Part shown: piece by piece, positions 1-64,000 of the stretch
How positions within the stretch are numbered: the first letter of the stretch is position 1
Layout of the letters: each line of letters begins with the position of its first letter
DNA from: a virus
Reading direction: 5' to 3' (one strand)
IMG/VR virus record: IMGVR_UViG_3300045007_000107
Location: 37,702 to 101,701 of that record
DNA: 64,000 nucleotides
The notes under the pieces: generated by a model
What the model was told of the DNA's origin: nothing
What the model saw: the letters and a program-made list of their open reading frames with translations, nothing else
The model's database searches: none
Program-made: the position numbers and the translations under genes

Positions 1-226
1 CACATAGAAGCATCAGTAGAACCCCTAGTAAACACTATAGGCCCTTCCCGTAGTTCTCAACAACTCTCAACACATCCACACACAAGCAAGTTAGTAATGG
101 CTGGCGAAATTTCCGAATAGTAAATGGGGAGGCTCCCTGATGGAGTAGGAATAGTAAAAGATCAACGTATTCAAGGAGTTGTAGGAATAGTAAAAGAGCA
201 TGGTCCCGTAGAAGGAGGAGGAAATC

Positions 227-295
227 ATGGTGATCTTGGGCCTCGTGGTGGTGTTGGTCGTGTGCGTCCTGATCCTGGCGACCGGCCTGGACTAG
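227..295 (+). CDS. 22-aa hydrophobic membrane peptide (MVILGLVVVLVVCVLILATGLD)
   Basis: Strong RBS GAAGGAGGAGG upstream; single TM-like peptide; below the ORF-track cutoff. Confidence 0.45.
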   Translation: MVILGLVVVLVVCVLILATGLD

Positions 296-866
296 AGATT
301 GGACCCGGAGTAGTCTGTATAGACTATGTGGTATAGAAGTACCACATAAAGGAGATAGACGAGTATGTCGAGGATCAATGGAGTAGGTAGAAGTCGTGGA
401 TATCACCCGATAGAAGGAGGTGGGTTTGTCTACGTCCATATGTACAAAAAGCAATGGTGGTGGAGGGCTACTGACGAGAACAAGACCCCCGTGGGGCAGC
501 GTATGGGACCGTTCACTGATAGTGACGCCGCCGCTGCCGACGCCAATAGGAACGTGTAATACACGCTTGCATCCGTCTGCACGATCCGGTACGTATTACA
601 TCGGGTCGTGCGGACCCACGGAGATATGTTATGTTCAAAGTACAGACGAAAGAGTATTCGCTCGGGCGGCGTTGGCAGGACCTTAAGTCCTTTCACCGCA
701 ATCGCTTCGTGACCGAAGAAGATGCATGGGCCTACGTCGAGAGCCTGGATCAGGACGGTGTTCGTGACACGGGGAATTTTCGGGTAGTGCCCGCGTAACC
801 CCTTGCAGCCATCTGCACGCTCGCGTATTACAGCTACGGGGCGTGCGGCCCCACGGAGCAAAGACC

Positions 867-1175
867 ATGCGTCTCGCGATTGGTGAAAAGATCATTAAGT
901 CCTCGCGACCCAACCGCCACTTCGTGGCCCTGATCGAGGGCGGCGAGGGGGACAACCGTTACTACTACGTGCATACGAGTATGGCGGTCGTCCATGACGA
1001 GCCCATGGAGGACGACTACGACTGCGAGGATATCGTGGAGGCCGCCCGCGTTTACGAGCGCGAGGTCAAGGACCTGTCCAGTACTGGCAACCCACAGGCC
1101 CAGGCTGAATATGACGATGCACATGGTACCGTCAACGGTTACGCGCCGTGGCAGTACTCGGCCAGCGAATACTGA
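867..1175 (+). CDS. Hypothetical early protein
   Basis: ACGGAG RBS, GC3-biased codons. Confidence 0.7.
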   Translation: MRLAIGEKIIKSSRPNRHFVALIEGGEGDNRYYYVHTSMAVVHDEPMEDDYDCEDIVEAARVYEREVKDLSSTGNPQAQAEYDDAHGTVNGYAPWQYSASEY

Positions 1176-1191
1176 GGGGGAGTGTAATACA

Positions 1192-1467
1192 ATGTCTGGC
1201 AAGCCTTCCGCTCTCGGCTATAAGTTCCTGCGCGAGAACTTCCCCGAGTTCCCCCGCAGCCACTACGCTCGTACGCGGGCGTTCACTGGTAAGGACAATG
1301 GCCCGATCCCCAAGGATCAGCAGGGTGTGACCACCATGGGCGGGATCATCGTCCGCCTGTTCAAGGCTGATGGAGGCCGGCATCGCATCCACGCCGAGTG
1401 CCCCAAGTGCAGGAAGGACATCCCTGCGGGCCGTCTTCACCAGCATGTAGGGGTGTGCGAAGGCTAA
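1192..1467 (+). CDS. Hypothetical protein with C-terminal CxxC...H zinc-finger-like motif
   Basis: GAGGGGG RBS; CPKCRKDIPAGRLHQH. Confidence 0.7.
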   Translation: MSGKPSALGYKFLRENFPEFPRSHYARTRAFTGKDNGPIPKDQQGVTTMGGIIVRLFKADGGRHRIHAECPKCRKDIPAGRLHQHVGVCEG

Positions 1468-1541
1468 CCCTTGCAGCCGTCTGCACACGTGCTACCTTAG
1501 CCCCTGCCCCGTGCGGGGTTTCTTTTTGCGGAGCTACTGTT

Positions 1542-1865
1542 ATGACCCTTAAGGCTTACACCCACCTCTTCACTGATGGTCCGCAGCTTCCTTCTCTCCG
1601 CATCCCTATCCAGGATGAGATGGGCACCGCTTTCTTGGATGTCTGTGGTATCTCACTCTCGGACGCGGCGGATCAAATGGAGGATGGTACGACCATTCAA
1701 CACGCTATTGATATCGAGGATGGCACGGCCTCGGATACGTACGACGATCCGGCCTCGCTCGTGCGAGACATAGTAGGTAGGTCTTTCTCTAACCAAGCGG
1801 CGGGCGTCGTACTTAGCCGTGATGATCAGACGTACCTGCTCACGGTATACTATCTCGTCCCCTGA
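1542..1865 (+). CDS. Hypothetical protein
   Basis: GGAG RBS; followed by a terminator. Confidence 0.6.
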   Translation: MTLKAYTHLFTDGPQLPSLRIPIQDEMGTAFLDVCGISLSDAADQMEDGTTIQHAIDIEDGTASDTYDDPASLVRDIVGRSFSNQAAGVVLSRDDQTYLLTVYYLVP

Positions 1866-1870
1866 TGATT

Positions 1871-1894
1871 AGGCCCTTCGGGGCCTTTTCTTTT
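1871..1894 (+). terminator. Rho-independent terminator
   Basis: AGGCCC-TTCG-GGGCCT hairpin followed by TTTTCTTTT. Confidence 0.8.
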
Positions 1895-2060
1895 GTCTAA
1901 ATAGTAAATGACTATGTGATGAATGTAGTAGGAGGAGTTGTTCGAACAGTAAATGGCTATGTGCGCGCGTGGAGTAGGGGAAGAAGGAATAGTAATAGTA
2001 AAAGTGTATGTGCAAGTCAAAGATGGTGGAGAAGGATAAGAAGTAGATCCAGTTGTTGTT

Positions 2061-2295
2061 CAGGAGTAACATGTTGTAAGACAGTCACGTGTAGTCGAGG
2101 AGTAACATGTAGTATGGCTGTCACATGTAGTATTGGAGTAACATGTTGTCGCCGAGTACCACTGTTGTCGTGGAGTAACGTTGTTCCCGTGTCACATGTG
2201 GCTCAGGAGTAACGTGTTGTAATACGAGTACATGTTGTAGGGAAAGTACACCGAGGTGGTGGAGTAACATGTGGCCGAGGAGTAACGTGTTGCGC
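2061..2295. repeat. Imperfect tandem array, ~18-bp period (GGAGTAACATGTTGT alternating with GTCACATGTAGT)
   Basis: GGAGTAAC at 2063, 2099, 2135, 2172, 2206, 2261, 2279, with related half-units in between. Confidence 0.85.
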
Positions 2296-2627
2296 CCGAG
2301 ACACTAGGTGGAGCGGCAGTTCCCCCGGCGTCACCTCCCCGTCCTGCGGGCGAGCGTTGCCACTCCGCCCCGGCGTCGTCTCGGCCGCGCCCTAGCGCGC
2401 CACTCGGTTAAGCCGTTATGCCTCGGTCCCTCTCCTGCTCCGGTCCTTACGTATTACAGCCCCTTGCAGCCGGCTGCAAGCGGAAAAACGCGTCAACCCC
2501 TAAAAATCGTACGCCCCTCGTTTCGCCTCATCCGTTGCCGTATTACATCTTGCCTTCGCCTGCGGCGTTAACTACTCGTTTACTTGCGACTGCTACAACT
2601 CTACTTGCCTACAACGGAGCTTTACCA

Positions 2628-2969
2628 ATGCGCGTCCATCCTACCGCCGATCTCGCCCAGCTTATCGGTCCCGCCCCCTTCGATATCGAGCCGACCGCTC
2701 CCGCCTTCGCCGATTTCACCCCGGCCCCTAGCGCGCCCGCGCGTATCTATACCGGCATCGTCGCCGATGCGCCGGTCTACAGCGGTATTACAGCCCCGTA
2801 CACGGCAACCACGGGCCGCGCGGCCCTAGCCTTCATCCTCGCCTTTGCGGGCCTCCTCGCCTTCGCTGCAATCGTCTTTGCGGCCTTCGCCTCGACCGAT
2901 CCGACCCCGGTCAAGCGCGCCGACCGTCTCCCTCAGCATCACACTTTTTTCGCCCTCACCCAAAAATAA
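2628..2969 (+). CDS. Hypothetical single-TM protein
   Basis: Start cassette ACGGAGCTTTACCAATG; hydrophobic segment AALAFILAFAGLLAFAAIVFAAFA. Confidence 0.65.
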   Translation: MRVHPTADLAQLIGPAPFDIEPTAPAFADFTPAPSAPARIYTGIVADAPVYSGITAPYTATTGRAALAFILAFAGLLAFAAIVFAAFASTDPTPVKRADRLPQHHTFFALTQK

Positions 2970-3049
2970 CCCCTTGCAGCCATCTGCAAGCCGTGCAATA
3001 ACCCTCTTACCGGCAGCGGTGCCGGACTAACCCATACGGAGCTTTACCA

Positions 3050-3595
3050 ATGCGCGCCATCTCCCTCGCCTCGACCGTCGCCTTCTCCGCCCCGGACCTG
3101 CTCTCCGGCACCACGGCCCCGGCCCCGGCTGCCACAGCCCCGGCCACCCCGGCCCCGACCGACGCGAAGCCTGCCAAGCCTGCCAAGCCCCGCAAGCCGG
3201 TCGCAGCTAAGCCGACCACGGAAGCCAAGCCTGCTCCGGTCGCCAAGCCCGCCCCGGCCGCCGACGCGGAACCCGCCGTCCGCGTCATCGGGACCGCCCG
3301 GACCGCCGCCACCATTGCCAACGGCGCGGCCTCGTTCGGCGGGGTCCTCTCGGATCGGGATCAAGCCTACCTCGCTTTCTTCGCGTCCTTCGCGGGCGCC
3401 AAGCGGGACAAGCGGGTTACCGTCTCCGATATCGCGAACTCGGGTCGCCGCCCCGCCTACAACGGCAGCAACAAGCCGCACGATGCGGGCGTCGTCACCC
3501 GTCTAGCGAAAGCCGGTATCCTCACGGTCGAAGCGGACGGCGCGGCCTTCACGTTCACGAAGCGGGGTCGCGAAACCAAGCTCATCGGGGCCTAA
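3050..3595 (+). CDS. Ala/Pro/Lys-rich protein with C-terminal winged-helix-like domain (putative DNA-binding)
   Basis: AKPAKP repeats; C-terminal VTVSDIA...VVTRLAKAGILTV...FTFTKRG resembles a wHTH. Confidence 0.65.
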   Translation: MRAISLASTVAFSAPDLLSGTTAPAPAATAPATPAPTDAKPAKPAKPRKPVAAKPTTEAKPAPVAKPAPAADAEPAVRVIGTARTAATIANGAASFGGVLSDRDQAYLAFFASFAGAKRDKRVTVSDIANSGRRPAYNGSNKPHDAGVVTRLAKAGILTVEADGAAFTFTKRGRETKLIGA

Positions 3596-3848
3596 TCCAA
3601 CGGGGGGGCCACGCGCCCCCCAACTTTCCCCTCCCTGCGACATATCTGCCACTGCGACCTCGGAGCAACACTCCGGGGTTTTTCGCGTTTGCTGTAAAAC
3701 GGCAACACTGCACACACCCCCTCCCTATCTCTAGGTGGACGAAAATTTCTACCAAATGGTGGGAGACTTTCGTTCGTGTTCCTGAACCCCGTGACCTCTC
3801 GTCGTAAAATTTTTCCGGTAAAATGAGGAACACTGAAAGAAACACTCT

Positions 3849-3868
3849 TGTAATACGTCGGTATTACA
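3849..3868. promoter_or_regulatory. Inverted repeat TGTAATAC-GTCG-GTATTACA (operator-like)
   Basis: Perfect 8-bp arms in an AT-rich intergenic stretch just upstream of a promoter-like sequence and the 3946 gene. Confidence 0.6.
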
Positions 3869-3945
3869 CTGGAAGACAGGCACAATTTATTTGCGGGCAC
3901 TGGTAATCGCGGCTACCCTACACTTCCACGGAGCATCGACTATTC

Positions 3946-4101
3946 ATGTATTACATCATCCTGCTTGTTACCGGTTTCTTCGCCGGGATCAACCTGTCTC
4001 GCACCTACATAGATGCACGAACTAGAGACCACGACGCGTTCGAGGCAGACATGCGGAACTTCCTGCTCTGCGTGCTCATCCTCACTGTCCTCGCTAAGTA
4101 A
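3946..4101 (+). CDS. Small two-TM hypothetical protein
   Basis: ACGGAGC RBS; MYYIILLVTGFFAG...FLLCVLILTVLAK. Confidence 0.55.
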   Translation: MYYIILLVTGFFAGINLSRTYIDARTRDHDAFEADMRNFLLCVLILTVLAK

Positions 4102-4113
4102 GCGGATACTCTT

Positions 4114-4524
4114 ATGCAAGTCGGTCCCTACCTTCGCGTCATCCCTCGCGATCTCTTCAATGAGGCTAATCTGCTCAAGTGCCTTGGGCTTCTCACCCTG
4201 GCCCTAGAACAGCATCAGGGTCATTGGGCGAGCTTTGCGATCCAAGACGACAGCGTCTCGCACTTCGAGATCGGGCAAGACCCGTCTGACGGATCGATCG
4301 AGGTTACGAACATGCCGTTCATGATCGGCGGGTTTCGCTATCGCCTGTATCGGCCACTCAACTCGCGGATGGACTTCCCTCTCTACTGTCTGCGGATGGG
4401 CGACATGCATTCTGATCAGCATGACTGTCTTACAGATCCCGTCCATGTCTTCAATCGCGAGGGCAAGCTCAGTCGAGCCATGAAGGGTTTGCTCGGACTT
4501 CCTCAGAGGGAGAACGAGCGATGA
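4114..4524 (+). CDS. Hypothetical phage protein
   Basis: ORF coupled to its neighbours; codon bias. Confidence 0.7.
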   Translation: MQVGPYLRVIPRDLFNEANLLKCLGLLTLALEQHQGHWASFAIQDDSVSHFEIGQDPSDGSIEVTNMPFMIGGFRYRLYRPLNSRMDFPLYCLRMGDMHSDQHDCLTDPVHVFNREGKLSRAMKGLLGLPQRENER

Positions 4525-4892
4525 GTACACGCAAAGGGATCCGACACGTCGGTATCAAGCGCATCCTCGAAAGGCTCGCTGGACGGTACCGGGGGTTCAT
4601 GAGCGAGCAAGAGTGCCAGATCCAGGCAAAGTGTGAGCTTGGCTCGATGCTCATGCAGGCCAGGGAAGCGGGAGCCAAGATCGAGGACATCTCCCGCATC
4701 CTTGGTCACACCAATACCGCTACCACTCGGATGCTGATCCACAAGGCGTACGAGCGGCAGGGCCGGATCGAACCGGTTCAACGCTACTGTGATCCTCTCA
4801 ACGAGTACGAACTGAACGAGCTTGCAGACGGCTGCAATCGTTCTCTCGACATGATAAGATTGTCGGAGGCTCAGGGTTATCACGGGGCCTAG
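4521..4892 (+). CDS. Hypothetical protein, possible HTH
   Basis: GAKIEDISRILGHTNTATTRMLI resembles an HTH. Confidence 0.6.
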   Translation: MSTRKGIRHVGIKRILERLAGRYRGFMSEQECQIQAKCELGSMLMQAREAGAKIEDISRILGHTNTATTRMLIHKAYERQGRIEPVQRYCDPLNEYELNELADGCNRSLDMIRLSEAQGYHGA

Positions 4893-4946
4893 TTCGGCAC
4901 ATGTAATAAAAAATTCGCGCGGCCTGTGGCAGAGAGGACGAAGCAC

Positions 4947-5933
4947 ATGGATAAATATGATCGCGCGTTGGCGGTTTTTCTACTGCTCGTTGGTGCGGGG
5001 AATGCGGCAGTCTTGATCCGCCTTTACCATCTCGGCATTCCGGTAAACACGACCAAGGTCGCCATCCACCTGTTCTTCGTCGGTATGTCGGTCTGTGCCC
5101 TCGTCGCGCTGTGGCTGGATCGCGACTTGCGGGGTGACCGGTGATGAACTGGCGGATGTTTGCCTTTTACTTCGGTGCGCGCTTTGGGGCAATTGGTTAC
5201 GGCTGGTTGCTCGCGTACGCGCTCGCTCAGGGCGGGGCGCTCAAGGCGTCGGTCTTGTTCGGTACCCTCATGGGGCTCATGCTCGCCTTCTTTATTTGGG
5301 GCGTGTGGGAGTACCGGCGTAGTCTGCGGGAAGAGGACGACGAATGATGATTTGGGCTTGGATCTTAATGCTTGCAGCCGGCTGCACGGCGATCAGTAAC
5401 CTCGTGGCCTCCGGCGGCTACAGCGTCGATAGGGACGATAGGCCACTGAGCGGGTTCTTATTCTGGAACGGGATCTTGCTGGGCTTTATCACGATCCTGC
5501 TCGTTGTTATTATCGTTAAGTGAGGCGCTATGTCGGATCTCGCAACAATCGGTTATCTGCTAAGTCACCTGGGATGCCTGCTCGTTGGTCTCGGTGCCGG
5601 TGACTACGCTGTCACGTCACAGGGTGACCGCGCCCTACCCGCCTTTCTCGTCGGGGCTGCGTCCCTCTTGCTAGGGTGCTACCTCTTCGGGTGGCACTGA
5701 TGCCGATATTTCCCGAAGACATTCAACAGCTTAGTTACCAAGTAGAGTACGGGTTAACCGTAGCAGCGATCCTCGGTAACTCTGCCCTTATCCTGTTCAT
5801 CTTGGGCGGGGTAAGTGACCTGTACCGTGTCAAAATAGGGGGCTGGTCGATGCGGTACACACTGGTGGGCATACTGCTGGTTTGGGTGGTTCTCGGGATC
5901 ATCGGCTGGCTGGTTCTGACCAATCAACTGTAG
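4947..5933 (+). other. Run of five closely spaced small membrane-protein genes (4947-5144, 5141-5347, 5344-5523, 5530-5700, 5700-5933)
   Basis: Overlapping or adjacent stop/start codons; each 56-77 aa with two hydrophobic segments. Confidence 0.7.
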
Positions 5934-5995
5934 TCAAAAGAAACGCAATAGGGTATAATCCTTCGTCGGAAATACCCCCTAATGAGGTAATACGT

Positions 5996-6664
5996 ATGTC
6001 TAAGGTGATCGTTCGTGCTAAATATGCTGAGGCAAAGACGCTCGGAGAGCTGTACGAACTGCTCGGAATGTTGATTACCGATGACGTAATGGGGACTATG
6101 CCTGTCCGTTTGGCTGGCGATGACGAGAATAATAAGGGCGTCAAGGTCTCGATTTTGTTCACGGACGAGGACGCGGAAGGGCAAACTATCGCCCCGGCAG
6201 TGACGCTTTCAGACGTTTACATTGATCCCGAAGACATTTTAGCGCCCGCATTTGTTGACGTGGGAGGGCTAAAACCCTTCGAAAAGACCATCGAAGATGC
6301 CATGCTGCGGGTTATCGAGAGGCAAATGCGGCCCGGTGGTCTGCTCAATGACTTCTTCGCCAAGCGCGTGACCATCGAGGTTCTGCCCGAGTTCATCGAG
6401 GCCGAGAACTTCGGCGATGGCGGTAAGCCGTACGAGGCCGAGGCACGCTACCCGACCCACGCGCAAGTACAGGGCTCGGGCGAGTACCAGGGGGCTATCG
6501 TCCCTGGCGAATTCACCATTCCCGCAGGCGCCGGTCCTGGCGCGCGTGTTCGGGTAGGGACGACGCCCCTCGGCGAGAGCTACATCGAGTTCTGCGACGG
6601 CAGCGGCAATGGCCTGTCGAAGCATGTGCTCAACACCTATGTGGTGCCACGCGCCAAGGACTAA
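5996..6664 (+). CDS. Hypothetical protein
   Basis: GAGG RBS, TATAAT upstream, terminator downstream. Confidence 0.7.
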   Translation: MSKVIVRAKYAEAKTLGELYELLGMLITDDVMGTMPVRLAGDDENNKGVKVSILFTDEDAEGQTIAPAVTLSDVYIDPEDILAPAFVDVGGLKPFEKTIEDAMLRVIERQMRPGGLLNDFFAKRVTIEVLPEFIEAENFGDGGKPYEAEARYPTHAQVQGSGEYQGAIVPGEFTIPAGAGPGARVRVGTTPLGESYIEFCDGSGNGLSKHVLNTYVVPRAKD

Positions 6665-6681
6665 GCGTGCAGCCGTCTGCA

Positions 6682-6705
6682 AGGGAGTCTCGTGCTCCCT
6701 TTTTC
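6682..6705 (+). terminator. Rho-independent terminator
   Basis: AGGGAG...CTCCCT followed by TTTT. Confidence 0.6.
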
Positions 6706-6722
6706 TATGGGATCGATCATCT

Positions 6723-7106
6723 ATGTCCTGTATTGTCTATCGCTGGACGCGCGAGCGTAACGAGGAACTAGCGGCGCTGTACGCAAAAGCCGACACCGTA
6801 CACGAAGTCGTTGAGCGGCTTAAGGAATTGCATCCCGGTGAGCGGTTCAACTACGGCCTTGTTCGCAAACAGGCCAACCTCATAGGGTCACGACTTGAGC
6901 GGCGCTACAAGACGCGGAATAAAGAGGAGCGGGGTGTGCATATCAGGATACCTCACGACTCTTACGCCCGTATCAAAGACGAGGCAAAGCGCAGGAGGTT
7001 GAGCATAAGCAATCTGGTAACGACCATCTTGCAGAACGTTGAGCGCGACAGCTTATTCAACGCTGTCCTAGAAGAGGAAGCCGACCATGGACATGCAGAA
7101 GCCTGA
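6723..7106 (+). CDS. Putative transcription regulator (GcrA-like N-terminus plus RHH-like C-terminus)
   Basis: WTRERNEELAALY resembles the GcrA N-terminus; VHIRIPHDSYARIKDEAKRRRLSISNLVTTIL resembles an RHH. Confidence 0.55.
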   Translation: MSCIVYRWTRERNEELAALYAKADTVHEVVERLKELHPGERFNYGLVRKQANLIGSRLERRYKTRNKEERGVHIRIPHDSYARIKDEAKRRRLSISNLVTTILQNVERDSLFNAVLEEEADHGHAEA

Positions 7107-7362
7107 GACCGAACTAGGCGACCCGAAAAACCCCGATGGGTTCTGTCCTCACTGCGGATCGCCCGTGTACACACGCGTGACCCCCGAGAACCAAGCGTTC
7201 GAGTTCGCGGATAAGATGCACGACGAGCACAGTCTCGTGGTACCGGACGAGGTGATCCTCCGGCCCGAAACCATGTATGACTGTTGCGACGGCTGCATGG
7301 ACGACCTGATCAAGGAACGCCTGCCGCAGTATCGGCAGAGGTGGCCGGCGAACCAAGACTGA
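7087..7362 (+). CDS. Small Cys-containing hypothetical protein
   Basis: CPHCG and CDGC motifs. Confidence 0.6.
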   Translation: MDMQKPETELGDPKNPDGFCPHCGSPVYTRVTPENQAFEFADKMHDEHSLVVPDEVILRPETMYDCCDGCMDDLIKERLPQYRQRWPANQD

Positions 7363-7431
7363 CGGAACGAGCGTGCAACCCTGGGGGCGGGGCGCTACAC
7401 TCTCCCCGTCATCCTGCTAACGGAGCAGCCT

Positions 7432-7713
7432 ATGTTCAGCCTTAGAGATCCGCTCGTGCGGCGGCGTATCTTCATCTGCGCGTTCACCACGACAGACACC
7501 GTGGATGGGTCCATGCTTCACTTAAAAACTGTTCGGGCCGACAACCCGGCACAGGCCACCGGCATCATCATGTCGTGGGTGTGGAGCCACAACGGCCACC
7601 ACAACATGTTTCGCCTAATCGAGTGGCGGGAACAGTCGAACATGTCCATCGATCAGAACGCGTATTACGGTGATCCCGCAATCGTGGAGCCGAAAAGTGC
7701 CGAAGCAAATTAG
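7432..7713 (+). CDS. Hypothetical protein
   Basis: ACGGAGC RBS. Confidence 0.6.
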   Translation: MFSLRDPLVRRRIFICAFTTTDTVDGSMLHLKTVRADNPAQATGIIMSWVWSHNGHHNMFRLIEWREQSNMSIDQNAYYGDPAIVEPKSAEAN

Positions 7714-8803
7714 GACCAAGTGGCACGACTTTCTGGACTGTTACCGCAAGGGGCAGATCCAGCTAAATATCGGCGGCGGCAAGTTCCGCTCCCCCTCCCG
7801 GTTCAAGAACTGGAACCAGAGTCCGCTCGACACCGTTCTTGCCGAGATCACCCTGCATCCCGAGGTGGTTCAGCACTTCGTCTTCGAGGATGATGCGCGC
7901 CCGTTCATCGTCTCGAAGCAAGCGATTGACACCATCGAGGTGCTCAAGCGGTTCAACAAATACCGTCTGCCGGCACCGATCTGTCTGGCCGAATTCCAGA
8001 CAACCGATAGGTTCATGCGGGCGTTTGTTCTCTGCTACGAGAACGACTACGTGTCGAAGCATCGGCCACTTCAACCAGCGAGGTCGCAGTACCCGTTCAG
8101 TGTTGTATGCTTTGGGCTGTTAGACATCGCGGCGGCCTACGAAAAATCCAGCCTCAAGGAAAAGCTGGCGGACGATGGCACGCCGATGCGCCCGATTTAC
8201 GACCAGTGTGCAGTGATCTACCCCGTACGCGCGCACATGGAGAATGTGCCCGGTACCTACGAGTTCGATGACGCGCTCGACCGCTTCGGCAATGCCGACG
8301 AGATCACCTACGAGAAGCGGGAGATTGGCGGGGTCACGTACTCGATGGAACCGGTGCCCTGGATCGACATGAGCCGTGCCGAGTACGAGCGCGAAGAGGT
8401 CAACATCAACCACGTACACGGCACCTTCGTGAGCATTGGCGGATACGCGATCCGCGCGCTGACCGTCATGCTCAACACCAAGGGTATCGGGCGCGAGCGG
8501 ATCGCGGATGCAGACATCTGCAAGCTCAACAAGCGGCGCAATGCCAAGCGCATCCCGACAATCCCGGCCCATGTCTACATCCATATCGCCTCGTACACGA
8601 ACAGGAAGGGGGCACAGGTCCTGGTGGGGGATCGAGGGAAGACCGGGCGCAAGCAACGGTTCCACATGCGCAGCGCGCACGTCAAGCAACAGCCCTATGG
8701 GCCGGGCAAGTCGTTGCGCAAGGAAATCATGGTCGATAGCTATCTCGTCAACGAGGACGAGGGCGGCGATCTCTACAACCCCGTAAGAGTGGTGACAGCC
8801 TGA
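7697..8803 (+). CDS. Hypothetical phage protein with basic C-terminal HxRxxH...YGPG motif
   Basis: Long ORF with GC3 bias; RFHMRSAHVKQQPYGPG. Confidence 0.75.
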   Translation: MPKQIRTKWHDFLDCYRKGQIQLNIGGGKFRSPSRFKNWNQSPLDTVLAEITLHPEVVQHFVFEDDARPFIVSKQAIDTIEVLKRFNKYRLPAPICLAEFQTTDRFMRAFVLCYENDYVSKHRPLQPARSQYPFSVVCFGLLDIAAAYEKSSLKEKLADDGTPMRPIYDQCAVIYPVRAHMENVPGTYEFDDALDRFGNADEITYEKREIGGVTYSMEPVPWIDMSRAEYEREEVNINHVHGTFVSIGGYAIRALTVMLNTKGIGRERIADADICKLNKRRNAKRIPTIPAHVYIHIASYTNRKGAQVLVGDRGKTGRKQRFHMRSAHVKQQPYGPGKSLRKEIMVDSYLVNEDEGGDLYNPVRVVTA

Positions 8804-9018
8804 TGGGTGTACACAGCAAAGTCGGCTTCAAGCGGTTCCCCAAGCAAGGGGATATGCTAGGTCGCGAGGTTCGTGTCTGTTTCAACTACGACACGTCACG
8901 GACAATACCAGGGAAAGTCGTGCGTAACGACCACGAAGACCCTCACCTCATGCTCATTCAACTCGAAGACGGTCGTATCGTTCGCGATGTTGAGTGCCAG
9001 TATACATTCAAGGATTAG
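8803..9018 (+). CDS. Small SH3/Tudor-like hypothetical protein
   Basis: Coupled to the upstream gene; beta-rich. Confidence 0.65.
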   Translation: MGVHSKVGFKRFPKQGDMLGREVRVCFNYDTSRTIPGKVVRNDHEDPHLMLIQLEDGRIVRDVECQYTFKD

Positions 9019-9020
9019 CC

Positions 9021-9374
9021 ATGAGCGTCAAGCATCGCAACTACGTCATGTTCGGCGTGATCCGTCGGCACAAGTTCAAGGATCGTTCCGAGGTTTACGA
9101 GGCCCTGGAAGGGCTTACGGACGAGGGCAACGGACTGCCAGACCCGCGCGAACTTTGCATCCTGTGGGACGGCATGGGTGCGGGGTACGTCGCGATGGGC
9201 TTTATCTATGCAAAAAGCCGAGAATTCGAGGGGTTTTCCGACATCGTAACGATCCCCGAGACTACCCCGGAACTGGTCGCTGCCTGTGTCGAGAAGGTTC
9301 TTCTCGCTCTACCGCAGCAAGACGGCGAACCGCCGCTCGAATTCAAGTGGCACGTGATCTCGCACTACTATTGA
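9021..9374 (+). CDS. Hypothetical protein
   Basis: AAGGA RBS; codon bias. Confidence 0.65.
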   Translation: MSVKHRNYVMFGVIRRHKFKDRSEVYEALEGLTDEGNGLPDPRELCILWDGMGAGYVAMGFIYAKSREFEGFSDIVTIPETTPELVAACVEKVLLALPQQDGEPPLEFKWHVISHYY

Positions 9375-9380
9375 GAGCCC

Positions 9381-9872
9381 ATGCACGACAAGTGGTTTAG
9401 GTGGTCGTCCGAAGATTTCGCCGAGGTTGAGCGTCTGCGCGCAAAGAACAAGACGTGGCAGGAAATTGGCGAAGTCTTCGGGGTTACGAAATACGCTATG
9501 TGCATGGCGTATGGGCACTATAAGAAGAAGGGCTATAAGGCAAAACTCGAAGAACGACAGCAGTTAAGGGAAAGCGTTATCGCCTCTGTCGAAGGAGGGT
9601 GCAGCAGCGTCGCACAGATCGCCAGGGATCACGGCATACTGCCCCGCTCCGCACACTGGATACTGGAACACGCCGGCATAGACCGCGAGATGCGCGAGTT
9701 CTACGCTAAACAACCGATAAGGGAACCGAATGTCCGACCATACAAAGCTCGAAGAACCGAACCTCTGGATACCGGAGCAGAACCAAGTCCATCTAGCTCT
9801 ACTCGGGAAGCTGGCCGAGGAAGCGAACGAACTCGGGGGCCGGGCGGCGCGATGCATCATCCAGGGGCTTGA
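9381..9872 (+). CDS. HTH/Myb-like DNA-binding protein
   Basis: WSSEDFAEVERLR...TWQEIGEVFGVT, plus a second HTH-like segment SVAQIARDHGI. Confidence 0.6.
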   Translation: MHDKWFRWSSEDFAEVERLRAKNKTWQEIGEVFGVTKYAMCMAYGHYKKKGYKAKLEERQQLRESVIASVEGGCSSVAQIARDHGILPRSAHWILEHAGIDREMREFYAKQPIREPNVRPYKARRTEPLDTGAEPSPSSSTREAGRGSERTRGPGGAMHHPGA

Positions 9873-10077
9873 CGGGATCGATCCCGAGGACGGCCGCTTG
9901 AACCGGGAGCATCTGGCCGACGAGATAGCGGACGTGCGCGCCCTGTGCGACCTTGCGTCGAACATGTTCTTCCCCGAGAAGGCGCAGCACATCCACGAGC
10001 GCAAGCTCGCCAAGTACGACCACAAGCAACGGTGGTTCGACAAGCTCGCCCGCTGGGTCATGGAACGCGTCCAGTAG
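9730..10077 (+). CDS. MazG-like nucleotide pyrophosphohydrolase
   Basis: KLAEEANEL ... LADEIADV acidic helical motifs. Confidence 0.65.
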   Translation: MSDHTKLEEPNLWIPEQNQVHLALLGKLAEEANELGGRAARCIIQGLDGIDPEDGRLNREHLADEIADVRALCDLASNMFFPEKAQHIHERKLAKYDHKQRWFDKLARWVMERVQ

Positions 10078-10139
10078 CGCGTTATCTGCTTGCAGCCGTC
10101 TGCACGTCTGCTACTCTCACTCAACGGAGCAAACGTGCG

Positions 10140-10961
10140 ATGATAAGCCTGCTAAACGCCGACTGTCGGGCGGTCCTGCCAAAGCTGCCCGATCAGTCCT
10201 TCGATATGATCTTTCTCGACCCTCCCTGGGGCGAAAGCAACCACGAATGGGACGTTCCCGTGGTAGGCTGGGGGCGGGAAATCCGCCGCCTACTCAAGCC
10301 CTCTGGCACGATATGGGTCATGACCAGCATGGGTCATTTCCTCCGGCACATGCACGCCGAGATCAATGCGGGCCTGTTTCGCTACGTGCAGGACGTAGTG
10401 ATCGAACACCCGAACGGTAATGGCCCGACCCTGCGGCCCGAGTTTCGCAAGGTGCATCATCACGCGATCCAGTTTCGGATGAACGGCCACTCACGCAACC
10501 TGCTCACGCAGAACCGCCCGAAGGACGGCGCGCGCATGGTGCGCAGTGTCCTTCCCAACCAAGACCCAAAGCGGCGCTGGCACCCCGCGCAGCAGCCTAT
10601 CAACGTCGTGTCTGAGCTTATCGCGCAGAGCACGAACCCCGGAGATTGTATCCTCGACCCGTTCGCTGGCAGCGCCACGTCCGCTATCGCCGCGTTCATC
10701 TTGGATCGTGATTGCGTGTGTATCGAAAAAAACTACCCGATATACACACAAGCCGAGGCTCGCCTTATCGAGGCGGGCGTCCCGTATAACACTCCCCTAG
10801 TCGTAGGATTGAACCGTGTCGAAGATCAAGCGCAGCGACCTCAACGAAATCCAGAGCCTCAACCAACAACTGGCGGACCTAGAGGCGCAATACCTGACCC
10901 TCCGCGAGTACAAAGAAACCGTGGCATTCGCGGTAGACTACGGTCCCAGCCTAAAGCCTGA
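10140..10961 (+). CDS. N4/N6 DNA methyltransferase (beta class)
   Basis: Motif IV FLDPPW precedes HPAQQP and motif I ILDPFAGS. Confidence 0.85.
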   Translation: MISLLNADCRAVLPKLPDQSFDMIFLDPPWGESNHEWDVPVVGWGREIRRLLKPSGTIWVMTSMGHFLRHMHAEINAGLFRYVQDVVIEHPNGNGPTLRPEFRKVHHHAIQFRMNGHSRNLLTQNRPKDGARMVRSVLPNQDPKRRWHPAQQPINVVSELIAQSTNPGDCILDPFAGSATSAIAAFILDRDCVCIEKNYPIYTQAEARLIEAGVPYNTPLVVGLNRVEDQAQRPQRNPEPQPTTGGPRGAIPDPPRVQRNRGIRGRLRSQPKA

Positions 10962-11169
10962 CCACGTAAAGAAGCCCCATTTTCCCCTGGAAATTCCGCA
11001 GGGATCGGTGGCGTACGGACTCGTCGTGCAGGGCTTCTGTGAGGCGGTTGCCGTGCGTATCAGCACCGTCGTGTACGCTCTGCAAAAGCTCAATGTCGAT
11101 ATCGATTACGATGCGCTCATGCGCGGGTTGAAGTCGGACATCGCGCCGCCCACTTCCGCCGACGACTAA
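10816..11169 (+). CDS. Hypothetical protein (overlaps the MTase 3' end)
   Basis: AGGA RBS plus GTG start; coiled-coil N-terminus. Confidence 0.55.
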   Translation: MSKIKRSDLNEIQSLNQQLADLEAQYLTLREYKETVAFAVDYGPSLKPDHVKKPHFPLEIPQGSVAYGLVVQGFCEAVAVRISTVVYALQKLNVDIDYDALMRGLKSDIAPPTSADD

Positions 11170-11217
11170 TACATGGTAGGCTCTTGCTTGCAGCCATCTG
11201 CAAACCAGGGGCCTACC

Positions 11218-11385
11218 ATGAACGACATCAAGACCAACTCCTGCGTTCGCCTCAAGGACTCCGAACGCAACATGCTGGTGCAGCGTGTGAGCGGGGATCG
11301 CGCCATCTGCTTCTGGTTCGAAGAGGGTGGCGACAATTTCCGCTCGGGCATCTTCCCGCTCAAAGAACTCACTGTGGTGGGGTAG
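11218..11385 (+). CDS. YodC/DUF2158-like small protein
   Basis: VRLKDS...MLV...AICFWF...F pattern. Confidence 0.55.
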   Translation: MNDIKTNSCVRLKDSERNMLVQRVSGDRAICFWFEEGGDNFRSGIFPLKELTVVG

Positions 11386-11389
11386 CGTC

Positions 11390-12167
11390 ATGGCGCAGCT
11401 TATCCAGCAGAGCGAAGAAGACGAAAACATGTACATCGCCGTGGAGCCCGGTCCTGACGTGACCGTGGGGATCGGCACCATCAAGGACATGGAGGGGCGC
11501 GAGCGCCCGTGCGTGACCATCGGCGATAACACCCTCGTCTTCGATCCGCAGGACGTGAAAGACTTCCTCCCCATCCTCATGCAGGCCCGTAGTGACGACA
11601 TGGGCTGCGAGGGCCAAGCCTAGGAGCGTTCTAGTGCCTAATCGCGAGACGCGAAACCCCACAGCCGTGTTGCAGGGTATCGTATCGGGTCGAATACCGG
11701 AGGGCGAGGAACGGCAGCGGGCGAAACTGGAACAGGCCATCCAGATTATCGAGGTTCTGACCTCCAACAATCGTAAGGTCACGATCTCCCCGGAAGATGC
11801 TGCCGATCTCATGAACTACCTGGGCGATCCCGACGCCTGGAAGCAGACCCTCCTTGTCGCGTTCAATATAGACTGACGCTTTATCGTAGCGGGTGCTGGC
11901 ACCATCCGCTACGATCTTAATGCTATACCTCTTGCAGACGGCTGCACGCACATGCCTATCCAGCGACGCTCAGCCTTCGTGGTCAAGCCTGCTCCCCGGT
12001 GGACCCATCGCGTCACCGCCAAACACTTCACCGCCCACTTCCAAGTCAGCGGCGGGGATAAGGTGATCGCCTCGGAGCCTGTGATCCACTGGACGATGGG
12101 GCAGCGCCTCGACCACATCCGCGAACTGTGCAATCAACGCGGCTATACCTTGGAGAAGGTCAACTAA
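11390..12167 (+). other. Three small hypothetical genes (11390-11623, 11592-11876, 11952-12167)
   Basis: ORF track and codon bias. Confidence 0.55.
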
Positions 12168-12397
12168 TGGATCGAGTGGAATTCCACCGAAGCCTGCGGG
12201 CACTCGGCTGGTCGCAGCGCGAGCTAGGTCGCAAACTCGGGGCTTGCGAGAAACGCATAACGGGATGGGCGAACAACAGGCAGCCGATCCCGAGAGATGT
12301 AGCCGATTGGCTACGTGGTCTTGTGGCAGCCCATGCGGCGTTGCCGCCCCCGGATACGTATCAAGTAAAGCCGGTTACTCGGAAGGCCGCAGCATGA
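12167..12397 (+). CDS. XRE/Cro-like HTH protein
   Basis: LRALGWSQRELGRKLGACEKRITGWANNRQPIP. Confidence 0.8.
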   Translation: MDRVEFHRSLRALGWSQRELGRKLGACEKRITGWANNRQPIPRDVADWLRGLVAAHAALPPPDTYQVKPVTRKAAA

Positions 12398-12837
12398 ACG
12401 TCGTCGGCGCGGGCGCACGTGACTACACGAAAGAGGTAGTCGTCTACACCGTCCTCAACTGGCTCGATGTAGCCTACGGCATCGACCGGATATCGGAGGG
12501 CAAGCAACACGGGGCGGATGCGCTGATCCGCCAGTGGCGTGAGCACCACGAGCGTCCCGGTCAGAGCTATGAAGCGTTTTGGACTCGGCTCAAGCGCGGG
12601 GCTGGTCCCGAACGCAATGCGCGGATGGTCAAGGCAGAGCAACCGGATCTATGGATCGGTTTCGAGGGCGGGAGCGGTACCGGCAACTGTATGTCGGAGG
12701 CTCTTAAGCTACCTCACTGCCGCTGTATCCACGTCGCGTCGGCCGAGATACTGCGTGACAGGATCGATCTCACCGTCACGTTCAGCCGACATGGGATGCT
12801 GCCCAAGATCACGGCTCTATCTCTGCTTCTGGTATAA
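12394..12837 (+). CDS. SLOG-family (DUF2493/YspA-like) protein
   Basis: GARDY, HGADAL, AGPERNARM, FEGGSGTGN motifs. Confidence 0.75.
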   Translation: MNVVGAGARDYTKEVVVYTVLNWLDVAYGIDRISEGKQHGADALIRQWREHHERPGQSYEAFWTRLKRGAGPERNARMVKAEQPDLWIGFEGGSGTGNCMSEALKLPHCRCIHVASAEILRDRIDLTVTFSRHGMLPKITALSLLLV

Positions 12838-12864
12838 GAAAAGGGGGCCTCGCGGCCCCCTCTC
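12838..12864. terminator. Terminator between convergent genes
   Basis: AAAAGGGGGCC-TCGC-GGCCCCCT hairpin; U-tract on the minus strand. Confidence 0.7.
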
Positions 12865-12888
12865 CGTTCTTGCAGCCGTCTGCACGTA

Positions 12889-13638
12889 TCAGCCGTAGAG
12901 GCTCTCGTCGTGAACGTCGCCCGCACCTTCCAGCAGCTTGTAGCCGTTCGCGGTGCGCTCGGCCTTCGGCGCCCGATCCGCCGAATGGTTCTGCCAGTAT
13001 TCCTTCGACAGGCCCCGGCGGACCATCGTGCCGTCCACGAGGGACTTGAGATGGGTGCGGCGGTAATACTTGTCGTCGGTGTTCGGGTTGTGCAGGAAGC
13101 CGGCGAGGAACTGGTCGCCGACCTTCACCGCCTTCACGCCGTCGCGGCTCTCGACCAGCAGAAGGCCCTCGGTCGGGCCGGTGCGGGGATCGACCTCGTG
13201 ACCCTCGCCGATGGCGGCCTGGACGCCTCGCTTGTGAAGTTCCTGGGTCGCCGCCGCGTCATCGAGGTTCACGGCGTTCTTGCCGCCGTTGGTCGGATCG
13301 GTCGTCGTGTTCAGGATGTACTCGTTGTTGAGCGACGCCTTGTCCGCGTTCTCCACCTCGTCGCCGGTCTCGCGGGTCTCGTGGGAAACCGAACGACCGG
13401 TGTGGGGGTCGCCTTCGAGGTGCGTGCCGGCCGAGTCCTCGACCTTCTTCGTGTCGCCCTCGGCGGACTCGCCCTGGGAGTTGCGCTGCTCGGTCTCGGA
13501 GGTCTGCGCCTCTTGCGCCTGCTTGTTCTCCTCGGTACGGTCGGGAGCGTCGGCCGGCTTCTCGGTCGTGGGCGCCGGGGCAGTCGCGGTGGTGGTCGCA
13601 CCCGGCTTCGGGCCGGGGATCGTGGGTGTGCGGGCCAT
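12889..13638 (-). CDS. Acidic/disordered hypothetical protein; the only clear minus-strand gene
   Basis: GGAGA RBS, very strong GC3 bias, own terminator. Confidence 0.8.
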   Translation of the reverse strand: MARTPTIPGPKPGATTTATAPAPTTEKPADAPDRTEENKQAQEAQTSETEQRNSQGESAEGDTKKVEDSAGTHLEGDPHTGRSVSHETRETGDEVENADKASLNNEYILNTTTDPTNGGKNAVNLDDAAATQELHKRGVQAAIGEGHEVDPRTGPTEGLLLVESRDGVKAVKVGDQFLAGFLHNPNTDDKYYRRTHLKSLVDGTMVRRGLSKEYWQNHSADRAPKAERTANGYKLLEGAGDVHDESLYG

Positions 13639-14018
13639 GCTTGTGTCTCCTGACATCGCGGATGCGAGGCCAGTATGATAGTCCTGCCTACATGCGTACG
13701 CAATGGGTTCTATTTTTTAGCAGGAGTGTATGCCGTGTCGAGAGCTAAGTCGAAGCCTGCCAAGCCCCAGGTCTGCACCGATGTGCGCGAATGCGCCGAG
13801 GAAGTGTTCCGTCAACTCAGTACACCGGGCTACGGGATCGACAGTATCCGCTACCCGGACGCCCTTCGCTCTAAGGCTAAAGCCTTACTGGTACACGAGG
13901 GACGCATCCGCTATTGCTTTGCCAGAGGGCACCACGTTCCGTACGATGCGCCGCATTATGGGGCACAAAGTAGTGCCGGATCGGCCCCGAGAGGACGCAG
14001 ATCATTCGGACAAAGAGC

Positions 14019-14110
14019 TTGATCCGACAAACAATCTCGCATATACTATGTCAGCCTTGCAGCCGTCTGCATGTTCAAAGGTTGACAGATGCATTACTCG
14101 ACCATATCTT
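14019..14110 (+). promoter_or_regulatory. Tandem sigma70-like promoters flanking a 16-bp motif copy
   Basis: TTGATC-N17-TATACT (14019-14047); motif at 14057-14072; TTGACA-N17-TATCTT (14082-14110). Confidence 0.65.
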
Positions 14111-14206
14111 ATTCTGACCGCGAGCGACGCGCGGTTTCATCGGCCATGGTGATAGAGCAGGCTGGTTGGGTTAGTAGCCCGGCCAGCCTGTTTGCGTGAG
14201 GTGACC

Positions 14207-14708
14207 ATGCTCGACATCGGAACCTATAGACGCTACCGTGCCGTGGCAGAAAACGGCGTCGCGCACGCCCTGAGCCTGGACATCCTGAGCGAGAACGAAG
14301 AGACGTTCCTGCACAGTATGCAAACGAAATTCCAGCAGTATCGCCGCAACACCTTTCTGTCCCCGAAACAGATCGAGTGGCTCGACCAGATCGAGAGCAA
14401 GTTGCAGGACGAACTCGGCAGCGTCTACGAAGAGTATCAGGGGGAGTAGCATGAGCATTCTACGCCGCGTTCCCGAGGTGGACCGAGAGATCGCCAACCA
14501 TCTCAAGCAGATCGACATCAACGGCTGGCCCAAGAACTACGAGACGGCCAAGCGCTTTGAGCGCTACATCAACTACGGTTGGGTGTCGAAGGGCGGCACG
14601 CTCACGCAGTTGGGCGAGCAAGCCATGAACTCCTACTTCGATCAGGCCGCCAAGGATCGTATGGACGACAGTCCGTACAATCGCGTGCAGCCGTCTGCAC
14701 GGGGCTGA
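14207..14708 (+). other. Two small hypothetical genes (14207-14449, 14451-14708)
   Basis: GAGGTG and GGGGAG RBS sequences. Confidence 0.65.
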
Positions 14709-14709
14709 C

Positions 14710-15093
14710 ATGCCTATCCGGTACGAGAAGCACTATACTCGCGGCTTGTGCCGGCGCTACCCCACACACCTGTTTGTGTTCGGTGACAACCTCGCCGGAT
14801 GGGGGCGCAAGGGACAAGCCTGTATACGTGACGAACCGAACGCTGTAGGCATACCGACCAAGAAGCGCCCGAGCATGGACGATGACGCGTTCTTCGCCAA
14901 CGGCGATGCGCAAATGTTCGTCAATGCAGTCAACCCGCCGCTGCGGCGGCTGCGGGCGCACCTTAAAAAGGGCGGCTTTGTCGTTCTACCGACTGACGGC
15001 ATCGGTACGGGTCTCGCGGAGTTGAACGTCCGCGCGCCGGTCATTCGTCGGCTTATCGATCTAGTCGTAGAGGATCTCTCTGCTACCGGGTAG
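14710..15093 (+). CDS. Macro-domain-like phage protein
   Basis: LFVFGDNL...GQA...AVGIPTK...PTDGIGTGLA; the Gly loop resembles the macrodomain ADP-ribose-binding loop. Confidence 0.55.
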   Translation: MPIRYEKHYTRGLCRRYPTHLFVFGDNLAGWGRKGQACIRDEPNAVGIPTKKRPSMDDDAFFANGDAQMFVNAVNPPLRRLRAHLKKGGFVVLPTDGIGTGLAELNVRAPVIRRLIDLVVEDLSATG

Positions 15094-15161
15094 GTAATCC
15101 GTTTGCGCATACACCCCGTTGGTTTTCCGTGCTATCAACGGGGGATCAACGGGGTTTTCTT

Positions 15162-15722
15162 ATGCCTAAAGCCAAGACCACCACCACGCGCAATCCTCGC
15201 ATCGCCAAGGGCCGGCACCCGATGCTCAAGGATGGGTCGCTCGCCCATCGCATCTTTGTGCAACTCAAGATGATAGACGAGCCGGTGCAGACCCCGGAGC
15301 TTGCGCGCGTGCTGATCGAGCCGCACGGCACAGTCGCGTCGATGCTCGGCAAGATGCGACAAGAGGGTCTCGTCCGACTGGCGCAGATCGTGCGAGACTA
15401 TCCCGATGGCCCCGAGATCGAGTCGGGCTGGGTGGCGAATAAGCCGGCCGAACAGGGCGTGCGTCGTGACCGTATCGAGGTTGAAACCATCGTTTACGTC
15501 AACGAGGATGGTGAGTACAGTGTTCGATCACGTGTCGTCGGCGGCCTCCCCACCATGCATGATGGTCACCCTCTCCCGGTGCATGTCGTACGGCAGATAG
15601 TGTCGGTTCCAAAGCATGAGGAAATGGGCCGCAAGCGGGTCAATCCACTCGTGCTCGCAGGCACTAAAAAACTCGATCCAATTGTCATCGACGGTGAATT
15701 AGCCGACACTACGCCGAGGTAG
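15162..15722 (+). CDS. Winged-helix DNA-binding protein
   Basis: PVQTPELARVLIEPHGTVASMLGKMRQEGLV. Confidence 0.6.
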   Translation: MPKAKTTTTRNPRIAKGRHPMLKDGSLAHRIFVQLKMIDEPVQTPELARVLIEPHGTVASMLGKMRQEGLVRLAQIVRDYPDGPEIESGWVANKPAEQGVRRDRIEVETIVYVNEDGEYSVRSRVVGGLPTMHDGHPLPVHVVRQIVSVPKHEEMGRKRVNPLVLAGTKKLDPIVIDGELADTTPR

Positions 15723-15740
15723 GCCACCGGCGAGAGTGAG

Positions 15741-16109
15741 ATGCGTTACGCGGTTTTCGGGCCGTCGTTCGTGCAAGACAAACTGTATGATCGCTACGAC
15801 CACGTAGCTGCTTCCCTGTCTCTGCTGCCGAACGTCGAGGAACTTGTGCTAGGCGGCGGTAAGGGCGTGGAAACCCTTGCCGACACCTGGGCGAAAGAGA
15901 ACAACATCCCCGTCCACCACATCCCGCCGCTCAACCGAGATTGGCGCAACAGGATCGGACAGGAGCAGGTATTCATCCTCCGCAACAACAAGATCATCGA
16001 GCGCATGGACGCCATGGTTCTTTTTTGGGATGGGTACTTCGCGGAACACCTCCACTTGCAGATGTCTGCAATCAATAAGCGGAAAATGTGCGTAGTCTTT
16101 CCGCTCTAG
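15741..16109 (+). CDS. Second SLOG-family (DUF2493/YspA-like) protein
   Basis: LVLGGGKGVETLADTWAKENNIP...RNNKII...AMVLFWDG. Confidence 0.7.
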   Translation: MRYAVFGPSFVQDKLYDRYDHVAASLSLLPNVEELVLGGGKGVETLADTWAKENNIPVHHIPPLNRDWRNRIGQEQVFILRNNKIIERMDAMVLFWDGYFAEHLHLQMSAINKRKMCVVFPL

Positions 16110-16142
16110 CTCGGGTACACTGGCGCCACCTAATGTCTTACG

Positions 16143-17774
16143 GTGAAGTCTATGCCCGAGCAGTACCGGCCCCGTCTCCGCATTCTGATTGACCCCGTCT
16201 ACGTGCAGATCAGCAATCTGTCGGGGTCGTCCACCTACCGCAAGTACGTCACTCTTGTCCGTGAGCTAGTCGCTCGCGGTCATTATTGTTTTTGGTGTGT
16301 CCCCGACGCCGAAGGTTACGTGCCCGATGAGATCGAGAACCATCCTAACGTTGGCATTATTCGCACTGGCGTTATCCAAGACCAGTTCGTGGTCGATGGA
16401 CTCGTCACGGATGACTTCTTCAACCTCTTCAACCGGGTCGCGGGCAAGTACCACATCGACGTTCTTTGCACATCCAGAAACAGCCTTGCAGCCTATTATA
16501 AACGACTGTTGGAGCCGCCCCGGTTCCACGACAATCGTGGTGACTATACCGACAAGGGATACGGCGTCCCGACTGTTCTCATCGAAGAGTTTCCTCAGAC
16601 CCGAGAGCGACAGAATTCGGGTGAGGCTTACTGGCTTATGCAAACTCTAGGGTACATCGCCAGCGACAAGACGGTGTTCCTGTCCGGCCACAACCGTTCG
16701 GAAGTGGTCAAAGAGATGGCGGACTATATCGTCACCTCCAAGGTCAAGAGGTTCATCGATGAGCAAGCGCGTGTCATCCCCGCCGGCATCGAATGTGATC
16801 AGCTTGACACGATCTACGACCCGAACCGCTGGCAGCACGAAGAAGGCTTTCGGGTGGTCTCTATTGGCCGCATTTTTGGCGTCTCTTATTCTGAATACGT
16901 GCCTTGGTTTGATTATCTGTTCAAGAGTGGACTGTCTGACGCGCAGCTTACCGTCTCGCTCTCTGGCGCCCTTGGTGGCCCCATGCGGAACAAGCTCAAG
17001 AAACTAGGGTTCGACTTCGGCAACGTGGGCCGGCAGTACCGCATCCTCGAAAATAACAACCGGGCAAACTTCATCCGACAGCTTCGGGGGTATCACGCCT
17101 TCGTCTGCCCGCTAAGTCACCTCGACCATCCTACGGGGCTTTTCGAAGCCATTTACATGGGCCTCCCCGGCGTCATGCCGGTCTCGGACTATCAGCGTAC
17201 GTTCTTCCATGACTGGCCCTGGGTTATCGAGCCCAAGGATAAGGCGCGTTTGCTCGCGCATCTTCGCTGGATCAGGGAGAACAAAGCCGAAGCGCGCGAG
17301 ATGGTCCTACCGTGGCGCCAGCGTATCCGTGAGCAGTACAACGCGAAAGATCGGATTGGCGAACTCTGCGACGTGATCGAGGGGGCGGGTCGTGCTCACA
17401 TCAACCGCTTTAAGACTTCTTCCGCTGTTCTTAAATTCTGCCGCGAACTTAAGGGCGTTAGTTACAGCTTTGCGGACGTTGTCGCGTTCCTCAAGGAACA
17501 GGGCTACATGGGGATCAGTATCGGCGATATGTCGATACGCACGACGTTCACCTACGCACGCGGGGCTGTGCATCACGCCATGGGTATGGCTGGATACGTT
17601 GATGCTTGTAACGGCCCTGATGATCTGTTCGTGCGCCGAGACGTGTTCGACCGGGATTACCTCCCTGCGCCGATTGCTCCGCTCCCGCTAACGCAGGAAG
17701 AGAAAATCGATATCCCCTTGCAGACGGCTGCAAAGCCCGGTCTGCGCCGCTTCACCCCCACGAGGAAAGCCTAA
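16143..17774 (+). CDS. GT-B fold glycosyltransferase-like protein
   Basis: VIPAGIE, then AFVCPLSHLDHPTGLFEAIYMGLPGVM resembling the GT4 donor-binding motif. Confidence 0.65.
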   Translation: MKSMPEQYRPRLRILIDPVYVQISNLSGSSTYRKYVTLVRELVARGHYCFWCVPDAEGYVPDEIENHPNVGIIRTGVIQDQFVVDGLVTDDFFNLFNRVAGKYHIDVLCTSRNSLAAYYKRLLEPPRFHDNRGDYTDKGYGVPTVLIEEFPQTRERQNSGEAYWLMQTLGYIASDKTVFLSGHNRSEVVKEMADYIVTSKVKRFIDEQARVIPAGIECDQLDTIYDPNRWQHEEGFRVVSIGRIFGVSYSEYVPWFDYLFKSGLSDAQLTVSLSGALGGPMRNKLKKLGFDFGNVGRQYRILENNNRANFIRQLRGYHAFVCPLSHLDHPTGLFEAIYMGLPGVMPVSDYQRTFFHDWPWVIEPKDKARLLAHLRWIRENKAEAREMVLPWRQRIREQYNAKDRIGELCDVIEGAGRAHINRFKTSSAVLKFCRELKGVSYSFADVVAFLKEQGYMGISIGDMSIRTTFTYARGAVHHAMGMAGYVDACNGPDDLFVRRDVFDRDYLPAPIAPLPLTQEEKIDIPLQTAAKPGLRRFTPTRKA

Positions 17775-17917
17775 TGTCCCCTGACGATCTCAACGACGTA
17801 CTGTCGGCCTACCGCGAAGCCCTGCTAGAGCACGGGCCGGACATGGGGATCAAGCCGAAGTACGTTGAAACCCTCGTGGCGCAACTCGGCGCCCGCATCC
17901 TGGGAGCACTCAAGTAA
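17774..17917 (+). CDS. 47-aa hypothetical protein
   Basis: TAATG coupling at both ends. Confidence 0.6.
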   Translation: MSPDDLNDVLSAYREALLEHGPDMGIKPKYVETLVAQLGARILGALK

Positions 17918-18780
17918 TGGCCCTCGCTAAGAAGCTTCCTCCGAAGGTCGCGCCGAAGAAGCCGGCTCCGCTCAAGCGTTCGACCCTGGAAATTTTCGAC
18001 ATTCCGGTCGATGATCTGGTCGGCCACGAGGACAACCCGAACGAGCAGGACGAAGCAACCTTCGACCAGCTTGTCGAGGGCATCCGCGCGGACGGGTTCG
18101 ATGAGCCGATCCAAGTCGTTCCTATCGAGGGCGGCACGCACGCCGGCAAGTGGCAGATCTTCTCGGGTCACCACCGCGCCAAGGCTGCGAAAGTCCTCGG
18201 CCTCAAGGTCATCCCCGCTGTCGTCAAGAAGGGCTGGAACGAGGACAAGGTCAAGATCGAACTCGTGCGCCGGAACCGGCTGCGCGGCAACCTCAATTCC
18301 GAGAAGTTCACGAAGCTCTACAACGAACTCAAGACGCGTGGCTGGGACGAGTCCATGCTCAAGTTGCAGATGGGCTTCACAAAAGAGGACGCGTTCAAGA
18401 AGGTCTACAAGTCCATCGAAAAGGCGATGACGCCCTCGCAAAAGAAAAAGCTCGAAGAGAGCAAGGAGAGCATCAAGTCGGTGGACGGCCTTTCGTCCGT
18501 GCTCAACGACATCTTCAAGAACCATGGCTCCGACCTCGACCACGGCTTTGTCGTGTTCAACTTCGGGGGCAAGGAGATCCACTACATCGAGACCGACACC
18601 TCGCTCAACAAGCAGGTCAAAGCGCTCGAAGAGGAGTGCCGCAACAAGGGCATCACCCTGGCGGACGCCTTCAAGCACCTGCTGAACCGCCCGAACTTGA
18701 GCGGCGTGAAGAAGTCCGGTACAGTCCAAGCTCCCGCGAAGGTGAAGCCCAATGCTAAGACATCGTCGGCCGCTGCGTAA
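17917..18780 (+). CDS. ParB/Srx N-terminal domain protein
   Basis: NPNEQ...LVEGIRADGFDEPIQV...IFSGHHRAKAAKVLG...IPAVV. Confidence 0.85.
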   Translation: MALAKKLPPKVAPKKPAPLKRSTLEIFDIPVDDLVGHEDNPNEQDEATFDQLVEGIRADGFDEPIQVVPIEGGTHAGKWQIFSGHHRAKAAKVLGLKVIPAVVKKGWNEDKVKIELVRRNRLRGNLNSEKFTKLYNELKTRGWDESMLKLQMGFTKEDAFKKVYKSIEKAMTPSQKKKLEESKESIKSVDGLSSVLNDIFKNHGSDLDHGFVVFNFGGKEIHYIETDTSLNKQVKALEEECRNKGITLADAFKHLLNRPNLSGVKKSGTVQAPAKVKPNAKTSSAAA

Positions 18781-19387
18781 GCTCAGCATCTCCAAGGACA
18801 TTCGCTCCCCCTCCGAACGGCAGCGGGACGCGCAAGAACGGTACATGGTGAAGCTCGTTGTCGAGAACCCCAAGTACCAGCTTGCGCTCGCGACGCTCAA
18901 GGAGGGGGTGCCGATCATCCAGATTGCCTCCCACTTCGCGGACAATGCCTGGATCACAGTCAACGAGCGCACGTTCGCGGAGGCCCTGCGGACGTATCGT
19001 CGCCTGCACCAAGACCACATCGACAACTTCCAGCCTGACAGCATCGACAAGTACGTGGATGCGAACAGCCCGAACATCGATGTCGAGAGCGCCCTCTCTC
19101 AGATGCTCCGTCTACAGAAGGAGCGCATCGCCATCGACTACCGTCACGAAAAAGAGATGGGAAAGCTGTTCGACACCACGCACCGCGAGATCAAGACGTT
19201 CGGCGAGATCGCAGAACTCATGCTCAAGACGCAGGGCAAGGTCAGCGGGACCGGCGGACCTGTGCGGCGTTCGGGCGAGGCAACTCCGCAGGACGTGAAC
19301 GACAACCTCGCCCTGATCAAGAAGGATCAGAACACGCAGGATCGTCTTCACGGCCTCACGCGACAATTGGTTGAGGCCAAGTCATGA
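18752..19387 (+). CDS. Putative terminase small subunit
   Basis: Helical protein with HTH-like N-terminal half, coupled directly to TerL. Confidence 0.5.
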   Translation: MLRHRRPLRKLSISKDIRSPSERQRDAQERYMVKLVVENPKYQLALATLKEGVPIIQIASHFADNAWITVNERTFAEALRTYRRLHQDHIDNFQPDSIDKYVDANSPNIDVESALSQMLRLQKERIAIDYRHEKEMGKLFDTTHREIKTFGEIAELMLKTQGKVSGTGGPVRRSGEATPQDVNDNLALIKKDQNTQDRLHGLTRQLVEAKS

Positions 19388-21510
19388 TCATCATCTCCGA
19401 CAAGCCCCCGACCAAACCGCCGCTCCGTAAAGTGCCCCCGCCCAAAAGGCGGGGTCCTGTCGTTGAGGCGACCGGTCTCAGCTTGCAGCCGTCTGCACGC
19501 CCGAAGGTCAGCCCGGCCGATACCGGGTTCTCTCTGGACGAGCGCACGCAAATGGTGCTCGATCAAATCCGCGAGGAAGCGGAATTCCTAGAGGATCGGG
19601 AGACGCGCGACCTCTGGCTCGACGGCTGCAACACCTTCGAACAGACCGGTGATATCGCCTCGCTCATCCAGCTTACAGCCTACCGTCGCAGGATCGTCCC
19701 CATTGACGAGTTCATGTACGGGCGGACCTATCTCGGGCTCAAGCGCGATGAGATCTATCCCGGCGTGATCGAAGCCTGCGAGGCTATCGACACCGACCAG
19801 TTTACCGAAGTCATCCTCAAGGGCGCGTTGGGCGGCGGTAAGACGACCATCGGCAACTTCATGCTGGCGCGCAGCCTTTACAAGATCTCCTGTATGCGGC
19901 ACCCGCAGTCGAGCTTCGGCATCAAGTCGGGATCGTCGCTGATCTTCACCATCCAATCGATCCGCAAGTCTACCGCGCAGAAGGCGGTGTTCGAAGAGTT
20001 CGGCGGCGTCATCAACAAGTCGCCCTACTTCAAGCGGACCTACCCGTACGATCCGCTGATCACGTCGAGCATGATCTTCCGTGAGCAGAACGTGACAATC
20101 ATGCCGGTCGCAACCTCGACCACGGGCGCCATTTCGATGAACGTCATCGGCGGCATCTTGGACGAGGTGAACTTCATGCAGAAGATCCTCAAGTCCACGT
20201 CGCAGCACGCCGACGACCAGGGCGCGTTCGATCAGGCGAAACAGATCTACCAGAACATCGCCCGCCGCCGTAAGTCCCGCTTCGCCAAGCACGGCAAGCT
20301 GCCGGGCATCCTGTTCCTGATCTCGTCCTCGCGCTTCCCCGACGACTTCACCGAGAAGAAAGCGGCCGAAGCTGCAATGTGCGGCGGCACCGACCCGACC
20401 ATCTATGTTTATTCGAAGGCGGTGTGGGAGTCCAAGGGTCGCGACAACTTCCTGCCTGAGAACTTCCGGGTGCAGGTTGGTAACGCCTCGCTGCGGTCCA
20501 AGATCCTCGAAGAGGGCGAAGCCTGCGATCCCGAGTGCCAGGAGCTTCACGTTCCGCTCGACTTCCTCGATGAGTTTAAGGACGATCTGGACGGGTGTAT
20601 TCGCGACTTCGCGGGCGTGTCTACGCTGTCTACCAATCCGTTCTTTACGAACCGCGACCGCATCAACGAGTGCATGAAGCTGGGAGCCGAGCATGGGTAC
20701 CAGAGCCCCTTCGACCTGGAAACATACGACTTCTCCCTTGGGATACCGCACCCCAATGTACACCGACTGCGAGCAGACATTGATGCTCCTCGCACAGTTC
20801 ACATCGATCTCGGCCTTAAGCGGGATGCTTGTGGGATCACTATTGCTCACCTTGCCGGCCAGAAGCTTGTTAAGAGAGTGGACCCCGTAAACGGCTACGA
20901 GGAGAGCCACCTGCTGCCGGTCATCGGCGTGGATTGCTCTCTTCGTGTTGTGCCGCCGAAGGGCGGGGAGATCCAGTTCGCGCATATCCGCAGCTTCATC
21001 CTCATGATGCGGGATCGTTACAAGATACCGATCAAGTGGGTCACGACGGACGGCTTCCAGAGCGTGGACACCCGCCAGATCCTCAAGACACAGGGGTTCC
21101 TTACCGACTACCGATCGGTCGAAGACTTGGAGTCCTATCGCAGCCTGCGCGACACGATCTATGAGCAACGGCTGTTGCTGCCGAACAATGAATTCCTCAA
21201 GCAGGAGTTGGCCGGTCTTGAGTACAAGCGAACTCCCACTAAAGATAAGATCGATCACCGTGCTAATGGCACTAAGGATATGGCTGACGGCCTCTGCGGC
21301 GCTGTTGCATTTCTGCTGGAAAGGAAAGCTGCCTGGATCGGGCTAGGTCCGGTGCCGCAGCGACACCCGATGCAGGGGCACAACAATCCGCCCTCAGACA
21401 CCGAGGTCGCACGCGACAACGCCCATCTCGCCGGCACCCAAGCCCAGGGGACTGTACGGCGTGCAACCATGCGAAAATCGGTATTTAGGCGACGTTCCGT
21501 GCGCAAATAG
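19384..21510 (+). CDS. terL: Terminase large subunit
   Basis: Walker A GALGGGKT, Walker B GILDE, RNase H-like IDLGLKRD, TDGFQS, KDMADG. Confidence 0.9.
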   Translation: MIIISDKPPTKPPLRKVPPPKRRGPVVEATGLSLQPSARPKVSPADTGFSLDERTQMVLDQIREEAEFLEDRETRDLWLDGCNTFEQTGDIASLIQLTAYRRRIVPIDEFMYGRTYLGLKRDEIYPGVIEACEAIDTDQFTEVILKGALGGGKTTIGNFMLARSLYKISCMRHPQSSFGIKSGSSLIFTIQSIRKSTAQKAVFEEFGGVINKSPYFKRTYPYDPLITSSMIFREQNVTIMPVATSTTGAISMNVIGGILDEVNFMQKILKSTSQHADDQGAFDQAKQIYQNIARRRKSRFAKHGKLPGILFLISSSRFPDDFTEKKAAEAAMCGGTDPTIYVYSKAVWESKGRDNFLPENFRVQVGNASLRSKILEEGEACDPECQELHVPLDFLDEFKDDLDGCIRDFAGVSTLSTNPFFTNRDRINECMKLGAEHGYQSPFDLETYDFSLGIPHPNVHRLRADIDAPRTVHIDLGLKRDACGITIAHLAGQKLVKRVDPVNGYEESHLLPVIGVDCSLRVVPPKGGEIQFAHIRSFILMMRDRYKIPIKWVTTDGFQSVDTRQILKTQGFLTDYRSVEDLESYRSLRDTIYEQRLLLPNNEFLKQELAGLEYKRTPTKDKIDHRANGTKDMADGLCGAVAFLLERKAAWIGLGPVPQRHPMQGHNNPPSDTEVARDNAHLAGTQAQGTVRRATMRKSVFRRRSVRK

Positions 21511-21511
21511 C

Positions 21512-21541
21512 TTGTACAAATAAAGTCCTCTATGCTATAAT
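21512..21541 (+). promoter_or_regulatory. Sigma70-like promoter
   Basis: TTGTAC-N18-TATAAT. Confidence 0.5.
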
Positions 21542-21609
21542 AGCCCCTGCCAGCAACAGCTTGCGGGGGCTTCTTTTATCGCCTCGCGAGTGACTTAGGG
21601 GCCGGTCTA

Positions 21610-22257
21610 ATGGTTCTACGCAAACTACCCGTGCAGCCGTCTGCACGACTTACGGAGTTCGAACTTTGCCCCACCCCTTACATGATCGGTTCGGACGATC
21701 CGAGCGTTATCTGGCGGGAGGCCGTCCACGGTCTCTTCGCTCACCTCTGCCGCTACTTCGAACCTGACAAAACCTACGGTGAATTCGAGGTCGCTCAACG
21801 TCTCGACGTTCACCGCATCATCGCCGACGAATGGCTTACGGCGATGGTTCGGCTCGAATTGATCGAACCTATACCGGTCAAGCATCGCGTCGATCCGTTC
21901 ATGCAGTGCCTCGCCTTCCGTATCCCCAAGGCGCAGCATGTCGGCAAGAAAATCAGGGTCGAGATCGAATACGGGGACCTACGCGAGTACGACCCGTGGA
22001 CGGATCGGCAGTACGACGATCAGCTAGTCGAGGCACACTGGCCGGAGCGCTACTGCGACAAGTATTTCAACGCACACCATCATGAGTATTACCTGATCAC
22101 AGGGCGGTCGCGTAAACGCCCTGACGGAACCATCTTCGTGCCTTTGCCGGCGGATAGGGCGGGGCTTCCTCCCCTCCGTACGCGCAAGGACCCCGTTAAA
22201 CCCGAAGAGAGACAGGTCTATGCCAAAGCAAACAGCCTCGACCTCTCGGAATACTAG
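21610..22257 (+). CDS. Hypothetical protein with wHTH-like segment
   Basis: EFEVAQRLDVHRIIADEWLTAMVRLELI. Confidence 0.6.
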   Translation: MVLRKLPVQPSARLTEFELCPTPYMIGSDDPSVIWREAVHGLFAHLCRYFEPDKTYGEFEVAQRLDVHRIIADEWLTAMVRLELIEPIPVKHRVDPFMQCLAFRIPKAQHVGKKIRVEIEYGDLREYDPWTDRQYDDQLVEAHWPERYCDKYFNAHHHEYYLITGRSRKRPDGTIFVPLPADRAGLPPLRTRKDPVKPEERQVYAKANSLDLSEY

Positions 22258-22371
22258 GTTTCCGTTGTTGCGTACGATCCTCCTGGGTCTGCTATGCGCT
22301 GCTCTGGTAATCGGTGCGTTCTGGATTGGTACGAGTATCTATCTCTGGTACTTGCTGTCGTTGGTCGTGCC

Positions 22372-23252
22372 ATGATGGAAGCCCTACAATCCATCATCGA
22401 TCCTGCCACGGGCTACAGTTTGGTGATATGGGCTGTCGCCTCTGCGCTGATAGTTATTCATGCAATCTGGAAGTTCGTCCGTAACTGTATGCTCGCGCGG
22501 CGGGAGCGGGCAAGGGAGGAAGAGGAGGTCCGCGTCCGCACCCGAAACCGGATGCGTCGGCAGCTAGAGGTAGAAAGCCTTGAGCGTGCGCTCGCTTCGG
22601 GGCCTTCGTCTGTGCATACAGGGATCGAACCTCCGCTAGACCCACCGTTAGGGACAAGTTGGGTCGATCCACGGACGGGCTACCTGTTCGTACACGTGCG
22701 TCCTCGCTTCTGGCGGTCTGTTTCGGGCCAAACCGAGGACTTCTACGACCGGCGCCCACCCGAAGGGTTCCCGAGAGTGAGCGTAGCCTCCGAACTAGCG
22801 CGCATCACCACAAGGCCCAAGCCCTTGCAGCCGGCTGCAAGCAAAGTCGAGGAACCGTTCTCGCTCAAGCGGCGAGTACGCATCAAAGCACCTACAACGC
22901 TGAAACGCAATGCGATACCCTTACGGAAACTTCGGATGCCCGACTAATGGCGATAGCCCAGCGCAAGCGACTTCCCGACGTGCGAGAGTACGTCAAAGCC
23001 GGCGTCAAGCCGCACCAGCTACCGGGGCTCCTCGCCGAGTATTCGATGGATGAGTACCTCAACTTCTGCCAGCGGTTCCGGCTCTGGTTTCCCGACAATC
23101 TGGAATACTACATCCGGTCCACGTACGGACTAATGGAATACCTCAAGAAGCACGACCGTCTCGACGCCGAAGAGAAAACCTACTGGCTCGGGCGGATCGT
23201 GTCATACAAGCGGATGCTTTGGAGAGTACGTAATGGCCTTGACCCATACTGA
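22372..23252 (+). other. Two hypothetical genes (22372-22947 single-TM; 22947-23252)
   Basis: TAATG coupling. Confidence 0.55.
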
Positions 23253-23781
23253 CCTACGGTCGGATGCCTTGCTCAAGGAACAGGGCTTTACCGCCGAAGA
23301 CATCGAGTTTATGCACGAACTGGCACAAGCCTACTGGACCTATCTTGTCGAGTACGACGAAGCCGAACAAAAGCGGGATTGGGACGCGCACAACCGGCTT
23401 GAGGGCGTCATCCAAGTGACCGAGTTCCAGCTTCTTTATCGCGGGCTCCACCCTCGCGAGATTCCCTTCGACGCACTTGTCGCGATCACCCGTGCTCCCC
23501 TGGACGGTCGCGGCGACGTAGCGGACCAGATCACCGCCAAGTACAAAGAACGCATCCACAACCCCGCGACCGCGATGCGGGCGAACTGCGTGGTTTGCAT
23601 GGGCGGCTCAACCGCTGAAATTCGACGCTGTGGCGCGGTCAACTGCCCGCAGTGGCCTTTCCGCCTCGGAACTAACCCTCTCCGTAATGCCATACTGCCG
23701 CCTGTAGCACTCACGGTCATTGAGGACGACGACGTTCTCGATATCGATGAGTCCACGGACAGCGGCGACGCAAGCGAGTAA
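23233..23781 (+). CDS. Cys4 zinc-finger protein, paralog 1
   Basis: AMRANCVVCMGG...CGAVNCPQWPFRLGTNP. Confidence 0.7.
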   Translation: MALTHTDLRSDALLKEQGFTAEDIEFMHELAQAYWTYLVEYDEAEQKRDWDAHNRLEGVIQVTEFQLLYRGLHPREIPFDALVAITRAPLDGRGDVADQITAKYKERIHNPATAMRANCVVCMGGSTAEIRRCGAVNCPQWPFRLGTNPLRNAILPPVALTVIEDDDVLDIDESTDSGDASE

Positions 23782-23784
23782 GTG

Positions 23785-24174
23785 ATGCCTATTCAACGTC
23801 GCACCGTCGATCCGAACGCTATACCTGTCGTCGTCGCCAAGAAGGAATACACCCCCGATTCAAAGGCGCGGCTGCGGCATGTGCCGAAGCAGAACCTCCG
23901 TACCGCCGCCTTTGTCGGACTCGGTGCGAACGAGGAACCAAAGCTGATCTCGATTGACGACATCGCGACCTGTCTGCGCCTCGCCAACAACCCCGGCTGG
24001 CACACCGAGGAAGCCACGCGTAATCGGATCAAAGGGCGCTTGAGCGCGATCCGTGCTTTCTGTATCCTTTGTGCTGACGGCCCGAAGGGTGCGCGCATGT
24101 GCCCGCAAGTTACCTGCCCCCTGTGGGCCTTCCGAATGGGGACCAACCCCTTCCATCGCAAAGGCAAGAAGTAA
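23785..24174 (+). CDS. Cys4 zinc-finger protein, paralog 2
   Basis: AIRAFCILCADG...CPQVTCPLWAFRMGTNP. Confidence 0.7.
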   Translation: MPIQRRTVDPNAIPVVVAKKEYTPDSKARLRHVPKQNLRTAAFVGLGANEEPKLISIDDIATCLRLANNPGWHTEEATRNRIKGRLSAIRAFCILCADGPKGARMCPQVTCPLWAFRMGTNPFHRKGKK

Positions 24175-24658
24175 TGACGCTCCCCGGCTACAAGCACACC
24201 GGCATCTGCTCGACCTACGAAAGGCTGATCACGATGTACGGGCACCAGAAGTTCCCGCAAAACCCCGATGATGGCACGCGTGTGGACGACCATCACGGCG
24301 TCTGGATCTACAGCGAGGCCGAGGGGGTGTGGTGGTACTTCGAGCCGAAAACGAAGGAAGCAGCGTAATGGCGCAATACGAAGACGATATCGAGTTCTGG
24401 CGGGAGCACGCCATCCCGCAATTCGCCGTAGCTCAAGAGATGTGTCGGCAAGGCTCGTGGAAAATCGAGCACGATACGGGCAAGCTCCAATACGACCTGC
24501 TCTATGGCGGTGATTTGATCTATCCTGGCTACATGGTTATGATCATCGAGAGGGGCGGGATCACCCGTACCGGTATGATCGTCAAGCGGCAACACCTGGG
24601 CGGGGACGTGTGGCGGTTCTACGTGGACTTGCCTCCGCTGGATAATAAAGACGGATAG
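24174..24658 (+). other. Two small hypothetical genes (24174-24368, 24368-24658)
   Basis: TAATG coupling. Confidence 0.55.
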
Positions 24659-24714
24659 GTTCACTTGCAGCCGTCTGCAAACTACGATGGTTCCCGGATT
24701 TCCTGGGGATCATC

Positions 24715-26559
24715 ATGCCGCTCCGCAAACTGCATCCAACCAAGCAAGTAAAGGCTGCACGCCGCGCCGGTCGCGTGAGCAATGCCCGCCTTATCGAGGT
24801 CGAGCGCAAGGGCGTTACCGCCCCGTTCGATGAGTTCATCGAGAAGGCCGCCGACCTGAATTCGCAACAGGTCTCCGACCCCTTCACAAGCTGGTACGGC
24901 CACAACACGGCCGGTCTCAACCTGAACCCGGTACAGCCGGTGTTCTCGTTCGACCGCCTCGCGTTCATGGTCACGCAGTCGAACATCCTGCGTCAGTGCA
25001 TCGAGGCGTACGTCGTTAACATCGAGTCCTACGGTCATACGCTCGAATATATCGGGCCGGAGGGCCAAGAGGACAGCGAGGACGCCAAGAGCGAGAAGGC
25101 GCGGCTCGAAGCGTTCCTGTCCTCGTGCTCGGCCACCTCCTCCCTACGCGAGATGCGCGAGCGCGCCCGCTGGGATCAAGAGACCCTAGGCAACAAAGCA
25201 TTCGAGATCGGCCGCAACCTCACCGACGAGGTTGTGATGATGGAGCACGTGCCGTTCAACACCCTGCGGCGTACCAAGCAGGAAGAGGACGCTATCGAAG
25301 TCGTCGTCTCGGTGCCGAACCCGGCCGATCCTTCCGAGATGGTCACGCGCATCGTGCGTCGTCGCTTCTGCCGCTGGGTGCAGACGAAGAACGGCGGAAC
25401 CGAAAAGGTCTACTTCAAGGAATTCGGCGACCCGCGCCCCATCGATCCGAAGACCGGCCTCGTGAACCCCGGCCTCCCCTTCGAGCGGCAGGCGACGGAG
25501 ATCCTCGCGTTCTCGCTCTACACGCCGGGATCGTTCTACGGTCTCCCGCGCTGGATCGGACAGATCAAGTCGATCATGGGTTCGTCCGAGAGCGAGTTGG
25601 TCAACCTCAACTTCTTCAAGGACAACGCGATCCCCGCGATGGCTGTGCTCGTTTCGGGCGGCGCGCTCACGCAGGAAAGCTTCGACGTGATCGAGAGCTA
25701 CCTTACCGCCGTGACCGGCGTGAAGGCGATGCAGCGCATCATGGTGCTTGAGGCGACGGCCGACGAGAGTAGCGGATCGGTGGATCACGCGACTGCCGCC
25801 CCGAAGATCGACATGAAGCCGATGATCAGTGAGCGGCAGCAGGACGGTCTCTTTCAGGACTACGACCAGAAGAACCAGGGCAAGGTCCGTTCGGCCTTCC
25901 GTCTGCCGCCGATCTATACCGGACGCGCCGAGGACTACACCCGCGCGTCCGCGTACGCATCGATGTTGACTGCGGAGAACCAGATCTTCATCCCTGAGCG
26001 TCAAGCGTTCGATGACATCATGAACACGCGCATCCTGCGCACCTACAATCCGAGGTTCTGGCGCTACAAGTCCAACGGCGCCCCGATCACCGACAGCGAC
26101 AGCCTGTCGAAGATGATGTCTTCGTTCGAAGCCTCGGGCGCTCTCACCCCGAATGTGGCGATCAAGATCGCGAACAAGGTGCTCGGCGTGGACATCAAGC
26201 CCGTGGTCGAGTCGTGGGGCGACTACCCCTTCGCGATCATCGAAGGCTACATCCAGCAGGGTCGCGAGATCGACGGTCTCAACGAATTCCTTGTCGAGAT
26301 GGAAACGGCGGCAACCGCGCCAACGGCCCCGCCAGCGGCGAACGGCAACGCCAGCGGCTCCGGTACCGGGGGCAACGCCGCGCCCGCCCGTGCGCCCGTA
26401 GCGGCCCGCAAACGGGCACCTCTCCGCAAACTTGCGTCGCCGGAAAAGCGCCAGCTTCACAACATGATCCGCAAAGAAATGCAAATAATTGTCAGCGACC
26501 TTCGCAATGAGTTACAACAATCCTTGCAGACAGATGCAAGCGAGCGTGTTGCCGCATGA
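24715..26559 (+). CDS. Portal protein (PBSX XkdE-like)
   Basis: YGLPRW, NLNFFKDNAIP, VRSAFRLPPIYTG, YTRASA motifs; position after TerL. Confidence 0.88.
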   Translation: MPLRKLHPTKQVKAARRAGRVSNARLIEVERKGVTAPFDEFIEKAADLNSQQVSDPFTSWYGHNTAGLNLNPVQPVFSFDRLAFMVTQSNILRQCIEAYVVNIESYGHTLEYIGPEGQEDSEDAKSEKARLEAFLSSCSATSSLREMRERARWDQETLGNKAFEIGRNLTDEVVMMEHVPFNTLRRTKQEEDAIEVVVSVPNPADPSEMVTRIVRRRFCRWVQTKNGGTEKVYFKEFGDPRPIDPKTGLVNPGLPFERQATEILAFSLYTPGSFYGLPRWIGQIKSIMGSSESELVNLNFFKDNAIPAMAVLVSGGALTQESFDVIESYLTAVTGVKAMQRIMVLEATADESSGSVDHATAAPKIDMKPMISERQQDGLFQDYDQKNQGKVRSAFRLPPIYTGRAEDYTRASAYASMLTAENQIFIPERQAFDDIMNTRILRTYNPRFWRYKSNGAPITDSDSLSKMMSSFEASGALTPNVAIKIANKVLGVDIKPVVESWGDYPFAIIEGYIQQGREIDGLNEFLVEMETAATAPTAPPAANGNASGSGTGGNAAPARAPVAARKRAPLRKLASPEKRQLHNMIRKEMQIIVSDLRNELQQSLQTDASERVAA

Positions 26560-27179
26560 AACCGCAGGAGCTACTTCGAAAGTTCACGTCAGGGGGCGCA
26601 CGCCCCCGTACGCGTTTTGACGTGAGCATCAAGAAGCTCGATGCCGACGAGCAGGTTGTTTACGGCGAAGTCTACGCGCCGAACCTGATCGACAGCCACG
26701 GCGACATGATGCTCGCGGAAGACGTGCGGCTTATGGCCCATCGCTTCATGATGTCGGGTCTCAACGACCAGATCGACATCATGCACGACAACAAGGTCAT
26801 TAAGGCCGCCGCCATCGAGAGTTGGATCGCGGGCGACGATGACGCGGTCTACAATCCCGGCGCCTGGGTCGTGGGCGTCAAGATCGCCGACAGCAAGGTC
26901 TGGCAGAAGATCAAGCGCGGTGACTATGCCGGGTACTCCATCGAAGCAATGGTCAACAAGCAGGAGGCCATTGTCGAGGTGCAACACTTCAAGCACATGT
27001 TCCTCTACAGCGAGGAGCACGACGGGCACGATCACGCTGTCTTCGTGACCCTGGACGAGAATGGGCGTGTGACGGGTGGCCGCACGTCCAAGGCAGCGGA
27101 TGGTCATTGGCACAAGATCCGCTACGGTACCAAGACCGCCACTACCAACGGACACAGCCATCGGTATGTACTCCCATGA
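26556..27179 (+). CDS. XkdF-like prohead serine protease with His-rich C-terminal extension
   Basis: EQVVYGEVYAPNLIDSHGD, IDIMHD, ESWIA, GAWVVGVKI, W.KIK.G.Y.GYSI. Confidence 0.82.
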   Translation: MKPQELLRKFTSGGARPRTRFDVSIKKLDADEQVVYGEVYAPNLIDSHGDMMLAEDVRLMAHRFMMSGLNDQIDIMHDNKVIKAAAIESWIAGDDDAVYNPGAWVVGVKIADSKVWQKIKRGDYAGYSIEAMVNKQEAIVEVQHFKHMFLYSEEHDGHDHAVFVTLDENGRVTGGRTSKAADGHWHKIRYGTKTATTNGHSHRYVLP

Positions 27180-28588
27180 GGCAAGAGCCTAAGACGCAAA
27201 AAATCAAAGTAAGCTTGCTGCGGAACCCCAATCCGCAGTTTATTTCCATAGTAGACCACGGGGCGAACCAAACTCCGTGGAACGTCGTCAAGCGTGCGGT
27301 GCCCTCAAAGGGAAGCGCACCCAAGGAAGGAGCGAAGAAAATGGCTTTGCGCAAGATCACGCCGGCCAAGAAGGGTGAGCAGACCAAGACGGCCAAGCGC
27401 GAGGCGTCGGTCCGCAAGCTCACATTCAGCCAGGAGCATTTCGAGGACCAAGAGGCCGTCGAGAAGTGGCTGGAAGAGAACGACTGGAAGGACTTCGTCA
27501 TCACCGAGGACGATGATCACTTCGTCGTCGCCACCAAGGGCGTGAAGGACGAGGACTTCGAGCGCATCAACGAGATCGAGACCGACACGGTCGGCGTCGT
27601 CGGCTACGTCGGCCAGCTCACCGAGGAAGCTGTCGCCAAGCGCGCCAAGAAGGCCGCCAAGGCGAAGAAGGCCGGCGGCAAGGGCGATCAGCCCGACGAT
27701 GCCAACGACGAGGCCGAGGGCGAGGACGCCGACGAGGACGCCGAGGGCGACGAGGACGAAGAGTCCGAGGGCGAGGACGGCGAAGGCGACGACGATCAGG
27801 AGACCGTGCGCGCCGTCAAGGTCGATTGGTACGACATGTACGTGTCGAACGGTCAGACCGTGAAGGACGTGCTCGATGACGGCATGTCCGATGGTCTGCC
27901 GCCCGGCACCGAGACCATCATGTCGGCCGTGCTCTACGCCGTCAAGAACGTGCTCGGCTCCGGCCAGGACAGCGCCGCCAAGCGCGCCGCCCTCAACGGC
28001 ATCGGCGCCGAGATGGCCGAGATCGTCGGCACCGTCGATGACGTGTTCGCTGCCGCCCTCAAGCAAGCGAGCGCGAAGAAGACGGCGAGCGTCAAGTCCT
28101 TCGTCAAGACGTGGAAGGCGGACATCGAGAACAACCCCGATCCCGACGAGGAGGACGAGAACGAGGACGAAGGCGAGGACGAGACCGAGACGCAGGAGCA
28201 GCAGAAGCCCGCTCCGAAGGCGGCCAAGACCAAGAAGGGCGACGTGCAGCCGTCTGCAAGCCAGGGGCTCGACCCGTCCGTCATCGCGGCGGCCATCGGC
28301 AAGAGCGTCGGTGTCGCGGTCAAGGACGCCATGAAGCCGGTGCAGAACCGCCTCGGCGAGATCGGCAAGGAAATGAAGTCCCTCGCCGAGAAGACCGACA
28401 AGGCGACCAAGGCGGCGGCCACGGCCAACGCGTCCATCGACCGGATCGCCAAGCGGTCGCAGTTCTCGCAGTCGTCCAGCGAGGACGCCTCGCGGAACAT
28501 CTCCAAGACGCGCAAGAACGGCGGCGAGGACGATGCGCGCGAGCGCTCCCGCTTCGTGTCGGGCCTGCTCGGCATCCCGACCACGTAA
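27176..28588 (+). CDS. Scaffold-like acidic protein (possible second in-frame start at 27341)
   Basis: Acidic and coiled-coil; lies between protease and capsid; N-terminal ISIVDHGAN; internal AAGGAG RBS. Confidence 0.7.
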   Translation: MRQEPKTQKIKVSLLRNPNPQFISIVDHGANQTPWNVVKRAVPSKGSAPKEGAKKMALRKITPAKKGEQTKTAKREASVRKLTFSQEHFEDQEAVEKWLEENDWKDFVITEDDDHFVVATKGVKDEDFERINEIETDTVGVVGYVGQLTEEAVAKRAKKAAKAKKAGGKGDQPDDANDEAEGEDADEDAEGDEDEESEGEDGEGDDDQETVRAVKVDWYDMYVSNGQTVKDVLDDGMSDGLPPGTETIMSAVLYAVKNVLGSGQDSAAKRAALNGIGAEMAEIVGTVDDVFAAALKQASAKKTASVKSFVKTWKADIENNPDPDEEDENEDEGEDETETQEQQKPAPKAAKTKKGDVQPSASQGLDPSVIAAAIGKSVGVAVKDAMKPVQNRLGEIGKEMKSLAEKTDKATKAAATANASIDRIAKRSQFSQSSSEDASRNISKTRKNGGEDDARERSRFVSGLLGIPTT

Positions 28589-28655
28589 TACAGGTTCCAC
28601 CCCACCGTCGCCCTAGGGCGTCACCAACCGAAAGCCCATCAGGAGTAGTTAGGTT

Positions 28656-29606
28656 ATGACCGAGAGCGAACTCATCCGCCGCGCCGACACCGCCTTGGCC
28701 GATCTGGCCGGCAGCGGTCTCATGCAGCCGCAGCAGTCCCAGCGTTTCGTCCGCAAGGTCATGGACTCGGCCCGCATCTCCAAGGATGCGCGGTACGTGA
28801 ACATGAAAACGAACACGATGGAGATCAACAAGATCGGTCTCGGCCAGCGCGTCCTCCGTGCGGCCAACCAGGGCACGATCTCTTCGCCCCGCGCCGGCGA
28901 GGAAGGTACCCGTGCGCTGGCCCGTGCCGACCGCGTGCGGATCGCGACCGAGAAGGTGACCCTCACCACGTCCGAGGTGATCGCCGAACTCGATCTGCCG
29001 TACGAGGTGCTCGAAGACGCCATCGAGGGCGGCGACATCGACACCAACCAGTTCCAGCAGACCGTTCTGGACCTTCTGGCCCAGCGCGTCGCGCTCGATC
29101 TGGAAGAGATGGTGATCGCGTCCGACCGCACGTCGAGCGACAGCTTCCTCAAGCTGCAAGACGGCCTGCTCAAGCTGGTGCAGTCGAACATCGTGAACCA
29201 GGGCGGCGATCCGATGGACCCGCAACTGTTCGCGAACATGATCAAGGCCCTGCCGGATCGGTACCAGAACCTCCTCTCGCAGATGCGGATCTATCTGGCC
29301 CGCACGAAGGAGATCGACTACCGCATGGCCGTGGCTCAGCGTCAGACCGCGCTCGGCGACAGCATCCTCACCGGGCAGGCGCCCGTGTCGGCCCTCGGCG
29401 TTCCCATGGCCTCGACCGCCTACATGCCGAACTCGACCGCCATCATGATGGTGCCGTCGAACCTCATCATCGGCGTGCAGCGCGGCCTGCGCATGGAGTT
29501 CGACAAGGACATCCGTGAGCGCGCCTTCATCATGGTTCTGACCATGCGCCTCGGCATCGCCGTCGAGGAAGAAGACATGATGGTCAAGGCCATCAACATC
29601 GGCTAA
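28656..29606 (+). CDS. Major capsid protein (HK97 fold, XkdG-like)
   Basis: GLMQPQQSQRF, LPYEVLEDAIEG, LKLQDGLLK, MIKALPDRY; strong RBS and codon bias. Confidence 0.88.
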   Translation: MTESELIRRADTALADLAGSGLMQPQQSQRFVRKVMDSARISKDARYVNMKTNTMEINKIGLGQRVLRAANQGTISSPRAGEEGTRALARADRVRIATEKVTLTTSEVIAELDLPYEVLEDAIEGGDIDTNQFQQTVLDLLAQRVALDLEEMVIASDRTSSDSFLKLQDGLLKLVQSNIVNQGGDPMDPQLFANMIKALPDRYQNLLSQMRIYLARTKEIDYRMAVAQRQTALGDSILTGQAPVSALGVPMASTAYMPNSTAIMMVPSNLIIGVQRGLRMEFDKDIRERAFIMVLTMRLGIAVEEEDMMVKAINIG

Positions 29607-29672
29607 GATAGCCGGGTCTACTGATACTGCCTTGCCACGGCGTATCGCAATCTAATGAGGATTATCTGAGCT

Positions 29673-30008
29673 ATGGCTCTATCGCGTACTGTTCCGACGA
29701 AGGTAGCCGCAAAGGATCGGTCTGCCGTGGCAAGTGCAACAACTCCCGCGACCAAGAGTGATACGGTCACGACCGCCACTCTGGTTCGCGGCAAGACCTA
29801 CGTGTGGAAGAACATCCACTACAAGGTCAACAATCCGGTCGTCGTGGAGGACGCCACGGCTCTGGAACTGGAACAACTCTATCAGGAGGTGCGGGACGCG
29901 GACGGGGAACTCTACGAGAAACCCTATTTCGACATTCAGCGGAACGTGCCTCGACCCGTAGAGGAGGTCTCCGGTCCCACGCCTCGCCGGCTCGCCCTGC
30001 GGCGCTGA
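29673..30008 (+). CDS. Small head-associated hypothetical protein
   Basis: Follows MCP, before the terminator. Confidence 0.65.
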   Translation: MALSRTVPTKVAAKDRSAVASATTPATKSDTVTTATLVRGKTYVWKNIHYKVNNPVVVEDATALELEQLYQEVRDADGELYEKPYFDIQRNVPRPVEEVSGPTPRRLALRR

Positions 30009-30030
30009 TCCCAACCCCGATCTGCTTTCA

Positions 30031-30060
30031 GGGAGTCACTTACGGGTGGCTCCCTTTTTT
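30031..30060 (+). terminator. Rho-independent terminator
   Basis: GGGAGTCACT-TACG-GGTGGCTCCC-TTTTTT. Confidence 0.85.
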
Positions 30061-30073
30061 GTACGAGGGAACC

Positions 30074-30730
30074 ATGGAAACTGTTCTTTGCGGCGTACAG
30101 GACGTTCGGGCGATCACTTCCGTGGCGCGGACGAACAGCGAGTTCGATACAGGAGTCGAGCCCTGGATCATTGCTGCCAGTTCTGCCGTCCGTACCTTTA
30201 CTCGCGCAGGCTTCGACTATGCGCAGTACACCGAGACCTTCCCGACGCGCGACCGGTTCCAGGGCGACCCCTTCACTGTGGGGCTGCGTAACCTGCCCGT
30301 CGATCTCAATAAGCCTATCGAGGTACTCTACAGTAGTCGTGGGCGGTTCCGCGATAACGGTTTCGAGGTAGTACCGGATGTCTATTTCGAGGTAGAGGAC
30401 GCGACAATGGGTCGGCTCTCCGTGGATATCACCACGCGATCCGCTCGCTCGGGACTGCGCGTCACCTATTGGGCGGGGTACCCCCTGAAAGACGCCAATG
30501 CAGGCGGGACGCTCAAGGTGCTGGATGTACCCGACAACATCCGCACCGCAGCCGCGATCCAGGCGGCGTACCTCATGAAGAAGAACAAGGACAATGCGCT
30601 CGGTAAGACGACTGTGCAGTCGAACGAGAACGTGCAAGAGACCTACGACCGTGGCGGATCGACCGGCCTCATTCGCGAGGCGCAGGGTCTCCTGCTCGGC
30701 ATCCGCAAGCCCCTGGTCGGTCGGACCTAA
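30074..30730 (+). CDS. Head-tail adaptor
   Basis: LRVTYWAGY...VPDNIRTAAAIQAA motif typical of connector proteins. Confidence 0.7.
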   Translation: METVLCGVQDVRAITSVARTNSEFDTGVEPWIIAASSAVRTFTRAGFDYAQYTETFPTRDRFQGDPFTVGLRNLPVDLNKPIEVLYSSRGRFRDNGFEVVPDVYFEVEDATMGRLSVDITTRSARSGLRVTYWAGYPLKDANAGGTLKVLDVPDNIRTAAAIQAAYLMKKNKDNALGKTTVQSNENVQETYDRGGSTGLIREAQGLLLGIRKPLVGRT

Positions 30731-30750
30731 CGTGCAGACGGCTGCAAGCT

Positions 30751-31473
30751 ATGGCTGAGCGCTTACAGATCGTACGTAGCCAGATACCTGCGGGGGCGAT
30801 TACAGCCTTCCGCAGGCTTTCTCGTTCTGACGTACTGGAACGTCTTACCGCCCCGAAGTTCGCCGCTGCCTTTGAGGAGTGGCTTATCACGGTGGCGCGA
30901 ACAGCAGCGGCAGACTTCCCGGCACGCAGTGGTCGGGGGCGGCAGGCTCTTATGGCTTCCGCGCGTGTGCGCGGGGGTCGGACCTACGACAGCATCCGGG
31001 GGTATTTCCTTGTCCCATCCAATGTCGCTGTCCCCGAGTACGGTGCCACGGTTCGTCCGAAGAAGGCGACCAAACTGGCAATCCCTCTGCCTGCCGCTCT
31101 CCATCCTGACGGGTCTCCTAAGCGGCGTGGTCCTCTCTCATGGAAGCCGCTCGGCACATTCGTCTATAAGAGCGGCAAAACAGGCCGTAGCTATATCGCG
31201 TATAAGAACCGCAAAGGGCTCGTCCTCCTGTATCTTCTCGTGGACAAAGCAGAGATACCGGGGGGCAGGTATATTCGATCCGCCTTCGACCGTATGCTTC
31301 CGCAACTCTATGCGAAGTTCTATACGATCCTGACGGAGCAGATCAATCTCGTCTACACCGCAAACCTAGAGATCTCGCTCAAGGGCGGCAAGGTCTATGT
31401 CGGTGAAGGCGGTACTCGTCCTCGGGCCTCGAATTGGGCTCGCCCCCTCACCCCGAACCGTATCGGTAAGTAG
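30751..31473 (+). CDS. Neck/tail completion protein
   Basis: Basic; EYGATVRPKKATKLAIP; synteny. Confidence 0.55.
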   Translation: MAERLQIVRSQIPAGAITAFRRLSRSDVLERLTAPKFAAAFEEWLITVARTAAADFPARSGRGRQALMASARVRGGRTYDSIRGYFLVPSNVAVPEYGATVRPKKATKLAIPLPAALHPDGSPKRRGPLSWKPLGTFVYKSGKTGRSYIAYKNRKGLVLLYLLVDKAEIPGGRYIRSAFDRMLPQLYAKFYTILTEQINLVYTANLEISLKGGKVYVGEGGTRPRASNWARPLTPNRIGK

Positions 31474-31475
31474 CC

Positions 31476-31973
31476 ATGCCGCACATCGAAGACGTTCTCG
31501 ACGCTGCCGAACCCACGGTGCAGGACAGGCTAATCGAGGAGCTACAGCGGCGTATACGCGAGATGACGCACGACGACGGTACTCCTATGTGGGAGACGGT
31601 CGTGACCGGATCGGTGGACGCCTATAGCAATATCACCGCACCCGCTCTCGGGATCGACCAGGGCGGCGAGGAGGTTGTGCAATACCTCTACCCGCTCATT
31701 CAAAAAAACATGACTGTATTCTTGGACTTTCGTTTCGAAAAAACTGAAGGTATTGATCCATATAAGGTGTACCGATACTATTTAGGCCGGCTTCAATCCG
31801 CCTTCTTTGGGGATAACGAGCGCCAAACTCTAGGAGGGCGGGTAAACGGTATCTCCGAGACCGGCTCGAACCCTCAGATCGAGGGAGATGCTGACTCCTC
31901 CCCCGGCGGGGTCCTAATGCTTTTAGTGCAGTACGAACACTACCAGGGTGATCCCACCCGAGCGAGAGGATAA
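31476..31973 (+). CDS. Putative tail terminator
   Basis: Size and position before the tail tube gene. Confidence 0.5.
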   Translation: MPHIEDVLDAAEPTVQDRLIEELQRRIREMTHDDGTPMWETVVTGSVDAYSNITAPALGIDQGGEEVVQYLYPLIQKNMTVFLDFRFEKTEGIDPYKVYRYYLGRLQSAFFGDNERQTLGGRVNGISETGSNPQIEGDADSSPGGVLMLLVQYEHYQGDPTRARG

Positions 31974-31977
31974 GACC

Positions 31978-32241
31978 ATGGCAATCGAGAAGCGCGAGAT
32001 CCCCGAGGACAACGCCGACACCCGCGTCAGTTCGGCCAAGGGCGCCAATCCGGCCGAGACCCTCGTGCAGACGGCTGCAAAGGAGCCGACCAAGAAGGCG
32101 GTCAAGGAAAGCCGCCGCACCGATTTCCAAGACGCTCGCGAGTACGACCCCTACCAGGGCGTCGGCGGCACCTTCACCATCAACGACAAGGGCGAGCGAG
32201 TCCGCGTCAACGACAAGGGCGAAGAGATCAAGGGCGAGTAA
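31978..32241 (+). CDS. Small hypothetical structural protein
   Basis: GAGGA RBS; codon bias. Confidence 0.65.
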   Translation: MAIEKREIPEDNADTRVSSAKGANPAETLVQTAAKEPTKKAVKESRRTDFQDAREYDPYQGVGGTFTINDKGERVRVNDKGEEIKGE

Positions 32242-32284
32242 TCCTCGCGCCGTCCCCGCAGCTATTCACAGGAGTTAGGTATCA

Positions 32285-33835
32285 ATGGCCCCCTATCCGG
32301 CAATGACCCGCCGCTCGCTCTTGCTGGCGAAAGTCGAAGGCACCATCAACGAGGATGCGCGTCCGACCCCGCAGGCGGACGCTTTTCTCGTGGCGGACGC
32401 CGATATCCGTACCGATGCCAACGTGCTGGAACGGAACTTCTACAAGACCTCGCTGTCGAACCTCCCCATCGCGGTCGGCCGCAAGCTGGCCTCGATCACC
32501 TTCCGTCACGAGGTGAAGGGCGCGGGTGTTGTCGGCGCACAGTCGGCCCTCGGCAAGCTGCTCCGCATGTGCGGCTTCGCGCAGACCGCGATCAGTGCGA
32601 CCGCCGCTGCCACGATCTCCGGTCCCCTGGCCGATCCGCTCAACACGGGTCCGGCCGTGACCTGGGGCAAGACGGCTCCGGCCACTGCGAACTTCGGTCG
32701 CTACAACCTCCGTGTGGTGACGGCAGGAGCCTCGGGCGCCGCCAAGGTGCGGATCAGCGGCACCGGTCATGACGCGACGGACAATGGCCTCCTGCTCAGC
32801 GAGGACTTCTCCGCAATCGTCATGAACCAGCAGCGCAACGGTTCGGTCGTGACCGTGTCCGACGCCAACCCGACCGCACCGACCTATACCGTGACCGGCA
32901 ACCCCATCGAGGGCGAAGTGATCGCGGTCTCGGTCGGCGGCTACCGCGCCAAGTACACCGTGGGCGCGGGACCTAGCGTGGCGTCCGTGGCGGCCGGCAT
33001 CGCCGGGGCGATCAACGGTCTCGGTGTGCCGGCCTTCAACGCTGCCGCCGCTGCGGGCGTGGTCACGGTCACGGTGACGGGCGGAACGGTCACAGCCACT
33101 TCCGGCGAGCCCTTCGCCTTGGGCGTCACCGGTGCCGAGGTGTCGATGACCTTCGGCGGTGCGCTGGCTCTCAATGACAAGTGGTCGATCGATCTTCTGT
33201 CGCCGGGCCTGCACTACACTCCTGTCTCGACCGGCTTCGAGACGGGTACGATCTACATGTACTACGAGAACCAGCTTCACAAGCTGACGGGCTGCATCGG
33301 CACAGTCTCGTTCACCTGTGAGGCGGGCGCCTACGCGACGGCGAGCTTCACGCTGACGGGTCAGTATTACAACCCCGAGGACGCGCTGCTCCCGCTCACC
33401 CCCGTGGTCGAGATGTCGCGCCCGCAACAGGTCGAACTGGCGCAACTGCAACTCGGCAACCTGCGGGCTCTCCGGGCGCAGTCGTTCTCCATCGACATGG
33501 CGGTCACCACGTCGCCGCGCGACAGCGTGTCCCACAAGGATGGCTACGACGGCATCCTCTACACGGGCCGCGCACCGTCCGGTGGTCTCAACCCCGAGAT
33601 GACGTACGAGAGCGAGGAGCCGTACTGGCGTTACATGACGTTCGCCAACCTGCTCCGCTACCACGCGCGGGTGGGTACCGAGCCCGGCAACATCGTGCGG
33701 TTCATCTCCAACTCCGCGCAGGTGTCGAGCATCGGCTACACGGATCGCAACAACAACCGTGTCTACGATATGAGCGTCCGGTTCTCGCAGGAGTTCTCGG
33801 CCGGCGACGACGAAATCCGCATCGTCATCCAGTAA
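32285..33835 (+). CDS. Major tail (tube) protein with inserted accessory domains
   Basis: LLLAKVE...ALGKLLRMCGF...YTPVS...HKLTGCIG; lies before chaperone and TMP. Confidence 0.75.
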   Translation: MAPYPAMTRRSLLLAKVEGTINEDARPTPQADAFLVADADIRTDANVLERNFYKTSLSNLPIAVGRKLASITFRHEVKGAGVVGAQSALGKLLRMCGFAQTAISATAAATISGPLADPLNTGPAVTWGKTAPATANFGRYNLRVVTAGASGAAKVRISGTGHDATDNGLLLSEDFSAIVMNQQRNGSVVTVSDANPTAPTYTVTGNPIEGEVIAVSVGGYRAKYTVGAGPSVASVAAGIAGAINGLGVPAFNAAAAAGVVTVTVTGGTVTATSGEPFALGVTGAEVSMTFGGALALNDKWSIDLLSPGLHYTPVSTGFETGTIYMYYENQLHKLTGCIGTVSFTCEAGAYATASFTLTGQYYNPEDALLPLTPVVEMSRPQQVELAQLQLGNLRALRAQSFSIDMAVTTSPRDSVSHKDGYDGILYTGRAPSGGLNPEMTYESEEPYWRYMTFANLLRYHARVGTEPGNIVRFISNSAQVSSIGYTDRNNNRVYDMSVRFSQEFSAGDDEIRIVIQ

Positions 33836-33857
33836 GCGTGCAGCCGTCTGCAAGCCC

Positions 33858-33892
33858 GCCCACCGATGGTTTCGACTGTCGGTGGGCTTTTT
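33858..33892 (+). terminator. Rho-independent terminator
   Basis: GCCCACCGATGG...CTGTCGGTGGGC-TTTTT. Confidence 0.8.
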
Positions 33893-34122
33893 AATGGAGT
33901 ACGTCATGCGCAAAAGATTTGTGTATCTTGTAGGCATAGGAAGCGCACAGTACACTCCTGACGGTGAAGAGATCCTGATCGTCTACTCTACCTGTGCCAC
34001 CCGGAAGCAGGCCGAGAAGCGTCAGAAGCGAAACCCCGGCACCGCGATCTTCAAACGAGAGGCACACGACTAAGCATTGAAGATCGCCATCTATCAGGCC
34101 CTCACAGAGGATCAGGCAGACA

Positions 34123-34922
34123 ATGGCTTTGACAGGTACTCGGCTCAACGAGCCCTTCACGTGGTCTCCCGAAGCGGAGATGAAGCTGAAACCGGCTGAT
34201 CGCTCCGTCTTTACGTTCGTCCTTCCGTCGGCTGGCATTCGCGCCATGATTTTCGACGGCGTGCTGGTGATGCAGCAGGACGACCAGGGTCGGCTCAATC
34301 AGGTCATGCGCAACGGCCACCGCAACATCGAACTGATGCGGTTCTGCCTGCGCAACGTGACCCACTTCCACGATCCCGACAAGAAGCCCATCGAATACGA
34401 GCGCGTGTCTCGTTTCGTGGACGGCGTCGAGTACGAGAACGCGTCCGACGCGTACATCTCGCGGCTTCCGCTCGCCATCATCAACGAGGCAGCGAACATG
34501 CTGGTCGAGAAGATCAGCCTGGAAGGCGGGCTGGCAAAAAAATAACCGACGCCGTTACAGCGGTCCAACTGTTTCCCGAGTTCGACTGCGCGAAGTGCTC
34601 GGCGAGACAGAAGCTTGAGAGGGGATGTGAAACGGACGCCCCCTTCGAGTATTGGACGGACATCGAGGGCGAGCCTCGCAACCGGTGTCCTCGGCGGCCG
34701 ATTTACGAAGATCCACGCTGGTTTAACGCGATAATCTCCGCCTACAACGGATACAAAAATGGTTTCCTGCCCCACGCAGGAGGCATGATGGATCAGCCCG
34801 CCCTGTTTGGCGATGTAATGTCGGTGCTGGATCACGCTCTCGCTGAATGCGCCAAGGTGCCTAAGCCGAGTAGCAGTACCCAGCCAGACGCCAAGGGGCA
34901 GGTCAGCGTGTTGAGGCGGTGA
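34123..34922 (+). CDS. Tail assembly chaperone G (34123-34545) and -1 frameshift product GT (to 34922)
   Basis: GCA AAA AAA TAA slippery site at 34536-34542; the -1 frame is open to TGA at 34922 and contains LPHAGGMMDQP. Confidence 0.85.
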
Positions 34923-34923
34923 T

Positions 34924-37900
34924 ATGGCAGTCGAAGGTGGTTACGGCTCGGCCGCGCAGTTCCAGCTTATGGCGCGTGCGGCCGAAGGTGCGACCGGGCA
35001 GGTTGGCCGGCTCGTGCAGAACATCGCCGCCATCCAAGGCGTCGTTGGTACGGTCACCTTCGCTGCCCGCGCCTTCTCCCAACTAGAGCAGCAGCTAACC
35101 CTCACGAACGCGGTCGCGGAGGGTACGGGCGCAACGTTCCGGCAGATGGAACAGACCGTCCGCGACGCTGCGCTCGCGATGAAGTTCTCGGCGACGGAAG
35201 GGGCGAACGCGCTCTACTTCCTTGCCTCGGCCGGTCTCTCTGTGCAGCAGTCGATCAGCGCCTTGCAGGGCGTCATGGTCCTGGCACAGGCGACGATGAC
35301 CGACGTGGGTACCGCTGCCGATACCATCGCGGGTGCCCTGTCCGCATTCCAGCTTCGGGCGAACCAATCGACCCGCGTCGCCAACCTGTTCGCCGCCGCC
35401 ATTGCGCAGTCGCAGGCCGACATCAACAAGCTGGCCTTCTCGTTCCGTCAGGTCGCCCCGGTCGCGGGTGCCATGGGCGTGTCTATCGAGAAGACGACCG
35501 CCGCCCTGTCGGTGCTCTACAACGTCGGTCTCCGTGGTGAGCAGGCCGGTACCGCGCTCCGCAACATCCTCGTGAACCTGTCCCGTCCCACCGACGAGGC
35601 GGCCGAAGCCCTGTACGGTCTCGGGATCGCCACGAAGACGGCGGACGGGCAGGCGCGCGACCTGTTCGAAACCATCAACGACCTGTCGAAGGCGAACCCG
35701 AACGCGGCCACCCTCACCAAGCTGTTCGGCCTCGATGCTCTCGCGGGTGCGCAGGCCCTTATCAACGCGGCCGACAGCGAGCGGTATCAGGCACGCGTCA
35801 CCCCTGGAAATTCCCGCTACGACAAGGAATTTGCGGATCGCGCAGAAGAGATCGCTCAGCGCGTCGGCAAGAGCGCTCGGGATATCCGCAACGAACTGGA
35901 ACTCACCCTCACGGGCGAGACGGGCACGAACGCCGCGTTCAAGATTGCCGCCCAGCAGATGGCGACGCTCTCCGGTTCGTTCGCGACGGCCCGTAACGCG
36001 GCGGTGGAACTCGGCATCTCGCTCGGGCAGACCCTCGCTCCGACCTTGCAGACGGCTGCAAACATCGTCACGGACCTGGGCGTCGCCTTCCGGGGCCTGA
36101 GCGGTCACCAGCAGGATATGATCACGAAGCTGCCGCTGATCGCGGGCGGTATCTATGCCGTCACGAAGGCGGCCGGTCCCCTGATGAACATGTTCCGCAG
36201 TGGCCTCGGCTTTGCGGAAGGTACCTCGGCACTCGCGATGGGTGCGGCGGGGCTGGCGGGCGCACGCGGATCGTTCCAGAATTCGTCGTTCAACCAGTAC
36301 CGTCGCGACTACGAAAGCGTGTCGGGCGTCACAGGCTGGCGTTCGTTCGCCCCTGCCCTCGCCGAGGCTTCGAAACAGGCCAATAAGCCGGGAGAAGCTG
36401 GCGTACAGGGCTTTACGGCCGTGGGCGGTCTCCTAGGTCGTATCGCCGTTGCCACGGCTGGTAGCGCGGCCACTCTCCTGCTTCTCTACGAGGTGGGTAA
36501 GCTCGTCTACGATTTCGTGAAGACGGATCGTCGGGCGAAGTCCGATGCACCCGTAGTCGATCTCGGCAACAACCTGTCGCGGCAGGCGCAGAGTATCCTT
36601 CTGACAGGCACCACGCCCTACGAGCGCGAGCAGCAGCTTCGTGACCTCGCCAAGGCGGGCCGTGAGCAGCTTACGTCCGGTCAAGCGAGCCAGGGCGTGT
36701 ATGCTCAACAATACATGCAGGCCGGCAATCAGGCGCGTGCTCTTGCGAGCCGGATGCCGATCGGTGAGCTTCGGGGCGCCAATCTCAACGAGTTGACCCG
36801 CCTTCTGATTGGCGAGGGCGGCAAGCCGCTCGACGTGAAGCAAATCCGTGACCGCTTCCGTGACGACAACACGTCGGTGCTCGGTTACTCCATCGACCGC
36901 TTGTCGGGCGTGAGCGACGAGGACATCAAGCGTCTCTCCGACGAAGTGGTCAAGGTCAATCAAGCCAAGTCCAACGTCGATGCCGTCAAGGAAAGCGTCA
37001 AGGGCCTACAGGCGGCTATCGACAGCATCGGCCGGCTCGCGGAAACCGAGACGCAGAACAAGGACTATGCCTCTAGCAAGCAGACGGCTGTTCTTAGCAA
37101 TGCGATCACGGCGGATGTGCAACGCCTGCAATCGAACTTCGTGGACAAGAAGTTCGTGCAGGGATTCGAGCGCGCGGCCCGTGAAGCCGAGAATACCTAC
37201 AACCAGCTTCGCGCCAAGCTGACGAACGACCCCTTCGAGAGCTTCGTGTCCGACGTTGCGACCGCCCGCTACGAGGCGGCCAAGCGCGTTACGGACATCG
37301 CTACGAAGGCGACGAACGACATTCGTCAGCAGTTCTCGTCGCAGATCGCCGGCAAGGGCGACGTGGCGGCCATGCTCTCGGGAGCCGAGTTCGCCGAAAG
37401 CGTCTTGCAGACGGATGCAAGCGGCAAGCAGTTCTATCAGTCCGACCCGAGCAAGATGCAGCAGAACGTTGCTGCTATGCTGGAACGGGGCGGGTTCTCC
37501 AAGGAACAGATCCTCGCCCGCTACGACCAAGTCGTGGCCGAGGCGATGGCACGCATCAACACGACGGAGCCGCAGACCCTCGACGCGCTGCGCAAGATCA
37601 CCGCCGCGAACCGTAAGACGTTCGAGAAGCTGATCGAGACGCGCGAACTCGAAGAGATCCAGCAACTCCGTACCGCCCGGCAGGACACGCAGTCTCGCCG
37701 GGACTATGTCATTGCGATGCGCGAACGTCTCGTGCAGGGCCAGAACGAGGTCTACCGCCAACTGGCTGCGGGCGCGGCCGAGATCGACCCGACCGTCAAT
37801 GCTCAGCAGGCGCTTCGCGAACTGTTCTCCTCGCGTCAGTCTTCGAAGAACCAGCTACAGGAATTCGAAGACGCCTACTTCCGCATGTTCGCGCCGGATA

Positions 37901-40086
37901 CTCCGGTTGGCGAGCGGATGAACACGCCTGCGGGGCAGGAATTCGAGAAGTACCGGGAGACGTTCAACCGTAACCTCAACGCGCTGTTCTCGACGGGTAT
38001 CGACAACATCGTGCGTGACGCTCGCGCGGCTCGTGCCAAGGCGCTCGACACCCTGCGGACCAACGCCTCCGACATCAAGGCGCAGCAGGCACAGATCGCG
38101 GCCGAACTCTACACCTTCACCGGTGACCCGTCCTTCCTCGCCGAGGCGGTGACGGCAGACGCGCGTCGGGCCACGGCCGACATTGACCGTAGCATCGCTG
38201 GCCTGCGTGAGCGCAGCCGTACCCTTGTGAACGGTCTCGGGCGGCTTAACGCGACCCAAGGGCTCGACCTTCCCGCCGTGCCCGAGTTGCAGGTTCCGGC
38301 TGCGACCCTGCAATTCCAGAACCGTTCGGTCGAGCTTCTGCAACAGATCGAGACGAATACGAAGCAGAACCAGCAGGTTGCGGGCGTGCCCGGTATCGGT
38401 GTCACCGCCGGTTCTCTGCCGTCGTTTGCACGTATGCCGCTCGGCACCAGCATCGGTGCGATGATCGAGAACCTGACGGCGGGTTCCGGTGTGTCGCCCG
38501 AATACATGAAGCGTCTCGTGCAGATCGAGAGCGGCGGCAACCCGAACGCCTACAACAAGAGTGGCGCGTCGGGTCTCCTACAGTTCATGCCGAAGACGGC
38601 GGCGGCGTACGGTCTCAGTGATCCGTTCGACCCGCAAAGCTCCCTCGTGGCCGGCAACCGGCTAACCCTCGATAATCAAGCGTATCTGCGCCGCGTGCTC
38701 GGTCGCGATCCTACTTACGGGGAACTCTACCTCGGCCACCAGCAAGGCGCGGGCGGGGCTGCAAAGCTCCTCAGCAACCCGAATGCGCTTGCAGCGGATA
38801 TCGTCGGTCGCAAAGCCGTCACCCAAAACGGCGGCTTGCCCTCGATGACGGCGGCAGAGTTTGCCGGTCTCTGGACCAGTAAGTTCAACGACTTGCAGCC
38901 GTCTGCAAGCGGCGGGGGTGACGTGGCCGCCTCGCAGGGCAAGATCACGACAGCAACGCGCGAACTCAACGAAGCGTATCGCGGGCAGCAGGCTGAGCTT
39001 GAGAAGATCAAGCAAATCGCCGGCACCTATTCGAGCGACATCACCACGCTTGTCGAAAAGCTTAAGGAGCAGGGCGCGACGGAGCAGCAGATCGCGGCCG
39101 TCAAGAAGTACGTGGCCGATGGTTCGGTGCAAGTGGTCGAGAAGACCAAGCAAGAGATCGCGGCCAACGGCGAACTCATCACTCGTCTGCAACAGTTGAA
39201 GGAAGCGAAGCTCGCCTACTTCAACTCTTCGGGTATGCAGGCGTACAACGCGTGGCAGCTTGAGGGTCAGAACCTCGACGCTATGGGTAAGTCGCTGGAA
39301 CGCTACGGCACCGTGGCCGATGGCCTACAGTTCGCTTTCGCCAAGATGCGCCACAATGCGAGCACGGACTTCCAGATCGCGTCCGAAGCTATGATGAGCT
39401 TCACGGACAAGGGCGCGGGCCTCATCACCGGCCTGATCACCGGTACGGAGAAGGATTGGAAGACGGCGGCGGCGAACATGCTCCGTGAGATCTCCCAGGT
39501 TATCATGAAGGCGCTGATCATGCGCGCCCTCACCGGCATTACGGGCGGCAGTGGCGATGGGTCGGGCGGCGGTATCCTCGGCTTCTTCACCGGTCTGTTC
39601 GGCGGTGGCGGCGGGGGTGGTGCCGATGCGGCGTTCCCTGGCACGGTTGCTCCCCTGGGCGGCGACGTGTGGCACGCGGACGGCGCTATCGTCAACAGCG
39701 TCAAGAACTTCAAGACCACGGACGGGCGCAACAACAAGGCGGCCGAGACGGGGACGCCCGAAGCGATCCTGCCCCTTCGTCGCGGCAAGGGCGGTCGCCT
39801 CGGCGTGGACATCGCGGGCGCACAGACCCCGACCATCCTGCCTATCGTGCAGCCGTCTGCAAGCGGTGGCGGAGGTACGGTCAACTTCAACCCGACCTTC
39901 GCTCCGACCTTCCAGGGCGGCGGTGCTGGCGGACAGGGCGGCCAACCCCCGAGCCAAGAGCAGATGGCCTCGATGCAGCGGGACTTCGATCAGAGCATGG
40001 AAGCCACCTTCCTCGACTTTGTCAACAAGCACAGTAAGCCGGGCGGGGTTCTGCACGGCATGACTGCCAAGTACGGACAAGCCTGA
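34924..40086 (+). CDS. Tape measure protein with lytic transglycosylase domain
   Basis: TP901-type TMP core (GLRGEQAGTALRN); SLT motifs IESGGNPNA and GASGLLQFMPKTA. Confidence 0.92.
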   Translation: MAVEGGYGSAAQFQLMARAAEGATGQVGRLVQNIAAIQGVVGTVTFAARAFSQLEQQLTLTNAVAEGTGATFRQMEQTVRDAALAMKFSATEGANALYFLASAGLSVQQSISALQGVMVLAQATMTDVGTAADTIAGALSAFQLRANQSTRVANLFAAAIAQSQADINKLAFSFRQVAPVAGAMGVSIEKTTAALSVLYNVGLRGEQAGTALRNILVNLSRPTDEAAEALYGLGIATKTADGQARDLFETINDLSKANPNAATLTKLFGLDALAGAQALINAADSERYQARVTPGNSRYDKEFADRAEEIAQRVGKSARDIRNELELTLTGETGTNAAFKIAAQQMATLSGSFATARNAAVELGISLGQTLAPTLQTAANIVTDLGVAFRGLSGHQQDMITKLPLIAGGIYAVTKAAGPLMNMFRSGLGFAEGTSALAMGAAGLAGARGSFQNSSFNQYRRDYESVSGVTGWRSFAPALAEASKQANKPGEAGVQGFTAVGGLLGRIAVATAGSAATLLLLYEVGKLVYDFVKTDRRAKSDAPVVDLGNNLSRQAQSILLTGTTPYEREQQLRDLAKAGREQLTSGQASQGVYAQQYMQAGNQARALASRMPIGELRGANLNELTRLLIGEGGKPLDVKQIRDRFRDDNTSVLGYSIDRLSGVSDEDIKRLSDEVVKVNQAKSNVDAVKESVKGLQAAIDSIGRLAETETQNKDYASSKQTAVLSNAITADVQRLQSNFVDKKFVQGFERAAREAENTYNQLRAKLTNDPFESFVSDVATARYEAAKRVTDIATKATNDIRQQFSSQIAGKGDVAAMLSGAEFAESVLQTDASGKQFYQSDPSKMQQNVAAMLERGGFSKEQILARYDQVVAEAMARINTTEPQTLDALRKITAANRKTFEKLIETRELEEIQQLRTARQDTQSRRDYVIAMRERLVQGQNEVYRQLAAGAAEIDPTVNAQQALRELFSSRQSSKNQLQEFEDAYFRMFAPDTPVGERMNTPAGQEFEKYRETFNRNLNALFSTGIDNIVRDARAARAKALDTLRTNASDIKAQQAQIAAELYTFTGDPSFLAEAVTADARRATADIDRSIAGLRERSRTLVNGLGRLNATQGLDLPAVPELQVPAATLQFQNRSVELLQQIETNTKQNQQVAGVPGIGVTAGSLPSFARMPLGTSIGAMIENLTAGSGVSPEYMKRLVQIESGGNPNAYNKSGASGLLQFMPKTAAAYGLSDPFDPQSSLVAGNRLTLDNQAYLRRVLGRDPTYGELYLGHQQGAGGAAKLLSNPNALAADIVGRKAVTQNGGLPSMTAAEFAGLWTSKFNDLQPSASGGGDVAASQGKITTATRELNEAYRGQQAELEKIKQIAGTYSSDITTLVEKLKEQGATEQQIAAVKKYVADGSVQVVEKTKQEIAANGELITRLQQLKEAKLAYFNSSGMQAYNAWQLEGQNLDAMGKSLERYGTVADGLQFAFAKMRHNASTDFQIASEAMMSFTDKGAGLITGLITGTEKDWKTAAANMLREISQVIMKALIMRALTGITGGSGDGSGGGILGFFTGLFGGGGGGGADAAFPGTVAPLGGDVWHADGAIVNSVKNFKTTDGRNNKAAETGTPEAILPLRRGKGGRLGVDIAGAQTPTILPIVQPSASGGGGTVNFNPTFAPTFQGGGAGGQGGQPPSQEQMASMQRDFDQSMEATFLDFVNKHSKPGGVLHGMTAKYGQA

Positions 40087-40442
40087 TGCCCCTACCTGTC
40101 TTTCCTCCGAACAACGGGCGAGAGCCGATCTGGACCTCGCCCGTCAACGTCACCGCGAAGGTGCTCGAAAACGAGTTTGGTGACGGCTACACCCAGCGGG
40201 CGGCCGATGGGATCAACAACGTCAAAGAGACGTGGGAGCTTTCGTGGAAGAACCTCACCACGCCCGAGAAGGAAGCGCTCGACAACTTCCTGCGCGAGCG
40301 TGCCGGCTTCCGCGCCTTCGCGTGGCGAGCGTTCGGTGCGCCCCCCAAAGCCTACTCCTGCAAGACGTGGAAGTTCGTGCCGACCCAGGCCGGCTATTGG
40401 GATGGTAGTGCTTCCCTTCGTCAAGAATTCGAGGCTGTGTGA
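40086..40442 (+). CDS. Distal tail protein (lambda gpM-like)
   Basis: FGDGYTQRAADGIN...FL...AF.W. Confidence 0.85.
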   Translation: MPLPVFPPNNGREPIWTSPVNVTAKVLENEFGDGYTQRAADGINNVKETWELSWKNLTTPEKEALDNFLRERAGFRAFAWRAFGAPPKAYSCKTWKFVPTQAGYWDGSASLRQEFEAV

Positions 40443-41146
40443 TGCTTTCCGAGGACGTACAGCGCCTAGACGTAGGGAAATACGTCGAACTCTTTACCCT
40501 GGACTTCACGAAGATCGGCGGGCAGGTGCTCTACCTGACCCCGAATTCGAAGGAGGACGGCAACGGGCTCCGGTTCCAGGGCAAGGTCTACGCGCCGGCC
40601 GCTATCATGGCGGACGGTTTCGACGTGTCGGCCAAGGGTCCGCTCCCCACGCCGACCCTGCGCATCACGAACACTGTCCGATCCCTGACGGCTATCGTCA
40701 ACGACCTTGGCGACTGCAAGGGTGGGATAATTACGCGCATCAAGACGCTAGAAGCTTATCTCGATGGCGAACCGACCGCCGACCCGAGCGAGCACTTCCC
40801 GCTCGACATCTACAAGATCCGTCAGATGACGGGCATGAACAAGAGCATCATCGAGTGGCAGCTTGCTGCCGCTATCGACGTGCAGGGCGTCGAGGTTCCG
40901 CGTCGCAAGGTGTCGGCCGCTCACTGTGGGCGCATCTATCGCAAGTACAACGCCGCGACAGACTCTATGGACAACTCGAATGCCTCGTGTCCGTACGCGG
41001 GCACGAATTACTTTGACATCAACGATAAGCCCACGACGAAAGACAAGGATCGCTGTTCCAAGTTCTTGACCGGTTGCAAGCTGCGGTTCGGTCGAGGCGG
41101 TCTGCCCTCATGGGCTTTCCCCGGCGCTGGCAAGTACGCCAAGTAG
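40439..41146 (+). CDS. Minor tail protein L
   Basis: VELFTLDF, GF..S.KG.LP.P.L, C...C...DRCSK..GCKLRF. Confidence 0.88.
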   Translation: MMLSEDVQRLDVGKYVELFTLDFTKIGGQVLYLTPNSKEDGNGLRFQGKVYAPAAIMADGFDVSAKGPLPTPTLRITNTVRSLTAIVNDLGDCKGGIITRIKTLEAYLDGEPTADPSEHFPLDIYKIRQMTGMNKSIIEWQLAAAIDVQGVEVPRRKVSAAHCGRIYRKYNAATDSMDNSNASCPYAGTNYFDINDKPTTKDKDRCSKFLTGCKLRFGRGGLPSWAFPGAGKYAK

Positions 41147-41155
41147 GAGCCACTA

Positions 41156-41956
41156 ATGACCATTGGCACTGTAGATTTCTACCAGCAGGTAAACGGCCTC
41201 TACCCCGTCGATCAATCGGCGGTTAATGACGCCTGCACCCATGCTCTTGAGCAGTACCCGAACGAGAGTTGCGGGATCGTCTACAAGGGTAAGTATCACC
41301 CCTGCGAGAACATCCATGAGAGGCCGCAGGAGGACTACCAGATCGGGGTCAAGGAACAACTGTCCATCTGCGCCCCGGATCAGATCGAAGCGGTCATCCA
41401 CTCGCACCCGAGGGGCAACGAAGGGTTCACGGCAGCGGACCTCCGGTCGCAGATCAGCGCGAACGTCCCCTTCGGCGTGATCGCCGTAAAGGACAATCGC
41501 GTTATCGACGTGCTGTTCTGCGGGGATCAAGTCAAGATCGCCCCCTACGACGGCCGCCCCTTCAAGTCGGGCATGTACGACTGCTTCGGGGACGCGCGCG
41601 ATTGGCTGCGCCAGGAGCGTAAGCTGTTGCTCCCGAACTACCCCCGCGATCCCAACTGGTGGTCCGACCCGAAGTCGCCCGAACTTCTCGAAGACAAGAT
41701 GGAAGCGGCCGGGTTCTACGAGATCGGGATCGAGGCGCTGCGTCCCGGCGACGCCTTCCTCGCCAAGCCCTTCCGTGCCCTTAAGGTGTGTCACTGCGGC
41801 ATCTACCTGGGCGACGGCCTGATCTATCACCACTACGGCACGCCGGCTTCGGATCGGCTGTCGTTGACCGAGAGCATCTACGACATGCAGAGGTACATCA
41901 CGCGGTATATCCGCCACCGTGACCTCGACGTGCAGCCGTCTGCAAGCGGGAGTTAA
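41156..41956 (+). CDS. Tail assembly protein K (JAB/MPN plus NlpC/P60)
   Basis: YPNESCG, HSHP...D, DC, HCGIYLGDG..HH. Confidence 0.88.
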   Translation: MTIGTVDFYQQVNGLYPVDQSAVNDACTHALEQYPNESCGIVYKGKYHPCENIHERPQEDYQIGVKEQLSICAPDQIEAVIHSHPRGNEGFTAADLRSQISANVPFGVIAVKDNRVIDVLFCGDQVKIAPYDGRPFKSGMYDCFGDARDWLRQERKLLLPNYPRDPNWWSDPKSPELLEDKMEAAGFYEIGIEALRPGDAFLAKPFRALKVCHCGIYLGDGLIYHHYGTPASDRLSLTESIYDMQRYITRYIRHRDLDVQPSASGS

Positions 41957-41958
41957 CC

Positions 41959-42684
41959 ATGCAGGTTCAGCACAAGGTTCGCCGCAAGGTCCACCTTCAC
42001 GGTCGGCTTCGGGCCGAGTTCGGGGACAGCTTCACCATGGCTGTCTCTTCGCCTGCGGAGGCTATCCGCTTACTGGAAGCTAATTTTCCCGGCCGGTTCT
42101 GTGAACTGCTTAAGGAGGGATCGTGGCATGTCGTCGTTGGAGACCCTGGAAACGATAACCACTATTACGCCGAAGACCGGGTCTCGTTCGAGTCCGCGCG
42201 CGGTGACATCCACTTCATCCCCGCCCTCTACGGCTCCGGCAGTAACAGCAAGGGCCTCATCAGCGCCATCGTCGGCGTGGCCCTCGTTGCACTGGCTTTC
42301 GTCACCGTTGGTACCTCGCTCTTTGTCGGCGCTGGCATTGCCGGGGCTGGCGCTGGCTTTGCTGGCCTCGGCGTATCGACGGGTTTTCTAGGCGCTACCT
42401 GGGGCTCCGTAGCGCTGTTCGGCGCTTCGCTGGCCTTCTCCGGTATCGCGAGCCTGCTGACGCCCACTCCGAAGCAACAGAAGTCGCCGGATCGTATCGA
42501 CAACGCCTTCTTCAATGGCGGCTACAACAGTACCGCCGAGGGTGGTTGTGTTCCCGTCATCTATGGCCGCGTCAAGAGCGCGAGTAGCGTGCAGATCCAG
42601 TTGAGCACCCGTATGGAAAAGCTCGACCCGACTGCCACGTCCGTCAAGACCAACCCCATCTATGACGGCCCCGAAGCCGCGTAA
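41959..42684 (+). CDS. Tail assembly protein I
   Basis: LHGRL..FG...SPAEAIR; GCVPVIYG. Confidence 0.85.
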   Translation: MQVQHKVRRKVHLHGRLRAEFGDSFTMAVSSPAEAIRLLEANFPGRFCELLKEGSWHVVVGDPGNDNHYYAEDRVSFESARGDIHFIPALYGSGSNSKGLISAIVGVALVALAFVTVGTSLFVGAGIAGAGAGFAGLGVSTGFLGATWGSVALFGASLAFSGIASLLTPTPKQQKSPDRIDNAFFNGGYNSTAEGGCVPVIYGRVKSASSVQIQLSTRMEKLDPTATSVKTNPIYDGPEAA

Positions 42685-42696
42685 GGATAGAAGAAA

Positions 42697-45600
42697 ATGG
42701 CCTCGAACACCCGCGCTCCGGTCCAAGTCTCTGACAACCTCAAGTCCAAGGCGACGATGAGGCTGATCGACCTTCTATCCGAGGGTCCGGTCCAGGGCTT
42801 CGTCAATCCGTTTCAGTCGATCAAGGCGGACGGAGTGCCGGTGCAGACGCCCGGTGGTAGTTTCAACATCACGAACTGCCGTATCTCCTTCCGTGACGGC
42901 CAGCCGGTGCAGCGGCCGATCCCCGGCTTTACCGATACCGAGAACGACCGTCCCGTCAACAAGCCCGTGTCCACGCGCAGCAACAGCGTCGGCAAGGTGT
43001 ACGTCGATAACGGGGGCGCGGGCTACACCTACGCCAATGTTACGCTGGTGGGCGGCCTCGGCCAACCGGGCAAGAAGGACGACGGTTCCCCGTGGGTTCC
43101 GACCGCTGGCGCGACCGCTCATGCGGTGATCTCGGGCGGTCGCATCGTTGACATTGTCATCGACATTCCGGGCGAGAACTACATCACGCCCCCGACTGTG
43201 CAGATTTCGGGCGACGGTACCGGAGCCTCGGCTTCGGCTGAACTCACGAACACGGCCTTCTATCGTGTCGAGGACCCGCTTGCGGATGCGGTGCGCGTCG
43301 GTGTACGTACGGGTCCGATGCAGCTTACGAACGACTACGGAGACGTGGCGGGCTACTATGTGAGCCACCGCGTGGAGTACCGCACGCAGGCCGCTCCGCG
43401 CTGGCGCATGGCTGCTTTCGATAGCAGCTTCCTCCCGTCGAATGGCGGTGAGACGCTGGCAACGACGGCGATCCGCAAGCTGGTCACCGTCATGGTTCCA
43501 GCGCGGTCGTCCTACACGTTGCGCCTCTTTGGCAGCAACATGACCACGGGTCGATACGATCAGCAACTCAAGGTCGTCACGGGCTACAATGCCAGCGATG
43601 CGCCGACCCTGATCTACGAGACCATCACCGCGCTCGACCTCGAATTCGGCGTTTGGTACTCGGTCGTTGCGGCGGACGGCAATGCCCCCGTCGAGGTGTT
43701 GCAGGATACCTACCTCAACCTCGTCACGCCCGACGTGCAGATCAACGGTAAGACAAGCTCCGGCGTGGGCGAGTCCTACCGTTTCGACATCCCCACCGAT
43801 CAGGGGTGGGTCGATGTGCGCTGCATTCGCACGAGCACCGACGACTTCACGAAGTACCACACCTCGTCACTGATCTTCGACGTTTGCACGGAGATCCAAT
43901 CCTCCACGATGATGTACAGCGACAGCGCTGTCGTCGGATGGGAGCTTGATGCCGACTACATGAACGCGGTGCCGAAGCGCACCTACGACATCTATGGCCG
44001 CATCGTCCGTGTGCCGTCGAACTACGATCCGGCCGCGCGCGCCTATGGTCCGTTTTGGGATGGTACGTTCAAGTACGCGTGGACGGACAACCCGGCCTGG
44101 ATCTTCTTCGACCTCCTGACCCATGACCGCTACGGCCTCGGCAACTGGATCGATGACAGCGTTATCGATAAGGGCGCGCTGTACCTGATCGCCAAGCACT
44201 GTGACGAACTCGTCCCCGGCAACGAGGCCGGTACGTTCGTTCCGCGCTGGACGTTCAACAAGCAGATCATGACCGCCAATGAGGCGTACTCCGTCCTCAA
44301 TACGATGGCGTCCGTCTTCAAGGGAATGATCTACTGGTCGGCCGGCACCATCTTTGCCACCCAGGATCGTCCCGGCCCTGTACGGCGCACGGTCTCCCCG
44401 TCCAAGGTCATTAACGGAGATATCAGCTACGTGGGTGTGTCGGCAGCGGCCGAGCACTCCGTGGCGCGCGTCGAGTACAACGACGAGACCCGCGAGGACG
44501 GCAAGGGTATCGAGATCTACGAGGACCCGGAGCTTATCGAGAAGCTGGGTTACGTTCCGACCGATATCGTGGCGTTCGCCTGCACCTCGCGGCACGAGGC
44601 TCGTCGCGTCGGCAAGTGGCTTATCGACAGCGAGAAGTACGCGAACAAGGTTGCGACCTTCCGCGCGGGCTGGGACTTCGCCGACGTGGTGCCCGGCGAC
44701 ATTGTCGCTATCGCGGACCCGAATTATGCCGGTGTGCGCCAGGGTGGTCGTTTCGTGCAGACGGCTGCAAGCTCGGTCAAGCTTGATGCCCCCTACGAGT
44801 TCGAAGCCGGCCAGAACTACACCCTGACGGCCGCGATCCCGACCATGGGCCGGGTCAATGCTGTGCGCGGCAACCCGACCATCCAGGGCAACCGCACCTT
44901 TTGGGCGCACCCGATCTATGGTCTCAAGCCCGATGACCTGATCATCTTCGGCACCGATCCGAAGCAGTACAAGGTGCAGACGGTCAACGGCAACGGACAG
45001 ATCACGCTCGATCAGCCCTATGTCGGCGATCAGACGCGGGGCGTTCACTGGACGGTGCTGCGCGGCAGTTCGTTCTATCAGTCCTCGTTCGTGAACCTGC
45101 TGGAAGTGCCCGTCAACCATCCCGGCGCGGTCACGACGGATCAGATTACCCTCTCTCACCCTCTGCCGGTTGTCCCGCAGGTTGGGGCCGATTGGCTCTT
45201 GTCCGCCTCCAACGTTGTGCCGCGTCAGTTTCGCGTGCAGAGCGTGCGTCCCGTCGATAAGGGCCGCTTCGAGATCGTTGCTCTTGAGCACGACCCGAAC
45301 AAGTACCTGCGTGTCGAGCAGGATATCGCGATCCTGCCGCCGATCACGACGAACATCCCTGACGAGCCAGTACAGACCCCGAAGAACCTCGACATCACCG
45401 AGAGCCGCTTCCTGCGCCGCAATGTTTCGTTGCAGCGCATTACGCTTTCGTGGGAAGATGGGTCGGTGTTCTCGCCGGCTTCGGGCTACTACATCTCGGC
45501 GCGTCTGCCTGATGGCACGTTCGAGCAGTTGGGCTTCACGTCCAACCTGTCCTTCGATTACGACGAACCGGCCCCCGGTGACTACACGTTTTATGTAACG

Positions 45601-48600
45601 GCCCTCGGCACCTCGGGCGACTACTCGCAGCCGGCCGAGAAAGAGTACACGGCGATCCTGTGGGAGGGTCAAGCTGGTCCCTACATCACGAACCTTGCCG
45701 TTGTCGGCGGGTATGGTCCGCAGGCGCAGTTCTTCCAGGGCCGCGCGCCCGTCATCAAATGGGACGTAACGTTCCCGGCCGATGTGCCCGCCTACGCCAC
45801 CGAGAGCGTGATCCGTATCTATGACGCGGATACCGATGCTCTCTTGCGCATCGTGCAGACGGCTGCAAGCACCTACACCTACGCTTTCGAGGACAATTAC
45901 GAGGACGGCGGCAAGCGTCCGCGCCGCAAGATGCGGTTCAGCGTTACGGTCAAGGACGTGGCCGGTCGCGAGAGCGCACCGAAGGTCGTGATCGCCTACA
46001 ACCCGCCCCCGGATGCGGTCGATGTCGAACTCGGCAGCACATCCGAGTTGCTGTCGATCACCGTTACGGGCACGGGCGATCCCGATCTCGCAGGCTACCT
46101 GATTTGGGTCTCGCAGGAACCGGGCATCAACACCTATACTACGCCGCCGACCCTGGACATCACGACGCAGTCCGCGCTCGTGCGCGCGACGCCGAACGCA
46201 ACGTACTATGTGCGCGCAGCGGCCTACGATGTATTCGGCAAAGATCCGGCCTACCTCAACGCTTCTGTCGAGAAAAGCAAGAAAATCACGATCCAGATTT
46301 TTGACCCGGAGCCGCCTTCGATCCCCGGTCAGCCGGTACTTGTGTCAAACACCGCCGAGGTTTCTACGGACGGCGTGATCTCTTCGCGGATCGTGTTCTC
46401 GTGGCCCGCTGTCACCTCGACCAATCTCGGCTATTACGAAGCGTACATGGCCGTTGGAGGCAACCCCTCCTCGGACCAGTACGTCGGCGGCTTGACGACG
46501 GAAGGGACGGAGATCTCTGTTCCTGGCCTCATGCCGGGGCGGGTCTATAGCTTCGTTGTGCGCGCGCACAGTAAGAACGGGTTTGCTGTTTCCGAACCGT
46601 CGCCGGTTCTCGTGGTTACGGCTGCGCTGAACACGACGGCCCCGTCTGCCCCGACCGACTTTCATGTCGAGCCGAGCTTCGAGGCAGCTAATCTGACATG
46701 GACGAACCCGCCCGAGCGTGACTTGCGTGGGATTGAGGTGTGGGTCGGTACCCAAGAAGGCGATGGTACTCTCTTTACCGAAGTACCCGCGCCCGGTTCG
46801 TTCTTTCGCTATCCGATGAATGGGGCAACGACACGGGCATTCTGGATTAGGGCTATCAACACGTCAGGAACCCCGTCCGGTTGGGTGGGTCCGATCTCCG
46901 CAACTAGCCCGCTGATCCAGGCGGCGCAGCTTGCCAACGAAATCATCGATGATACCAAGGTCGCCGCGTCGCTTCTGATCAACAAGACGGTGAACGAGCT
47001 TCCGGCCACGAAGGGTTCGGAGCAGGTCACCTATCAGGGTAAGGTCTATCGCTGGGACGCGGAAACCGGCGGCTACGTGCCGCTGATCCGCACGCTCGAT
47101 CTATCGGGCGTGATCCTGGCCGAGCAGATCGACAGCGTAAATAAGGAGGCGATTGCTGCCGCGCTCGCGGAGTCCAAGATCAAGACCGATCAGCTTGATG
47201 GCAAGCTCGCGGCAACACAAATCGCCGGTCAGTTGACGGGCGACCAGATCGAGAACTTAGCTATTACGGCCGCTAAGTTCGCTCAGGGGCTTTCGCCCAT
47301 CCAAGATGTGACTGCCCTTCCCGACCTTGCGACGTGGAATGGTGCGTCCTTCGTTCGACTGACTGTGGACGGTAAGCTCTACCGTATCGTCAATGGCGCG
47401 TGGACGAAAAACGTCGATATCAGCGACACCGTAGGCACTGTACCAGAAAATCGTCTACCGGACATCAGTGCGTCCAAGCTCTATGGCGATCTCGATCAAG
47501 CGCGGATCAAAACGCTTGAAGTCTCGAAGCTCACCGGTAAGATGTCGGCGGATCAGCAGCTTGAGCTTGATGCCGCGAAGATCGCCGGTCAGTTGACCCA
47601 GGCTACTATGGGGCTCGCCCAAGTGGTGGGTACTGTCAACGGCCAGTTGGTTAACGATCAGATCGCGGCTGGTCTCAACGCTGCCAAGGTGTCCGGTGCG
47701 CTTGACTATGCGTACCTAGCGGCCGAGAACCTGTCCACCACGATCAAGACCACGAACATCGCTGACAATGCGATCACAACCCCGCTCATCAAGGCGGGTG
47801 CTGTCGTTGCGGAGCACGTCGCCGCGCAACAGATTACGGCGTCCAAGCTGCTCATCACTGACATGTCGAACATGGTCCTCAATGGGGACTTTGGTGGATC
47901 GGCAGAGGTAGGTAGTCTCGAAGCGTGGACCCTAGCCAACGGGCAGATTTCGACCTCTGATGATGCGGATCTGGGCGGTAAGCATCGCTTTCGCACGACT
48001 GCACGAGATGCGGCGTTCTCCAACTACATCCACTGTGCCGAAGGAGACGACATCTACGCTTCCGCGATGAACTGGAATGCCTCTAACTACAAGGTCAACC
48101 TCTTTATCGTCTTCGAGAGCGATGCCTTAAGTGGTGCTGCCAGATACAGTTTTTGGCAGGTCGCATCTCGCGATCCCCAGCAAAACTCGTGGCTTAAGCT
48201 AGAAGGCCGGGCTAAGTGTCCGGGCGGCTACAACAAGTTCCGCGTTCTGTTGCAGAGTGACCGTGAGGGTAATGGTGACGGGACGGCTGTCTTTTGGGGC
48301 AAGGTGACGGCGCGGCGCGCGGCCTCGGCTCAGATGATCGTTGATGGTGCTATCATCGCCGATAAGATCGACACCAACGCAGTTAAGGCCCGGCACATCA
48401 CGGCAGGTTCCGTCACTGCGTCTAAGATGTCTATCGTGTCGGCGAACATGGCGTTCAACCCTGACATGTCACAAGGCACGAGGGGGTGGAGGCAGACATG
48501 GGAGCCCAACGTCCCCAACGGCTCAGCTCTTTCCGTGAGCAACGACTACGCACCGGCTGGACATAAATCGCTCGCTATCCATGGTATCGGCAATCTCCCC

Positions 48601-51600
48601 GCCAACGCTATTGTACAAGTCGCTAACCAGTACCTTACACCGGAAGGAGAGTACCGTAATTACACCATTACCCCGGATGCGACCTATGAGCTGTCGGCTT
48701 ACCTCTCTACGCATCGCTGCTCGGGCCATCTGGTTGCTGTCGCTATTGACGATAATGGCAATACTGTAGGCGAATGGCACTCGAACCACATCGTTTATCG
48801 CGATAATTGGCGAGGTTCTTACGAGGATTTCCCGAGAGGGAAGGTTGTTTTCACCGTACCCTCCACCGCTCGGTTATTGCACGTGGTCGTTAGGCTCGTA
48901 GACCCTACCGGACCGGACCCTTACGTCTTTGTTTCGGCGTTGATGCTCGCGTCCAGTGTAGCAGGTCGGACAGTTGAGGACGTGAGCCCCTACGTAGCCC
49001 CTGGTCTGACCACGATTGACGGCGGGAATATCTACACGAACTCGCTTCACGCTAACAAGATCATCGCGGATAGCATCACGGCGCGCGAGATCCACGCGGA
49101 CGCTATCGAGACTAGGCATATCAAGGCCGGCGCGATTGAGACCTCGCACATGGATGCGGGTTCGATCAACGCCGATATCTTGGTTTCGGGTAGTGTCAAA
49201 GCCTTGCAGCTATCTGCAAGCGCTGTGACTGCGTCCAAGCTCGGCATCGTGTCGAGCAACATGGCGTACAACCCTGACTTCTCGCAGGGCACGCGCGGCT
49301 GGGTTCATCGCGGTGGCGATTTGCCCGGTATCCAGCCGCAGTACGTCGAACGCAATATGTACGCCCCGGACGGTCATGCTTCCATTGTCCTGTTCGCATC
49401 CGTGACTGCTGCTAACGCGGCGGGGAAATACTACGATATCGGCACGTATCGTATTAGTGCTAACGAGGCTACTGAGACGTATCGAGTGACGCCCGACGTA
49501 TGTTACGAGTTCTCGTGCTGTGTCTCGACGCACCGCTGTGCTGCGCAGCTATTTGTGCAATGGTTCGACGCCAACGGGAACCATATTGCCTTCACGGGCA
49601 CAGACCCGAGTGTGTCGGATACGCAGGTTAATCGCGGGACCTACGCCGACTACCCGAAGCTGAAACATATCGTGTGGGCTCCCGCCGGAGCGGCCACAGC
49701 CGCTCCGTTCGTCCGCATGATGAATGTAATCGCGGACACGCCCTACGTATTCATCTCGTGTTTCATGATGGCGGCAACCCGTAAGGATGCGGCAGAGACA
49801 AGCCCCTACGTCGTGCCGGGCGTTACCACGATTGACGGCTCGGGTATCATCACGAACTCGTTGGAGGCTGGTAAGATCACAGCCGGGACGATCACGACCC
49901 GTGAACTTAATGTCACCAACATCTTCGCCGACACGGCGGTCATCAGCAACATCTCCGCGAAGGTCTTGGTCACGGATGCGATCAAGACCGATATGATTAA
50001 GGCGGGACAGATTACGGGCAGTAAACTCCTGATTGCCTCGGCCAATATGGCGTACAACCCGGATTTCTCGCAAGGTTTGCGCGGTTGGTACGCCTATTAC
50101 GGTCAGTATGCTGCGAGTGAGGTTGTCGAGTTTGGCATCAACACCGATTGGTGCCCGACCGGTTTCAAGGCCGCCATGGTTCGCACAACGCGCACGGGGC
50201 CACAGCCTGACACCCGCTTCGGGTTACAGCAGGGTCTTGTACGGGCGGACGGTTCCTTGGGCGACTACCCGGTTATAGCGGGTTCTACCTACGAGTTCTC
50301 GGCATTCATGTCGAACCACCGCTGTGAGGCGTGGATCTACGTTGACTTCGTGTCTAGGAATGCCAACGGTACATCCAACTATCTGCAAACCTCTATCGGT
50401 ACGCTGCCGAACGGATCGGGCGGGGGTGCGGGCGGCGACCCGGCGACCTATCCGCGCATTCGTCTCGTCGCAAAGGCACCTGCCGGGGCAACGTATGCCA
50501 TCGTCTACTTCATGGGTAATAATCCCTCTGGACCAGACGTGCCTTACCTCTTCGTCTCGGGCTTCATGATGGCGGCCTGCCGGGAGGGGATGCCGGCGGC
50601 CGAGACCAGTCCCTATGTCGCGCCGGGCATCACATCCATCGATGGTAGCACGATCATAACGAACACGATCAAGGCACGGCATATCGAGGCGGGCTCGATC
50701 AATACCGGGCACATGACGGCCAATACCATCGACGCCAAGGTACTGACGAGCGGCTCCATCGTGGCTGGCAAGCTCGCTGCGGATGCGGTCGAGGCGATCA
50801 ACATTAAGGCTGATGCGATCACGGCCTCGAAGCTGTACCTGACCGATCTGTCCAACATGGTGCAGAACGGGGACTTCCTCGACGGCACTTCCGAGGGTTG
50901 GTGGCTCTACGGTGATGGACATATCAACACCAGCGGTACTCCGGGTGAGCCTGGGGGTAAATGGCGCTGCGTTGGGTCAAGCGAATACGTTATCGCCCGT
51001 TCGAGCAAGTGGGTCCAGGTGAACCCTGGCGACGTACTCTACGCTTCGGTGATGGTATTTAACAACAAGCCCGGATCAGGTGCTGCGGGCCTCTACTTCG
51101 AAATGTATAATCAGGAGGATGGCGACGGGCAAGGCTCGCACATCTACACGAACCAGCACTTCGGTTGGGTGCGTGTCGAGGGCCGGGTTACCGTCCCTGC
51201 CGGTCGGCAGAAGGTTCGTGTCTGTCTCTTCGCAGACTACCCGGACCCCGGTCAGTACACGTACTTCGGCAAGGTTCAGGTGCGCCGTGCTAACAGCGCC
51301 GAGATGATCGTTGACGGTGCGATCACCGCCAACAAGATCGAGGCAAGAGCGATCAAGTCCGGGCATATCGATACGGATACGATCAACGCAGGCCATATCA
51401 CCACGGGCGCCATCGGCACGGATGAGCTTGCCGCAGGGGCGATCACAGCCGACAAGATCGCGGTCGGCCTCAACACCGGCAACCTGATCTGGAACTCTGA
51501 CTTTGCTCTAAATGGCTTCTGGCAGGGGCCTGCCACCTCTCCGGGCTACACGGATATCCAAGTTTACCGTGACACAACTTGGCACATCTCGGGCACCGAG

Positions 51601-53484
51601 GCGTCTATTGCAATCCACCATCCGACTTCCATCGGGGCTGGTCAGTACGCTTACATCGATCTAACACATCCGCAGGCCGACGGCACTATGTACTCGCATC
51701 TGCGCGTCCAGGGAGGTAAGCTCTACGAGTTCTCGGTTTACCTCTCTGCGCACCGCTGTGCAGGCTACGCTCAGGCATTCTGGTGGAGTGCCGAGAACGG
51801 TTACGCTGATGCCGGCACAACGAACGTAATCAACTATGTTGCTGGTAATGGCGCTCCTGCCGATAACTGGCGCGCAAAACTGAAGACGCGCGCGCCAGCT
51901 TGGGCTACGCATATTCTGTTGCGCATCTTCATGGGGCCGGGCACGGACAACTCTGCCCCTTACGTGTTTGCGTCTGGCCTCTACCTTGGTCTGGTGCCGG
52001 AAGGTCTGCCCAGCAACGTCTTTTCCGACTATGCACCGCAGTCGCGCACGATCATCTCGGGCGGGTCCATCGCGACCAACTCTCTCGACGCGTCCAAGAT
52101 CGTGTCGAAATCAATCACGACAGATCACATCAAGGCTGCAAGCCTCGACATCAATAACATTGCCGTGGATGGTACGATCTCGGCACATAAGCTCTCGTCC
52201 GACGTGCTGATAGCTGACCGTATCCGGGTATGGGGTGACTACACTCTTGCCGGCTGGCGCAGCGGTACAGAGATTGCTGGCGGCGTCATCGCCTCTAACA
52301 CGATCAGGGCACAGAGCCTTTTGATCGGTTCGCGACCGATGACGGTCGTCGGCTTGAACTTCGAGATGCAGGTCGATGGCAATGGTAACAAGACCGGCTG
52401 GATGACGTGGACCGGTGGATACCTTTCTATCATCGGTGACGGCGGCGAGAACGCAGGTTTCAACATCAACGCAGGTTCGATCTATACCAACTTCCAGGAG
52501 ACACACATCTGGTGGAACCGAGGTTGGGCCGACCTCGCGGGTCGAGTGGGTGGCTCCGATGCCCCTGTCGGCGCCGAGAAAATCGCCATGGCCTACTGGT
52601 CGCCTTCATCCGGCCTAGCCGTGCTCAAGGGCGGTACTAACATTGATGGCGATAAGATTACGACCCGCTCGATTAAAGCCGCCAAGATCGGTGTGGCCGA
52701 AATCCAGACCGATCACATGGGTTTTAACTCGATCCACGGCAACCGGATCGTAGTAGGAACTCTTGAAGCCGACCGGATTACGTCGGGCGTTATCCAGGCC
52801 GGTACTATCCAGCTTGGCACCACTGGTAGATTTCAGTTGCAAGCCGATGGCCGCCGTATGCGGATCTATGGCAACAACTGGTCCGAGCAGGTCTGTATCG
52901 GTGACATCTCGCCGTGGGTGACGGGTCAGGAGAGCCAGAACTACTTTGGCATCATCGTCCGCAACCAGGATAACCGGGAGATATTTAAGGTCGGCGGTGA
53001 CGTTGCCTGGATTGACGGCGCCTTCATCAGCCAGGCTTCGATTGGTGCAGCGCAGATCGGGGACCTACAGGTCAAGAACGCCCACATCGATAACCTGACT
53101 ATCGGTAATGGTAAAATCTCTGACTACGCCATCTCTACCCTTACGGCTGCGTCGAGCGGAGGCACGTCCACTGACACATGGACCGCTGCGCGGACGGGTG
53201 CCTCAAAGTTCCTTATCCTGGCGTTGTTCAACGGTAATTCCAGTTCGGGCAGTTTGGCAGGGCCGGGTAACTTCATCATCTACCGGAATGGCACTCCGCT
53301 TATTAATGTCGCTGCGTCATTCGCTATCGTCAGGGTCGGTAGTGAGAACCAATTCTACCTGAACTCGATGTGTATTGGCTGCATCGACCAACCCGGTGCA
53401 GGTAGCGTAAACTACCAGTGCCTCCACACGAACGGTCAGGGTGTCGGTGGCGTTACCATCCTTGCCTTGGAGATGTCGAAATGA
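42697..53484 (+). CDS. Host-specificity protein J / central tail fibre, 3595 aa (FN3 domains plus six CBM-like modules)
   Basis: LIDLLSEGPVQG, VPSNYDP, WDGTFK.AWTDNPAW, RYGLG; repeated N.A.NPDFSQG..GW modules. Confidence 0.92.
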   Translation: MASNTRAPVQVSDNLKSKATMRLIDLLSEGPVQGFVNPFQSIKADGVPVQTPGGSFNITNCRISFRDGQPVQRPIPGFTDTENDRPVNKPVSTRSNSVGKVYVDNGGAGYTYANVTLVGGLGQPGKKDDGSPWVPTAGATAHAVISGGRIVDIVIDIPGENYITPPTVQISGDGTGASASAELTNTAFYRVEDPLADAVRVGVRTGPMQLTNDYGDVAGYYVSHRVEYRTQAAPRWRMAAFDSSFLPSNGGETLATTAIRKLVTVMVPARSSYTLRLFGSNMTTGRYDQQLKVVTGYNASDAPTLIYETITALDLEFGVWYSVVAADGNAPVEVLQDTYLNLVTPDVQINGKTSSGVGESYRFDIPTDQGWVDVRCIRTSTDDFTKYHTSSLIFDVCTEIQSSTMMYSDSAVVGWELDADYMNAVPKRTYDIYGRIVRVPSNYDPAARAYGPFWDGTFKYAWTDNPAWIFFDLLTHDRYGLGNWIDDSVIDKGALYLIAKHCDELVPGNEAGTFVPRWTFNKQIMTANEAYSVLNTMASVFKGMIYWSAGTIFATQDRPGPVRRTVSPSKVINGDISYVGVSAAAEHSVARVEYNDETREDGKGIEIYEDPELIEKLGYVPTDIVAFACTSRHEARRVGKWLIDSEKYANKVATFRAGWDFADVVPGDIVAIADPNYAGVRQGGRFVQTAASSVKLDAPYEFEAGQNYTLTAAIPTMGRVNAVRGNPTIQGNRTFWAHPIYGLKPDDLIIFGTDPKQYKVQTVNGNGQITLDQPYVGDQTRGVHWTVLRGSSFYQSSFVNLLEVPVNHPGAVTTDQITLSHPLPVVPQVGADWLLSASNVVPRQFRVQSVRPVDKGRFEIVALEHDPNKYLRVEQDIAILPPITTNIPDEPVQTPKNLDITESRFLRRNVSLQRITLSWEDGSVFSPASGYYISARLPDGTFEQLGFTSNLSFDYDEPAPGDYTFYVTALGTSGDYSQPAEKEYTAILWEGQAGPYITNLAVVGGYGPQAQFFQGRAPVIKWDVTFPADVPAYATESVIRIYDADTDALLRIVQTAASTYTYAFEDNYEDGGKRPRRKMRFSVTVKDVAGRESAPKVVIAYNPPPDAVDVELGSTSELLSITVTGTGDPDLAGYLIWVSQEPGINTYTTPPTLDITTQSALVRATPNATYYVRAAAYDVFGKDPAYLNASVEKSKKITIQIFDPEPPSIPGQPVLVSNTAEVSTDGVISSRIVFSWPAVTSTNLGYYEAYMAVGGNPSSDQYVGGLTTEGTEISVPGLMPGRVYSFVVRAHSKNGFAVSEPSPVLVVTAALNTTAPSAPTDFHVEPSFEAANLTWTNPPERDLRGIEVWVGTQEGDGTLFTEVPAPGSFFRYPMNGATTRAFWIRAINTSGTPSGWVGPISATSPLIQAAQLANEIIDDTKVAASLLINKTVNELPATKGSEQVTYQGKVYRWDAETGGYVPLIRTLDLSGVILAEQIDSVNKEAIAAALAESKIKTDQLDGKLAATQIAGQLTGDQIENLAITAAKFAQGLSPIQDVTALPDLATWNGASFVRLTVDGKLYRIVNGAWTKNVDISDTVGTVPENRLPDISASKLYGDLDQARIKTLEVSKLTGKMSADQQLELDAAKIAGQLTQATMGLAQVVGTVNGQLVNDQIAAGLNAAKVSGALDYAYLAAENLSTTIKTTNIADNAITTPLIKAGAVVAEHVAAQQITASKLLITDMSNMVLNGDFGGSAEVGSLEAWTLANGQISTSDDADLGGKHRFRTTARDAAFSNYIHCAEGDDIYASAMNWNASNYKVNLFIVFESDALSGAARYSFWQVASRDPQQNSWLKLEGRAKCPGGYNKFRVLLQSDREGNGDGTAVFWGKVTARRAASAQMIVDGAIIADKIDTNAVKARHITAGSVTASKMSIVSANMAFNPDMSQGTRGWRQTWEPNVPNGSALSVSNDYAPAGHKSLAIHGIGNLPANAIVQVANQYLTPEGEYRNYTITPDATYELSAYLSTHRCSGHLVAVAIDDNGNTVGEWHSNHIVYRDNWRGSYEDFPRGKVVFTVPSTARLLHVVVRLVDPTGPDPYVFVSALMLASSVAGRTVEDVSPYVAPGLTTIDGGNIYTNSLHANKIIADSITAREIHADAIETRHIKAGAIETSHMDAGSINADILVSGSVKALQLSASAVTASKLGIVSSNMAYNPDFSQGTRGWVHRGGDLPGIQPQYVERNMYAPDGHASIVLFASVTAANAAGKYYDIGTYRISANEATETYRVTPDVCYEFSCCVSTHRCAAQLFVQWFDANGNHIAFTGTDPSVSDTQVNRGTYADYPKLKHIVWAPAGAATAAPFVRMMNVIADTPYVFISCFMMAATRKDAAETSPYVVPGVTTIDGSGIITNSLEAGKITAGTITTRELNVTNIFADTAVISNISAKVLVTDAIKTDMIKAGQITGSKLLIASANMAYNPDFSQGLRGWYAYYGQYAASEVVEFGINTDWCPTGFKAAMVRTTRTGPQPDTRFGLQQGLVRADGSLGDYPVIAGSTYEFSAFMSNHRCEAWIYVDFVSRNANGTSNYLQTSIGTLPNGSGGGAGGDPATYPRIRLVAKAPAGATYAIVYFMGNNPSGPDVPYLFVSGFMMAACREGMPAAETSPYVAPGITSIDGSTIITNTIKARHIEAGSINTGHMTANTIDAKVLTSGSIVAGKLAADAVEAINIKADAITASKLYLTDLSNMVQNGDFLDGTSEGWWLYGDGHINTSGTPGEPGGKWRCVGSSEYVIARSSKWVQVNPGDVLYASVMVFNNKPGSGAAGLYFEMYNQEDGDGQGSHIYTNQHFGWVRVEGRVTVPAGRQKVRVCLFADYPDPGQYTYFGKVQVRRANSAEMIVDGAITANKIEARAIKSGHIDTDTINAGHITTGAIGTDELAAGAITADKIAVGLNTGNLIWNSDFALNGFWQGPATSPGYTDIQVYRDTTWHISGTEASIAIHHPTSIGAGQYAYIDLTHPQADGTMYSHLRVQGGKLYEFSVYLSAHRCAGYAQAFWWSAENGYADAGTTNVINYVAGNGAPADNWRAKLKTRAPAWATHILLRIFMGPGTDNSAPYVFASGLYLGLVPEGLPSNVFSDYAPQSRTIISGGSIATNSLDASKIVSKSITTDHIKAASLDINNIAVDGTISAHKLSSDVLIADRIRVWGDYTLAGWRSGTEIAGGVIASNTIRAQSLLIGSRPMTVVGLNFEMQVDGNGNKTGWMTWTGGYLSIIGDGGENAGFNINAGSIYTNFQETHIWWNRGWADLAGRVGGSDAPVGAEKIAMAYWSPSSGLAVLKGGTNIDGDKITTRSIKAAKIGVAEIQTDHMGFNSIHGNRIVVGTLEADRITSGVIQAGTIQLGTTGRFQLQADGRRMRIYGNNWSEQVCIGDISPWVTGQESQNYFGIIVRNQDNREIFKVGGDVAWIDGAFISQASIGAAQIGDLQVKNAHIDNLTIGNGKISDYAISTLTAASSGGTSTDTWTAARTGASKFLILALFNGNSSSGSLAGPGNFIIYRNGTPLINVAASFAIVRVGSENQFYLNSMCIGCIDQPGAGSVNYQCLHTNGQGVGGVTILALEMSK

Positions 53485-54334
53485 TGTTTTCTGCGTCAAC
53501 ACTCCCGCCTGACGGTAACGGGGAGGTGGTGCCCGAGGACGAACTCGTTAGCGTCGCCTTCGTCTCTTACGATGAGGACGGGCGGATCACCGCAACACGT
53601 CAAGAAGCTGTGTATTTTCTAGTCAAGCGTTACGAGGCCGGGGAGCGGGTAGCAAAGGGGGAGGCCGATGGTCTCACCCACTACGTCGTAAACGAAAAGA
53701 TCACGCTTCGTCCTGCGATACCGGGCGGCTGGGATACGACTACTCTAGCCCCCGGTGATACGGCTACGTGGGAGGGGCTACCTGCCTGTAAGGTAGAGAT
53801 CAGCGGCCCTATCGGGGATATCGTACACGAGCACGAGGGCGGGGACTTGCAGCTATCGTTCCTAGTCCCCGGATCGTACAATATCCTCGTGGAACCGTGG
53901 CCCCATCCGATAAGCCGCACCACGTTGGAGGTAACGGAATGAAATCCCCGGTTATCATTGGTCCTTCACTGGACGACCTTAAGCTACGGGCGCGGGAGCT
54001 AGTAATGGAGCACTTCGTCTCCCGTGCCGAACAGGATCTTGTGCCGCCTACCATGCGCGCCAAGTACGTGCAAAAGCTTACGGAGGCGACGACCTACCTA
54101 CGCGATGGTACGGAGTCCGATTTACTTAAGCGTGAGGCTGAGATACGGGGCATACCCATCGCAGCCCTCGCCACCATGATCACTCAGATGGGCGTACCGT
54201 CAGACGATATGGAGCTAGATCGCACTCGCGCTAACCTAGCTATTGACGGTGCGAACGATCACTCGGGTGTCTTGGTCGTCCTACGTAACCTCGGCATTAA
54301 GTACAGGGCGCGCCCCGATCCGAATAAACTTTAG
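53481..54334 (+). other. Two tail-fibre-associated genes (53481-53942, 53939-54334)
   Basis: ATGA coupling after J; second is chaperone-like (EAEIRGIP..ALA). Confidence 0.6.
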
Positions 54335-54436
54335 AGCCCTACTAAAAATACCAGCAAAGTAGCAAGTACCCCCAGGGTCGTCATATACTATGGCGACCTT
54401 TTTCTTTGCAGCCGTCTGCAAGCTAGGAACCGACTG

Positions 54437-55315
54437 ATGCTCACGTCTCAACAACTGTACGGACGCCATCTGCCGATGACCCGCGAGGGTGTCGTTGCGG
54501 CGGCGCTTACGCTCAAGGTCGATCCCCCGACCATCGCCACCGTGATCGCGGTCGAGGCGGGCTCCGATCCGTTCCTCAGTGACGGTCGGCCCAAGATCCT
54601 CTACGAGGCGCACAAATTCGGTGCGTTTACGAAGCACAAGTACGCCAACATCACTGATGCCAAGGGTCGCGCCATCTCGGCCCGCAAGTGGACGAAGTCG
54701 CTCTATGGTGCGGCGGGTGCGTGGCAGTACCAGCGCCTCGAAACCGCAATGAAGTACGACAATCCGGCCGCCCTGCGCGCAGCGTCTTGGGGTGGCTTTC
54801 AGATCCTTGGGGACAATCACCGCGCCTGCGGCTACGGCCACGTGGACGACTTTGTTCTCGACATGGCCGACAGCGGCGACAAGCAGTTGCTTGCCTTCAT
54901 CAAGTTCATCCAGGCCAACGGCCTCGCGGACGAACTGCAAGACAAGAAGTGGGCGGCATTCGCCAAACAGTATAACGGTCCCCTGTACGCGCAGAACCAG
55001 TACGACAAGAAGCTGGCGCAGACGCACAGCAAGATGGTCACCGATTGGGTCCTGCGCTTTGCCAAAGCTGTTGACCCCGAGGCGCTCGATCCGCAGGGCG
55101 GTGAAGAGACGGTGGGCGTTCGCGTCTTCTCCCGAGCCGAGATTATGGCCGTGCAGGCGACACTTAACGCTTCGCGTGTGCTGATCAGCCCGATCAAGGC
55201 GGACGGCTGGTGGGGTCCGAAAACCTCGGCCGCCGTCAAGGCTTACCAGAAGTTCTTCAAACTCGAAGCTAATGGTGAGCTGACCGAAGAAACCCTGGCG
55301 CACCTCGACGTGTAA
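54437..55315 (+). CDS. Endolysin: N-acetylmuramidase (DUF3380-like) plus C-terminal PG-binding domain
   Basis: VEAG..GRPKILYEAH, ASWGGFQILGDNH, WAAFAKQYNGP.Y, ADGWWGPKTSAAVKAYQ. Confidence 0.92.
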   Translation: MLTSQQLYGRHLPMTREGVVAAALTLKVDPPTIATVIAVEAGSDPFLSDGRPKILYEAHKFGAFTKHKYANITDAKGRAISARKWTKSLYGAAGAWQYQRLETAMKYDNPAALRAASWGGFQILGDNHRACGYGHVDDFVLDMADSGDKQLLAFIKFIQANGLADELQDKKWAAFAKQYNGPLYAQNQYDKKLAQTHSKMVTDWVLRFAKAVDPEALDPQGGEETVGVRVFSRAEIMAVQATLNASRVLISPIKADGWWGPKTSAAVKAYQKFFKLEANGELTEETLAHLDV

Positions 55316-55316
55316 T

Positions 55317-55610
55317 ATGACGCCCGAGATTATCGCCGGCATCCTAGGTTACGGGGGACCAGGGTTAGTCATCCTGATCCTTCTTCTCGTTGCGAAGCGG
55401 CTTTTCGATCTGCTGACCGAGGAGCAAAAGGCGCACCGCATCACTGCCGTCACGGCGGCAGAGAACTCGCACAAGTTCGCGGACGCGCTAGAGAACACGA
55501 ACGACATCATTAAAAATACCAATGAGAAGATCGACAAAGGTAATGAAAAAATAGACGCATTGGGTGGCATGATCCGCGACCGGCTTCCAGCTAAGTCGGG
55601 AGGTTCTTGA
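55317..55610 (+). CDS. Holin/antiholin-like single-TM protein
   Basis: N-terminal TM plus coiled coil, right after the endolysin. Confidence 0.55.
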   Translation: MTPEIIAGILGYGGPGLVILILLLVAKRLFDLLTEEQKAHRITAVTAAENSHKFADALENTNDIIKNTNEKIDKGNEKIDALGGMIRDRLPAKSGGS

Positions 55611-55786
55611 TGAGGCATATAATGCAGAAGCTTGCCTCGTTCTTCCACTTGCTGTTCCACGGCAACCCGGAAGGACCACAGCTTCATGAGGAGTTGCAGC
55701 GGGCACGCGCCCGCCAGGATGCGGCTGAGCGTGACCTACGCCACACAATGGAAGCGTTAACCAGCCCCAGGGGTCCGCAGCGATGA
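55610..55786 (+). CDS. 58-aa hypothetical protein
   Basis: TGATG and ATGA coupling at both ends. Confidence 0.5.
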   Translation: MRHIMQKLASFFHLLFHGNPEGPQLHEELQRARARQDAAERDLRHTMEALTSPRGPQR

Positions 55787-56307
55787 ATTTGTTTAGGCGT
55801 ATGATCAGGACCGATGGTAGTGCGATCCCCATCGTAGCCCTGTTACTAATGCTGCTGTATGGCCTACTCTGCCTTATCACGGACAATCAAGTCCTGATGT
55901 TAGGGCTGCACGTCACCCGTATCCTGATCGCGGTAGCGGTCATCATCACCTACTATCCGCACTGGTACAGCGCCTTTCATGCGGAACGCCTAGGCAAGGT
56001 CGATCAACTCGCCCTCGGCGTTTTCGTCACGTGGATGGCGGTGTTCTTCCATGCCTGTTACAGTCTCGCGTGGCGGGCGCTCGGCAACCCCGATTGGATG
56101 GTGCAGAGCGATATGATGGGTATCCCGTACTTCATCGCGATGATGGGCGGCACCCTGCATATCACGGCCATGCGGACGGAAAAGGGCACGGTGCCGATGG
56201 CGAACGTGACGATGGTTATGGTCGCATTCATCACCGGCATTCTCGCGGGCATGGCGGGTGCGTATTACGGGGAGATCCTGCAAAACTTGGAGAACCTCGC
56301 GCACTGA
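55783..56307 (+). CDS. Multi-TM membrane protein in the lysis cassette
   Basis: About five hydrophobic segments. Confidence 0.7.
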   Translation: MNLFRRMIRTDGSAIPIVALLLMLLYGLLCLITDNQVLMLGLHVTRILIAVAVIITYYPHWYSAFHAERLGKVDQLALGVFVTWMAVFFHACYSLAWRALGNPDWMVQSDMMGIPYFIAMMGGTLHITAMRTEKGTVPMANVTMVMVAFITGILAGMAGAYYGEILQNLENLAH

Positions 56308-56371
56308 TCTTTGCTTGCAGACGGCTGCACGATAGACGATAATGAAGCCCTCCTAACCAGAGGGCTTTGTT

Positions 56372-56905
56372 ATGCACGGACGAAACATTCGCGCGGCCAT
56401 GCTCGCGTTCTCGATCTTCGCAGTCGTGGTGGTCTTCCCCATGATGGCGTTCGCCCAGGACGCGAGTACGGTCGTCACCCCCTTCGACACGATCTACAAG
56501 GGCTATGTCGAGCCCATCGTGCTCAGCATCGTCGGCGTGATCGTCACCGCGATCATCGCTTGGGTGTCCGCGATCATCAAGCGATACACCGGCATCGACA
56601 TCGAGGCCAAGTACGGCAAGCGCATCCACGATGCGGTGATGACCGGCGTGTCGGCGGGCCTGACGAAAGCCGGCATCGCGGCGGCCGACTTCAAGATCGA
56701 TGTTCACTACCAGATCGTCGCCGACGCGGTGAACTGGACGAAGCGGACGGTACCGGACGCGCTCGATCACTTCGGCATGACGGCCGAGGAGATCCAGAAG
56801 CTCGCCCTGTCCAAGGTCGGTCTGCTCGCCGAGAGCGGCGTTACCCCGTTCAAGGGCGATGTCGCCACCCTGGCGCCGGCCGTGCGTGCGACCGACCACG
56901 GCTGA
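56372..56905 (+). CDS. Holin-like membrane protein
   Basis: Signal-like N-terminus, TM and helical C-terminus; lysis context. Confidence 0.55.
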   Translation: MHGRNIRAAMLAFSIFAVVVVFPMMAFAQDASTVVTPFDTIYKGYVEPIVLSIVGVIVTAIIAWVSAIIKRYTGIDIEAKYGKRIHDAVMTGVSAGLTKAGIAAADFKIDVHYQIVADAVNWTKRTVPDALDHFGMTAEEIQKLALSKVGLLAESGVTPFKGDVATLAPAVRATDHG

Positions 56906-57249
56906 TGCTCAGCTACGTCAAGATTGCACTGGCCCTCATTCAGCTAGTGCAATACTTCGTGAAGCGAGCCGACGAGAAGCGGCTCATTTCACAGGGCGAG
57001 AAGCAGCAGATCGCCGCTGCTCTCTCAGAGGTCAACCAGATGGTCACGGAGGCCAAGCATGTTGAGAACAGCGTTGATCGCATGTCTAGCGATGCTGTGT
57101 CTGACGAACTGTCAAGGTATTACGCAACCGATCCTGGACCTGGGATTGGCGGCGACCGGCGGGAGTCCCTCTCTCTCGACAGTGCAACGGGCGCGACAGG
57201 CCGGTTCGTTCTGCCAGATCAGCAAGAGCATCCCGGTCGAAAGAACTAA
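56905..57249 (+). CDS. Putative i-spanin (Rz-like)
   Basis: N-terminal hydrophobic segment plus coiled coil; overlapped by a lipoprotein gene. Confidence 0.6.
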   Translation: MLSYVKIALALIQLVQYFVKRADEKRLISQGEKQQIAAALSEVNQMVTEAKHVENSVDRMSSDAVSDELSRYYATDPGPGIGGDRRESLSLDSATGATGRFVLPDQQEHPGRKN

Positions 57250-57397
57250 CATCCCGGCGATTGCCGAGATGACGCGTCGGGGCATCCTGACGGAAAACCT
57301 CAAGCACGACTGCTTGTGCAACACGGGGCGCGTTCCCGAGGCACGGTGCGCCGAGGTAACCAAGGGCGTCTACATGGTCCTGACGCAACGGCGGTAG
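57059..57397 (+). CDS. Putative o-spanin lipoprotein (Rz1-like)
   Basis: MLRTALIACLAMLCLTNC lipobox, in another frame within the upstream gene. Confidence 0.6.
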   Translation: MLRTALIACLAMLCLTNCQGITQPILDLGLAATGGSPSLSTVQRARQAGSFCQISKSIPVERTNIPAIAEMTRRGILTENLKHDCLCNTGRVPEARCAEVTKGVYMVLTQRR

Positions 57398-57517
57398 CCG
57401 AAAGAACGGACTAGACTTGAGGCCCCGGCCCCGTCGCAGTAATGTGGCGGGGTCGTCGTTTGTGGCGATACCTCGTGCGGTCTTGCAGCCATCTGCAAGC
57501 AATTAGGGAGAGAGCGT

Positions 57518-57847
57518 ATGCCTCTTACGTTAGAGCCGGGTTGCATTGCTCGTCGCAAGCCCTCGCTGGGCACGGCGAACAACGCGCGTCACCTCGTCGT
57601 CACGAAGGTCTTCCCCGCCATGGGGATCGCCAAGTGCTTCTACGTCCGCTACGGCAAGCGGTACGGCTACAAGGTCATCGACGTGAAGATCGCGGAACTC
57701 GAAGTTCTGCTCAACTCGCCGGAACGGATGGCGGCCGAGGCCGGGGCCGATCCGCACGCCGCAGGCTATGGTTCTGGTAACGCCGGCACGCGGGCCACGT
57801 ACTTCGCCAAGGACCCCGGCGTCCCCGAGGCGCCGGAAGTTCCGTAA
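57518..57847 (+). CDS. Hypothetical protein
   Basis: GGGAG RBS. Confidence 0.6.
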   Translation: MPLTLEPGCIARRKPSLGTANNARHLVVTKVFPAMGIAKCFYVRYGKRYGYKVIDVKIAELEVLLNSPERMAAEAGADPHAAGYGSGNAGTRATYFAKDPGVPEAPEVP

Positions 57848-57874
57848 CGCAGTAAACGTAGTCCCGATTAACTA

Positions 57875-57903
57875 TTGCTATCTGGTAGGATCGGGGTTAC
57901 ATT
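57875..57903 (+). promoter_or_regulatory. Sigma70-like promoter of the RNA cluster
   Basis: TTGCTA-N17-TACATT. Confidence 0.55.
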
Positions 57904-57909
57904 AAACCC

Positions 57910-58026
57910 ATCGAACGGGGTTTCGTCCTCCTCCGGGGTTACCCGTTCGGTATCGCGGCCCCCGCATGTGGATTGCGTGTTTGCTCCGTAGCAGCGTTAT
58001 CCTCACCGCCATGCGGGGGCCGCGCC
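57910..58026 (+). ncRNA. Putative structured RNA(s): hairpin with UCCUCCUCC loop plus long 15-bp-stem hairpin
   Basis: CGAACGGG/CCCGTTCG stem; CGCGGCCCCCGCATG (57954-57968) pairs perfectly with 58010-58024. Confidence 0.55.
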
Positions 58027-58033
58027 GCACTGA

Positions 58034-58109
58034 TGCCGGATAGCTAAGTTGGTAAAGCAACGGTCTTTGGTACCGTCATCCGCAGGTTCGAATCCTGCTC
58101 CGGCAACCA
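58034..58109 (+). tRNA. tRNA-Gln(UUG)
   Basis: TGCCGGA/TCCGGCA acceptor; ACGGT-CTTTGGT-ACCGT anticodon arm; GGTTCGAATCC; encoded CCA. Confidence 0.92.
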
Positions 58110-58115
58110 ATCTGG

Positions 58116-58190
58116 ATGGGCGTATTTCAGCGGTTAGAATGTCGGTCTCCAAAACCGAAGACGCGGGTTCGAGTCCCGCCGCCCGTGCCA
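58116..58190 (+). tRNA. tRNA-Trp(CCA)
   Basis: ATGGGCG/CGCCCGT acceptor; TCGGT-CTCCAAA-ACCGA; GGTTCGAGTCC; encoded CCA. Confidence 0.93.
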
Positions 58191-58307
58191 CCCCCGCTGT
58201 GAACAATGCGGTAGAGCTTTAGCTCCCCATAGGTGCAGCCCTAAATGGTGTTACGTTCATCGTAAGTGGTCCGACACTGATAAGCGCAAGACGCGTCATT
58301 TGGACGA

Positions 58308-58336
58308 TTGACAAAAATCTCACATATCCATAGTAT
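58308..58336 (+). promoter_or_regulatory. Sigma70-like promoter upstream of the AAA+ operon
   Basis: TTGACA-N17-TAGTAT. Confidence 0.65.
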
Positions 58337-58496
58337 GTCTCTGCCGTGGCAATGGCAGCGAATGAACAACGGGGCGTCAGCGATGACGCTCCGTTTTCTT
58401 TTGCCCGAAAGACCTATACGAGATTATTTTATTGCGCTAAGACAGGTGCTCGTATACTCTACGCTTGCGCATAGCGCGTTTGCCACGGAGCACCAC

Positions 58497-60242
58497 ATGC
58501 CTGTAATGTCATCGGAAGCCGCGCGCACTGTGCGCAACGCGGAAACATTCGTCAAGGATTTCGACCATCGTTCGGCCGCTGGCGTCGCCGTCTTTATCGT
58601 GCGGACGCGCGAAATCCTCCGCACGCAGCACACGTTGCAGGACTACGCCATCCAAGAGGGGATGGACTTCAAATCCTGGCAGTGCAACACCGGCATCGCG
58701 AACTACCCCGCTGTGCGGCCCGATCAGCCCATGGACGACAACGGGCGAAAGCCGTCGAACTTCGTGACCAGCCCGGCGACGTTCGGCATCGACAAAGCGT
58801 TGGAGTATTGCAGCGCCCAGCTAAGCGGCGAAGTGCTGATCACCTTCACCCACGCCCACGGCAAGCTCGACAACAACGTGATCCAGCAGTGGATCAATGA
58901 TCTCGCGTTCAAGGGCATGACTAGCGCGCACCAGCGCTTCGTGTTCCTCGTGCCGCTCGACTACGTGCCGCCGCCTGAGATCGAGGAAAGCATCTATCTC
59001 ATGGACTTCCTGGCTCCCTCGCACGCGGAGCTTCGGGACAGCTACAACGACGTGCTCGCGAGTATCCGCGAGGGTGAGGCGCCGGAATTTTCCGAGGCGG
59101 AAATCAACAACCTCATCCAGAACGGCCTCGGCATGACCAGCCAAGAATTCGGCACCGCCGTATCGCTGGCCTCGGTTACCTTGCATCCGTCTGCACGCGG
59201 CGAGGACGCCCCGCCTCCCACCGTCGATGACTTTATCAAAATCGTTCTCGACCAAAAGGTCCAGATCATCCGCAAGACCAACATCCTTAAGCTCATGCCG
59301 TCCGTCAGGATGGACGAGGTCGGCGGCCTCGATCTTCTCAAGAAGTGGATCGGGGATCGTGCGGTCGGCTTCACCGAGGAAGCCAAGACTTTCGGCGTCG
59401 AAGCGCCCAAGGGCGTGCTCACGGTCGGCCCGCCCGGTACGGGTAAGTCGCTGCTCGCCAAGGCGGTCGCGTCGGTGTTCCAGCTACCGCTCGTCATCAT
59501 GGACATCAGCGCGGTATTCGACCGGTTCGTCGGCAACTCCGAGGGCAAGATGCGTTCGGCCCTGGCGCTGATCGACGCGATGGCGCCGTGTGTGCTGCTC
59601 GTGGACGAAGTGGACAAGGGTTTCGCGGGAGCCTCCGGTGGCGGCGGTGGCGGCGACGGCGGTATCACCCAGCGCGTGTTCGGTACGTTCCTCACGTGGA
59701 TGCAGGAGCGCAAGAACGACGAGAAGCCCGTCTTCACCGTCATGACCGCGAACAACATCCTCGGTCTGCCGCCCGAACTCATGCGTAAGGGTCGTATCGA
59801 TGAAATCTTCTCCGTCAGCTTCCCGTCCGCGTTGGAAGCGGCCGAAATCCTCAAGATCCACTTGAACAAGCGCGGTCACGAGGATACTCTGACGGACGGT
59901 GAAATTCGCGAGGTCGTGACAAGCTGTCACAACTTCGTCGGCGCCGAACTCGAAGCTATCGTCAAAGACGGTCTGTACACCGCCTTCAACAGCCCGCAGG
60001 GCGAACTCACGAAGGAAATCCTGATCAATCAGGCCAAAGCACTCAAGCCTATGTCGGTCACGTTCGCGGATCGTATCCGGGTGCTGGACGATTGGGCCAA
60101 GAACAACACCAAGCCCGCATCAAGCGGCCAGACCTTCACCACGGACGACGAGGCCAAGCCGGCCGCTACCGGTGGGTTGCAGCGTCGCCTTCTCCGTCCC
60201 CGCACCAAGGCGGCGGCCCCCGGCCGTACCATGGACAACTAA
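58497..60242 (+). CDS. Ycf46-like AAA+ ATPase
   Basis: VGGLDLLKKW, GPPGTGKSLLAKA, LLVDEVDKGF, FGTFLTWMQE, TAN..LPPELMRKGRIDEIF. Confidence 0.88.
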   Translation: MPVMSSEAARTVRNAETFVKDFDHRSAAGVAVFIVRTREILRTQHTLQDYAIQEGMDFKSWQCNTGIANYPAVRPDQPMDDNGRKPSNFVTSPATFGIDKALEYCSAQLSGEVLITFTHAHGKLDNNVIQQWINDLAFKGMTSAHQRFVFLVPLDYVPPPEIEESIYLMDFLAPSHAELRDSYNDVLASIREGEAPEFSEAEINNLIQNGLGMTSQEFGTAVSLASVTLHPSARGEDAPPPTVDDFIKIVLDQKVQIIRKTNILKLMPSVRMDEVGGLDLLKKWIGDRAVGFTEEAKTFGVEAPKGVLTVGPPGTGKSLLAKAVASVFQLPLVIMDISAVFDRFVGNSEGKMRSALALIDAMAPCVLLVDEVDKGFAGASGGGGGGDGGITQRVFGTFLTWMQERKNDEKPVFTVMTANNILGLPPELMRKGRIDEIFSVSFPSALEAAEILKIHLNKRGHEDTLTDGEIREVVTSCHNFVGAELEAIVKDGLYTAFNSPQGELTKEILINQAKALKPMSVTFADRIRVLDDWAKNNTKPASSGQTFTTDDEAKPAATGGLQRRLLRPRTKAAAPGRTMDN

Positions 60243-60257
60243 GCGAAAGGAACCTCT

Positions 60258-60608
60258 GTGCCGCTTCGTAAAGTGGGCGCCCCTGCGGCGCCCCCCAAGC
60301 CCGTCCCCGCCGCCAAGACGTTCAAGCATCCTGCACAGGAGCGTGTTCGCAAGCCCGAGCCCGCCCAAAAGGATGAGACCGAAGATAAGGGAGTACCTCG
60401 AACGGTCACTGTTCGTTTGCACCCGAAGCACTACGATATGCTGCAAGCTATCGTGGACGCGCGGGAGACAGACAAGTCGGATGCGCTGAAATATCTTATC
60501 AGGACAGGCTTTCAAGCCTATTCAGCGCATGACGCCGAGCTTACACTCACGGACACGGCGGGGCGTATCACCACGATCCCCATCGTGAACAACGGCAAGC
60601 CTGCCTAG
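60258..60608 (+). CDS. Ribbon-helix-helix protein
   Basis: RTVTVRLHPKHYDMLQAIV...DKSDALKYLI. Confidence 0.65.
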   Translation: MPLRKVGAPAAPPKPVPAAKTFKHPAQERVRKPEPAQKDETEDKGVPRTVTVRLHPKHYDMLQAIVDARETDKSDALKYLIRTGFQAYSAHDAELTLTDTAGRITTIPIVNNGKPA

Positions 60609-60621
60609 GAACGGAGCGAAC

Positions 60622-61257
60622 ATGCTATTGCAGGTAACCACGGGCGAAGAGTCCTTCCCCGGTACGACGTGCAAGGTCGCGGCCACGTACGCCAGAACCA
60701 CGGCCTTGCAGCCGTCTGCAATGCATGTCCAGCCGAAGGACCCACGGTCGGGCGTCAGCAAGGTCGGGCAGGATCAATACTTCCCGGCCTCTTCGCGCAA
60801 CCGGAACCACGGGCAATGGATCGTCGGGCGGTACGCCGTACCCGAACAGTCCATTGTCCGCATTCGTTCGCAGCACCGCGAGTTGCGCAACGGACCTTTC
60901 TACGAGAACGCGTCCCTGTTGATCCGTATGCGGGAACAAGCCGCCCTGCGGGTTGTCCGGGTCACGCTCACACAACACGAGTACGCGGCCACACACTTCG
61001 CCTACTTCGAAGGACGGTTCGACATTGTCCGGCCCGAATGGTTCGAACAACTCGGATACGTTCCCGTTCCCGCAGAGGCGGGCGAATACATTGACGGCAC
61101 CGACCTTAATGGGGTAATCACCGTCGAAGTCAGTGAGGCTGAGATATCCCGTTGGGAGCCCGGCGCGGTGCGCTCGGTGGTTACATCAACGGGCCAACGC
61201 GTCGAATTGCCAACTGCTGGCGTTCGGCGTAAACTGCGGATACCGCAACGGCGGTAA
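60622..61257 (+). CDS. Hypothetical protein in the AAA+ operon
   Basis: ACGGAG RBS; operon position. Confidence 0.65.
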   Translation: MLLQVTTGEESFPGTTCKVAATYARTTALQPSAMHVQPKDPRSGVSKVGQDQYFPASSRNRNHGQWIVGRYAVPEQSIVRIRSQHRELRNGPFYENASLLIRMREQAALRVVRVTLTQHEYAATHFAYFEGRFDIVRPEWFEQLGYVPVPAEAGEYIDGTDLNGVITVEVSEAEISRWEPGAVRSVVTSTGQRVELPTAGVRRKLRIPQRR

Positions 61258-61274
61258 GTACGGAGCATACGAAT

Positions 61275-61721
61275 ATGTCCCACAACGTGCAAATCTCGGG
61301 CGTCAAGATCGCGAACATGGATGCGCTGCGCTCGGCCATCGATGAGCTTCGCACGGGCGGCGTCGATATCTCGCTCGATCAGTGCGGCACCTTCCGCACC
61401 TATCGGGGTCAGCCGAACCGGGCCGAGTACACGATCCACCTGCCGCGCGAGACCTACGACATCGGCCTCAACCGGACGCCCGAGGGTCACTACGCCCCGG
61501 TGTTCGACCACGACCTGATCCGCAACGGATCGGTGGCCTGCGCTTGGGAGCCGGGCGAGCGTCCGTCCGCCGACGACCGCGTGGCCGGCGCCATCGGCAA
61601 GGTCATGCAGATGTATTCGGTGCATCTCATGGAGCGTGAGGCGGCCATGAAGGGCTACTCCACCCGCCGCGAAAGCGCCGAGAACGGCGCCGTCGAGGTC
61701 GTCGTGGACATGGCGGCCTAA
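61275..61721 (+). CDS. DUF1257 / Ycf35-like protein
   Basis: MSH...I...DAL..A..EL, YDIG, Y..V.D, QMYS......A..KGY. Confidence 0.8.
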   Translation: MSHNVQISGVKIANMDALRSAIDELRTGGVDISLDQCGTFRTYRGQPNRAEYTIHLPRETYDIGLNRTPEGHYAPVFDHDLIRNGSVACAWEPGERPSADDRVAGAIGKVMQMYSVHLMEREAAMKGYSTRRESAENGAVEVVVDMAA

Positions 61722-61787
61722 CATAACCCGGCGCGGGCTCTAGGGTCCGCGTCACCCTGATCCCCAGCCAACGCACACGAGGACAAC

Positions 61788-61988
61788 ATGGCCGAAATTC
61801 GCATCACCATCGACAAGATCGGCAAAGTCAAGATGGACGCCGAAGGGTTCACGGGCGAAGCCTGCCGCGACGCGACCGGTTCCTTCGAACAGGCGCTCGC
61901 CGGCGTCGAGGTCCAGCGCGACCTCAAGTCCGAATACTACGACACGCCGGCCGAGAGCGGCGTCGATGCCGAGAACATGCGGATGTAA
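61788..61988 (+). CDS. DUF2997-like protein
   Basis: I.I.IDKIGKV...EGFTGEAC...T..FEQAL.....R.LK.EYY. Confidence 0.82.
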   Translation: MAEIRITIDKIGKVKMDAEGFTGEACRDATGSFEQALAGVEVQRDLKSEYYDTPAESGVDAENMRM

Positions 61989-62015
61989 CTTGCAGCCGTC
62001 TGCAAGCGCGTAACC

Positions 62016-62045
62016 AGGGCGGGGGCTTCGGCTTCCGCCCTTTTT
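62016..62045 (+). terminator. Rho-independent terminator
   Basis: AGGGCGGGGGC-TTCG-GCTTCCGCCCT-TTTT. Confidence 0.8.
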
Positions 62046-62472
62046 GTATCCGTGTGAGGTTCCGATGCTCCCCTACAGCAAGATCATCATCATGGCGGTC
62101 ACGATGGAACCGGCATCCCTGGTCGCGGTTCTGGCCGCCCTCGATGCACTCCACATCAAGGACGACAGTAAGGCGTCCGCCCGCTATTCAACGGCTGTGC
62201 GCCGGGGTATCATATTCTGCTAACCCGGAGGACCACATGCCCCGTATCGTCACCCAAGACGGCACCGTCATCCGCACCGATCCCGGCGCCCCTACAGCCT
62301 CGGAACCCTTCGGGGCCGGCTACCGGTCCCCGGACCTGCCGCCGCCCGCCAGCGATGCGGAAAACCCCGTTAATAACGGGTACCGTTGGATGCATCGGAT
62401 CAGCGATCCTCCCGTAACCCCCGACTGCGAGTGCCCGCTCTGCAAGCTCGGTTTTCCACTGAGGCTCGGCTA

Positions 62473-62811
62473 ATGACGAAACTCGTTTATCGCATCGACG
62501 CGAACGGCAATGTCGAGGGTCTGCTCAAGGACACGGCTATCGACAGTCGGATCTTTGCGGGCCGTCGCGAGATCCACCGCATCACTCTGATTGAGCATGA
62601 TCCCGACGAACAGAAATTTCACATCCAGTGGCTCGCCGGTCCGTTTAAGGGTCAGTACCACGACAATGTGATCGATGCGTCGATCTTCGACCGTCCCACC
62701 GAAGGCGACCCGCTTAAGGACATGCTGTTCGACACTTACGAGGAAGCGGTCGAGCACGAGATCCGGTGCGTCAACGCGCTGCGGCACAAGGGCGAGAACT
62801 TCAAGCTCTGA
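62473..62811 (+). CDS. Hypothetical protein, likely companion of the DUF1257/DUF2997/AAA module
   Basis: YRIDANGNV..L...I.R...IE......F....EA..HE pattern. Confidence 0.6.
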   Translation: MTKLVYRIDANGNVEGLLKDTAIDSRIFAGRREIHRITLIEHDPDEQKFHIQWLAGPFKGQYHDNVIDASIFDRPTEGDPLKDMLFDTYEEAVEHEIRCVNALRHKGENFKL

Positions 62812-62835
62812 TACACACCCGAAACAAACTGTGGC

Positions 62836-62860
62836 AGGCGGGATACACTCCCGCCTTTTT
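62836..62860 (+). terminator. Rho-independent terminator
   Basis: AGGCGGGA...TCCCGCCT-TTTT. Confidence 0.75.
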
Positions 62861-62993
62861 CGTACTTGACAGCCCTCTTGCAGCCGTCTGCAACTACTAC
62901 TTTGGAGGTACTACTACGTTGACAAAGAAACTACACTTGGGTTAAACTTAAGAGGTACTTCCCTATACTAATGATCCCTACCAAGGCGAAGTA

Positions 62994-63626
62994 ATGCCTT
63001 CGACTGCACCTGACTGGAAACAGACTTTCTCGGTCATGAGAGACGTTATGTTCGCTAACCGCATGTACATGGATCTCTACGAGCGTGAGACGGTCGCCTT
63101 TATCTTTGGGCGAACGCACCTCTACGGTAAAGAGTGGGAGAGCATCTCCCTGCGCCAGTTCATGCACGGCGTGCGTCGGATCGATGACGGAGCCTACATC
63201 GCCTCCCCCGTGGCTATGTCGCGAGGCAAGCTTCTCGAAAGCCTGCGACACCTCAAGGCGAAAGGATACATCGAAGTCCGCTACAGCGCCGGCTCCACGC
63301 TCTACCGTTTGACGGAGGATGTGAACCCGGAACACGCGATGCGCTACATGCAACGCCACCAGAAAAAGGAATTCGAGAGTATCTTCGGCCGCCTCCACAA
63401 GACCGAGATGCGGGACGCTGTAATACGGCAAGCTTGTAATACGGGACGTAATACACGTAATACGTGGTCCGAATACGAACCATCAAGTGGTTCGAATACG
63501 GTCCAAGACTTGGTTCGTATACGGCCCAATATAATAGTACCGATAGATAATAGGACTAATTCTAATAGTGCGGGTCGGAAGCCTCCCCGCAAGCCTTTAA
63601 GGAAACTCAGCTTAGGAAGAGTGTAA
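62994..63626 (+). CDS. Replication initiator (lambda O-like N-terminal wHTH)
   Basis: FIFGRT..YGKEWESISLRQFMHG...MSRGKL..SLRHLKAKGYI; internal repeats. Confidence 0.7.
   Translation: MPSTAPDWKQTFSVMRDVMFANRMYMDLYERETVAFIFGRTHLYGKEWESISLRQFMHGVRRIDDGAYIASPVAMSRGKLLESLRHLKAKGYIEVRYSAGSTLYRLTEDVNPEHAMRYMQRHQKKEFESIFGRLHKTEMRDAVIRQACNTGRNTRNTWSEYEPSSGSNTVQDLVRIRPNIIVPIDNRTNSNSAGRKPPRKPLRKLSLGRV
63419..63570. repeat. Putative replication origin: iterons plus AT-rich tract
   Basis: TGGTYCGWATACG at 63465, 63488, 63511 (23-bp period); four GTAATAC upstream; AT-rich 63528-63570. Confidence 0.7.
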
Positions 63627-63630
63627 TACG

Positions 63631-64000
63631 ATGGGTATCGAAAACCTCAAACGCATCGCGGAGGAAGCAGCCCAAAAGGCGACTGCCCGGCGAACCGAGA
63701 AAAAGGAACGCCCCAACCCGACCGCTTGGCGGATGGCTTGGCAAGATGCGATGCAGGAGTTCTACCCGGAGGCCGTGGTCTCCTACACAACGAAGGACGC
63801 GAACAACCTCAAGCAAGCTGTCGCTCGCGGCATCCCCGTTGGCGAGGTTGCGGCACTCATCGAATGGGCCGTCAAGAATTGGGAGCTTGTCCGCCGCAAG
63901 ATATCGAACACCGACAAGCCGATTGGCCCGCCCGTCCCCGACATGCGGTACGTGGTCTATCAGATCAGCCGCATCCACACCGCATACCGACAGAACCGAG
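63631..64000 (+). CDS. Hypothetical replication-module protein, truncated by the window end
   Basis: AGGA RBS; frame open to the end of the window. Confidence 0.6.
   Translation, partial: MGIENLKRIAEEAAQKATARRTEKKERPNPTAWRMAWQDAMQEFYPEAVVSYTTKDANNLKQAVARGIPVGEVAALIEWAVKNWELVRRKISNTDKPIGPPVPDMRYVVYQISRIHTAYRQNR

Follow-up and report, generated by a model that had tools for sequence, protein, structure and literature searches.

The window, a stretch of 64 kb (64,000 nucleotides), was part of the 101,701-bp contig of a ~102-kb lake-water phage. It carried a short near-palindrome dispersed over almost its whole length, together with the genes listed below, among which the probable small terminase subunit gene overlapped the start of the gene for the large subunit.

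568-62892, no strand assigned: lattice of 41 near-palindromes TGCA-N6-TGCA (motif counts, spacing nulls and codon tests)
Lattice site starts 1-14: 568, 804, 1472, 2465, 2975, 4823, 5373, 6668, 8509, 10091, 11189, 11933, 12871, 14058
Lattice site starts 15-28: 14686, 16057, 17719, 19484, 21632, 22826, 24666, 26525, 28245, 30733, 32066, 33839, 36047, 37406
Lattice site starts 29-41: 38894, 39848, 41931, 44756, 45854, 49205, 54407, 56316, 57484, 59182, 60707, 61991, 62879
16143-17774, plus strand: glycosyltransferase-like (GT) protein, 543 aa, its gene immediately preceding that of the ParB-like protein
17917-18780, plus strand: orphan protein of the ParB/Noc/KorB class, 287 aa (Pfam, profile and fold)
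18845-19387, plus strand: probable small terminase subunit (TerS), 180 aa, with an N-terminal HTH-like segment and a central LQKxRL heptad region
19384-21510, plus strand: large terminase subunit (TerL), 708 aa, homologous to RcTiptonus gp25 and JP1_009
23233-23781, plus strand: Cys-rich paralogue A, 182 aa, CxxC-x10-C-x4-CPxWxFRxGxNP
23782-24174, plus strand: Cys-rich paralogue B, 130 aa, a predicted partner of A via the Cys-rich domains
45868-54406, plus strand: stretch without canonical sites in the site scan, its sole copy being a two-mismatch site at 49205

A recount of TGCA-N6-TGCA gave the same 41 dispersed copies as the preliminary description, the first starting at 568 and the last ending at 62892; 37 of the 41 were within one mismatch of TGCAGCCGTCTGCA, compared with 0.07 expected from dinucleotide shuffles. 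The lattice extended upstream of the window, and the whole contig held 68 TGCA-N6-TGCA sites, with 62 sites at no more than one mismatch; with any other spacer length between 0 and 12, TGCA pairs occurred 0–5 times. Gaps in the window averaged 1558 bp; of the 40, one fell below 500 bp, where random placement would give 11.0, which reproduces the earlier values (about 1.56 kb, and 1 against about 11). The evenness held for the contig, where one gap was below 500 bp compared with 14–16 expected and none of 5000 simulations was as extreme under three null models, two of which kept gene boundaries. Including its flanks, the dyad reached 18 bp (c-K-TGCAG CCGT CTGCA-M-g), with symmetry broken at a single position pair, 6/9. 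This asymmetric centre was hetero in 43 of 48 sites (23.7 expected, P=4.5e-9), and site orientation was skewed 44:13 (P=5e-5), or 21:5 for intergenic sites. The stem sequence was identical across 60 copies, beyond mere pairing; the commonest variant, CCGT to CCAT, altered the CpG, and the central CG was kept in many variants. Sites were located between stop codon and terminator, in 5' leaders and in protein linkers and termini, many of them 3–36 nt past a stop codon and directly ahead of a terminator. The site-free stretch corresponded mainly to the distal two-thirds of a 3595-aa tail gene, a part without homologue in relatives and with a GC3 of 0.68–0.72 compared with 0.79–0.83 upstream, and is probably a recently gained module in which sites have yet to arise.

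A rough gene map placed 24 sites of the window in genes and 17 outside them, which upheld the mixture reported earlier but not its exact split of 22 genic and 19 intergenic. Genic sites numbered 36, whereas sequences with shuffled synonymous codons had 1.0 on average, and genes with internal sites included those for TMP, J, TerL and the ATPase. All 23 of 23 (L/V)QPSA or (L/V)QTAA peptides were spelled by the motif, and the codons TTG, TCT and GCA each made up 9–11% of their own codon family. Both the rarity of these codons and selection on the DNA, as previously suggested, were thereby borne out. Sites overwrote existing codons without indels (for example, VQTAA here and VSATA in relatives), so that they originated by substitution rather than insertion, and the phage alters its own proteins to accommodate them.

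The motif was also traced to related phages. Ten lattice genomes were found, six of them cultured phages, with 18–68 TGCA pairs at a spacing of exactly 6 compared with 0–7 at other spacings, and with an even spread. Lattice phages formed a wide group of 87–101 kb, with hosts in Rhodobacter, Agrobacterium, Rhizobium, Stenotrophomonas, Pseudomonas and Vibrio, and carried one near-palindrome of 14–18 bp every ~1.5–3 kb. Site centres varied among them (GCCGTC, GGTACC, GGAACC, AACGTT, ATCGAT, ATCAAT), and positions were mostly not conserved between this phage and RcTiptonus. DLP5 had 31 sites TGCAA-N4-TTGCA (P=0.0025), the JP1 site was perfectly symmetric, the centre dinucleotide was free in G005, G004 had sites of the type ATAAC-N2/3-GTTAT with a variable spacer, and L182/L112-type sites carried one mismatch within the would-be stem. 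Hetero half-sites were also in excess in Pseudomonas phage SM1; orientation bias was not seen in SM1 and G006. The lattice-less relative G003 contained ~8 palindromes of the same type, 45–60 bp apart in one 700-bp array, in an ORF-poor, repeat-rich region resembling a plasmid centromere. Two Arthrobacter phages had 0–1 TGCA-N6-TGCA, and a dispersed palindrome was not found in them. The lattice is thus spread through the lineage as a trait with drifting spelling; a purpose for such a lattice was not described in the literature searched.

Searches of prokaryote genomes (596 Gb, 185,579 species genomes) returned 60 matches to the 18-mer compared with ~70 expected by chance, with never more than one per stretch and no relation among the taxa. 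The view that selection acts on the DNA, that a phage-encoded, sequence-specific reader would recognise the sites, and that their density and spacing may be constrained draws indirect support from the codon tests, the motif's absence from cellular genomes, the drifting lineage-wide spelling and the turnover of positions.

The ParB-like protein consisted of a ParB_N domain (Pfam, E 2.6e-9), a helical region and a conserved C-terminal domain. Profile comparison against the PDB matched it to Noc, ParB and KorB (E 3e-17 to 1e-11; KorB, E 1e-11), and the AF2 model (pLDDT 82) had Noc, KorB and ParB as top Foldseek matches; 7nfu and 7ol9 (Noc) were the top matches, with 8qa8 and 8qa9 (KorB) also among them. 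ParA and integrase were looked for in this phage and neither was found, making the protein an orphan like Noc. Known Noc, KorB and ParB binding sites are palindromes of 13–16 bp. The protein was present in eight of the nine other lattice genomes, the only non-enzyme protein to reach that number, and was retained by G003. The explanation we favour, with about an even chance of being correct, is that the sites would constitute a phage-encoded docking set for a sequence-specific dimeric protein, most likely the ParB-like one. The preliminary description had put forward the ParB-domain protein as best candidate, and for this the Noc/ParB/KorB fold and the G003 array speak in favour but the CTP boxes do not, being non-canonical (GHHR for GERR, RRN-LR for ENLQR). 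The co-occurrence of protein and lattice, good in the eight genomes, broke down in the Arthrobacter phages, which have the GT-ParB module without lattice, and in SM1, which has a full lattice and only a generic ParB_N protein matching the family over columns 24–113 alone. Also against a ParB-like reader are the variable spacer of G004 and the putative recognition helix, which was near-identical in this phage and L179 although their site centres differ. A simple symmetric dimer accounts neither for a centre that is conserved and asymmetric nor for the skew in orientation. Overall, the earlier interpretation is partly supported.

The asymmetric centre and the orientation bias, overall and between genes, would be accommodated if sites were read single-stranded as hairpins, in mRNA or in ssDNA during replication or packaging, with a stem formed by the TGCAG/CTGCA arms, which the flanks extend to as much as 7 bp, and CCGT as a specific tetraloop; since all genes are co-oriented, every site is transcribed. 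Tolerance of a 2- or 3-nt spacer in G004 and the many sites between stop codon and terminator are consistent with this, as is a gp32-like SSB, one of the few genes common to lattice phages of the alpha-proteobacterial clade (alpha-clade) and SM1 and missing from G003, but this SSB was undetectable in DLP5, KarBoss and TM16. We consider hairpin recognition unlikely, given that the stem letters are invariant beyond what pairing demands, that G005 has a free centre dinucleotide, that SM1 and G006 lack orientation bias, that L182/L112-type sites have a stem-internal mismatch, and that a rare-codon hairpin at the 36 in-ORF sites would hinder translation.

Recognition by a heterodimer of the Cys-rich paralogues, whose pseudo-symmetry would suit a near-palindrome with one asymmetric position pair and fit the excess of hetero half-sites in this phage and SM1, seems to us quite improbable. 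Both paralogues were found in every alpha-clade lattice locus reaching that far, including JP1, with one copy in SM1, and were absent from the lattice-less G003, L194 and Arthrobacter phages. The model of the A/B complex scored 0.92 (best control 0.00), a mark that 58 of 80 solved complexes but just 2 of 110 mismatched pairs attained, with contacts agreeing by at least 94% between runs and a partner pLDDT of at least 81; as no solved relative exists, the model is unlikely to have passed by reproducing a known structure. However, JP1 has both paralogues and a perfectly symmetric site, and TGCA-N6-TGCA lattices occur in DLP5, RcZahn, KarBoss and TM16, in which the domain was undetected by a profile that finds SM1. 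The family is very large (9113 representative clusters), so the domain is not lattice-specific, and a search for folds or families that would tie it to DNA binding found none. The pair had tracked the lattice perfectly at first, a correlation broken by the four lattice phages without it. A priming-helper role for the Cys-rich proteins was unsupported because every primase, that of G003 included, has its own zinc motif.

Little probability attaches to the sites being places of site-specific DNA modification or nicking by the GT-ParB module, analogous to phage pathways of ParB-activated thymine dioxygenase and glycosyltransferase. The gene pair is conserved from proteobacterial phages to the two Arthrobacter phages, and the retention of the central CG in many variants, with the commonest variant hitting the CpG, would agree with modification. 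ParB-dependent T-dioxygenases exist, and the commonest neighbours of phage 5mYOX genes are GTs, ParBs and terminases, but the ParB described there is without a DNA-binding domain and its enzymes have a specificity of 2–3 nt (PMC13229309). A search of this phage and four relatives (E up to 1) turned up no TET/JBP-type dioxygenase, and ParB and TerL are separated by a TerS-like gene rather than one for an oxygenase. The lattice occurs without GT in SM1 and the module without lattice in the Arthrobacter phages, and a modification target by itself explains neither enrichment nor even spacing.

A role of the sites as ordinary operators of transcription or as promoter elements, whether in a stoperator-like repressor system or as an early-promoter -35 box, is very doubtful, even though KorB, the nearest analogue, is a repressor and the G003 sites are in an ORF-poor, repeat-rich region. 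Overlap with a promoter (for example, TTGCAG-N16-TATTAT) or a place just downstream of -10 was seen for a few early-region sites, but a -10-like hexamer at 16–18 nt accompanied only 4 of 62 sites (1.3 expected). Signs of lysogeny are absent from RcF phages (PMC8601537), and a transcriptional role of the Cluster O 17-bp repeat was judged unlikely by its authors (PMC4351075). In this phage, integrase is absent, 36 sites lie within genes (those for TMP, J, TerL and the ATPase among them), their placement with respect to promoters and terminators is not uniform, positions turn over among relatives and spacing is even.

That the motif is a host genomic repeat, DNA uptake sequence or other host-factor site acquired by the phage, the last raised in the preliminary description, is almost certainly wrong: despite a DUS-like density and even spacing and the presence of GCCGTCTG, as in Neisseriaceae DUS, with the likeness of GCCGTCTGCA to GCCGTCTGAA the sole resemblance behind it, it is contradicted by the chance-level count in cellular genomes and by relatives on other hosts that spell the TGCA-N6-TGCA frame differently. 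The DUS, promoter, mobile-element and T-dioxygenase readings were all rejected or unsupported.

Among published cases, the repeat of Cluster O mycobacteriophages (Corndog) comes closest, a 17-bp dyad TGTTCGG-N3-CCGAACA to which its authors assigned no function (PMC4351075). As here, dozens of dyad copies with an A/T-asymmetric centre occur genome-wide in a lytic-looking phage, at intergenic, 5'-proximal and mid-gene positions, and are absent from host genomes. Unlike here, the 34 Corndog sites are uneven, with several pairs <100 bp apart and a dense right-end run with gaps of ~130–700 bp; positions are mostly conserved across five near-identical Cluster O genomes, spelling, spacer and hosts differ, and the Cys-rich domain is absent. 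Among ParB-family proteins, KorB binds 12 OB operators (13-bp palindromes) dispersed over the IncP plasmid RK2 and acts at a distance. The candidate resembles it by profile and fold, and both systems have palindromes across a whole mobile replicon, but the phage has 41–68 sites, many intragenic and evenly spaced, no ParA/IncC partner and non-canonical CTP boxes. Noc of Bacillus subtilis has ~70 NBS, 14-bp palindromes at one per ~60 kb, and tethers DNA to the membrane; it is likewise an orphan ParB paralogue without ParA, with dispersed chromosome-marking palindromes, and the best sequence and fold match, but acts on a cellular chromosome at far lower site density than the phage's 1.5–3 kb per site. 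Stoperators of Cluster A mycobacteriophages, 13 bp long and asymmetric, are oriented with transcription and serve as binding sites for the immunity repressor of these temperate phages. They share with the lattice dispersed phage-encoded sites (20–35), some intragenic, and spelling that co-varies with the phage's binding protein; the phage site, in contrast, is near-palindromic, a minority are near promoters, and no integrase or immunity system was found. DUS/USS and Chi are over-represented short host words read by host machinery. Regular density, position turnover, in-gene tolerance in preferred frames and orientation bias are common to these and the lattice, whose motif is, however, palindromic, non-cellular and spelled differently per phage.

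Under the favoured explanation, docking of a ParB-like dimer, selection would hold about one site per 1.5–3 kb over the entire chromosome, and new sites would arise through point substitutions at places where the genome can accommodate them. Sites would be lost and regained, their spelling shifting jointly with the reader among related phages. If the protein behaved like KorB, Noc and ParB, its dimers could load at every site and spread ~1 kb. The place of the ParB-like gene within the GT-ParB-TerS-TerL block hints at a connection with packaging or the handling of DNA, and spreading from sites at this interval would mark or organise the whole phage chromosome.

Bases 37,702-101,701 of a single virus contig of 101,701 bp (GC content about 0.59, nearly all genes on the + strand) make up the window. 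The phage is distantly related to RcTiptonus and RcDurkin, siphophages of Rhodobacter capsulatus of ~94 kb, and to phages infecting Rhizobium and Agrobacterium; the public runs containing it are lake-water metagenomes. A recount of TGCA-N6-TGCA near-palindromes in the window gave exactly the numbers of the preliminary description: 41 copies between positions 568 and 62892, a mean gap of 1558 bp and a single gap below 500 bp among 40, compared with 11 expected. Within one mismatch of TGCAGCCGTCTGCA, 37 copies were found in the window against 0.07 expected from shuffled sequence. The whole contig contained 62 sites within one mismatch of TGCAGCCGTCTGCA and 68 TGCA pairs separated by exactly six bases, whereas each of the other spacings from 0 to 12 occurred 0-5 times. 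The dyad is prolonged by its flanks, c-(T/G)-TGCAG-CCGT-CTGCA-(A/C)-g, and a single position pair (C6/T9) breaks the palindrome. Even spacing, as previously claimed, was borne out by a gap-distribution test on the contig, with one gap below 500 bp and 14-16 expected under three null models, including one with sites placed at gene boundaries (0/5000 simulations). Logan contigs of four lake-water metagenome runs carried sequence identical to the phage and showed neither variants nor read ends or joints where the sites lie. A scan of IMG/VR with the bare 14-mer returned only chance-level singletons among the matches listed.

The distribution of the sites relative to genes indicated selection on the DNA word itself. 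Twenty-five of the 62 sites are intergenic, compared with about 12% of the DNA being non-coding, and most of these lie 3-36 bp past a stop codon. Within genes, 28 of 36 sites are placed in one reading frame, encoding (L/V)QPSA or, when inverted, (L/V)QTAA; all 23 occurrences of these peptides in the proteome are encoded by the codons of the motif, although TTG, TCT and GCA account for only 9-11% of their respective codon families. Shuffling of synonymous codons left about one genic site compared with the 36 observed, upholding the earlier proposal of rare codons retained through selection at the DNA level. In well-aligned orthologues (TMP, J, helicase and ATPase) the site stands in place of existing codons and no indel is present, so that sites appear to arise by substitution rather than by insertion of a cassette; a mobile palindromic mini-element (REP- or MITE-like) was rejected since aligned orthologues bore no insertion signature. 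One long stretch without canonical sites (45868-54406) falls mainly in the distal two-thirds of the gene for a 3595-aa tail protein. No homologue of this distal part (45700-53484) was present in the closest relatives, and its GC3 is about 0.1 below that of the conserved N-terminal third, which suggests a recently exchanged receptor-binding module and fits recent acquisition, with sites not yet gained. The lattice is real, strongly non-random and selected at the DNA level.

Related phages, in which the preliminary description had proposed to look for the motif, also carry lattices, each with its own spelling and most within the same TGCA-N6-TGCA frame. In ten genomes, TGCA pairs exactly 6 bases apart numbered 18-68, compared with 0-7 pairs at any other spacing, and short gaps were rarer than expected by chance.

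Site motifs in related phages and IMG/VR genomes
RcTiptonus: T(G/A)CAATCGATTGCA; 52 sites, CV 0.48
Agrobacterium phage JP1: TTGCAAACGTTTGCAA
IMG/VR genome G005: TGCAGG-NN-CCTGCA; centre left free
IMG/VR genome G006: TGCAGGAACCTGCA
IMG/VR genome G004: ATAAC-N2/3-GTTAT; spacer of 2 or 3 nt
Many IMG/VR fragments: various motif spellings
Pseudomonas phage SM1: 30 sites; 0 with the reversed-pattern control
Stenotrophomonas phage DLP5: TGCAATCAATTGCA
RcZahn, Vibrio phage KarBoss and Rhizobium phage TM16: weaker site sets

Most site positions are not conserved between RcTiptonus and the present phage, indicating that the lattice is maintained by turnover under a constraint on density and spacing. The motif is not mentioned in the paper on the RcF phages (PMC8601537), and no literature on it was found for JP1 or the Samunavirus phages. 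The lattice is a conserved trait, apparently not described before, of a broad phage clade with cultured members.

A complete relative, the IMG/VR genome G003, retains the ParB-like protein and has no lattice; its nine TGCAA-N4-TTGCA sites are all inside 10 kb. About eight palindromes of the (C)TGCAA-N4-TTGCA type, some with a CCGCAA left arm, lie 45-60 bp apart in an ORF-poor, repeat-rich array of ~700 bp (L241:15380-16080, corresponding to G003 55,380-56,080) and are followed by TTGCCGTTTA direct repeats. Judged by its sequence, this array looks like a plasmid centromere, an iteron cluster or an origin. The Ycf46-like AAA+ ATPase (58308-60242) belongs to a set of just ten proteins that could be detected in G003 as well as in each of the nine other lattice genomes, the rest of the set being replication, recombination, packaging and capsid proteins. 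The close relative G005 carries a provirus flag and, at its extreme edge, a tyrosine integrase (L245:130-528), and a Bradyrhizobium contig of 296 kb is the recorded source of a ParB of the identical family (protein P0011); the clade otherwise looks lytic, but some of its members may thus reside in cells.

The following genes bear on the protein that would recognise the sites (hereafter the reader).

Window 17917-18780: ParB_N protein of 287 aa, in a conserved block of glycosyltransferase, ParB, TerS-like and TerL genes
Window 16143-18780, L261:18514-20771 and L262:18289-20723 (the latter two being Arthrobacter phage loci): glycosyltransferase-ParB-like pair, conserved from proteobacterial to Arthrobacter phages
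Window 23233-23781: Cys-rich paralogue A
Window 23782-24174: Cys-rich paralogue B, adjacent to A

The ParB-like protein contains the Pfam ParB/Srx N-terminal domain PF02195 (E 2.6e-9, above cut-off), and the profile of its family matched Noc, ParB, Spo0J and KorB with E values of 3e-17 to 1e-11. Both the profile and an AlphaFold model matched Noc, KorB and chromosomal ParB across the N-terminal and the next helical domain. Profile matches reached position 151 and Foldseek aligned 190-230 columns to Noc and KorB at TM 0.4-0.55, with no match to a helix-turn-helix Pfam family. The putative recognition helix of the family does not track the centre of the site, any co-variation being inseparable from phylogeny. 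Canonical ParB proteins bind CTP through the boxes GERRxRA and ENLQR; here the boxes are non-canonical, S-G-H-H-R-x-K-A-A and (R)RN-x-LRG, in which the final Arg of box II and the box III Asn are retained. Cognate sites of the ParB/Noc/KorB class are palindromes of 13-16 bp, and the replicon that carries the ParB-like gene bears a near-palindrome of 14-18 bp in 68 copies, a candidate cognate site; the array in G003 is a cluster of sites of this type. AAA_31/ParA gave no match above cut-off in five genomes, which fits an orphan protein of the Noc type and not a partition system, and no integrase was found except at the edge of the provirus-flagged G005; a role in partition or lysogeny was rejected on these grounds.

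The preliminary description had favoured the ParB-domain protein as reader and proposed to examine its co-occurrence with the motif. In part this stood: among proteins that are not enzymes, it alone could be detected in eight of the nine other lattice genomes, and it has the ParB/Noc/KorB fold. Co-occurrence broke down in the Arthrobacter phages DanielleIgnace and KellEzio, which have homologues of both the glycosyltransferase (23% identity, E 5e-19) and ParB (34-39%) and no TGCA-N6-TGCA lattice, and in SM1, which has a full lattice yet only a generic ParB_N protein. The ParB/KorB-like protein is nonetheless the best candidate reader and may well be the right one. A more tentative proposal is that a broad clade of virulent phages tiles the entire chromosome with evenly placed loading sites for an orphan ParB-like protein, forming a phage 'chromatin' or self-mark that might organise or shield the DNA or pass it on, for instance to the adjacently encoded packaging motor, with spelling and reader co-evolving fast from phage to phage.

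Some properties of the sites are not explained by a symmetric dimer. One GCC half-site is paired with one GAC half-site in 43 of 48 sites compared with 23.7 expected (P=4.5e-9), an excess also seen in SM1; site orientation is skewed 44:13, or 21:5 for intergenic sites alone; and G004 tolerates a spacer of 2 or 3 nt. These asymmetries would fit recognition of the site in the form of a hairpin in RNA or single-stranded DNA, a reading that we consider rather unlikely: the centre is free in G005, orientation is unbiased in SM1 and G006, and each primase is equipped with a zinc motif of its own. The last observation also led us to reject the sites as priming signals, the C..H..CxxC motif being present in all primases including that of G003. 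In the DnaG-type primase upstream of the window (L175:7584-8672, corresponding to contig 7584-8672) the N-terminal C-x6-H...C-x2-C is kept in all relatives and is missed by Pfam zinc-finger models. Separate short hairpins in which a GC stem carries an invariant GTGCG loop (e.g. ggggc-GTGCG-gcccc) were observed in the window at ~600-640, 850-870 and 1505-1530, and upstream of it at contig ~25,190-25,240, 26,000-26,040 and 29,690-29,710; they are flanked by early promoter-like sequences on one side and a GGAG ribosome-binding site on the other, and often lie directly 3' of a palindrome site.

Cys-rich paralogues A and B were present in all lattice loci of the alpha-proteobacterial clade and in SM1, and absent from G003 and L194, which have no lattice, and from the Arthrobacter phages. 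A model of the A/B complex scored 0.92 (best control 0.00), with runs agreeing on at least 94% of contacts and partner pLDDT of at least 81; the score mark for such models was attained by 58 of the 80 complexes with a solved structure and by 2 of the 110 mismatched pairs. The two are predicted to heterodimerise via their Cys-rich domains. This domain (CxxC-x10-C-x4-CPLWxFRMGxNP) marks small phage proteins of a very large family, which comprises 9113 representative clusters at E <=0.001, some with tandem double copies; it had no match in Pfam, PHROG or PDB or by fold, and its atlas matches were hypothetical proteins only. The phyletic match in the alpha clade, SM1 and G003 fails in DLP5, RcZahn, KarBoss and TM16, which have sites and no detected Cys-rich domain; the pair therefore cannot be the general reader and was rejected as determinant of the lattice.

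The neighbourhood of the ParB-like gene is suggestive of ParB-dependent thymine-dioxygenase hypermodification with a glycosyltransferase, in which a 5mYOX (TET/JBP) gene lies beside ParB, and divergent 5mYOXs may escape the PF12851 model (PMC13229309). This pathway was rejected, as PF12851 had no match at E <=1 in five genomes, no dioxygenase was detectable and the neighbouring 180-aa protein is TerS-like. A promoter, -35 box or operator was likewise rejected: a -10-like hexamer lies at the right distance in only 4 of 62 sites (1.3 expected), and site geometry relative to promoters and terminators varies. Stoperators of Cluster A mycobacteriophages are asymmetric sites that follow the direction of transcription and are recognised by a temperate phage's immunity repressor, whereas the present site is near-palindromic, no integrase was found and promoter geometry is limited to those four sites. 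The motif core resembles the Neisseriaceae uptake sequence; such DUS/USS elements occur in hundreds to thousands of copies per host genome, whereas the 18-mer had only 60 matches in 596 Gb of 185,579 species genomes, all single and in unrelated taxa as expected by chance, ruling out both a Neisseria-type DUS and the host repeat against which the preliminary description had cautioned.

For the ParB-like protein as reader, KorB with its OB sites on RK2 and Noc with its NBS would, by analogy, be the closest mechanistic models; the present phage differs in site density, sites within coding sequence, even spacing, non-canonical CTP boxes and the lack of a partner ATPase. Among published cases, the 17-bp dyad repeat of Cluster O mycobacteriophages comes closest; a role in transcription was considered unlikely by its authors (PMC4351075). 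Both involve tens of copies of a dyad word, intergenic and genic, that is absent from the host, but on our recount the sites of the Cluster O phage Corndog are clustered whereas those of the present phage are evenly spaced.

To keep one word per 1.5-3 kb, the phage spells its terminase, portal, tape-measure and tail proteins using rare codons, which is a real cost, and some genome-wide process must read that word. Since the trait spans phages of at least six host genera, including the easily grown RcTiptonus, JP1, DLP5, SM1, RcZahn and KarBoss, reader and purpose are now within reach at the bench. An answer would moreover account for the Cluster O repeat, a puzzle for a decade, and, for phage engineering and therapy, reveal 'silent' positions that should not be recoded; it might uncover a novel role for the ParB fold, or else a DNA-reading protein of a new kind, in organising, protecting or packaging a viral chromosome.

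Follow-up and report, generated by a model that had tools for sequence, protein, structure and literature searches.

What does a glycosyltransferase gene do at the head of a phage packaging operon, coupled to the gene of a ParB-like protein? The question is raised by an uncultured phage of about 100 kb, represented in IMG/VR by a record of 101.7 kb (IMGVR_UViG_3300045007_000107). The window analysed here is a stretch of 64,000 nucleotides, positions 37,702 to 101,701 of that record, and the genes in question are located in it just ahead of the DNA-packaging genes. By hypermodifying their DNA, phages overcome restriction and CRISPR defences, and widely used enzymes have come from such systems. 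The answer proposed here, in which our confidence is somewhat less than even, is that the genes form a cassette for ParB-assisted, post-replicative DNA glycosylation.

Organization of the locus

Six genes of the + strand form an overlapping run, with the following order and with the assignments resting on the evidence in brackets.

15741-16109, + strand: SLOG/YAcAr ("DprA-like") gene, directly upstream of the glycosyltransferase (PF10686, phrog_289)
16143-17774, + strand: GT-B (GT4-like) glycosyltransferase, GT, likely start ATG 16152 (AF2 model, Foldseek)
17774-17917, + strand: 47-residue ORF between GT and ParB (open frame, TAATG junctions on both sides)
17917-18780, + strand: ParB/Srx-fold partner protein (PF02195, phrog_26387, AF2 model)
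18752-19387, + strand: candidate small terminase subunit, TerS, of 211 residues (position, phrog_35167, alignment)
19384-21510, + strand: large terminase subunit, TerL (tblastn matches, Walker A)

The five overlapping reading frames from GT to TerL described in the first-pass annotation are all present on the + strand at these positions, and their junctions were located. The sequence TAATG joins GT to the 47-residue ORF (17772-17776) and this ORF to ParB (17915-17919), ParB overlaps the 211-residue ORF by 29 nt (18752-18780), and ATGA at 19384-19387 links the latter to TerL. The 47-residue ORF has no homologues in Pfam, PHROG or the compared phage genomes; a small non-homologous ORF is found in its place in RcDurkin, JP1, DLP5, TM16 and Kitkat. 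Nothing could be learned from the pI of GT, of ParB or of the TerS candidate.

The SLOG gene was matched by PF10686 (E 4.1e-6, below the cut-off) and by phrog_289. In RcDurkin and JP1 this place is held by gene 20 and gene 003, respectively, both with the annotation "DprA-like". A homologue occurs upstream of GT in 14 IMG/VR loci, all from this lineage, and directly upstream in nine of them, so that the gene belongs to the block in this lineage. The branch of DLP5, RcZahn and TM16 has sugar-tailoring genes where this lineage has SLOG; in the DLP5-RcZahn lineage the set comprises a deacetylase, dehydratase, aminotransferase and methyltransferase.

The two terminase assignments are of different strength. 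For TerL, searches of Pfam, PHROG and PDB sequences gave no match, and its identification, made already in the first-pass annotation, stands on homology: tblastn matched 352 phage records at up to 52% identity, and of those listed nearly all carry a terminase annotation; a Walker A motif GALGGGKT is located at residues 147-154. The first 90 or so residues are lineage-specific. The gene called TerS-like in the same annotation is directly upstream of TerL, overlaps both of its neighbours and holds this position in eight phages; an alignment of only eight sequences hints at an HTH-like N-terminus together with a coiled coil. These features are the basis of the TerS-like label. No TerS family was matched: the protein has no Pfam match and only phrog_35167, of unknown function (E 0.0028), which it shares with JP1 gene 008 and DanielleIgnace gene 1. 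It is probably the small terminase subunit.

Structure models of the glycosyltransferase and its partner

The AF2 model of GT (pLDDT 83.9, pTM 0.85) consists of two Rossmann-like domains in the GT-B cleft architecture. More than 500 PDB entries were matched by Foldseek at E<=0.001; the best are the GT4 enzymes BshA, MshA, PglA and WaaG (E about 1e-11), and PimA is also among the leading ones. GTs of Arthrobacter phages in BFVD were matched over the full length with TM 0.67-0.76. The fold thus bears out the GT-B-like character given to 16143-17774 at first sight, while the sequence does not: among curated GT families only PF13524 appeared, at 21.5 bits under a cut-off of 25, and there was neither a PHROG match nor a PDB sequence match. 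Translation most likely begins at ATG 16152 rather than at GTG 16143, because the homologues begin with MPE. The nearest solved folds belong to enzymes working on small molecules, lipids and glycans.

The family comprises 135 close homologues and 523 representatives found by profile search; single distant GTs used as queries found no related loci. Residues D106 and E335 are invariant in the homologue alignments, as are H326, D328, P330 and E335 within the close family, and E335 is retained also across 40 diverse members. The acidic motif of the C-terminal Rossmann domain has the spacing D-x6-E, compared with E-x7-E of GT4-like GT-B enzymes. Members of the family carry a further conserved domain at the C-terminus, about 100 residues long (about 420-510); it ends in a G-[YW]-x-D-x-C motif and is followed by a disordered basic tail. 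Its predicted order of secondary structure elements is compatible with a winged helix, and a search of the ESM Atlas with this domain gave no matches.

The partner protein contains the ParB_N domain (PF02195, E 2.6e-9) with an SGHHR motif, as the earlier reading of a ParB/Srx-domain gene with GHHR had it, and belongs to phrog_26387 (E 4.9e-54). Its AF2 model (pLDDT 84.1) has three parts, a nucleotide-binding N-domain (27-123), helices (128-203) and a beta-hairpin with helices (210-257), and Foldseek matched it to Noc, ParB and KorB. The family consensus SGHHRxKAA replaces the canonical CTP-binding GERRxRA; in box III (canonical ENLQR), N120 and G124 are kept and the E is changed to R.

The family profile matches the N-domains of Noc, ParB and KorB (E 3.5e-18 for Noc) and also free serine kinase and sulfiredoxin. 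The protein could be an enzyme, kinase- or nucleotidyltransferase-like in the manner of SerK, SbnI or sulfiredoxin, that prepares the donor or the acceptor; the target of modification by this protein, GT and SLOG would then be a nucleotide or small molecule, with counter-defence as one conceivable purpose. The adjoining SLOG nucleotide-binding protein and the failure to find any DNA acceptor pathway would agree with such a role. However, the best matches remain Noc, ParB and KorB, the three-part model is ParB-like, the SLOG gene is restricted to one lineage, and the published precedent is a partner role at the level of DNA (PMC13229309). We consider this explanation very unlikely.

Pairing of GT and ParB across phages

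Gene contexts come from a phage collection and from 54 loci in IMG/VR to which the ParB alignment led. RcDurkin, JP1, DLP5, TM16 and RcZahn have the orthologues arranged as here (GT, small ORF, ParB, ORF, TerL). Annotated runs of GT, ParB-like and terminase genes are present in the Rhodobacter RcF phages and RcZahn, Agrobacterium phage JP1, Stenotrophomonas phages DLP3 and DLP5 and Rhizobium phage RHph_TM16, with no function assigned to them; the RcF phages and JP1 are the nearest relatives in culture. Gene sizes and tblastn matches indicate the same run in the unannotated KarBoss, and the Arthrobacter phages Kitkat and DanielleIgnace have the GT-ParB pair at the genome end. Altogether, the cassette ranges over phages of Alpha- and Gammaproteobacteria and Actinobacteria and is carried in at least nine phage-host pairs that are cultured and non-hazardous. 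Identity to RcDurkin and JP1 is 59-65% for GT and 41-46% for ParB, and ParB is 34-39% identical to the ParB-like proteins of the Arthrobacter phages.

The two genes were present together in nine of nine compared phage genomes and absent together from two of two, and the GT-B family is directly upstream of ParB in 38 of the 49 assessable metagenomic loci of the ParB family. They are also nearly all that this phage has in common with the unrelated actinophages of Arthrobacter. The coupling is well supported, and with it the link between GT and ParB suggested in the first-pass annotation: the pair behaves as a functional unit. In ParB loci that have no GT, phrog_17202 is a neighbour; its profile had no matches in the PDB.

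In the main rival explanation, GT adds the sugar to a protein of the capsid, tail or portal or to a packaging protein, as in the virion glycosylation of mycobacteriophages, with ParB a separate adjacent packaging accessory or nuclease. The place of GT in a late operon beside head genes is consistent with this, the GT4-like fold is generic, and no base-activating enzyme for a DNA route was found. The phyletic pattern speaks against it, since GT and ParB have been transferred together between phages with unrelated structural proteins, a pattern easier to reconcile with a universal substrate than with a protein specific to one phage. In one of the 49 assessable loci (L094), moreover, a GT-A (PF00535) takes the place of GT-B beside the same ParB family. 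As weak evidence, the major capsid protein of DLP3 is 92% covered by unmodified peptides, leaving little room for glycopeptides there. Protein glycosylation is, on balance, unlikely.

DNA is a plausible target. There is published precedent for ParB-like proteins activating dioxygenases that modify phage DNA (PMC13229309), and the genomic DNA of DLP3, a phage with the cassette, withstood each of the 15 restriction enzymes to which it was exposed (PMC7326821). The DLP3 cassette is distant from the present one (hhalign probability 96%, identity 21%), and DLP3 also encodes a thymidylate synthase. Resistance to 15 different enzymes argues for a pervasive rather than a site-limited modification, and so against the site-directed modification put forward in the first-pass annotation.

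Search for enzymes that make the acceptor

To our knowledge, DNA glycosylation has been proven only where a hydroxymethylated base serves as its starting point. The window had been described as having no hydroxymethylase or TET gene, and this absence extends to the whole 101.7-kb record: Pfam HMM searches for TET/JBP (PF12851), ThyA-like (PF00303), ThyX (PF02511) and TGT (PF01702) enzymes found none there. PF12851 and PF00303 are absent also from five cultured relatives. In 38 IMG/VR records of the cassette family, PF12851 occurs in none and PF00303 in one, at about 22 kb from the cassette locus. The two models differ in their controls, PF00303 exceeding its cut-off in 10 of 14 genomes used as positive controls and PF12851 in no control genome, so that no positive control backs the PF12851 negatives.

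Among the remaining ORFs of 95 residues or more, Pfam showed neither an oxygenase nor a radical SAM enzyme, and neither a kinase nor an amidotransferase; no enzyme making 5-hydroxymethyl pyrimidines or 7-deazaguanine was detected. A hidden 5mYOX, ThyA, ThyX or TGT was considered and rejected at the sensitivity of the Pfam HMMs, with the PF12851 model lacking a positive control. Among six near-complete genomes of related phages, five carry the cassette with no recognisable route to a hydroxymethylated base.

These negative results leave room for a more radical form of DNA glycosylation, in which GT and ParB would be self-sufficient and need no 5-hydroxymethyl pyrimidine. The sugar could be added directly to a canonical base or to the backbone of DNA held by ParB, or a new base-activating neighbour could take part (SLOG here, phrog_17202 in the GT-less loci). 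We regard this as quite improbable.

Palindromes and the role of ParB

Chromosomal and plasmid ParB, Noc and KorB load at palindromes of 14-16 bp. The genome of this phage contains 62 copies of the core TGCAG-N4-CTGCA and 68 of TGCA-N6-TGCA; when one mismatch to the core is allowed, the window has 39 copies compared with 0.07 expected. Three copies are located at the locus.

16057-16070, no strand: palindrome in the SLOG gene, one mismatch to the core
17719-17732, no strand: palindrome in the C-terminal tail of GT, translated as PLQTAAKP
19484-19497, no strand: palindrome 100 nt into TerL, translated as SLQPSARP

RcDurkin and JP1 have a variant of their own 157 and 178 nt into TerL, respectively, and lineage-specific variants are found in RcDurkin, JP1, DLP5, TM16, KarBoss and RcZahn.

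ParB could accordingly be a Noc- or KorB-like reader of the TGCA-N6-TGCA palindromes, serving partition of a plasmid-prophage, silencing or the organisation of DNA for packaging, with GT being unrelated, for example a host-surface or seroconversion enzyme. The abundance and the lineage-specific variants of the palindromes are in its favour, and the part of the ParB model that corresponds to the DNA-binding domain of ParB and KorB is helical. DLP5 is reported to lysogenise as a phagemid (PMC5834331), and the authors of the DLP3 study suggested a host-surface or seroconversion role for the GT, with LPS modification as their guess (PMC7326821). However, Kitkat and DanielleIgnace have orthologous ParB and GT but not a single palindrome of this kind. 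Vibrio phage VHB1 has nine palindromes and neither gene, and one metagenomic locus (L109) has four with ParB and without GT. Many metagenomic cassette loci have no such palindromes. In addition, no ParA/CbiA-type family was among the Pfam matches of the record's ORFs of at least 95 residues, GHHR is found in place of GERR, and the strict pairing of GT with ParB would be left unexplained. This explanation is improbable.

The earlier proposal that ParB may load at the 16-bp sites is not supported, and palindromes as loading sites that GT needs were rejected as a general rule, since cassette and palindromes occur apart; within this lineage the palindromes may be such sites. Plasmid partition as the main role of ParB was judged unlikely, no ParA having been found and the cassette occurring in phages without evidence of lysogeny, such as the RcF phages (PMC8601537).

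Comparison with known systems

The closest known system is the ParB-dependent 5mYOX176/ParB176 cluster (O'Toole et al., PNAS 2026, PMC13229309), in which activation of a phage enzyme that modifies DNA, the thymine dioxygenase 5mYOX, by ParB-like proteins has been proven on double-stranded DNA. Both systems combine an enzyme of DNA-modification type with a ParB-like protein dedicated to it, which has a nucleotide-binding and a C-terminal domain, often beside GTs and terminases, and in both the canonical CTP-site residues of ParB are degenerate or dispensable. They differ in that the constant partner of ParB here is a glycosyltransferase, and that TET/JBP was found in neither the record nor the five cultured relatives and 38 related records (PF12851, without a positive control). 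The system had been called undescribed at first. That holds in part: co-occurrence of GTs (31%), ParBs (27%) and terminases (19%) is already reported (PMC13229309), but those neighbourhoods are centred on 5mYOX, and no 5mYOX was found here.

In fold and in its structural neighbours (BshA, MshA and Pgl enzymes), the present GT resembles phage GT-B enzymes proven to glycosylate 5hmC in DNA (T4 beta-GT; GT53, GT66, GT94), whose gene neighbourhoods have ParB-like proteins, terminases and sugar epimerases (10.1101/2023.12.21.572611). However, the known enzymes require a methyltransferase with 5mYOX, or a ThyA-like hydroxymethylase, none of which was detected here, and the present family has its conserved C-terminal domain in addition. 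The ThyA-like hydroxymethylase of T4-type glucosylation, which makes the 5-hydroxymethyl pyrimidine before replication, is missing from the record and relatives, save for the single PF00303 record noted above. With chromosomal and plasmid ParB, Noc and KorB the protein shares a homologous N-terminal domain, and the genome an abundant 14-16-bp palindrome. The differences are that no ParA was found, the GHHR motif, an HTH region with no detectable homology, and palindromes whose occurrence across genomes does not follow that of this ParB.

Proposed function and its meaning

The core of the system is a two-gene cassette moving between phages, namely the GT-B enzyme with its family-specific C-terminal domain and the dedicated ParB/Srx-fold partner, placed at the head of the late packaging operon with the TerS candidate and TerL. 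In the DNA glycosylation that we propose, a nucleotide sugar would be the donor, and GT would glycosylate phage DNA once it has been replicated, either ahead of packaging or in the course of it. The folds, the coupling of the genes and their phyletic linkage are shown here, whereas DNA as the acceptor, the part played by ParB and the timing are inferred. The ParB-like partner may serve as a DNA-engaging activator or clamp that enables GT to work on double-stranded DNA, comparable to ParB176 with 5mYOX176. The SLOG gene here and the tailoring set of the DLP5-RcZahn lineage would be accessories, each peculiar to its own lineage.

If DNA is the target, the cassette would represent a new acceptor chemistry, and ParB-like proteins would be general partners of DNA-modifying enzymes and not of dioxygenases only. 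If it is not, proteins of the ParB fold would have a role outside DNA transactions.

Organization of the gene block

The window is taken from a 101.7-kb IMG/VR virus record (bases 37702-101701). The genes considered here, in window coordinates, are the following.

15741-16109, plus strand, SLOG/YAcAr "DprA-like" gene
16143-17774, plus strand, 543-aa ORF (predicted glycosyltransferase, GT)
17774-17917, plus strand, 47-aa ORF
17917-18780, plus strand, ParB_N protein, 287 aa
18752-19387, plus strand, 211-aa ORF
19384-21510, plus strand, 708-aa ORF (TerL)

The successive junctions from GT through TerL are TAATG, TAATG, a 29-nt overlap and ATGA, and therefore the overlapping arrangement of these five genes described in the first-pass annotation is real. 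In homologues of the 543-aa protein the first residue corresponds to the Met of codon ATG 16152, which makes this codon the likelier start of the GT gene.

No match to the TerL protein was found in Pfam, PHROG or the PDB sequences. Its homologues occur in 352 phage records, where they are mostly annotated as terminase, and a Walker A motif is present, in agreement with the original assignment. The 211-aa ORF is a TerS candidate only by its position and by an HTH-like N-terminus and a coiled coil suggested by the alignment; the one family it matches, phrog_35167, has no known function. In some relatives TerL is about 1040-1170 residues long versus 708 here (RcDurkin, L001:9363-12503, and loci L067, L086, L094 and L115), and the tblastn match to these longer genes falls into two pieces; the length and the divided match together suggest an intein or other large insertion.

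Glycosyltransferase and ParB-like protein

The sole sequence-level match of the 543-aa protein is a sub-threshold one to PF13524, and a search of PDB sequences returned no match. An AlphaFold2 model built from 30 homologues is confident (pLDDT 83.9, pTM 0.85), and the modeled fold is GT-B. The best solved structural neighbors are the GT4 enzymes BshA, MshA, PglA, WaaG and PimA, with E about 1e-11, and the GT-B-like character first proposed for this gene is thus supported by structure comparison. The top matches among predicted viral structures are full-length (TM 0.67-0.76) and include annotated glycosyltransferases of the Arthrobacter phages Kitkat and BeatusComedenti. Members of the family share an additional C-terminal domain, conserved and about 100 residues long. 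Residues D106 and E335 are invariant even across 40 members with only about 20% identity.

The ParB-like protein has a PF02195 match and aligns end to end with phrog_26387. Its family profile aligns with the N-terminal CTPase domains of Noc, ParB and KorB (E 3.5e-18). GHHR, the motif named in the initial description of a ParB/Srx-domain gene, stands in place of GERR. In the model (pLDDT 84.1) the N-domain is followed by a helical middle part and then by a C-terminal domain of a β-hairpin and helix. That this ParB/Srx-fold protein is itself an enzyme acting on a small molecule appears most improbable.

Conservation of the block

The order GT, small ORF, ParB-like gene, ORF, terminase is annotated in the Rhodobacter RcF phages, Agrobacterium JP1, Stenotrophomonas DLP5 and Rhizobium RHph_TM16, and across the genome ends in RcZahn. 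For the Vibrio phage KarBoss, which lacks annotation, the same order was deduced from the sizes of its genes together with tblastn matches to ParB and TerL. Kitkat and DanielleIgnace, both Arthrobacter phages, carry GT and the ParB-like gene next to each other at the right genome end; at the left end of DanielleIgnace, upstream of its split terminase genes, gene 1 is homologous to phrog_35167. When all ORFs of this genome were compared with ten phage genomes by tblastn, almost only ParB (34-39% identity), GT and part of the 211-aa ORF were shared with the actinophages. Related TerL genes are found in Vibrio phage VHB1 and Gordonia phage Beaver, both without GT and ParB; portal, capsid and replication genes are also common to VHB1. 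Across the compared phages GT and ParB are present together in 9/9 cases and absent together in 2/2. By these comparisons the block has been conserved, with GT and ParB moving together as a unit.

The ParB alignment gave 54 IMG/VR loci, 49 of them with enough upstream sequence. A GT-B family gene lies directly upstream of ParB on the same strand in 38 of these 49, mostly 0-370 nt away. At another locus (L094:5525-6487) a GT-A gene (PF00535) stands directly upstream of the same ParB family, and the TerS candidate and TerL follow. Since the two GTs are not homologous, the exchange argues that it is glycosyl transfer itself with which ParB is paired. In five GT-less loci of the ParB family (L096:5800-6732, L099:5780-6721, L100:5776-6747, L102:5707-6765 and L112:5860-6774) the place of GT and the small ORF is occupied by a conserved 304-352-aa protein (phrog_17202) and a 73-89-aa ORF. 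The phrog_17202 protein, which has no match in Pfam or the PDB, may serve this ParB family as a partner enzyme in place of the GT.

Sugar-tailoring genes lie directly upstream of GT in the branch of DLP5, RHph_TM16 and RcZahn (L005:1-2912, L008:4786-6799 and L029:2655-6004). An NAD-dependent epimerase/dehydratase and an aminotransferase are found in all three, with a PIG-L deacetylase and a methyltransferase in addition in DLP5 and RcZahn; in the present lineage the SLOG gene takes their place.

Dispersed palindromes

The palindrome is real: TGCAG-MCGK-CTGCA, with at most one mismatch, occurs in 39 copies in the window versus 0.07 expected, and over the whole record TGCAG-N4-CTGCA is found 62 times and TGCA-N6-TGCA 68 times. 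The variant in this phage is TGCAGCCGTCTGCA. It is TGCAATCGATTGCA in RcDurkin (31 TGCA-N6-TGCA sites), TGCAAACGTTTGCA in JP1 (35) and TGCAATCAATTGCA in DLP5 (38), and other variants are found in TM16 (18 sites), KarBoss (26) and RcZahn (28); other spacings of the halves give 0-8 sites. Dispersed TGCA-N6-TGCA, found in the window for example at 1472-1485, 24666-24679 and 38894-38907, is a hallmark of this group of proteobacterial siphoviruses of ~80-100 kb, with inner bases varying by lineage. Of the 68 copies in this genome, 52 fall within ORFs; most of these share a reading frame that gives (L/V)Q(P/T)(S/A)A, and they are often near the ends of the protein.

Loading of ParB at these 16-bp sites, as had been proposed, is not upheld. 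Kitkat and DanielleIgnace have the cassette without such palindromes, VHB1 has 9 sites without the cassette, and locus L109 has 4 sites with ParB present and GT absent; several close relatives have other motifs or none. The palindromes therefore do not track the cassette, and site-directed loading is not needed to explain the GT-ParB pair. A ParB that reads the palindromes beside an unrelated GT is considered very unlikely; the sites are indeed abundant here, but GT and ParB occur together also where the palindromes are missing.

Acceptor base and possible function

As first noted for the window, no hydroxymethylase or TET gene was found: the whole 101.7-kb record has no match to PF00303 (ThyA-like hydroxymethylases), PF12851 (TET/JBP), PF01702 (TGT/DpdA) or PF02511 (ThyX). 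PF12851 and PF00303 are likewise without a match in RcDurkin, JP1, DLP5, TM16 and Kitkat. Among 38 related IMG/VR records, six of them at least 90% complete, PF00303 matches one, a 178-kb phage (among the six) with the gene far from the cassette, and PF12851 none, an absence that is weaker evidence than that of PF00303 since PF12851 passed the cut-off in no control. When the other ORFs (95 aa or longer) were scanned with Pfam, the matches were replication proteins, RecA, an N6/N4 DNA methylase, a muramidase, an AAA+ ATPase, an HNH nuclease and another SLOG protein; oxygenases, radical SAM enzymes, kinases and amidotransferases were not among them. The methyltransferase (9945-10961; PF01555, E 9.8e-26) is, besides the GT candidate, the only recognizable DNA-modifying enzyme of the record; an annotated methyltransferase also lies just after the GT-ParB pair in the Arthrobacter phages. 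The second YAcAr/SLOG protein (PF10686, E 4e-5), encoded within 3050-15093 or 23233-63626, parallels the two annotated "DprA-like" genes of RcDurkin (genes 10 and 20). At the N-terminus of the family A DNA polymerase, encoded outside the window (G000:C1:2785-5586; locus L060), there is a weak match of uracil-DNA-glycosylase type that stays below the cut-off (PF03167, E 0.0012).

One subclass of the phage thymine dioxygenases (5mYOX) requires its cognate ParB-like protein for activity on dsDNA, and 5mYOX neighborhoods co-occur with GTs (31%), ParBs (27%) and terminases (19%) (O'Toole et al., PNAS 2026, PMC13229309). The glycosylation was at first called undescribed; this is only partly right, since that co-occurrence is published, but no TET/JBP match is found here. 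The same laboratory reported phage GT-A and GT-B enzymes that glycosylate 5hmC in DNA; the GT-B enzymes resemble T4 β-GT, BshA, MshA and PglH and have ParB-like proteins and terminases among their neighbors (preprint 10.1101/2023.12.21.572611). Genomic DNA of DLP3, which carries the cassette and sugar-tailoring genes, resisted all 15 of 15 restriction enzymes tested, and its authors concluded that it bears an undetermined modification (PMC7326821). This blanket resistance points away from a modification limited to about 40 sites.

Several points do not fit DNA glycosylation. No acceptor-making gene is found among the families searched; the GT of DLP3 belongs to a remote part of its family (hhalign probability 96%, 21% identity); and DLP3 has a thymidylate synthase gene as well. 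Glycosylation of protein by the GT is the main alternative and is judged unlikely. Of the modification system first envisaged, the GT-ParB coupling holds and DNA is a plausible target, while the link to the palindromes does not hold. The 5mYOX/ParB, 5hmC and DLP3 results make ParB-assisted glycosylation of DNA, with an unknown acceptor, the best-supported reading, and we propose it tentatively. The GT would then glycosylate the phage DNA after replication, assisted by the ParB-like protein.

What the first reader, a model, noticed from the sequence alone, without database searches (positions are those of the whole stretch)
16143..63626. Recurrent short linear motif (P)LRK[LVIF] in the disordered termini of many phage proteins
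Seen: RRPLRKLS (TerS-like N-term), KPPLRKVP (TerL N-term), MVLRKLP (21610), IPLRKLRMPD* (22372-22947 C-term), MPLRKLHP and RAPLRKLAS (portal, both ends), ELLRKF (protease N-term), MALRKITP (scaffold internal start), MPLRKVG (RHH 60258), RKPLRKLSLGRV* (initiator C-term). Variants: GLRRFTP (GT C-term), VRRKLRIP (61257), LQRRLLRP (AAA+ C-term), MALAKKLP (ParB). Codons differ between copies, so this is a protein-level motif. Inference: a shared docking tag or degron recruiting packaging, head and replication proteins to one hub, such as the phage AAA+ machine, a host protease or an assembly site.
Basis: partly seen in the sequence, partly recalled or inferred. Interest (0 to 1): 0.74.

Follow-up and report, generated by a model that had tools for sequence, protein, structure and literature searches.

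The report
Shared terminal address tag, phage proteins
Many unrelated DNA-handling and head-assembly proteins of this roughly 100-kb phage, and of cultured relatives, carry the same tiny basic peptide at their floppy ends, which looks like a common address label whose reader is still unknown.

Summary
PLRK[LVIF] occurs 9 times in 99 proteins of the whole 101.7-kb phage record, against 0.09 expected. Eight of the nine lie within 15 residues of a terminus. The excess survives shuffling inside the tails and frame and strand controls. Codons vary freely, so selection acts on the peptide.

The motif is the local form of a wider tag, [P/A]-aliphatic-basic-basic. This tag sits at the same termini of orthologues in uncultured relatives and in three cultured phages: Agrobacterium JP1, Rhodobacter RcTiptonus and Pseudomonas SM1.

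In the window's phage it marks 7 of 14 replication, DNA-modification, packaging and head-assembly proteins, and 0 of 13 capsid-shell, tail and lysis proteins.

I read it as a docking or address label that holds these proteins at the phage chromosome. The main rival is a tether for an AAA+ unfoldase, because the motif resembles the ClpX-binding tail of SspB. No binding test could be run, because the complex predictor was unavailable.

The scan saw similar tags before, upstream in this genome (e1-5967177) and in other phages (e1-6011776, e1-5975952, e1-6009249, e1-6064468).

The parts
14460..14471 (+). LRRV variant at residues 4-7 of small ORF 14451-14708 (MSILRRVP)
17742..17753 (+). LRRF variant, 10 residues from the C-terminus of the glycosyltransferase-like protein 16143-17774
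   Evidence: The orthologues in G001, JP1 and RcTiptonus all end in basic-aliphatic tails.
17917..17940 (+). MALAKKLP, N-terminus of the ParB-like protein 17917-18780 (loose variant)
   Evidence: 59 of 98 ParB-family homologues have aliphatic-x(0,1)-basic-basic in residues 2-9; the null was 6.3 with a maximum of 14.
18770..18784 (+). PLRKL at residues 7-11 of ORF 18752-19387 (position of a small terminase; no family match)
19420..19434 (+). PLRKV at residues 13-17 of the large terminase candidate 19384-21510
   Evidence: In 4 of 6 related loci the tblastn alignment starts only at residue 58-59, so the tail is an add-on. Orthologue tails are shown.
21613..21627 (+). VLRKL at residues 2-6 of ORF 21610-22257
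   Evidence: It is directly followed by a copy of the 14-nt palindrome at 21632.
22918..22932 (+). PLRKL, 8 residues from the C-terminus of ORF 22294-22947
24718..24732 (+). PLRKL at residues 2-6 of the portal protein 24715-26559
   Evidence: The portal alignment places LRKL, RRRI, KL, VRKI, RRKI and RRRI in the same columns.
26419..26433 (+). PLRKL, 45 residues from the portal C-terminus
26571..26585 (+). LLRKF at residues 6-10 of the S78_2/XkdF-type head protease 26556-27179
   Evidence: The RcTiptonus orthologue starts MALSVRKLL.
27344..27358 (+). ALRKI directly after an internal ATG (27341) of ORF 27107-28588, in the scaffold position
   Evidence: The JP1 orthologue starts MKVKPISVRRKV.
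60177..60200 (+). LQRRLLRP variant in the disordered C-tail of the Cdc48-like AAA protein (58506-60242)
   Evidence: AF2 pLDDT is about 50 for residues 545-578. Family-wide basic tails are shown.
60261..60275 (+). PLRKV at residues 2-6 of ORF 60258-60608 (GTG start)
61222..61245 (+). VRRKLRIP variant at the C-terminus of ORF 60622-61257
   Evidence: The proteins at the same position after the AAA gene in G001, JP1, RcTiptonus and SM1 also end in basic-aliphatic tails.
63594..63608 (+). PLRKL, 9 residues from the C-terminus of ORF 62994-63626

Best explanation
PLRK[LVI] is this phage's version of a clade-wide terminal peptide tag. The tag is [Pro/Ala]-aliphatic-basic-basic, often followed by an aliphatic residue, and sits on a proline/alanine/lysine-rich flexible leash. 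It is kept by selection on the protein.

I think it is an address or docking label that keeps the phage's DNA-replication, recombination, DNA-modification, packaging and head-nucleating proteins at one place, the phage chromosome. It could do this in two ways. It could bind DNA directly, as a short basic sled-type tail. Or it could plug its two aliphatic side chains and its Arg-Lys pair into a groove on a DNA-bound phage protein.

Shown here: the tag exists, is enriched and is terminal. Its codons are free. Its position is conserved in orthologues, including those of three cultured phages. It is restricted to DNA-handling and head-assembly proteins.

Inferred: that it docks at all, and what it docks to.
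For: Enrichment and position. The excess and the terminal location are shown.

Protein-level selection. The 11 in-frame sites use 6 Leu codons, 5 Arg codons and both Lys codons. By contrast, the second enriched peptide, QPSA, is coded by one invariant 14-mer.

Functional split. 7 of 14 DNA, packaging and head-assembly proteins are tagged, against 0 of 13 MCP, tail and lysis proteins (Fisher 0.006). Tagged proteins outside the window include PolA at both ends and a Cas4-type exonuclease.

Positional conservation. Orthologues keep a tag at the PolA N- and C-termini, GT C-terminus, ParB N-terminus, TerL N- and C-termini, portal N-terminus and AAA C-terminus. MCP, TMP, tail proteins, DUF1257 and DUF2997 never carry one.

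Cultured phages. The same pattern is seen on the depositors' own CDS calls in JP1, RcTiptonus and SM1.

Counts per genome, proteins with aliphatic-basic-basic in a 15-aa terminus:
- G000: 25 of 92, null 3.1, maximum 10.
- G001: 12 of 83, null 3.4, maximum 9.
- JP1: 7 of 54, null 1.2, maximum 5.
- RcTiptonus: 7 of 60, null 1.2, maximum 4.

Tail chemistry. Tails are enriched in Arg (1.46x) and Pro (1.45x). Mean net charge is +3.5 to +4.4 in ParB and AAA family tails.

Precedent. Adenovirus pVIc and other short basic peptides bind and slide on DNA and tolerate sequence variation (PMC4797294, abstract and section titles; PMC4740752, listing).

Co-occurrence with the palindrome lattice. The tag and a genome-wide TGCA-N6-TGCA palindrome lattice occur together in 5 of 5 clade genomes examined, and both are absent in 2 of 2 outgroup loci.
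Against: - The core in this phage has only two basic residues and two conserved aliphatic ones. That looks more like a fit to a protein pocket than plain charge attraction to DNA.
- The head protease and the scaffold are tagged, yet they are not DNA enzymes.
- By the strict pattern, 7 of 14 DNA, packaging and head-assembly proteins lack the tag: DnaB, helicase, RecA-like, HNH, methylase, ParB and AAA. Some of these carry only loose variants.
- Tagged termini are only weakly closer to palindromes than untagged ones: 11 of 22 against 50 of 176 within 120 nt, p = 0.05.
- In SM1 the generic pattern is not above its null: 4 of 53, null maximum 6.
- The ParB-like protein has SGHHR in place of the arginine patch I recall for CTP-clamp ParBs (consensus; the comparison rests on recall).
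- No binding was tested by any tool.
Confidence: 0.42

Rival explanations
1. The tag is a tether or recognition signal for an AAA+ unfoldase. It would bind the N-terminal zinc-binding domain of host ClpX in the way the SspB 'XB' tail does, or be engaged by the phage's own Cdc48-like ATPase. Tagged proteins would then be remodelled, disassembled or degraded on schedule.
For: - The XB peptide is RGGRPALRVVK (PMC3983244, methods passage), that is P-A-L-R-V-V, against P-L-R-K-[LVI] here.
- The ClpX N-domain binds the phage DNA-transaction proteins MuA and lambda O, and also UmuD, directly (PMC3983244, introduction passage).
- XB works wherever it sits in a polypeptide, and fusing it to eGFP causes ClpXP-dependent loss (PMC12373786, passages).
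- Unfoldases need accessible, unstructured termini, which is exactly where the tags lie.
- The phage encodes a D1-D2 Cdc48/p97-like ATPase: phmmer E = 5e-52 to the D2 domain, Foldseek E = 1e-21 over about 570 columns, Walker A GPPGTGKS and pore loop RFVG.
Against: - The L-R-x-aliphatic spelling is specific to this phage. Related loci show 0-2 such termini each and use I-K-K-R, I-R-K-R or F-K-K-R instead.
- Stable virion parts (portal) and long-acting enzymes (PolA) carry two tags each.
- The AAA protein itself carries the tail.
- No test ran.
Confidence: 0.2
2. The motif is a cleavage site of the head maturation protease (or another phage protease), which trims the ends of head proteins.
For: Portal, protease and scaffold, the usual substrates of prohead proteases, carry it. 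The dibasic RK resembles many protease sites (recalled).
Against: - It is also on PolA, an exonuclease, the glycosyltransferase, TerL and early proteins that never enter a procapsid.
- At N-termini, a cut after RK would remove only 5 residues.
- The major capsid protein has no copy.
Confidence: 0.04
3. There is no common reader. The pattern would be a by-product of basic, proline-rich tails together with a preference for certain first codons (translation start efficiency or N-terminal stability).
For: Pro at residue 2 is unusually common even in untagged proteins: 23 of 97 in G000 and 12 of 60 in JP1. Tails are generally rich in Arg and Pro.
Against: - Shuffling within the tails gives 0.03 against 8 observed.
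- The same motif occurs at C-termini and at internal tail positions.
- The amino acids are kept while codons change, including TTA/CTN and AGG/CGN swaps.
Confidence: 0.07
4. It is a DNA- or RNA-level repeat (operator, mobile mini-cassette) that merely happens to be translated.
For: A true DNA repeat, TGCAGCCGTCTGCA, does lie next to several tags and is read as QPSA.
Against: The LRK sites share no fixed nucleotides beyond what the amino acids force. There are only 3 hits on the opposite strand and 2 off-frame hits, against 11 in-frame hits.
Confidence: 0.02

Closest known systems
SspB C-terminal XB tail (RGGRPALRVVK) and the related tether I recall in UmuD, both read by the ClpX N-terminal zinc-binding domain
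   Same: It is a short Pro-x-Leu-Arg-x-aliphatic peptide on a flexible tail and works at any position. The same ClpX domain also binds phage DNA-transaction proteins MuA and lambda O (PMC3983244 and PMC12373786, passages).
   Different: Here the peptide is on about 25 proteins of one virus, not on one adaptor. Relatives spell it I-K-K-R and similar. Binding to ClpX is untested.
Adenovirus pVIc 'molecular sled' and other short basic DNA-sliding peptides
   Same: It is a viral, terminal, very short basic peptide that lets a protease and other proteins work along viral DNA, and it tolerates sequence variation (PMC4797294, abstract and section titles; PMC4740752, listing).
   Different: The sled core is KRRR. 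The core here has two basic and two conserved aliphatic residues plus a conserved Pro. DNA binding is not shown.
Sliding-clamp-binding motifs (bacterial beta-clamp QL[SD]LF type, PIP box, T4 gp45-binding C-termini); recalled, not read here
   Same: One short motif sits at the N- or C-terminus of many unrelated DNA enzymes and docks them to a DNA-bound hub.
   Different: The sequence is unrelated: no Gln and no aromatic pair. No clamp gene was found by Pfam in the 75 proteins scanned. Head-assembly proteins are also tagged.
T4 capsid-targeting sequence of internal proteins
   Same: It is a shared N-terminal peptide on unrelated phage proteins that acts as an address.
   Different: The tag here also occurs at C-termini and on polymerase, exonuclease and terminase, which are not head cargo.

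Membership tests
ClpX N-domain tethering (XB-type) motif | Core Leu-Arg-x-aliphatic-aliphatic preceded by Pro/Ala, on a flexible tail | tested here: inconclusive
   G000 tags match L-R-[KR]-[LVIF], mostly with Pro at position -1. Related loci have 0-2 such termini each and use other spellings.
ClpX N-domain tethering (XB-type) motif | Binds the ClpX zinc-binding domain dimer | not testable with these tools
The complex-prediction job with a ClpX N-domain stand-in never ran.
Molecular sled (pVIc type) | Run of about four basic residues (KRRR core) | tested here: not met
   The G000 core has two basic residues. Relatives such as JP1 (MPIKKR, KKKIRLRA*) come closer.
Molecular sled (pVIc type) | Binds and slides on DNA | not testable with these tools
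   No tool for this.
Beta-clamp / PIP-type clamp-binding motif | Consensus Q-L-x-L-F or Q-x-x-[LIM]-x-x-[FY][FY] (recalled) | tested here: not met
   None of the tag sequences has Gln plus aromatic residues.
Prohead protease cleavage site | Confined to proteins inside the procapsid | tested here: not met
   The tag is present on PolA, an exonuclease, the glycosyltransferase and TerL.
Sec/Tat signal peptide | Basic n-region followed by a hydrophobic h-region | tested here: not met
   Tags are followed by Pro/Ala/Lys-rich, not hydrophobic, stretches. They also occur at C-termini.
Translated DNA repeat | Conserved nucleotides at synonymous positions | tested here: not met
   third positions, and the first positions of Leu and Arg codons, vary. 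Contrast the invariant 14-mer behind QPSA.

The most novel reading that the evidence does not exclude
The tag and the genome-wide palindrome lattice are two halves of one undescribed phage system. A phage DNA-binding protein, with the ParB-like protein next to the terminase as the candidate, would occupy the TGCA-N6-TGCA sites spaced every 2 kb or so and thereby mark phage DNA. The [P/A]-aliphatic-basic-basic tags would then work like clamp-binding motifs. They would recruit polymerase, nucleases, DNA-modifying enzyme, terminase, portal and procapsid-nucleating proteins to that platform and not to host DNA. Tag spelling and palindrome centre would change together from lineage to lineage.
Probability: 0.13. 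Interest if true: 0.9.

Novelty: new variant of a known kind. Interest (0 to 1): 0.66.

Why it matters
If the tag is a common address label, one peptide-reader contact would organise replication, DNA modification, packaging and head nucleation in a large and widespread group of 80-110-kb phages of Proteobacteria. That would be a single point to probe or block, and a ready-made portable tag for sending proteins to a phage's working site.

The tag is present in cultured phages (Rhodobacter RcTiptonus, Agrobacterium JP1, Pseudomonas SM1), so the question can be tested at the bench now.

I found no paper that describes it. The RcF-cluster paper PMC8601537 has no occurrence of 'motif' or 'N-terminal'.

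Tried and rejected
Complex prediction. I prepared three jobs: AAA protein plus portal N-tail, a ClpX N-domain stand-in (two copies) plus the 62994 C-tail, and ParB-like residues 22-287 plus the 62994 C-tail. None ran. The queue was full or the job was not sent on. Searches gave no usable answer. There is therefore no verdict on any reader.

Portal fold. AF2 on a 6-sequence alignment gave mean pLDDT 41.9. That is too poor to say whether the tagged tails are disordered.

AAA 'N-domain' as a peptide-binding adaptor: rejected. The first 235 or so residues fold as a degenerate D1 AAA domain.

Link between the tag and the presence of the AAA N-terminal part: rejected. SM1 aligns to the AAA protein only from residue 155, yet it has tag-like termini.

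Tag next to palindrome as a fixed composite element: weak. 11 of 22 tagged termini against 50 of 176 untagged lie within 120 nt of a palindrome, p = 0.05. Both features simply favour gene ends; 32 of 43 exact palindromes are intergenic or within 120 nt of a gene end.

Other dead ends:
- Kinase-site, NLS/compartment-import, SH3-ligand and DnaK-site readings were considered from recall only and dropped for lack of any test. The cultured hosts are ordinary Proteobacteria.
- ESM Atlas on the acidic-tail protein 23233-23781 gave scores of 0.84 or below and no family.
- The DUF1257/DUF2997 literature only shows a cyanobacterial gene cluster with fed7 (PMC4284462 passage).
- The genome-contig scan with the capsid profile gave 4 loci. 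The best long one (L029, a Sphingomonadales MAG contig, 37% identity) has neither tags nor lattice.

Full report
**What the window is.** The window is bases 37702-101701 of a 101.7-kb IMG/VR virus record (G000), estimated 79% complete. Genes run almost entirely on the + strand.

| Window or G000 position | Assignment | Basis |
|---|---|---|
| 9945 | DNA methylase | |
| 16143 | glycosyltransferase-like protein | |
| 17917 | ParB-like protein | |
| 19384 | large-terminase candidate | no family match; named by position and by the annotated JP1 orthologue at 47% identity |
| 24715 | portal | |
| 26556 | S78_2/XkdF-type head protease | |
| 28656 | major capsid protein | |
| 34924 | tape measure | |
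| 42697 | 3595-aa fibre | |
| 54437 | muramidase | |
| 58034-58190 | tRNA-Gln and tRNA-Trp | |
| 58308 | classical AAA ATPase | |
| 61275, 61788 | DUF1257, DUF2997 | |
| upstream, G000 | DnaB-like helicase, PolA, a second helicase, RecA-like protein, HNH, Cas4-type exonuclease | |

- A k-mer scan made without prior pattern ranked PLRKL second among all pentapeptides of 63 coding ORFs, with 5 seen against 0.017 expected.
- Over the whole record (99 proteins, 25,155 aa), PLRK[LVIF] occurs 9 times against 0.09 in 1000 shuffles, with a maximum of 2.
- Eight of the nine lie within 15 residues of a terminus, a zone holding 11.8% of residues. LR[KR][LVIF] occurs 23 times, 17 of them terminal, against 4.4.
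- The tails are richer in Arg and Pro than protein interiors. Yet shuffling only inside the 25-aa tails gives 0.03 against 8 observed.
- LR[KR][LVIF] lies in a 16-aa terminus of 15 of 126 coding-like + strand ORFs. The figure is 0 of 115 for coding-like ORFs of the opposite strand.
- Seven proteins have the motif starting at residue 2 or 3.

**It is a peptide, not a DNA repeat.**
- The 11 in-frame LRK sites use six Leu codons (including TTA and TTG), five Arg codons (including AGG) and both Lys codons.
- The k-mer scan also found a second enriched peptide, [VL]QPSA. It is the opposite case: 8 of 9 copies are coded by the same 14 bases, TGCAGCCGTCTGCA.
- That 14-mer is a DNA palindrome with 43 exact copies in the record, 32 forward and 11 reverse, against 0 for the reversed control.
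- It is a separate feature that others in this scan have followed. It matters here only because it often sits in the same floppy tails.

**The tag is genome-wide and sorted by function.**
- Outside the window it is on both ends of PolA (MPLRQF..., ...LPLRKVTLGARRAA*).
- It is at the N-terminus of the exonuclease (MPLRKI...) and at the C-terminus of ORF 5823-6389.
- As MxRLIRRIG it is on several early proteins. The last group is what note e1-5967177 described.
- Among proteins whose role can be assigned, the strict pattern marks 7 of 14 replication, DNA-modification, packaging and head-assembly proteins. It marks 0 of 13 capsid-shell, adaptor, tail, fibre and lysis-region proteins (Fisher 0.006).
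- Seven DNA-side proteins lack the strict pattern. Of these, ParB, AAA and RecA-like carry looser variants.

**It is conserved by position but not by spelling.**
- Relatives were found through the portal, TerL, AAA and capsid proteins. They include a 90-kb, 96%-complete record (G001).
- Three cultured phages are among them, with capsid identities to the window's phage as follows:

| Cultured phage | Capsid identity |
|---|---|
| Agrobacterium phage JP1 | 54% |
| Rhodobacter phage RcTiptonus | 49% |
| Pseudomonas phage SM1 | 37% over a partial annotated capsid CDS |

- On the depositors' own CDS calls, the same proteins carry analogous termini. JP1 has MPIRLKRKF (terminase), MPKKLIKKK (ParB), MPKLAKRRRRIG (portal), MPIKKRGG (RecA-like) and ...KKPAIRKRIKVRK* (glycosyltransferase).
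- The orthologue table shows tags at the PolA N- and C-termini, glycosyltransferase C-terminus, ParB N-terminus, TerL N- and C-termini, portal N-terminus and AAA C-terminus. No tag appears on capsid, tape measure, tail proteins, DUF1257 or DUF2997.
- In the portal alignment LRKL, RRRI, KL, VRKI, RRKI and RRRI share columns.
- In larger samples, 59 of 98 ParB-family homologues have aliphatic-x(0,1)-basic-basic in residues 2-9 (null 6.3, maximum 14). Also, 61 of 100 AAA homologues have such a motif in the last 30 residues (null 22.8, maximum 35).
- The exact L-R-[KR]-aliphatic form is nearly confined to this phage, with 0-2 termini per related locus.
- The shared core is [P/A]-aliphatic-basic-basic.
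- A more distant contig (L029, capsid 37% identical) has no tags.

**What reads it?** I could not find out. Three facts frame the choice.

1. The tagged set is essentially the set of proteins that work on or next to DNA. This is what an address to the phage chromosome predicts. The closest concept is the adenovirus sled peptide (PMC4797294, abstract; PMC4740752, listing).

2. Within one genome the spelling is crisp and includes two conserved aliphatic residues and a Pro. Between lineages the spelling shifts. That looks like co-evolution with one reader that itself evolves, a phage protein, more than plain charge attraction.

3. Every genome of the clade that I examined has its own genome-wide TGCA-N6-TGCA palindrome. 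The outgroups L029 and L014 have neither lattice nor tags. The N6 centres are:
   - GCCGTC in this phage.
   - GGTACC in L009.
   - ATCGAT in G001, RcTiptonus, L017, L019 and L020.
   - AACGTT-type in JP1, L010 and L011.
   - A related form in SM1.

This co-occurrence is clade-level only and is not independent evidence. Other notes of the scan propose a ParB/KorB-like reader for such lattices (e1-6048858, e1-5999329, e1-5963932, e1-5982126). If that is right, a DNA-bound platform exists to which the tags could dock. Direct adjacency of tags and palindromes is weak (p = 0.05).

**The unfoldase alternative.**
- The phage AAA protein has a D2-like domain closest to Cdc48/p97 (E = 5e-52).
- Its confident AF2 model (pLDDT 91.5) aligns over about 570 columns with Cdc48/p97 D1-D2.
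- It has Walker A GPPGTGKS, Walker B DE and an RFVG pore loop.
- It is therefore a plausible substrate-threading machine that lacks an adaptor N-domain.
- The window's tag also resembles the SspB XB tail RGGRPALRVVK, which binds the ClpX N-domain. The same domain binds MuA and lambda O (PMC3983244 passages). XB works at any position (PMC12373786 passages).
- Against this reading, relatives spell the tag without the L-R-x-aliphatic pattern, whereas ClpX is reported as conserved. The AAA protein and the virion portal are themselves tagged.

**Limits.**
- Gene calls for G000 and G001 are my own: longest ORF plus codon-position GC, with overlaps of 90 nt or less allowed. Start codons may be wrong in places. 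The scaffold start at 27341 is inferred.
- 'Disordered' rests on composition and on non-alignment of tails. It also rests on the AAA C-tail (pLDDT about 50). The portal model was too poor to use.
- No interaction was tested.
- Supplements of the cited papers were not needed, except one look-up in PMC12373786 that did not show the peptide sequence.

**Verdict.**
- It is the local dialect of an undescribed terminal tag shared by a large phage group, including cultured members.
- Its mechanism is inferred, not shown.

Noticed in passing
window 1472, 6668, 10091, 12871, 14058, 14686, 19484, 21632, 24666, 28245, 33839, 38894, 39848, 41931, 54407, 60707, 61991, 62879 (+) and 4823, 11933, 17719, 30733, 32066, 36047, 44756, 45854, 56316 (-): There is an invariant 14-nt palindrome, TGCAGCCGTCTGCA, with 43 exact copies in the 101.7-kb record (32 forward, 11 reverse). 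32 of the 43 are intergenic or within 120 nt of a gene end. Inside genes it is always read in one frame, as [LV]-Q-P-S-A or L-Q-T-A-A. Relatives each have their own TGCA-N6-TGCA version, including the cultured phages JP1, RcTiptonus and SM1. No paper was found for the sequences.
   Followed up: partly
window 58506-60242: The phage AAA protein is a Cdc48/p97-like tandem: a degenerate D1 plus an active D2 with an RFVG pore loop and no N-domain. 170 homologues of its first 274 aa were found. Many full-length ones end in a basic tail followed by x-[LM]-D-[GN]. It is followed in all relatives by a conserved ORF and then DUF1257 and DUF2997.
   Followed up: partly
window 23233-23781: A conserved small protein lies between terminase and portal. 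Its C-terminal tail is strongly acidic and aliphatic (...IEDDDVLDIDESTDSGDASE*), a mirror image of the basic tag. It is kept in G001, JP1 and RcTiptonus. It has no family. It could be a counterpart of the tags.
   Followed up: partly
G000 and JP1 gene starts (e.g. window 11952, 14710, 24715, 31476, 40086, 57518, 62994): Proline at residue 2 is unusually frequent, also in untagged proteins: 23 of 97 in G000 and 12 of 60 in JP1. In SM1, Ala takes this place (20 of 53).
   Followed up: no
L012:8743-9603 (G000 upstream of the window): A protein of an unnamed PHROG family ends in ...DFDGSDDDSIPF, which resembles the SSB C-terminal tail as I recall it. It starts with a tag-like MPLPRRPMRPP. Its best blastp match in SM1 (29% identity) ends in a basic tail instead.
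   Followed up: no
window 58034-58190: tRNA-Gln(TTG) and tRNA-Trp(CCA) genes lie side by side just upstream of the AAA gene.
   Followed up: no
L014 (IMGVR_UViG_3300036832_000367): An unrelated virus contig, found only through the AAA domain, carries its own repeat ACTAAGGACGGC six times in 21 kb.
   Followed up: no
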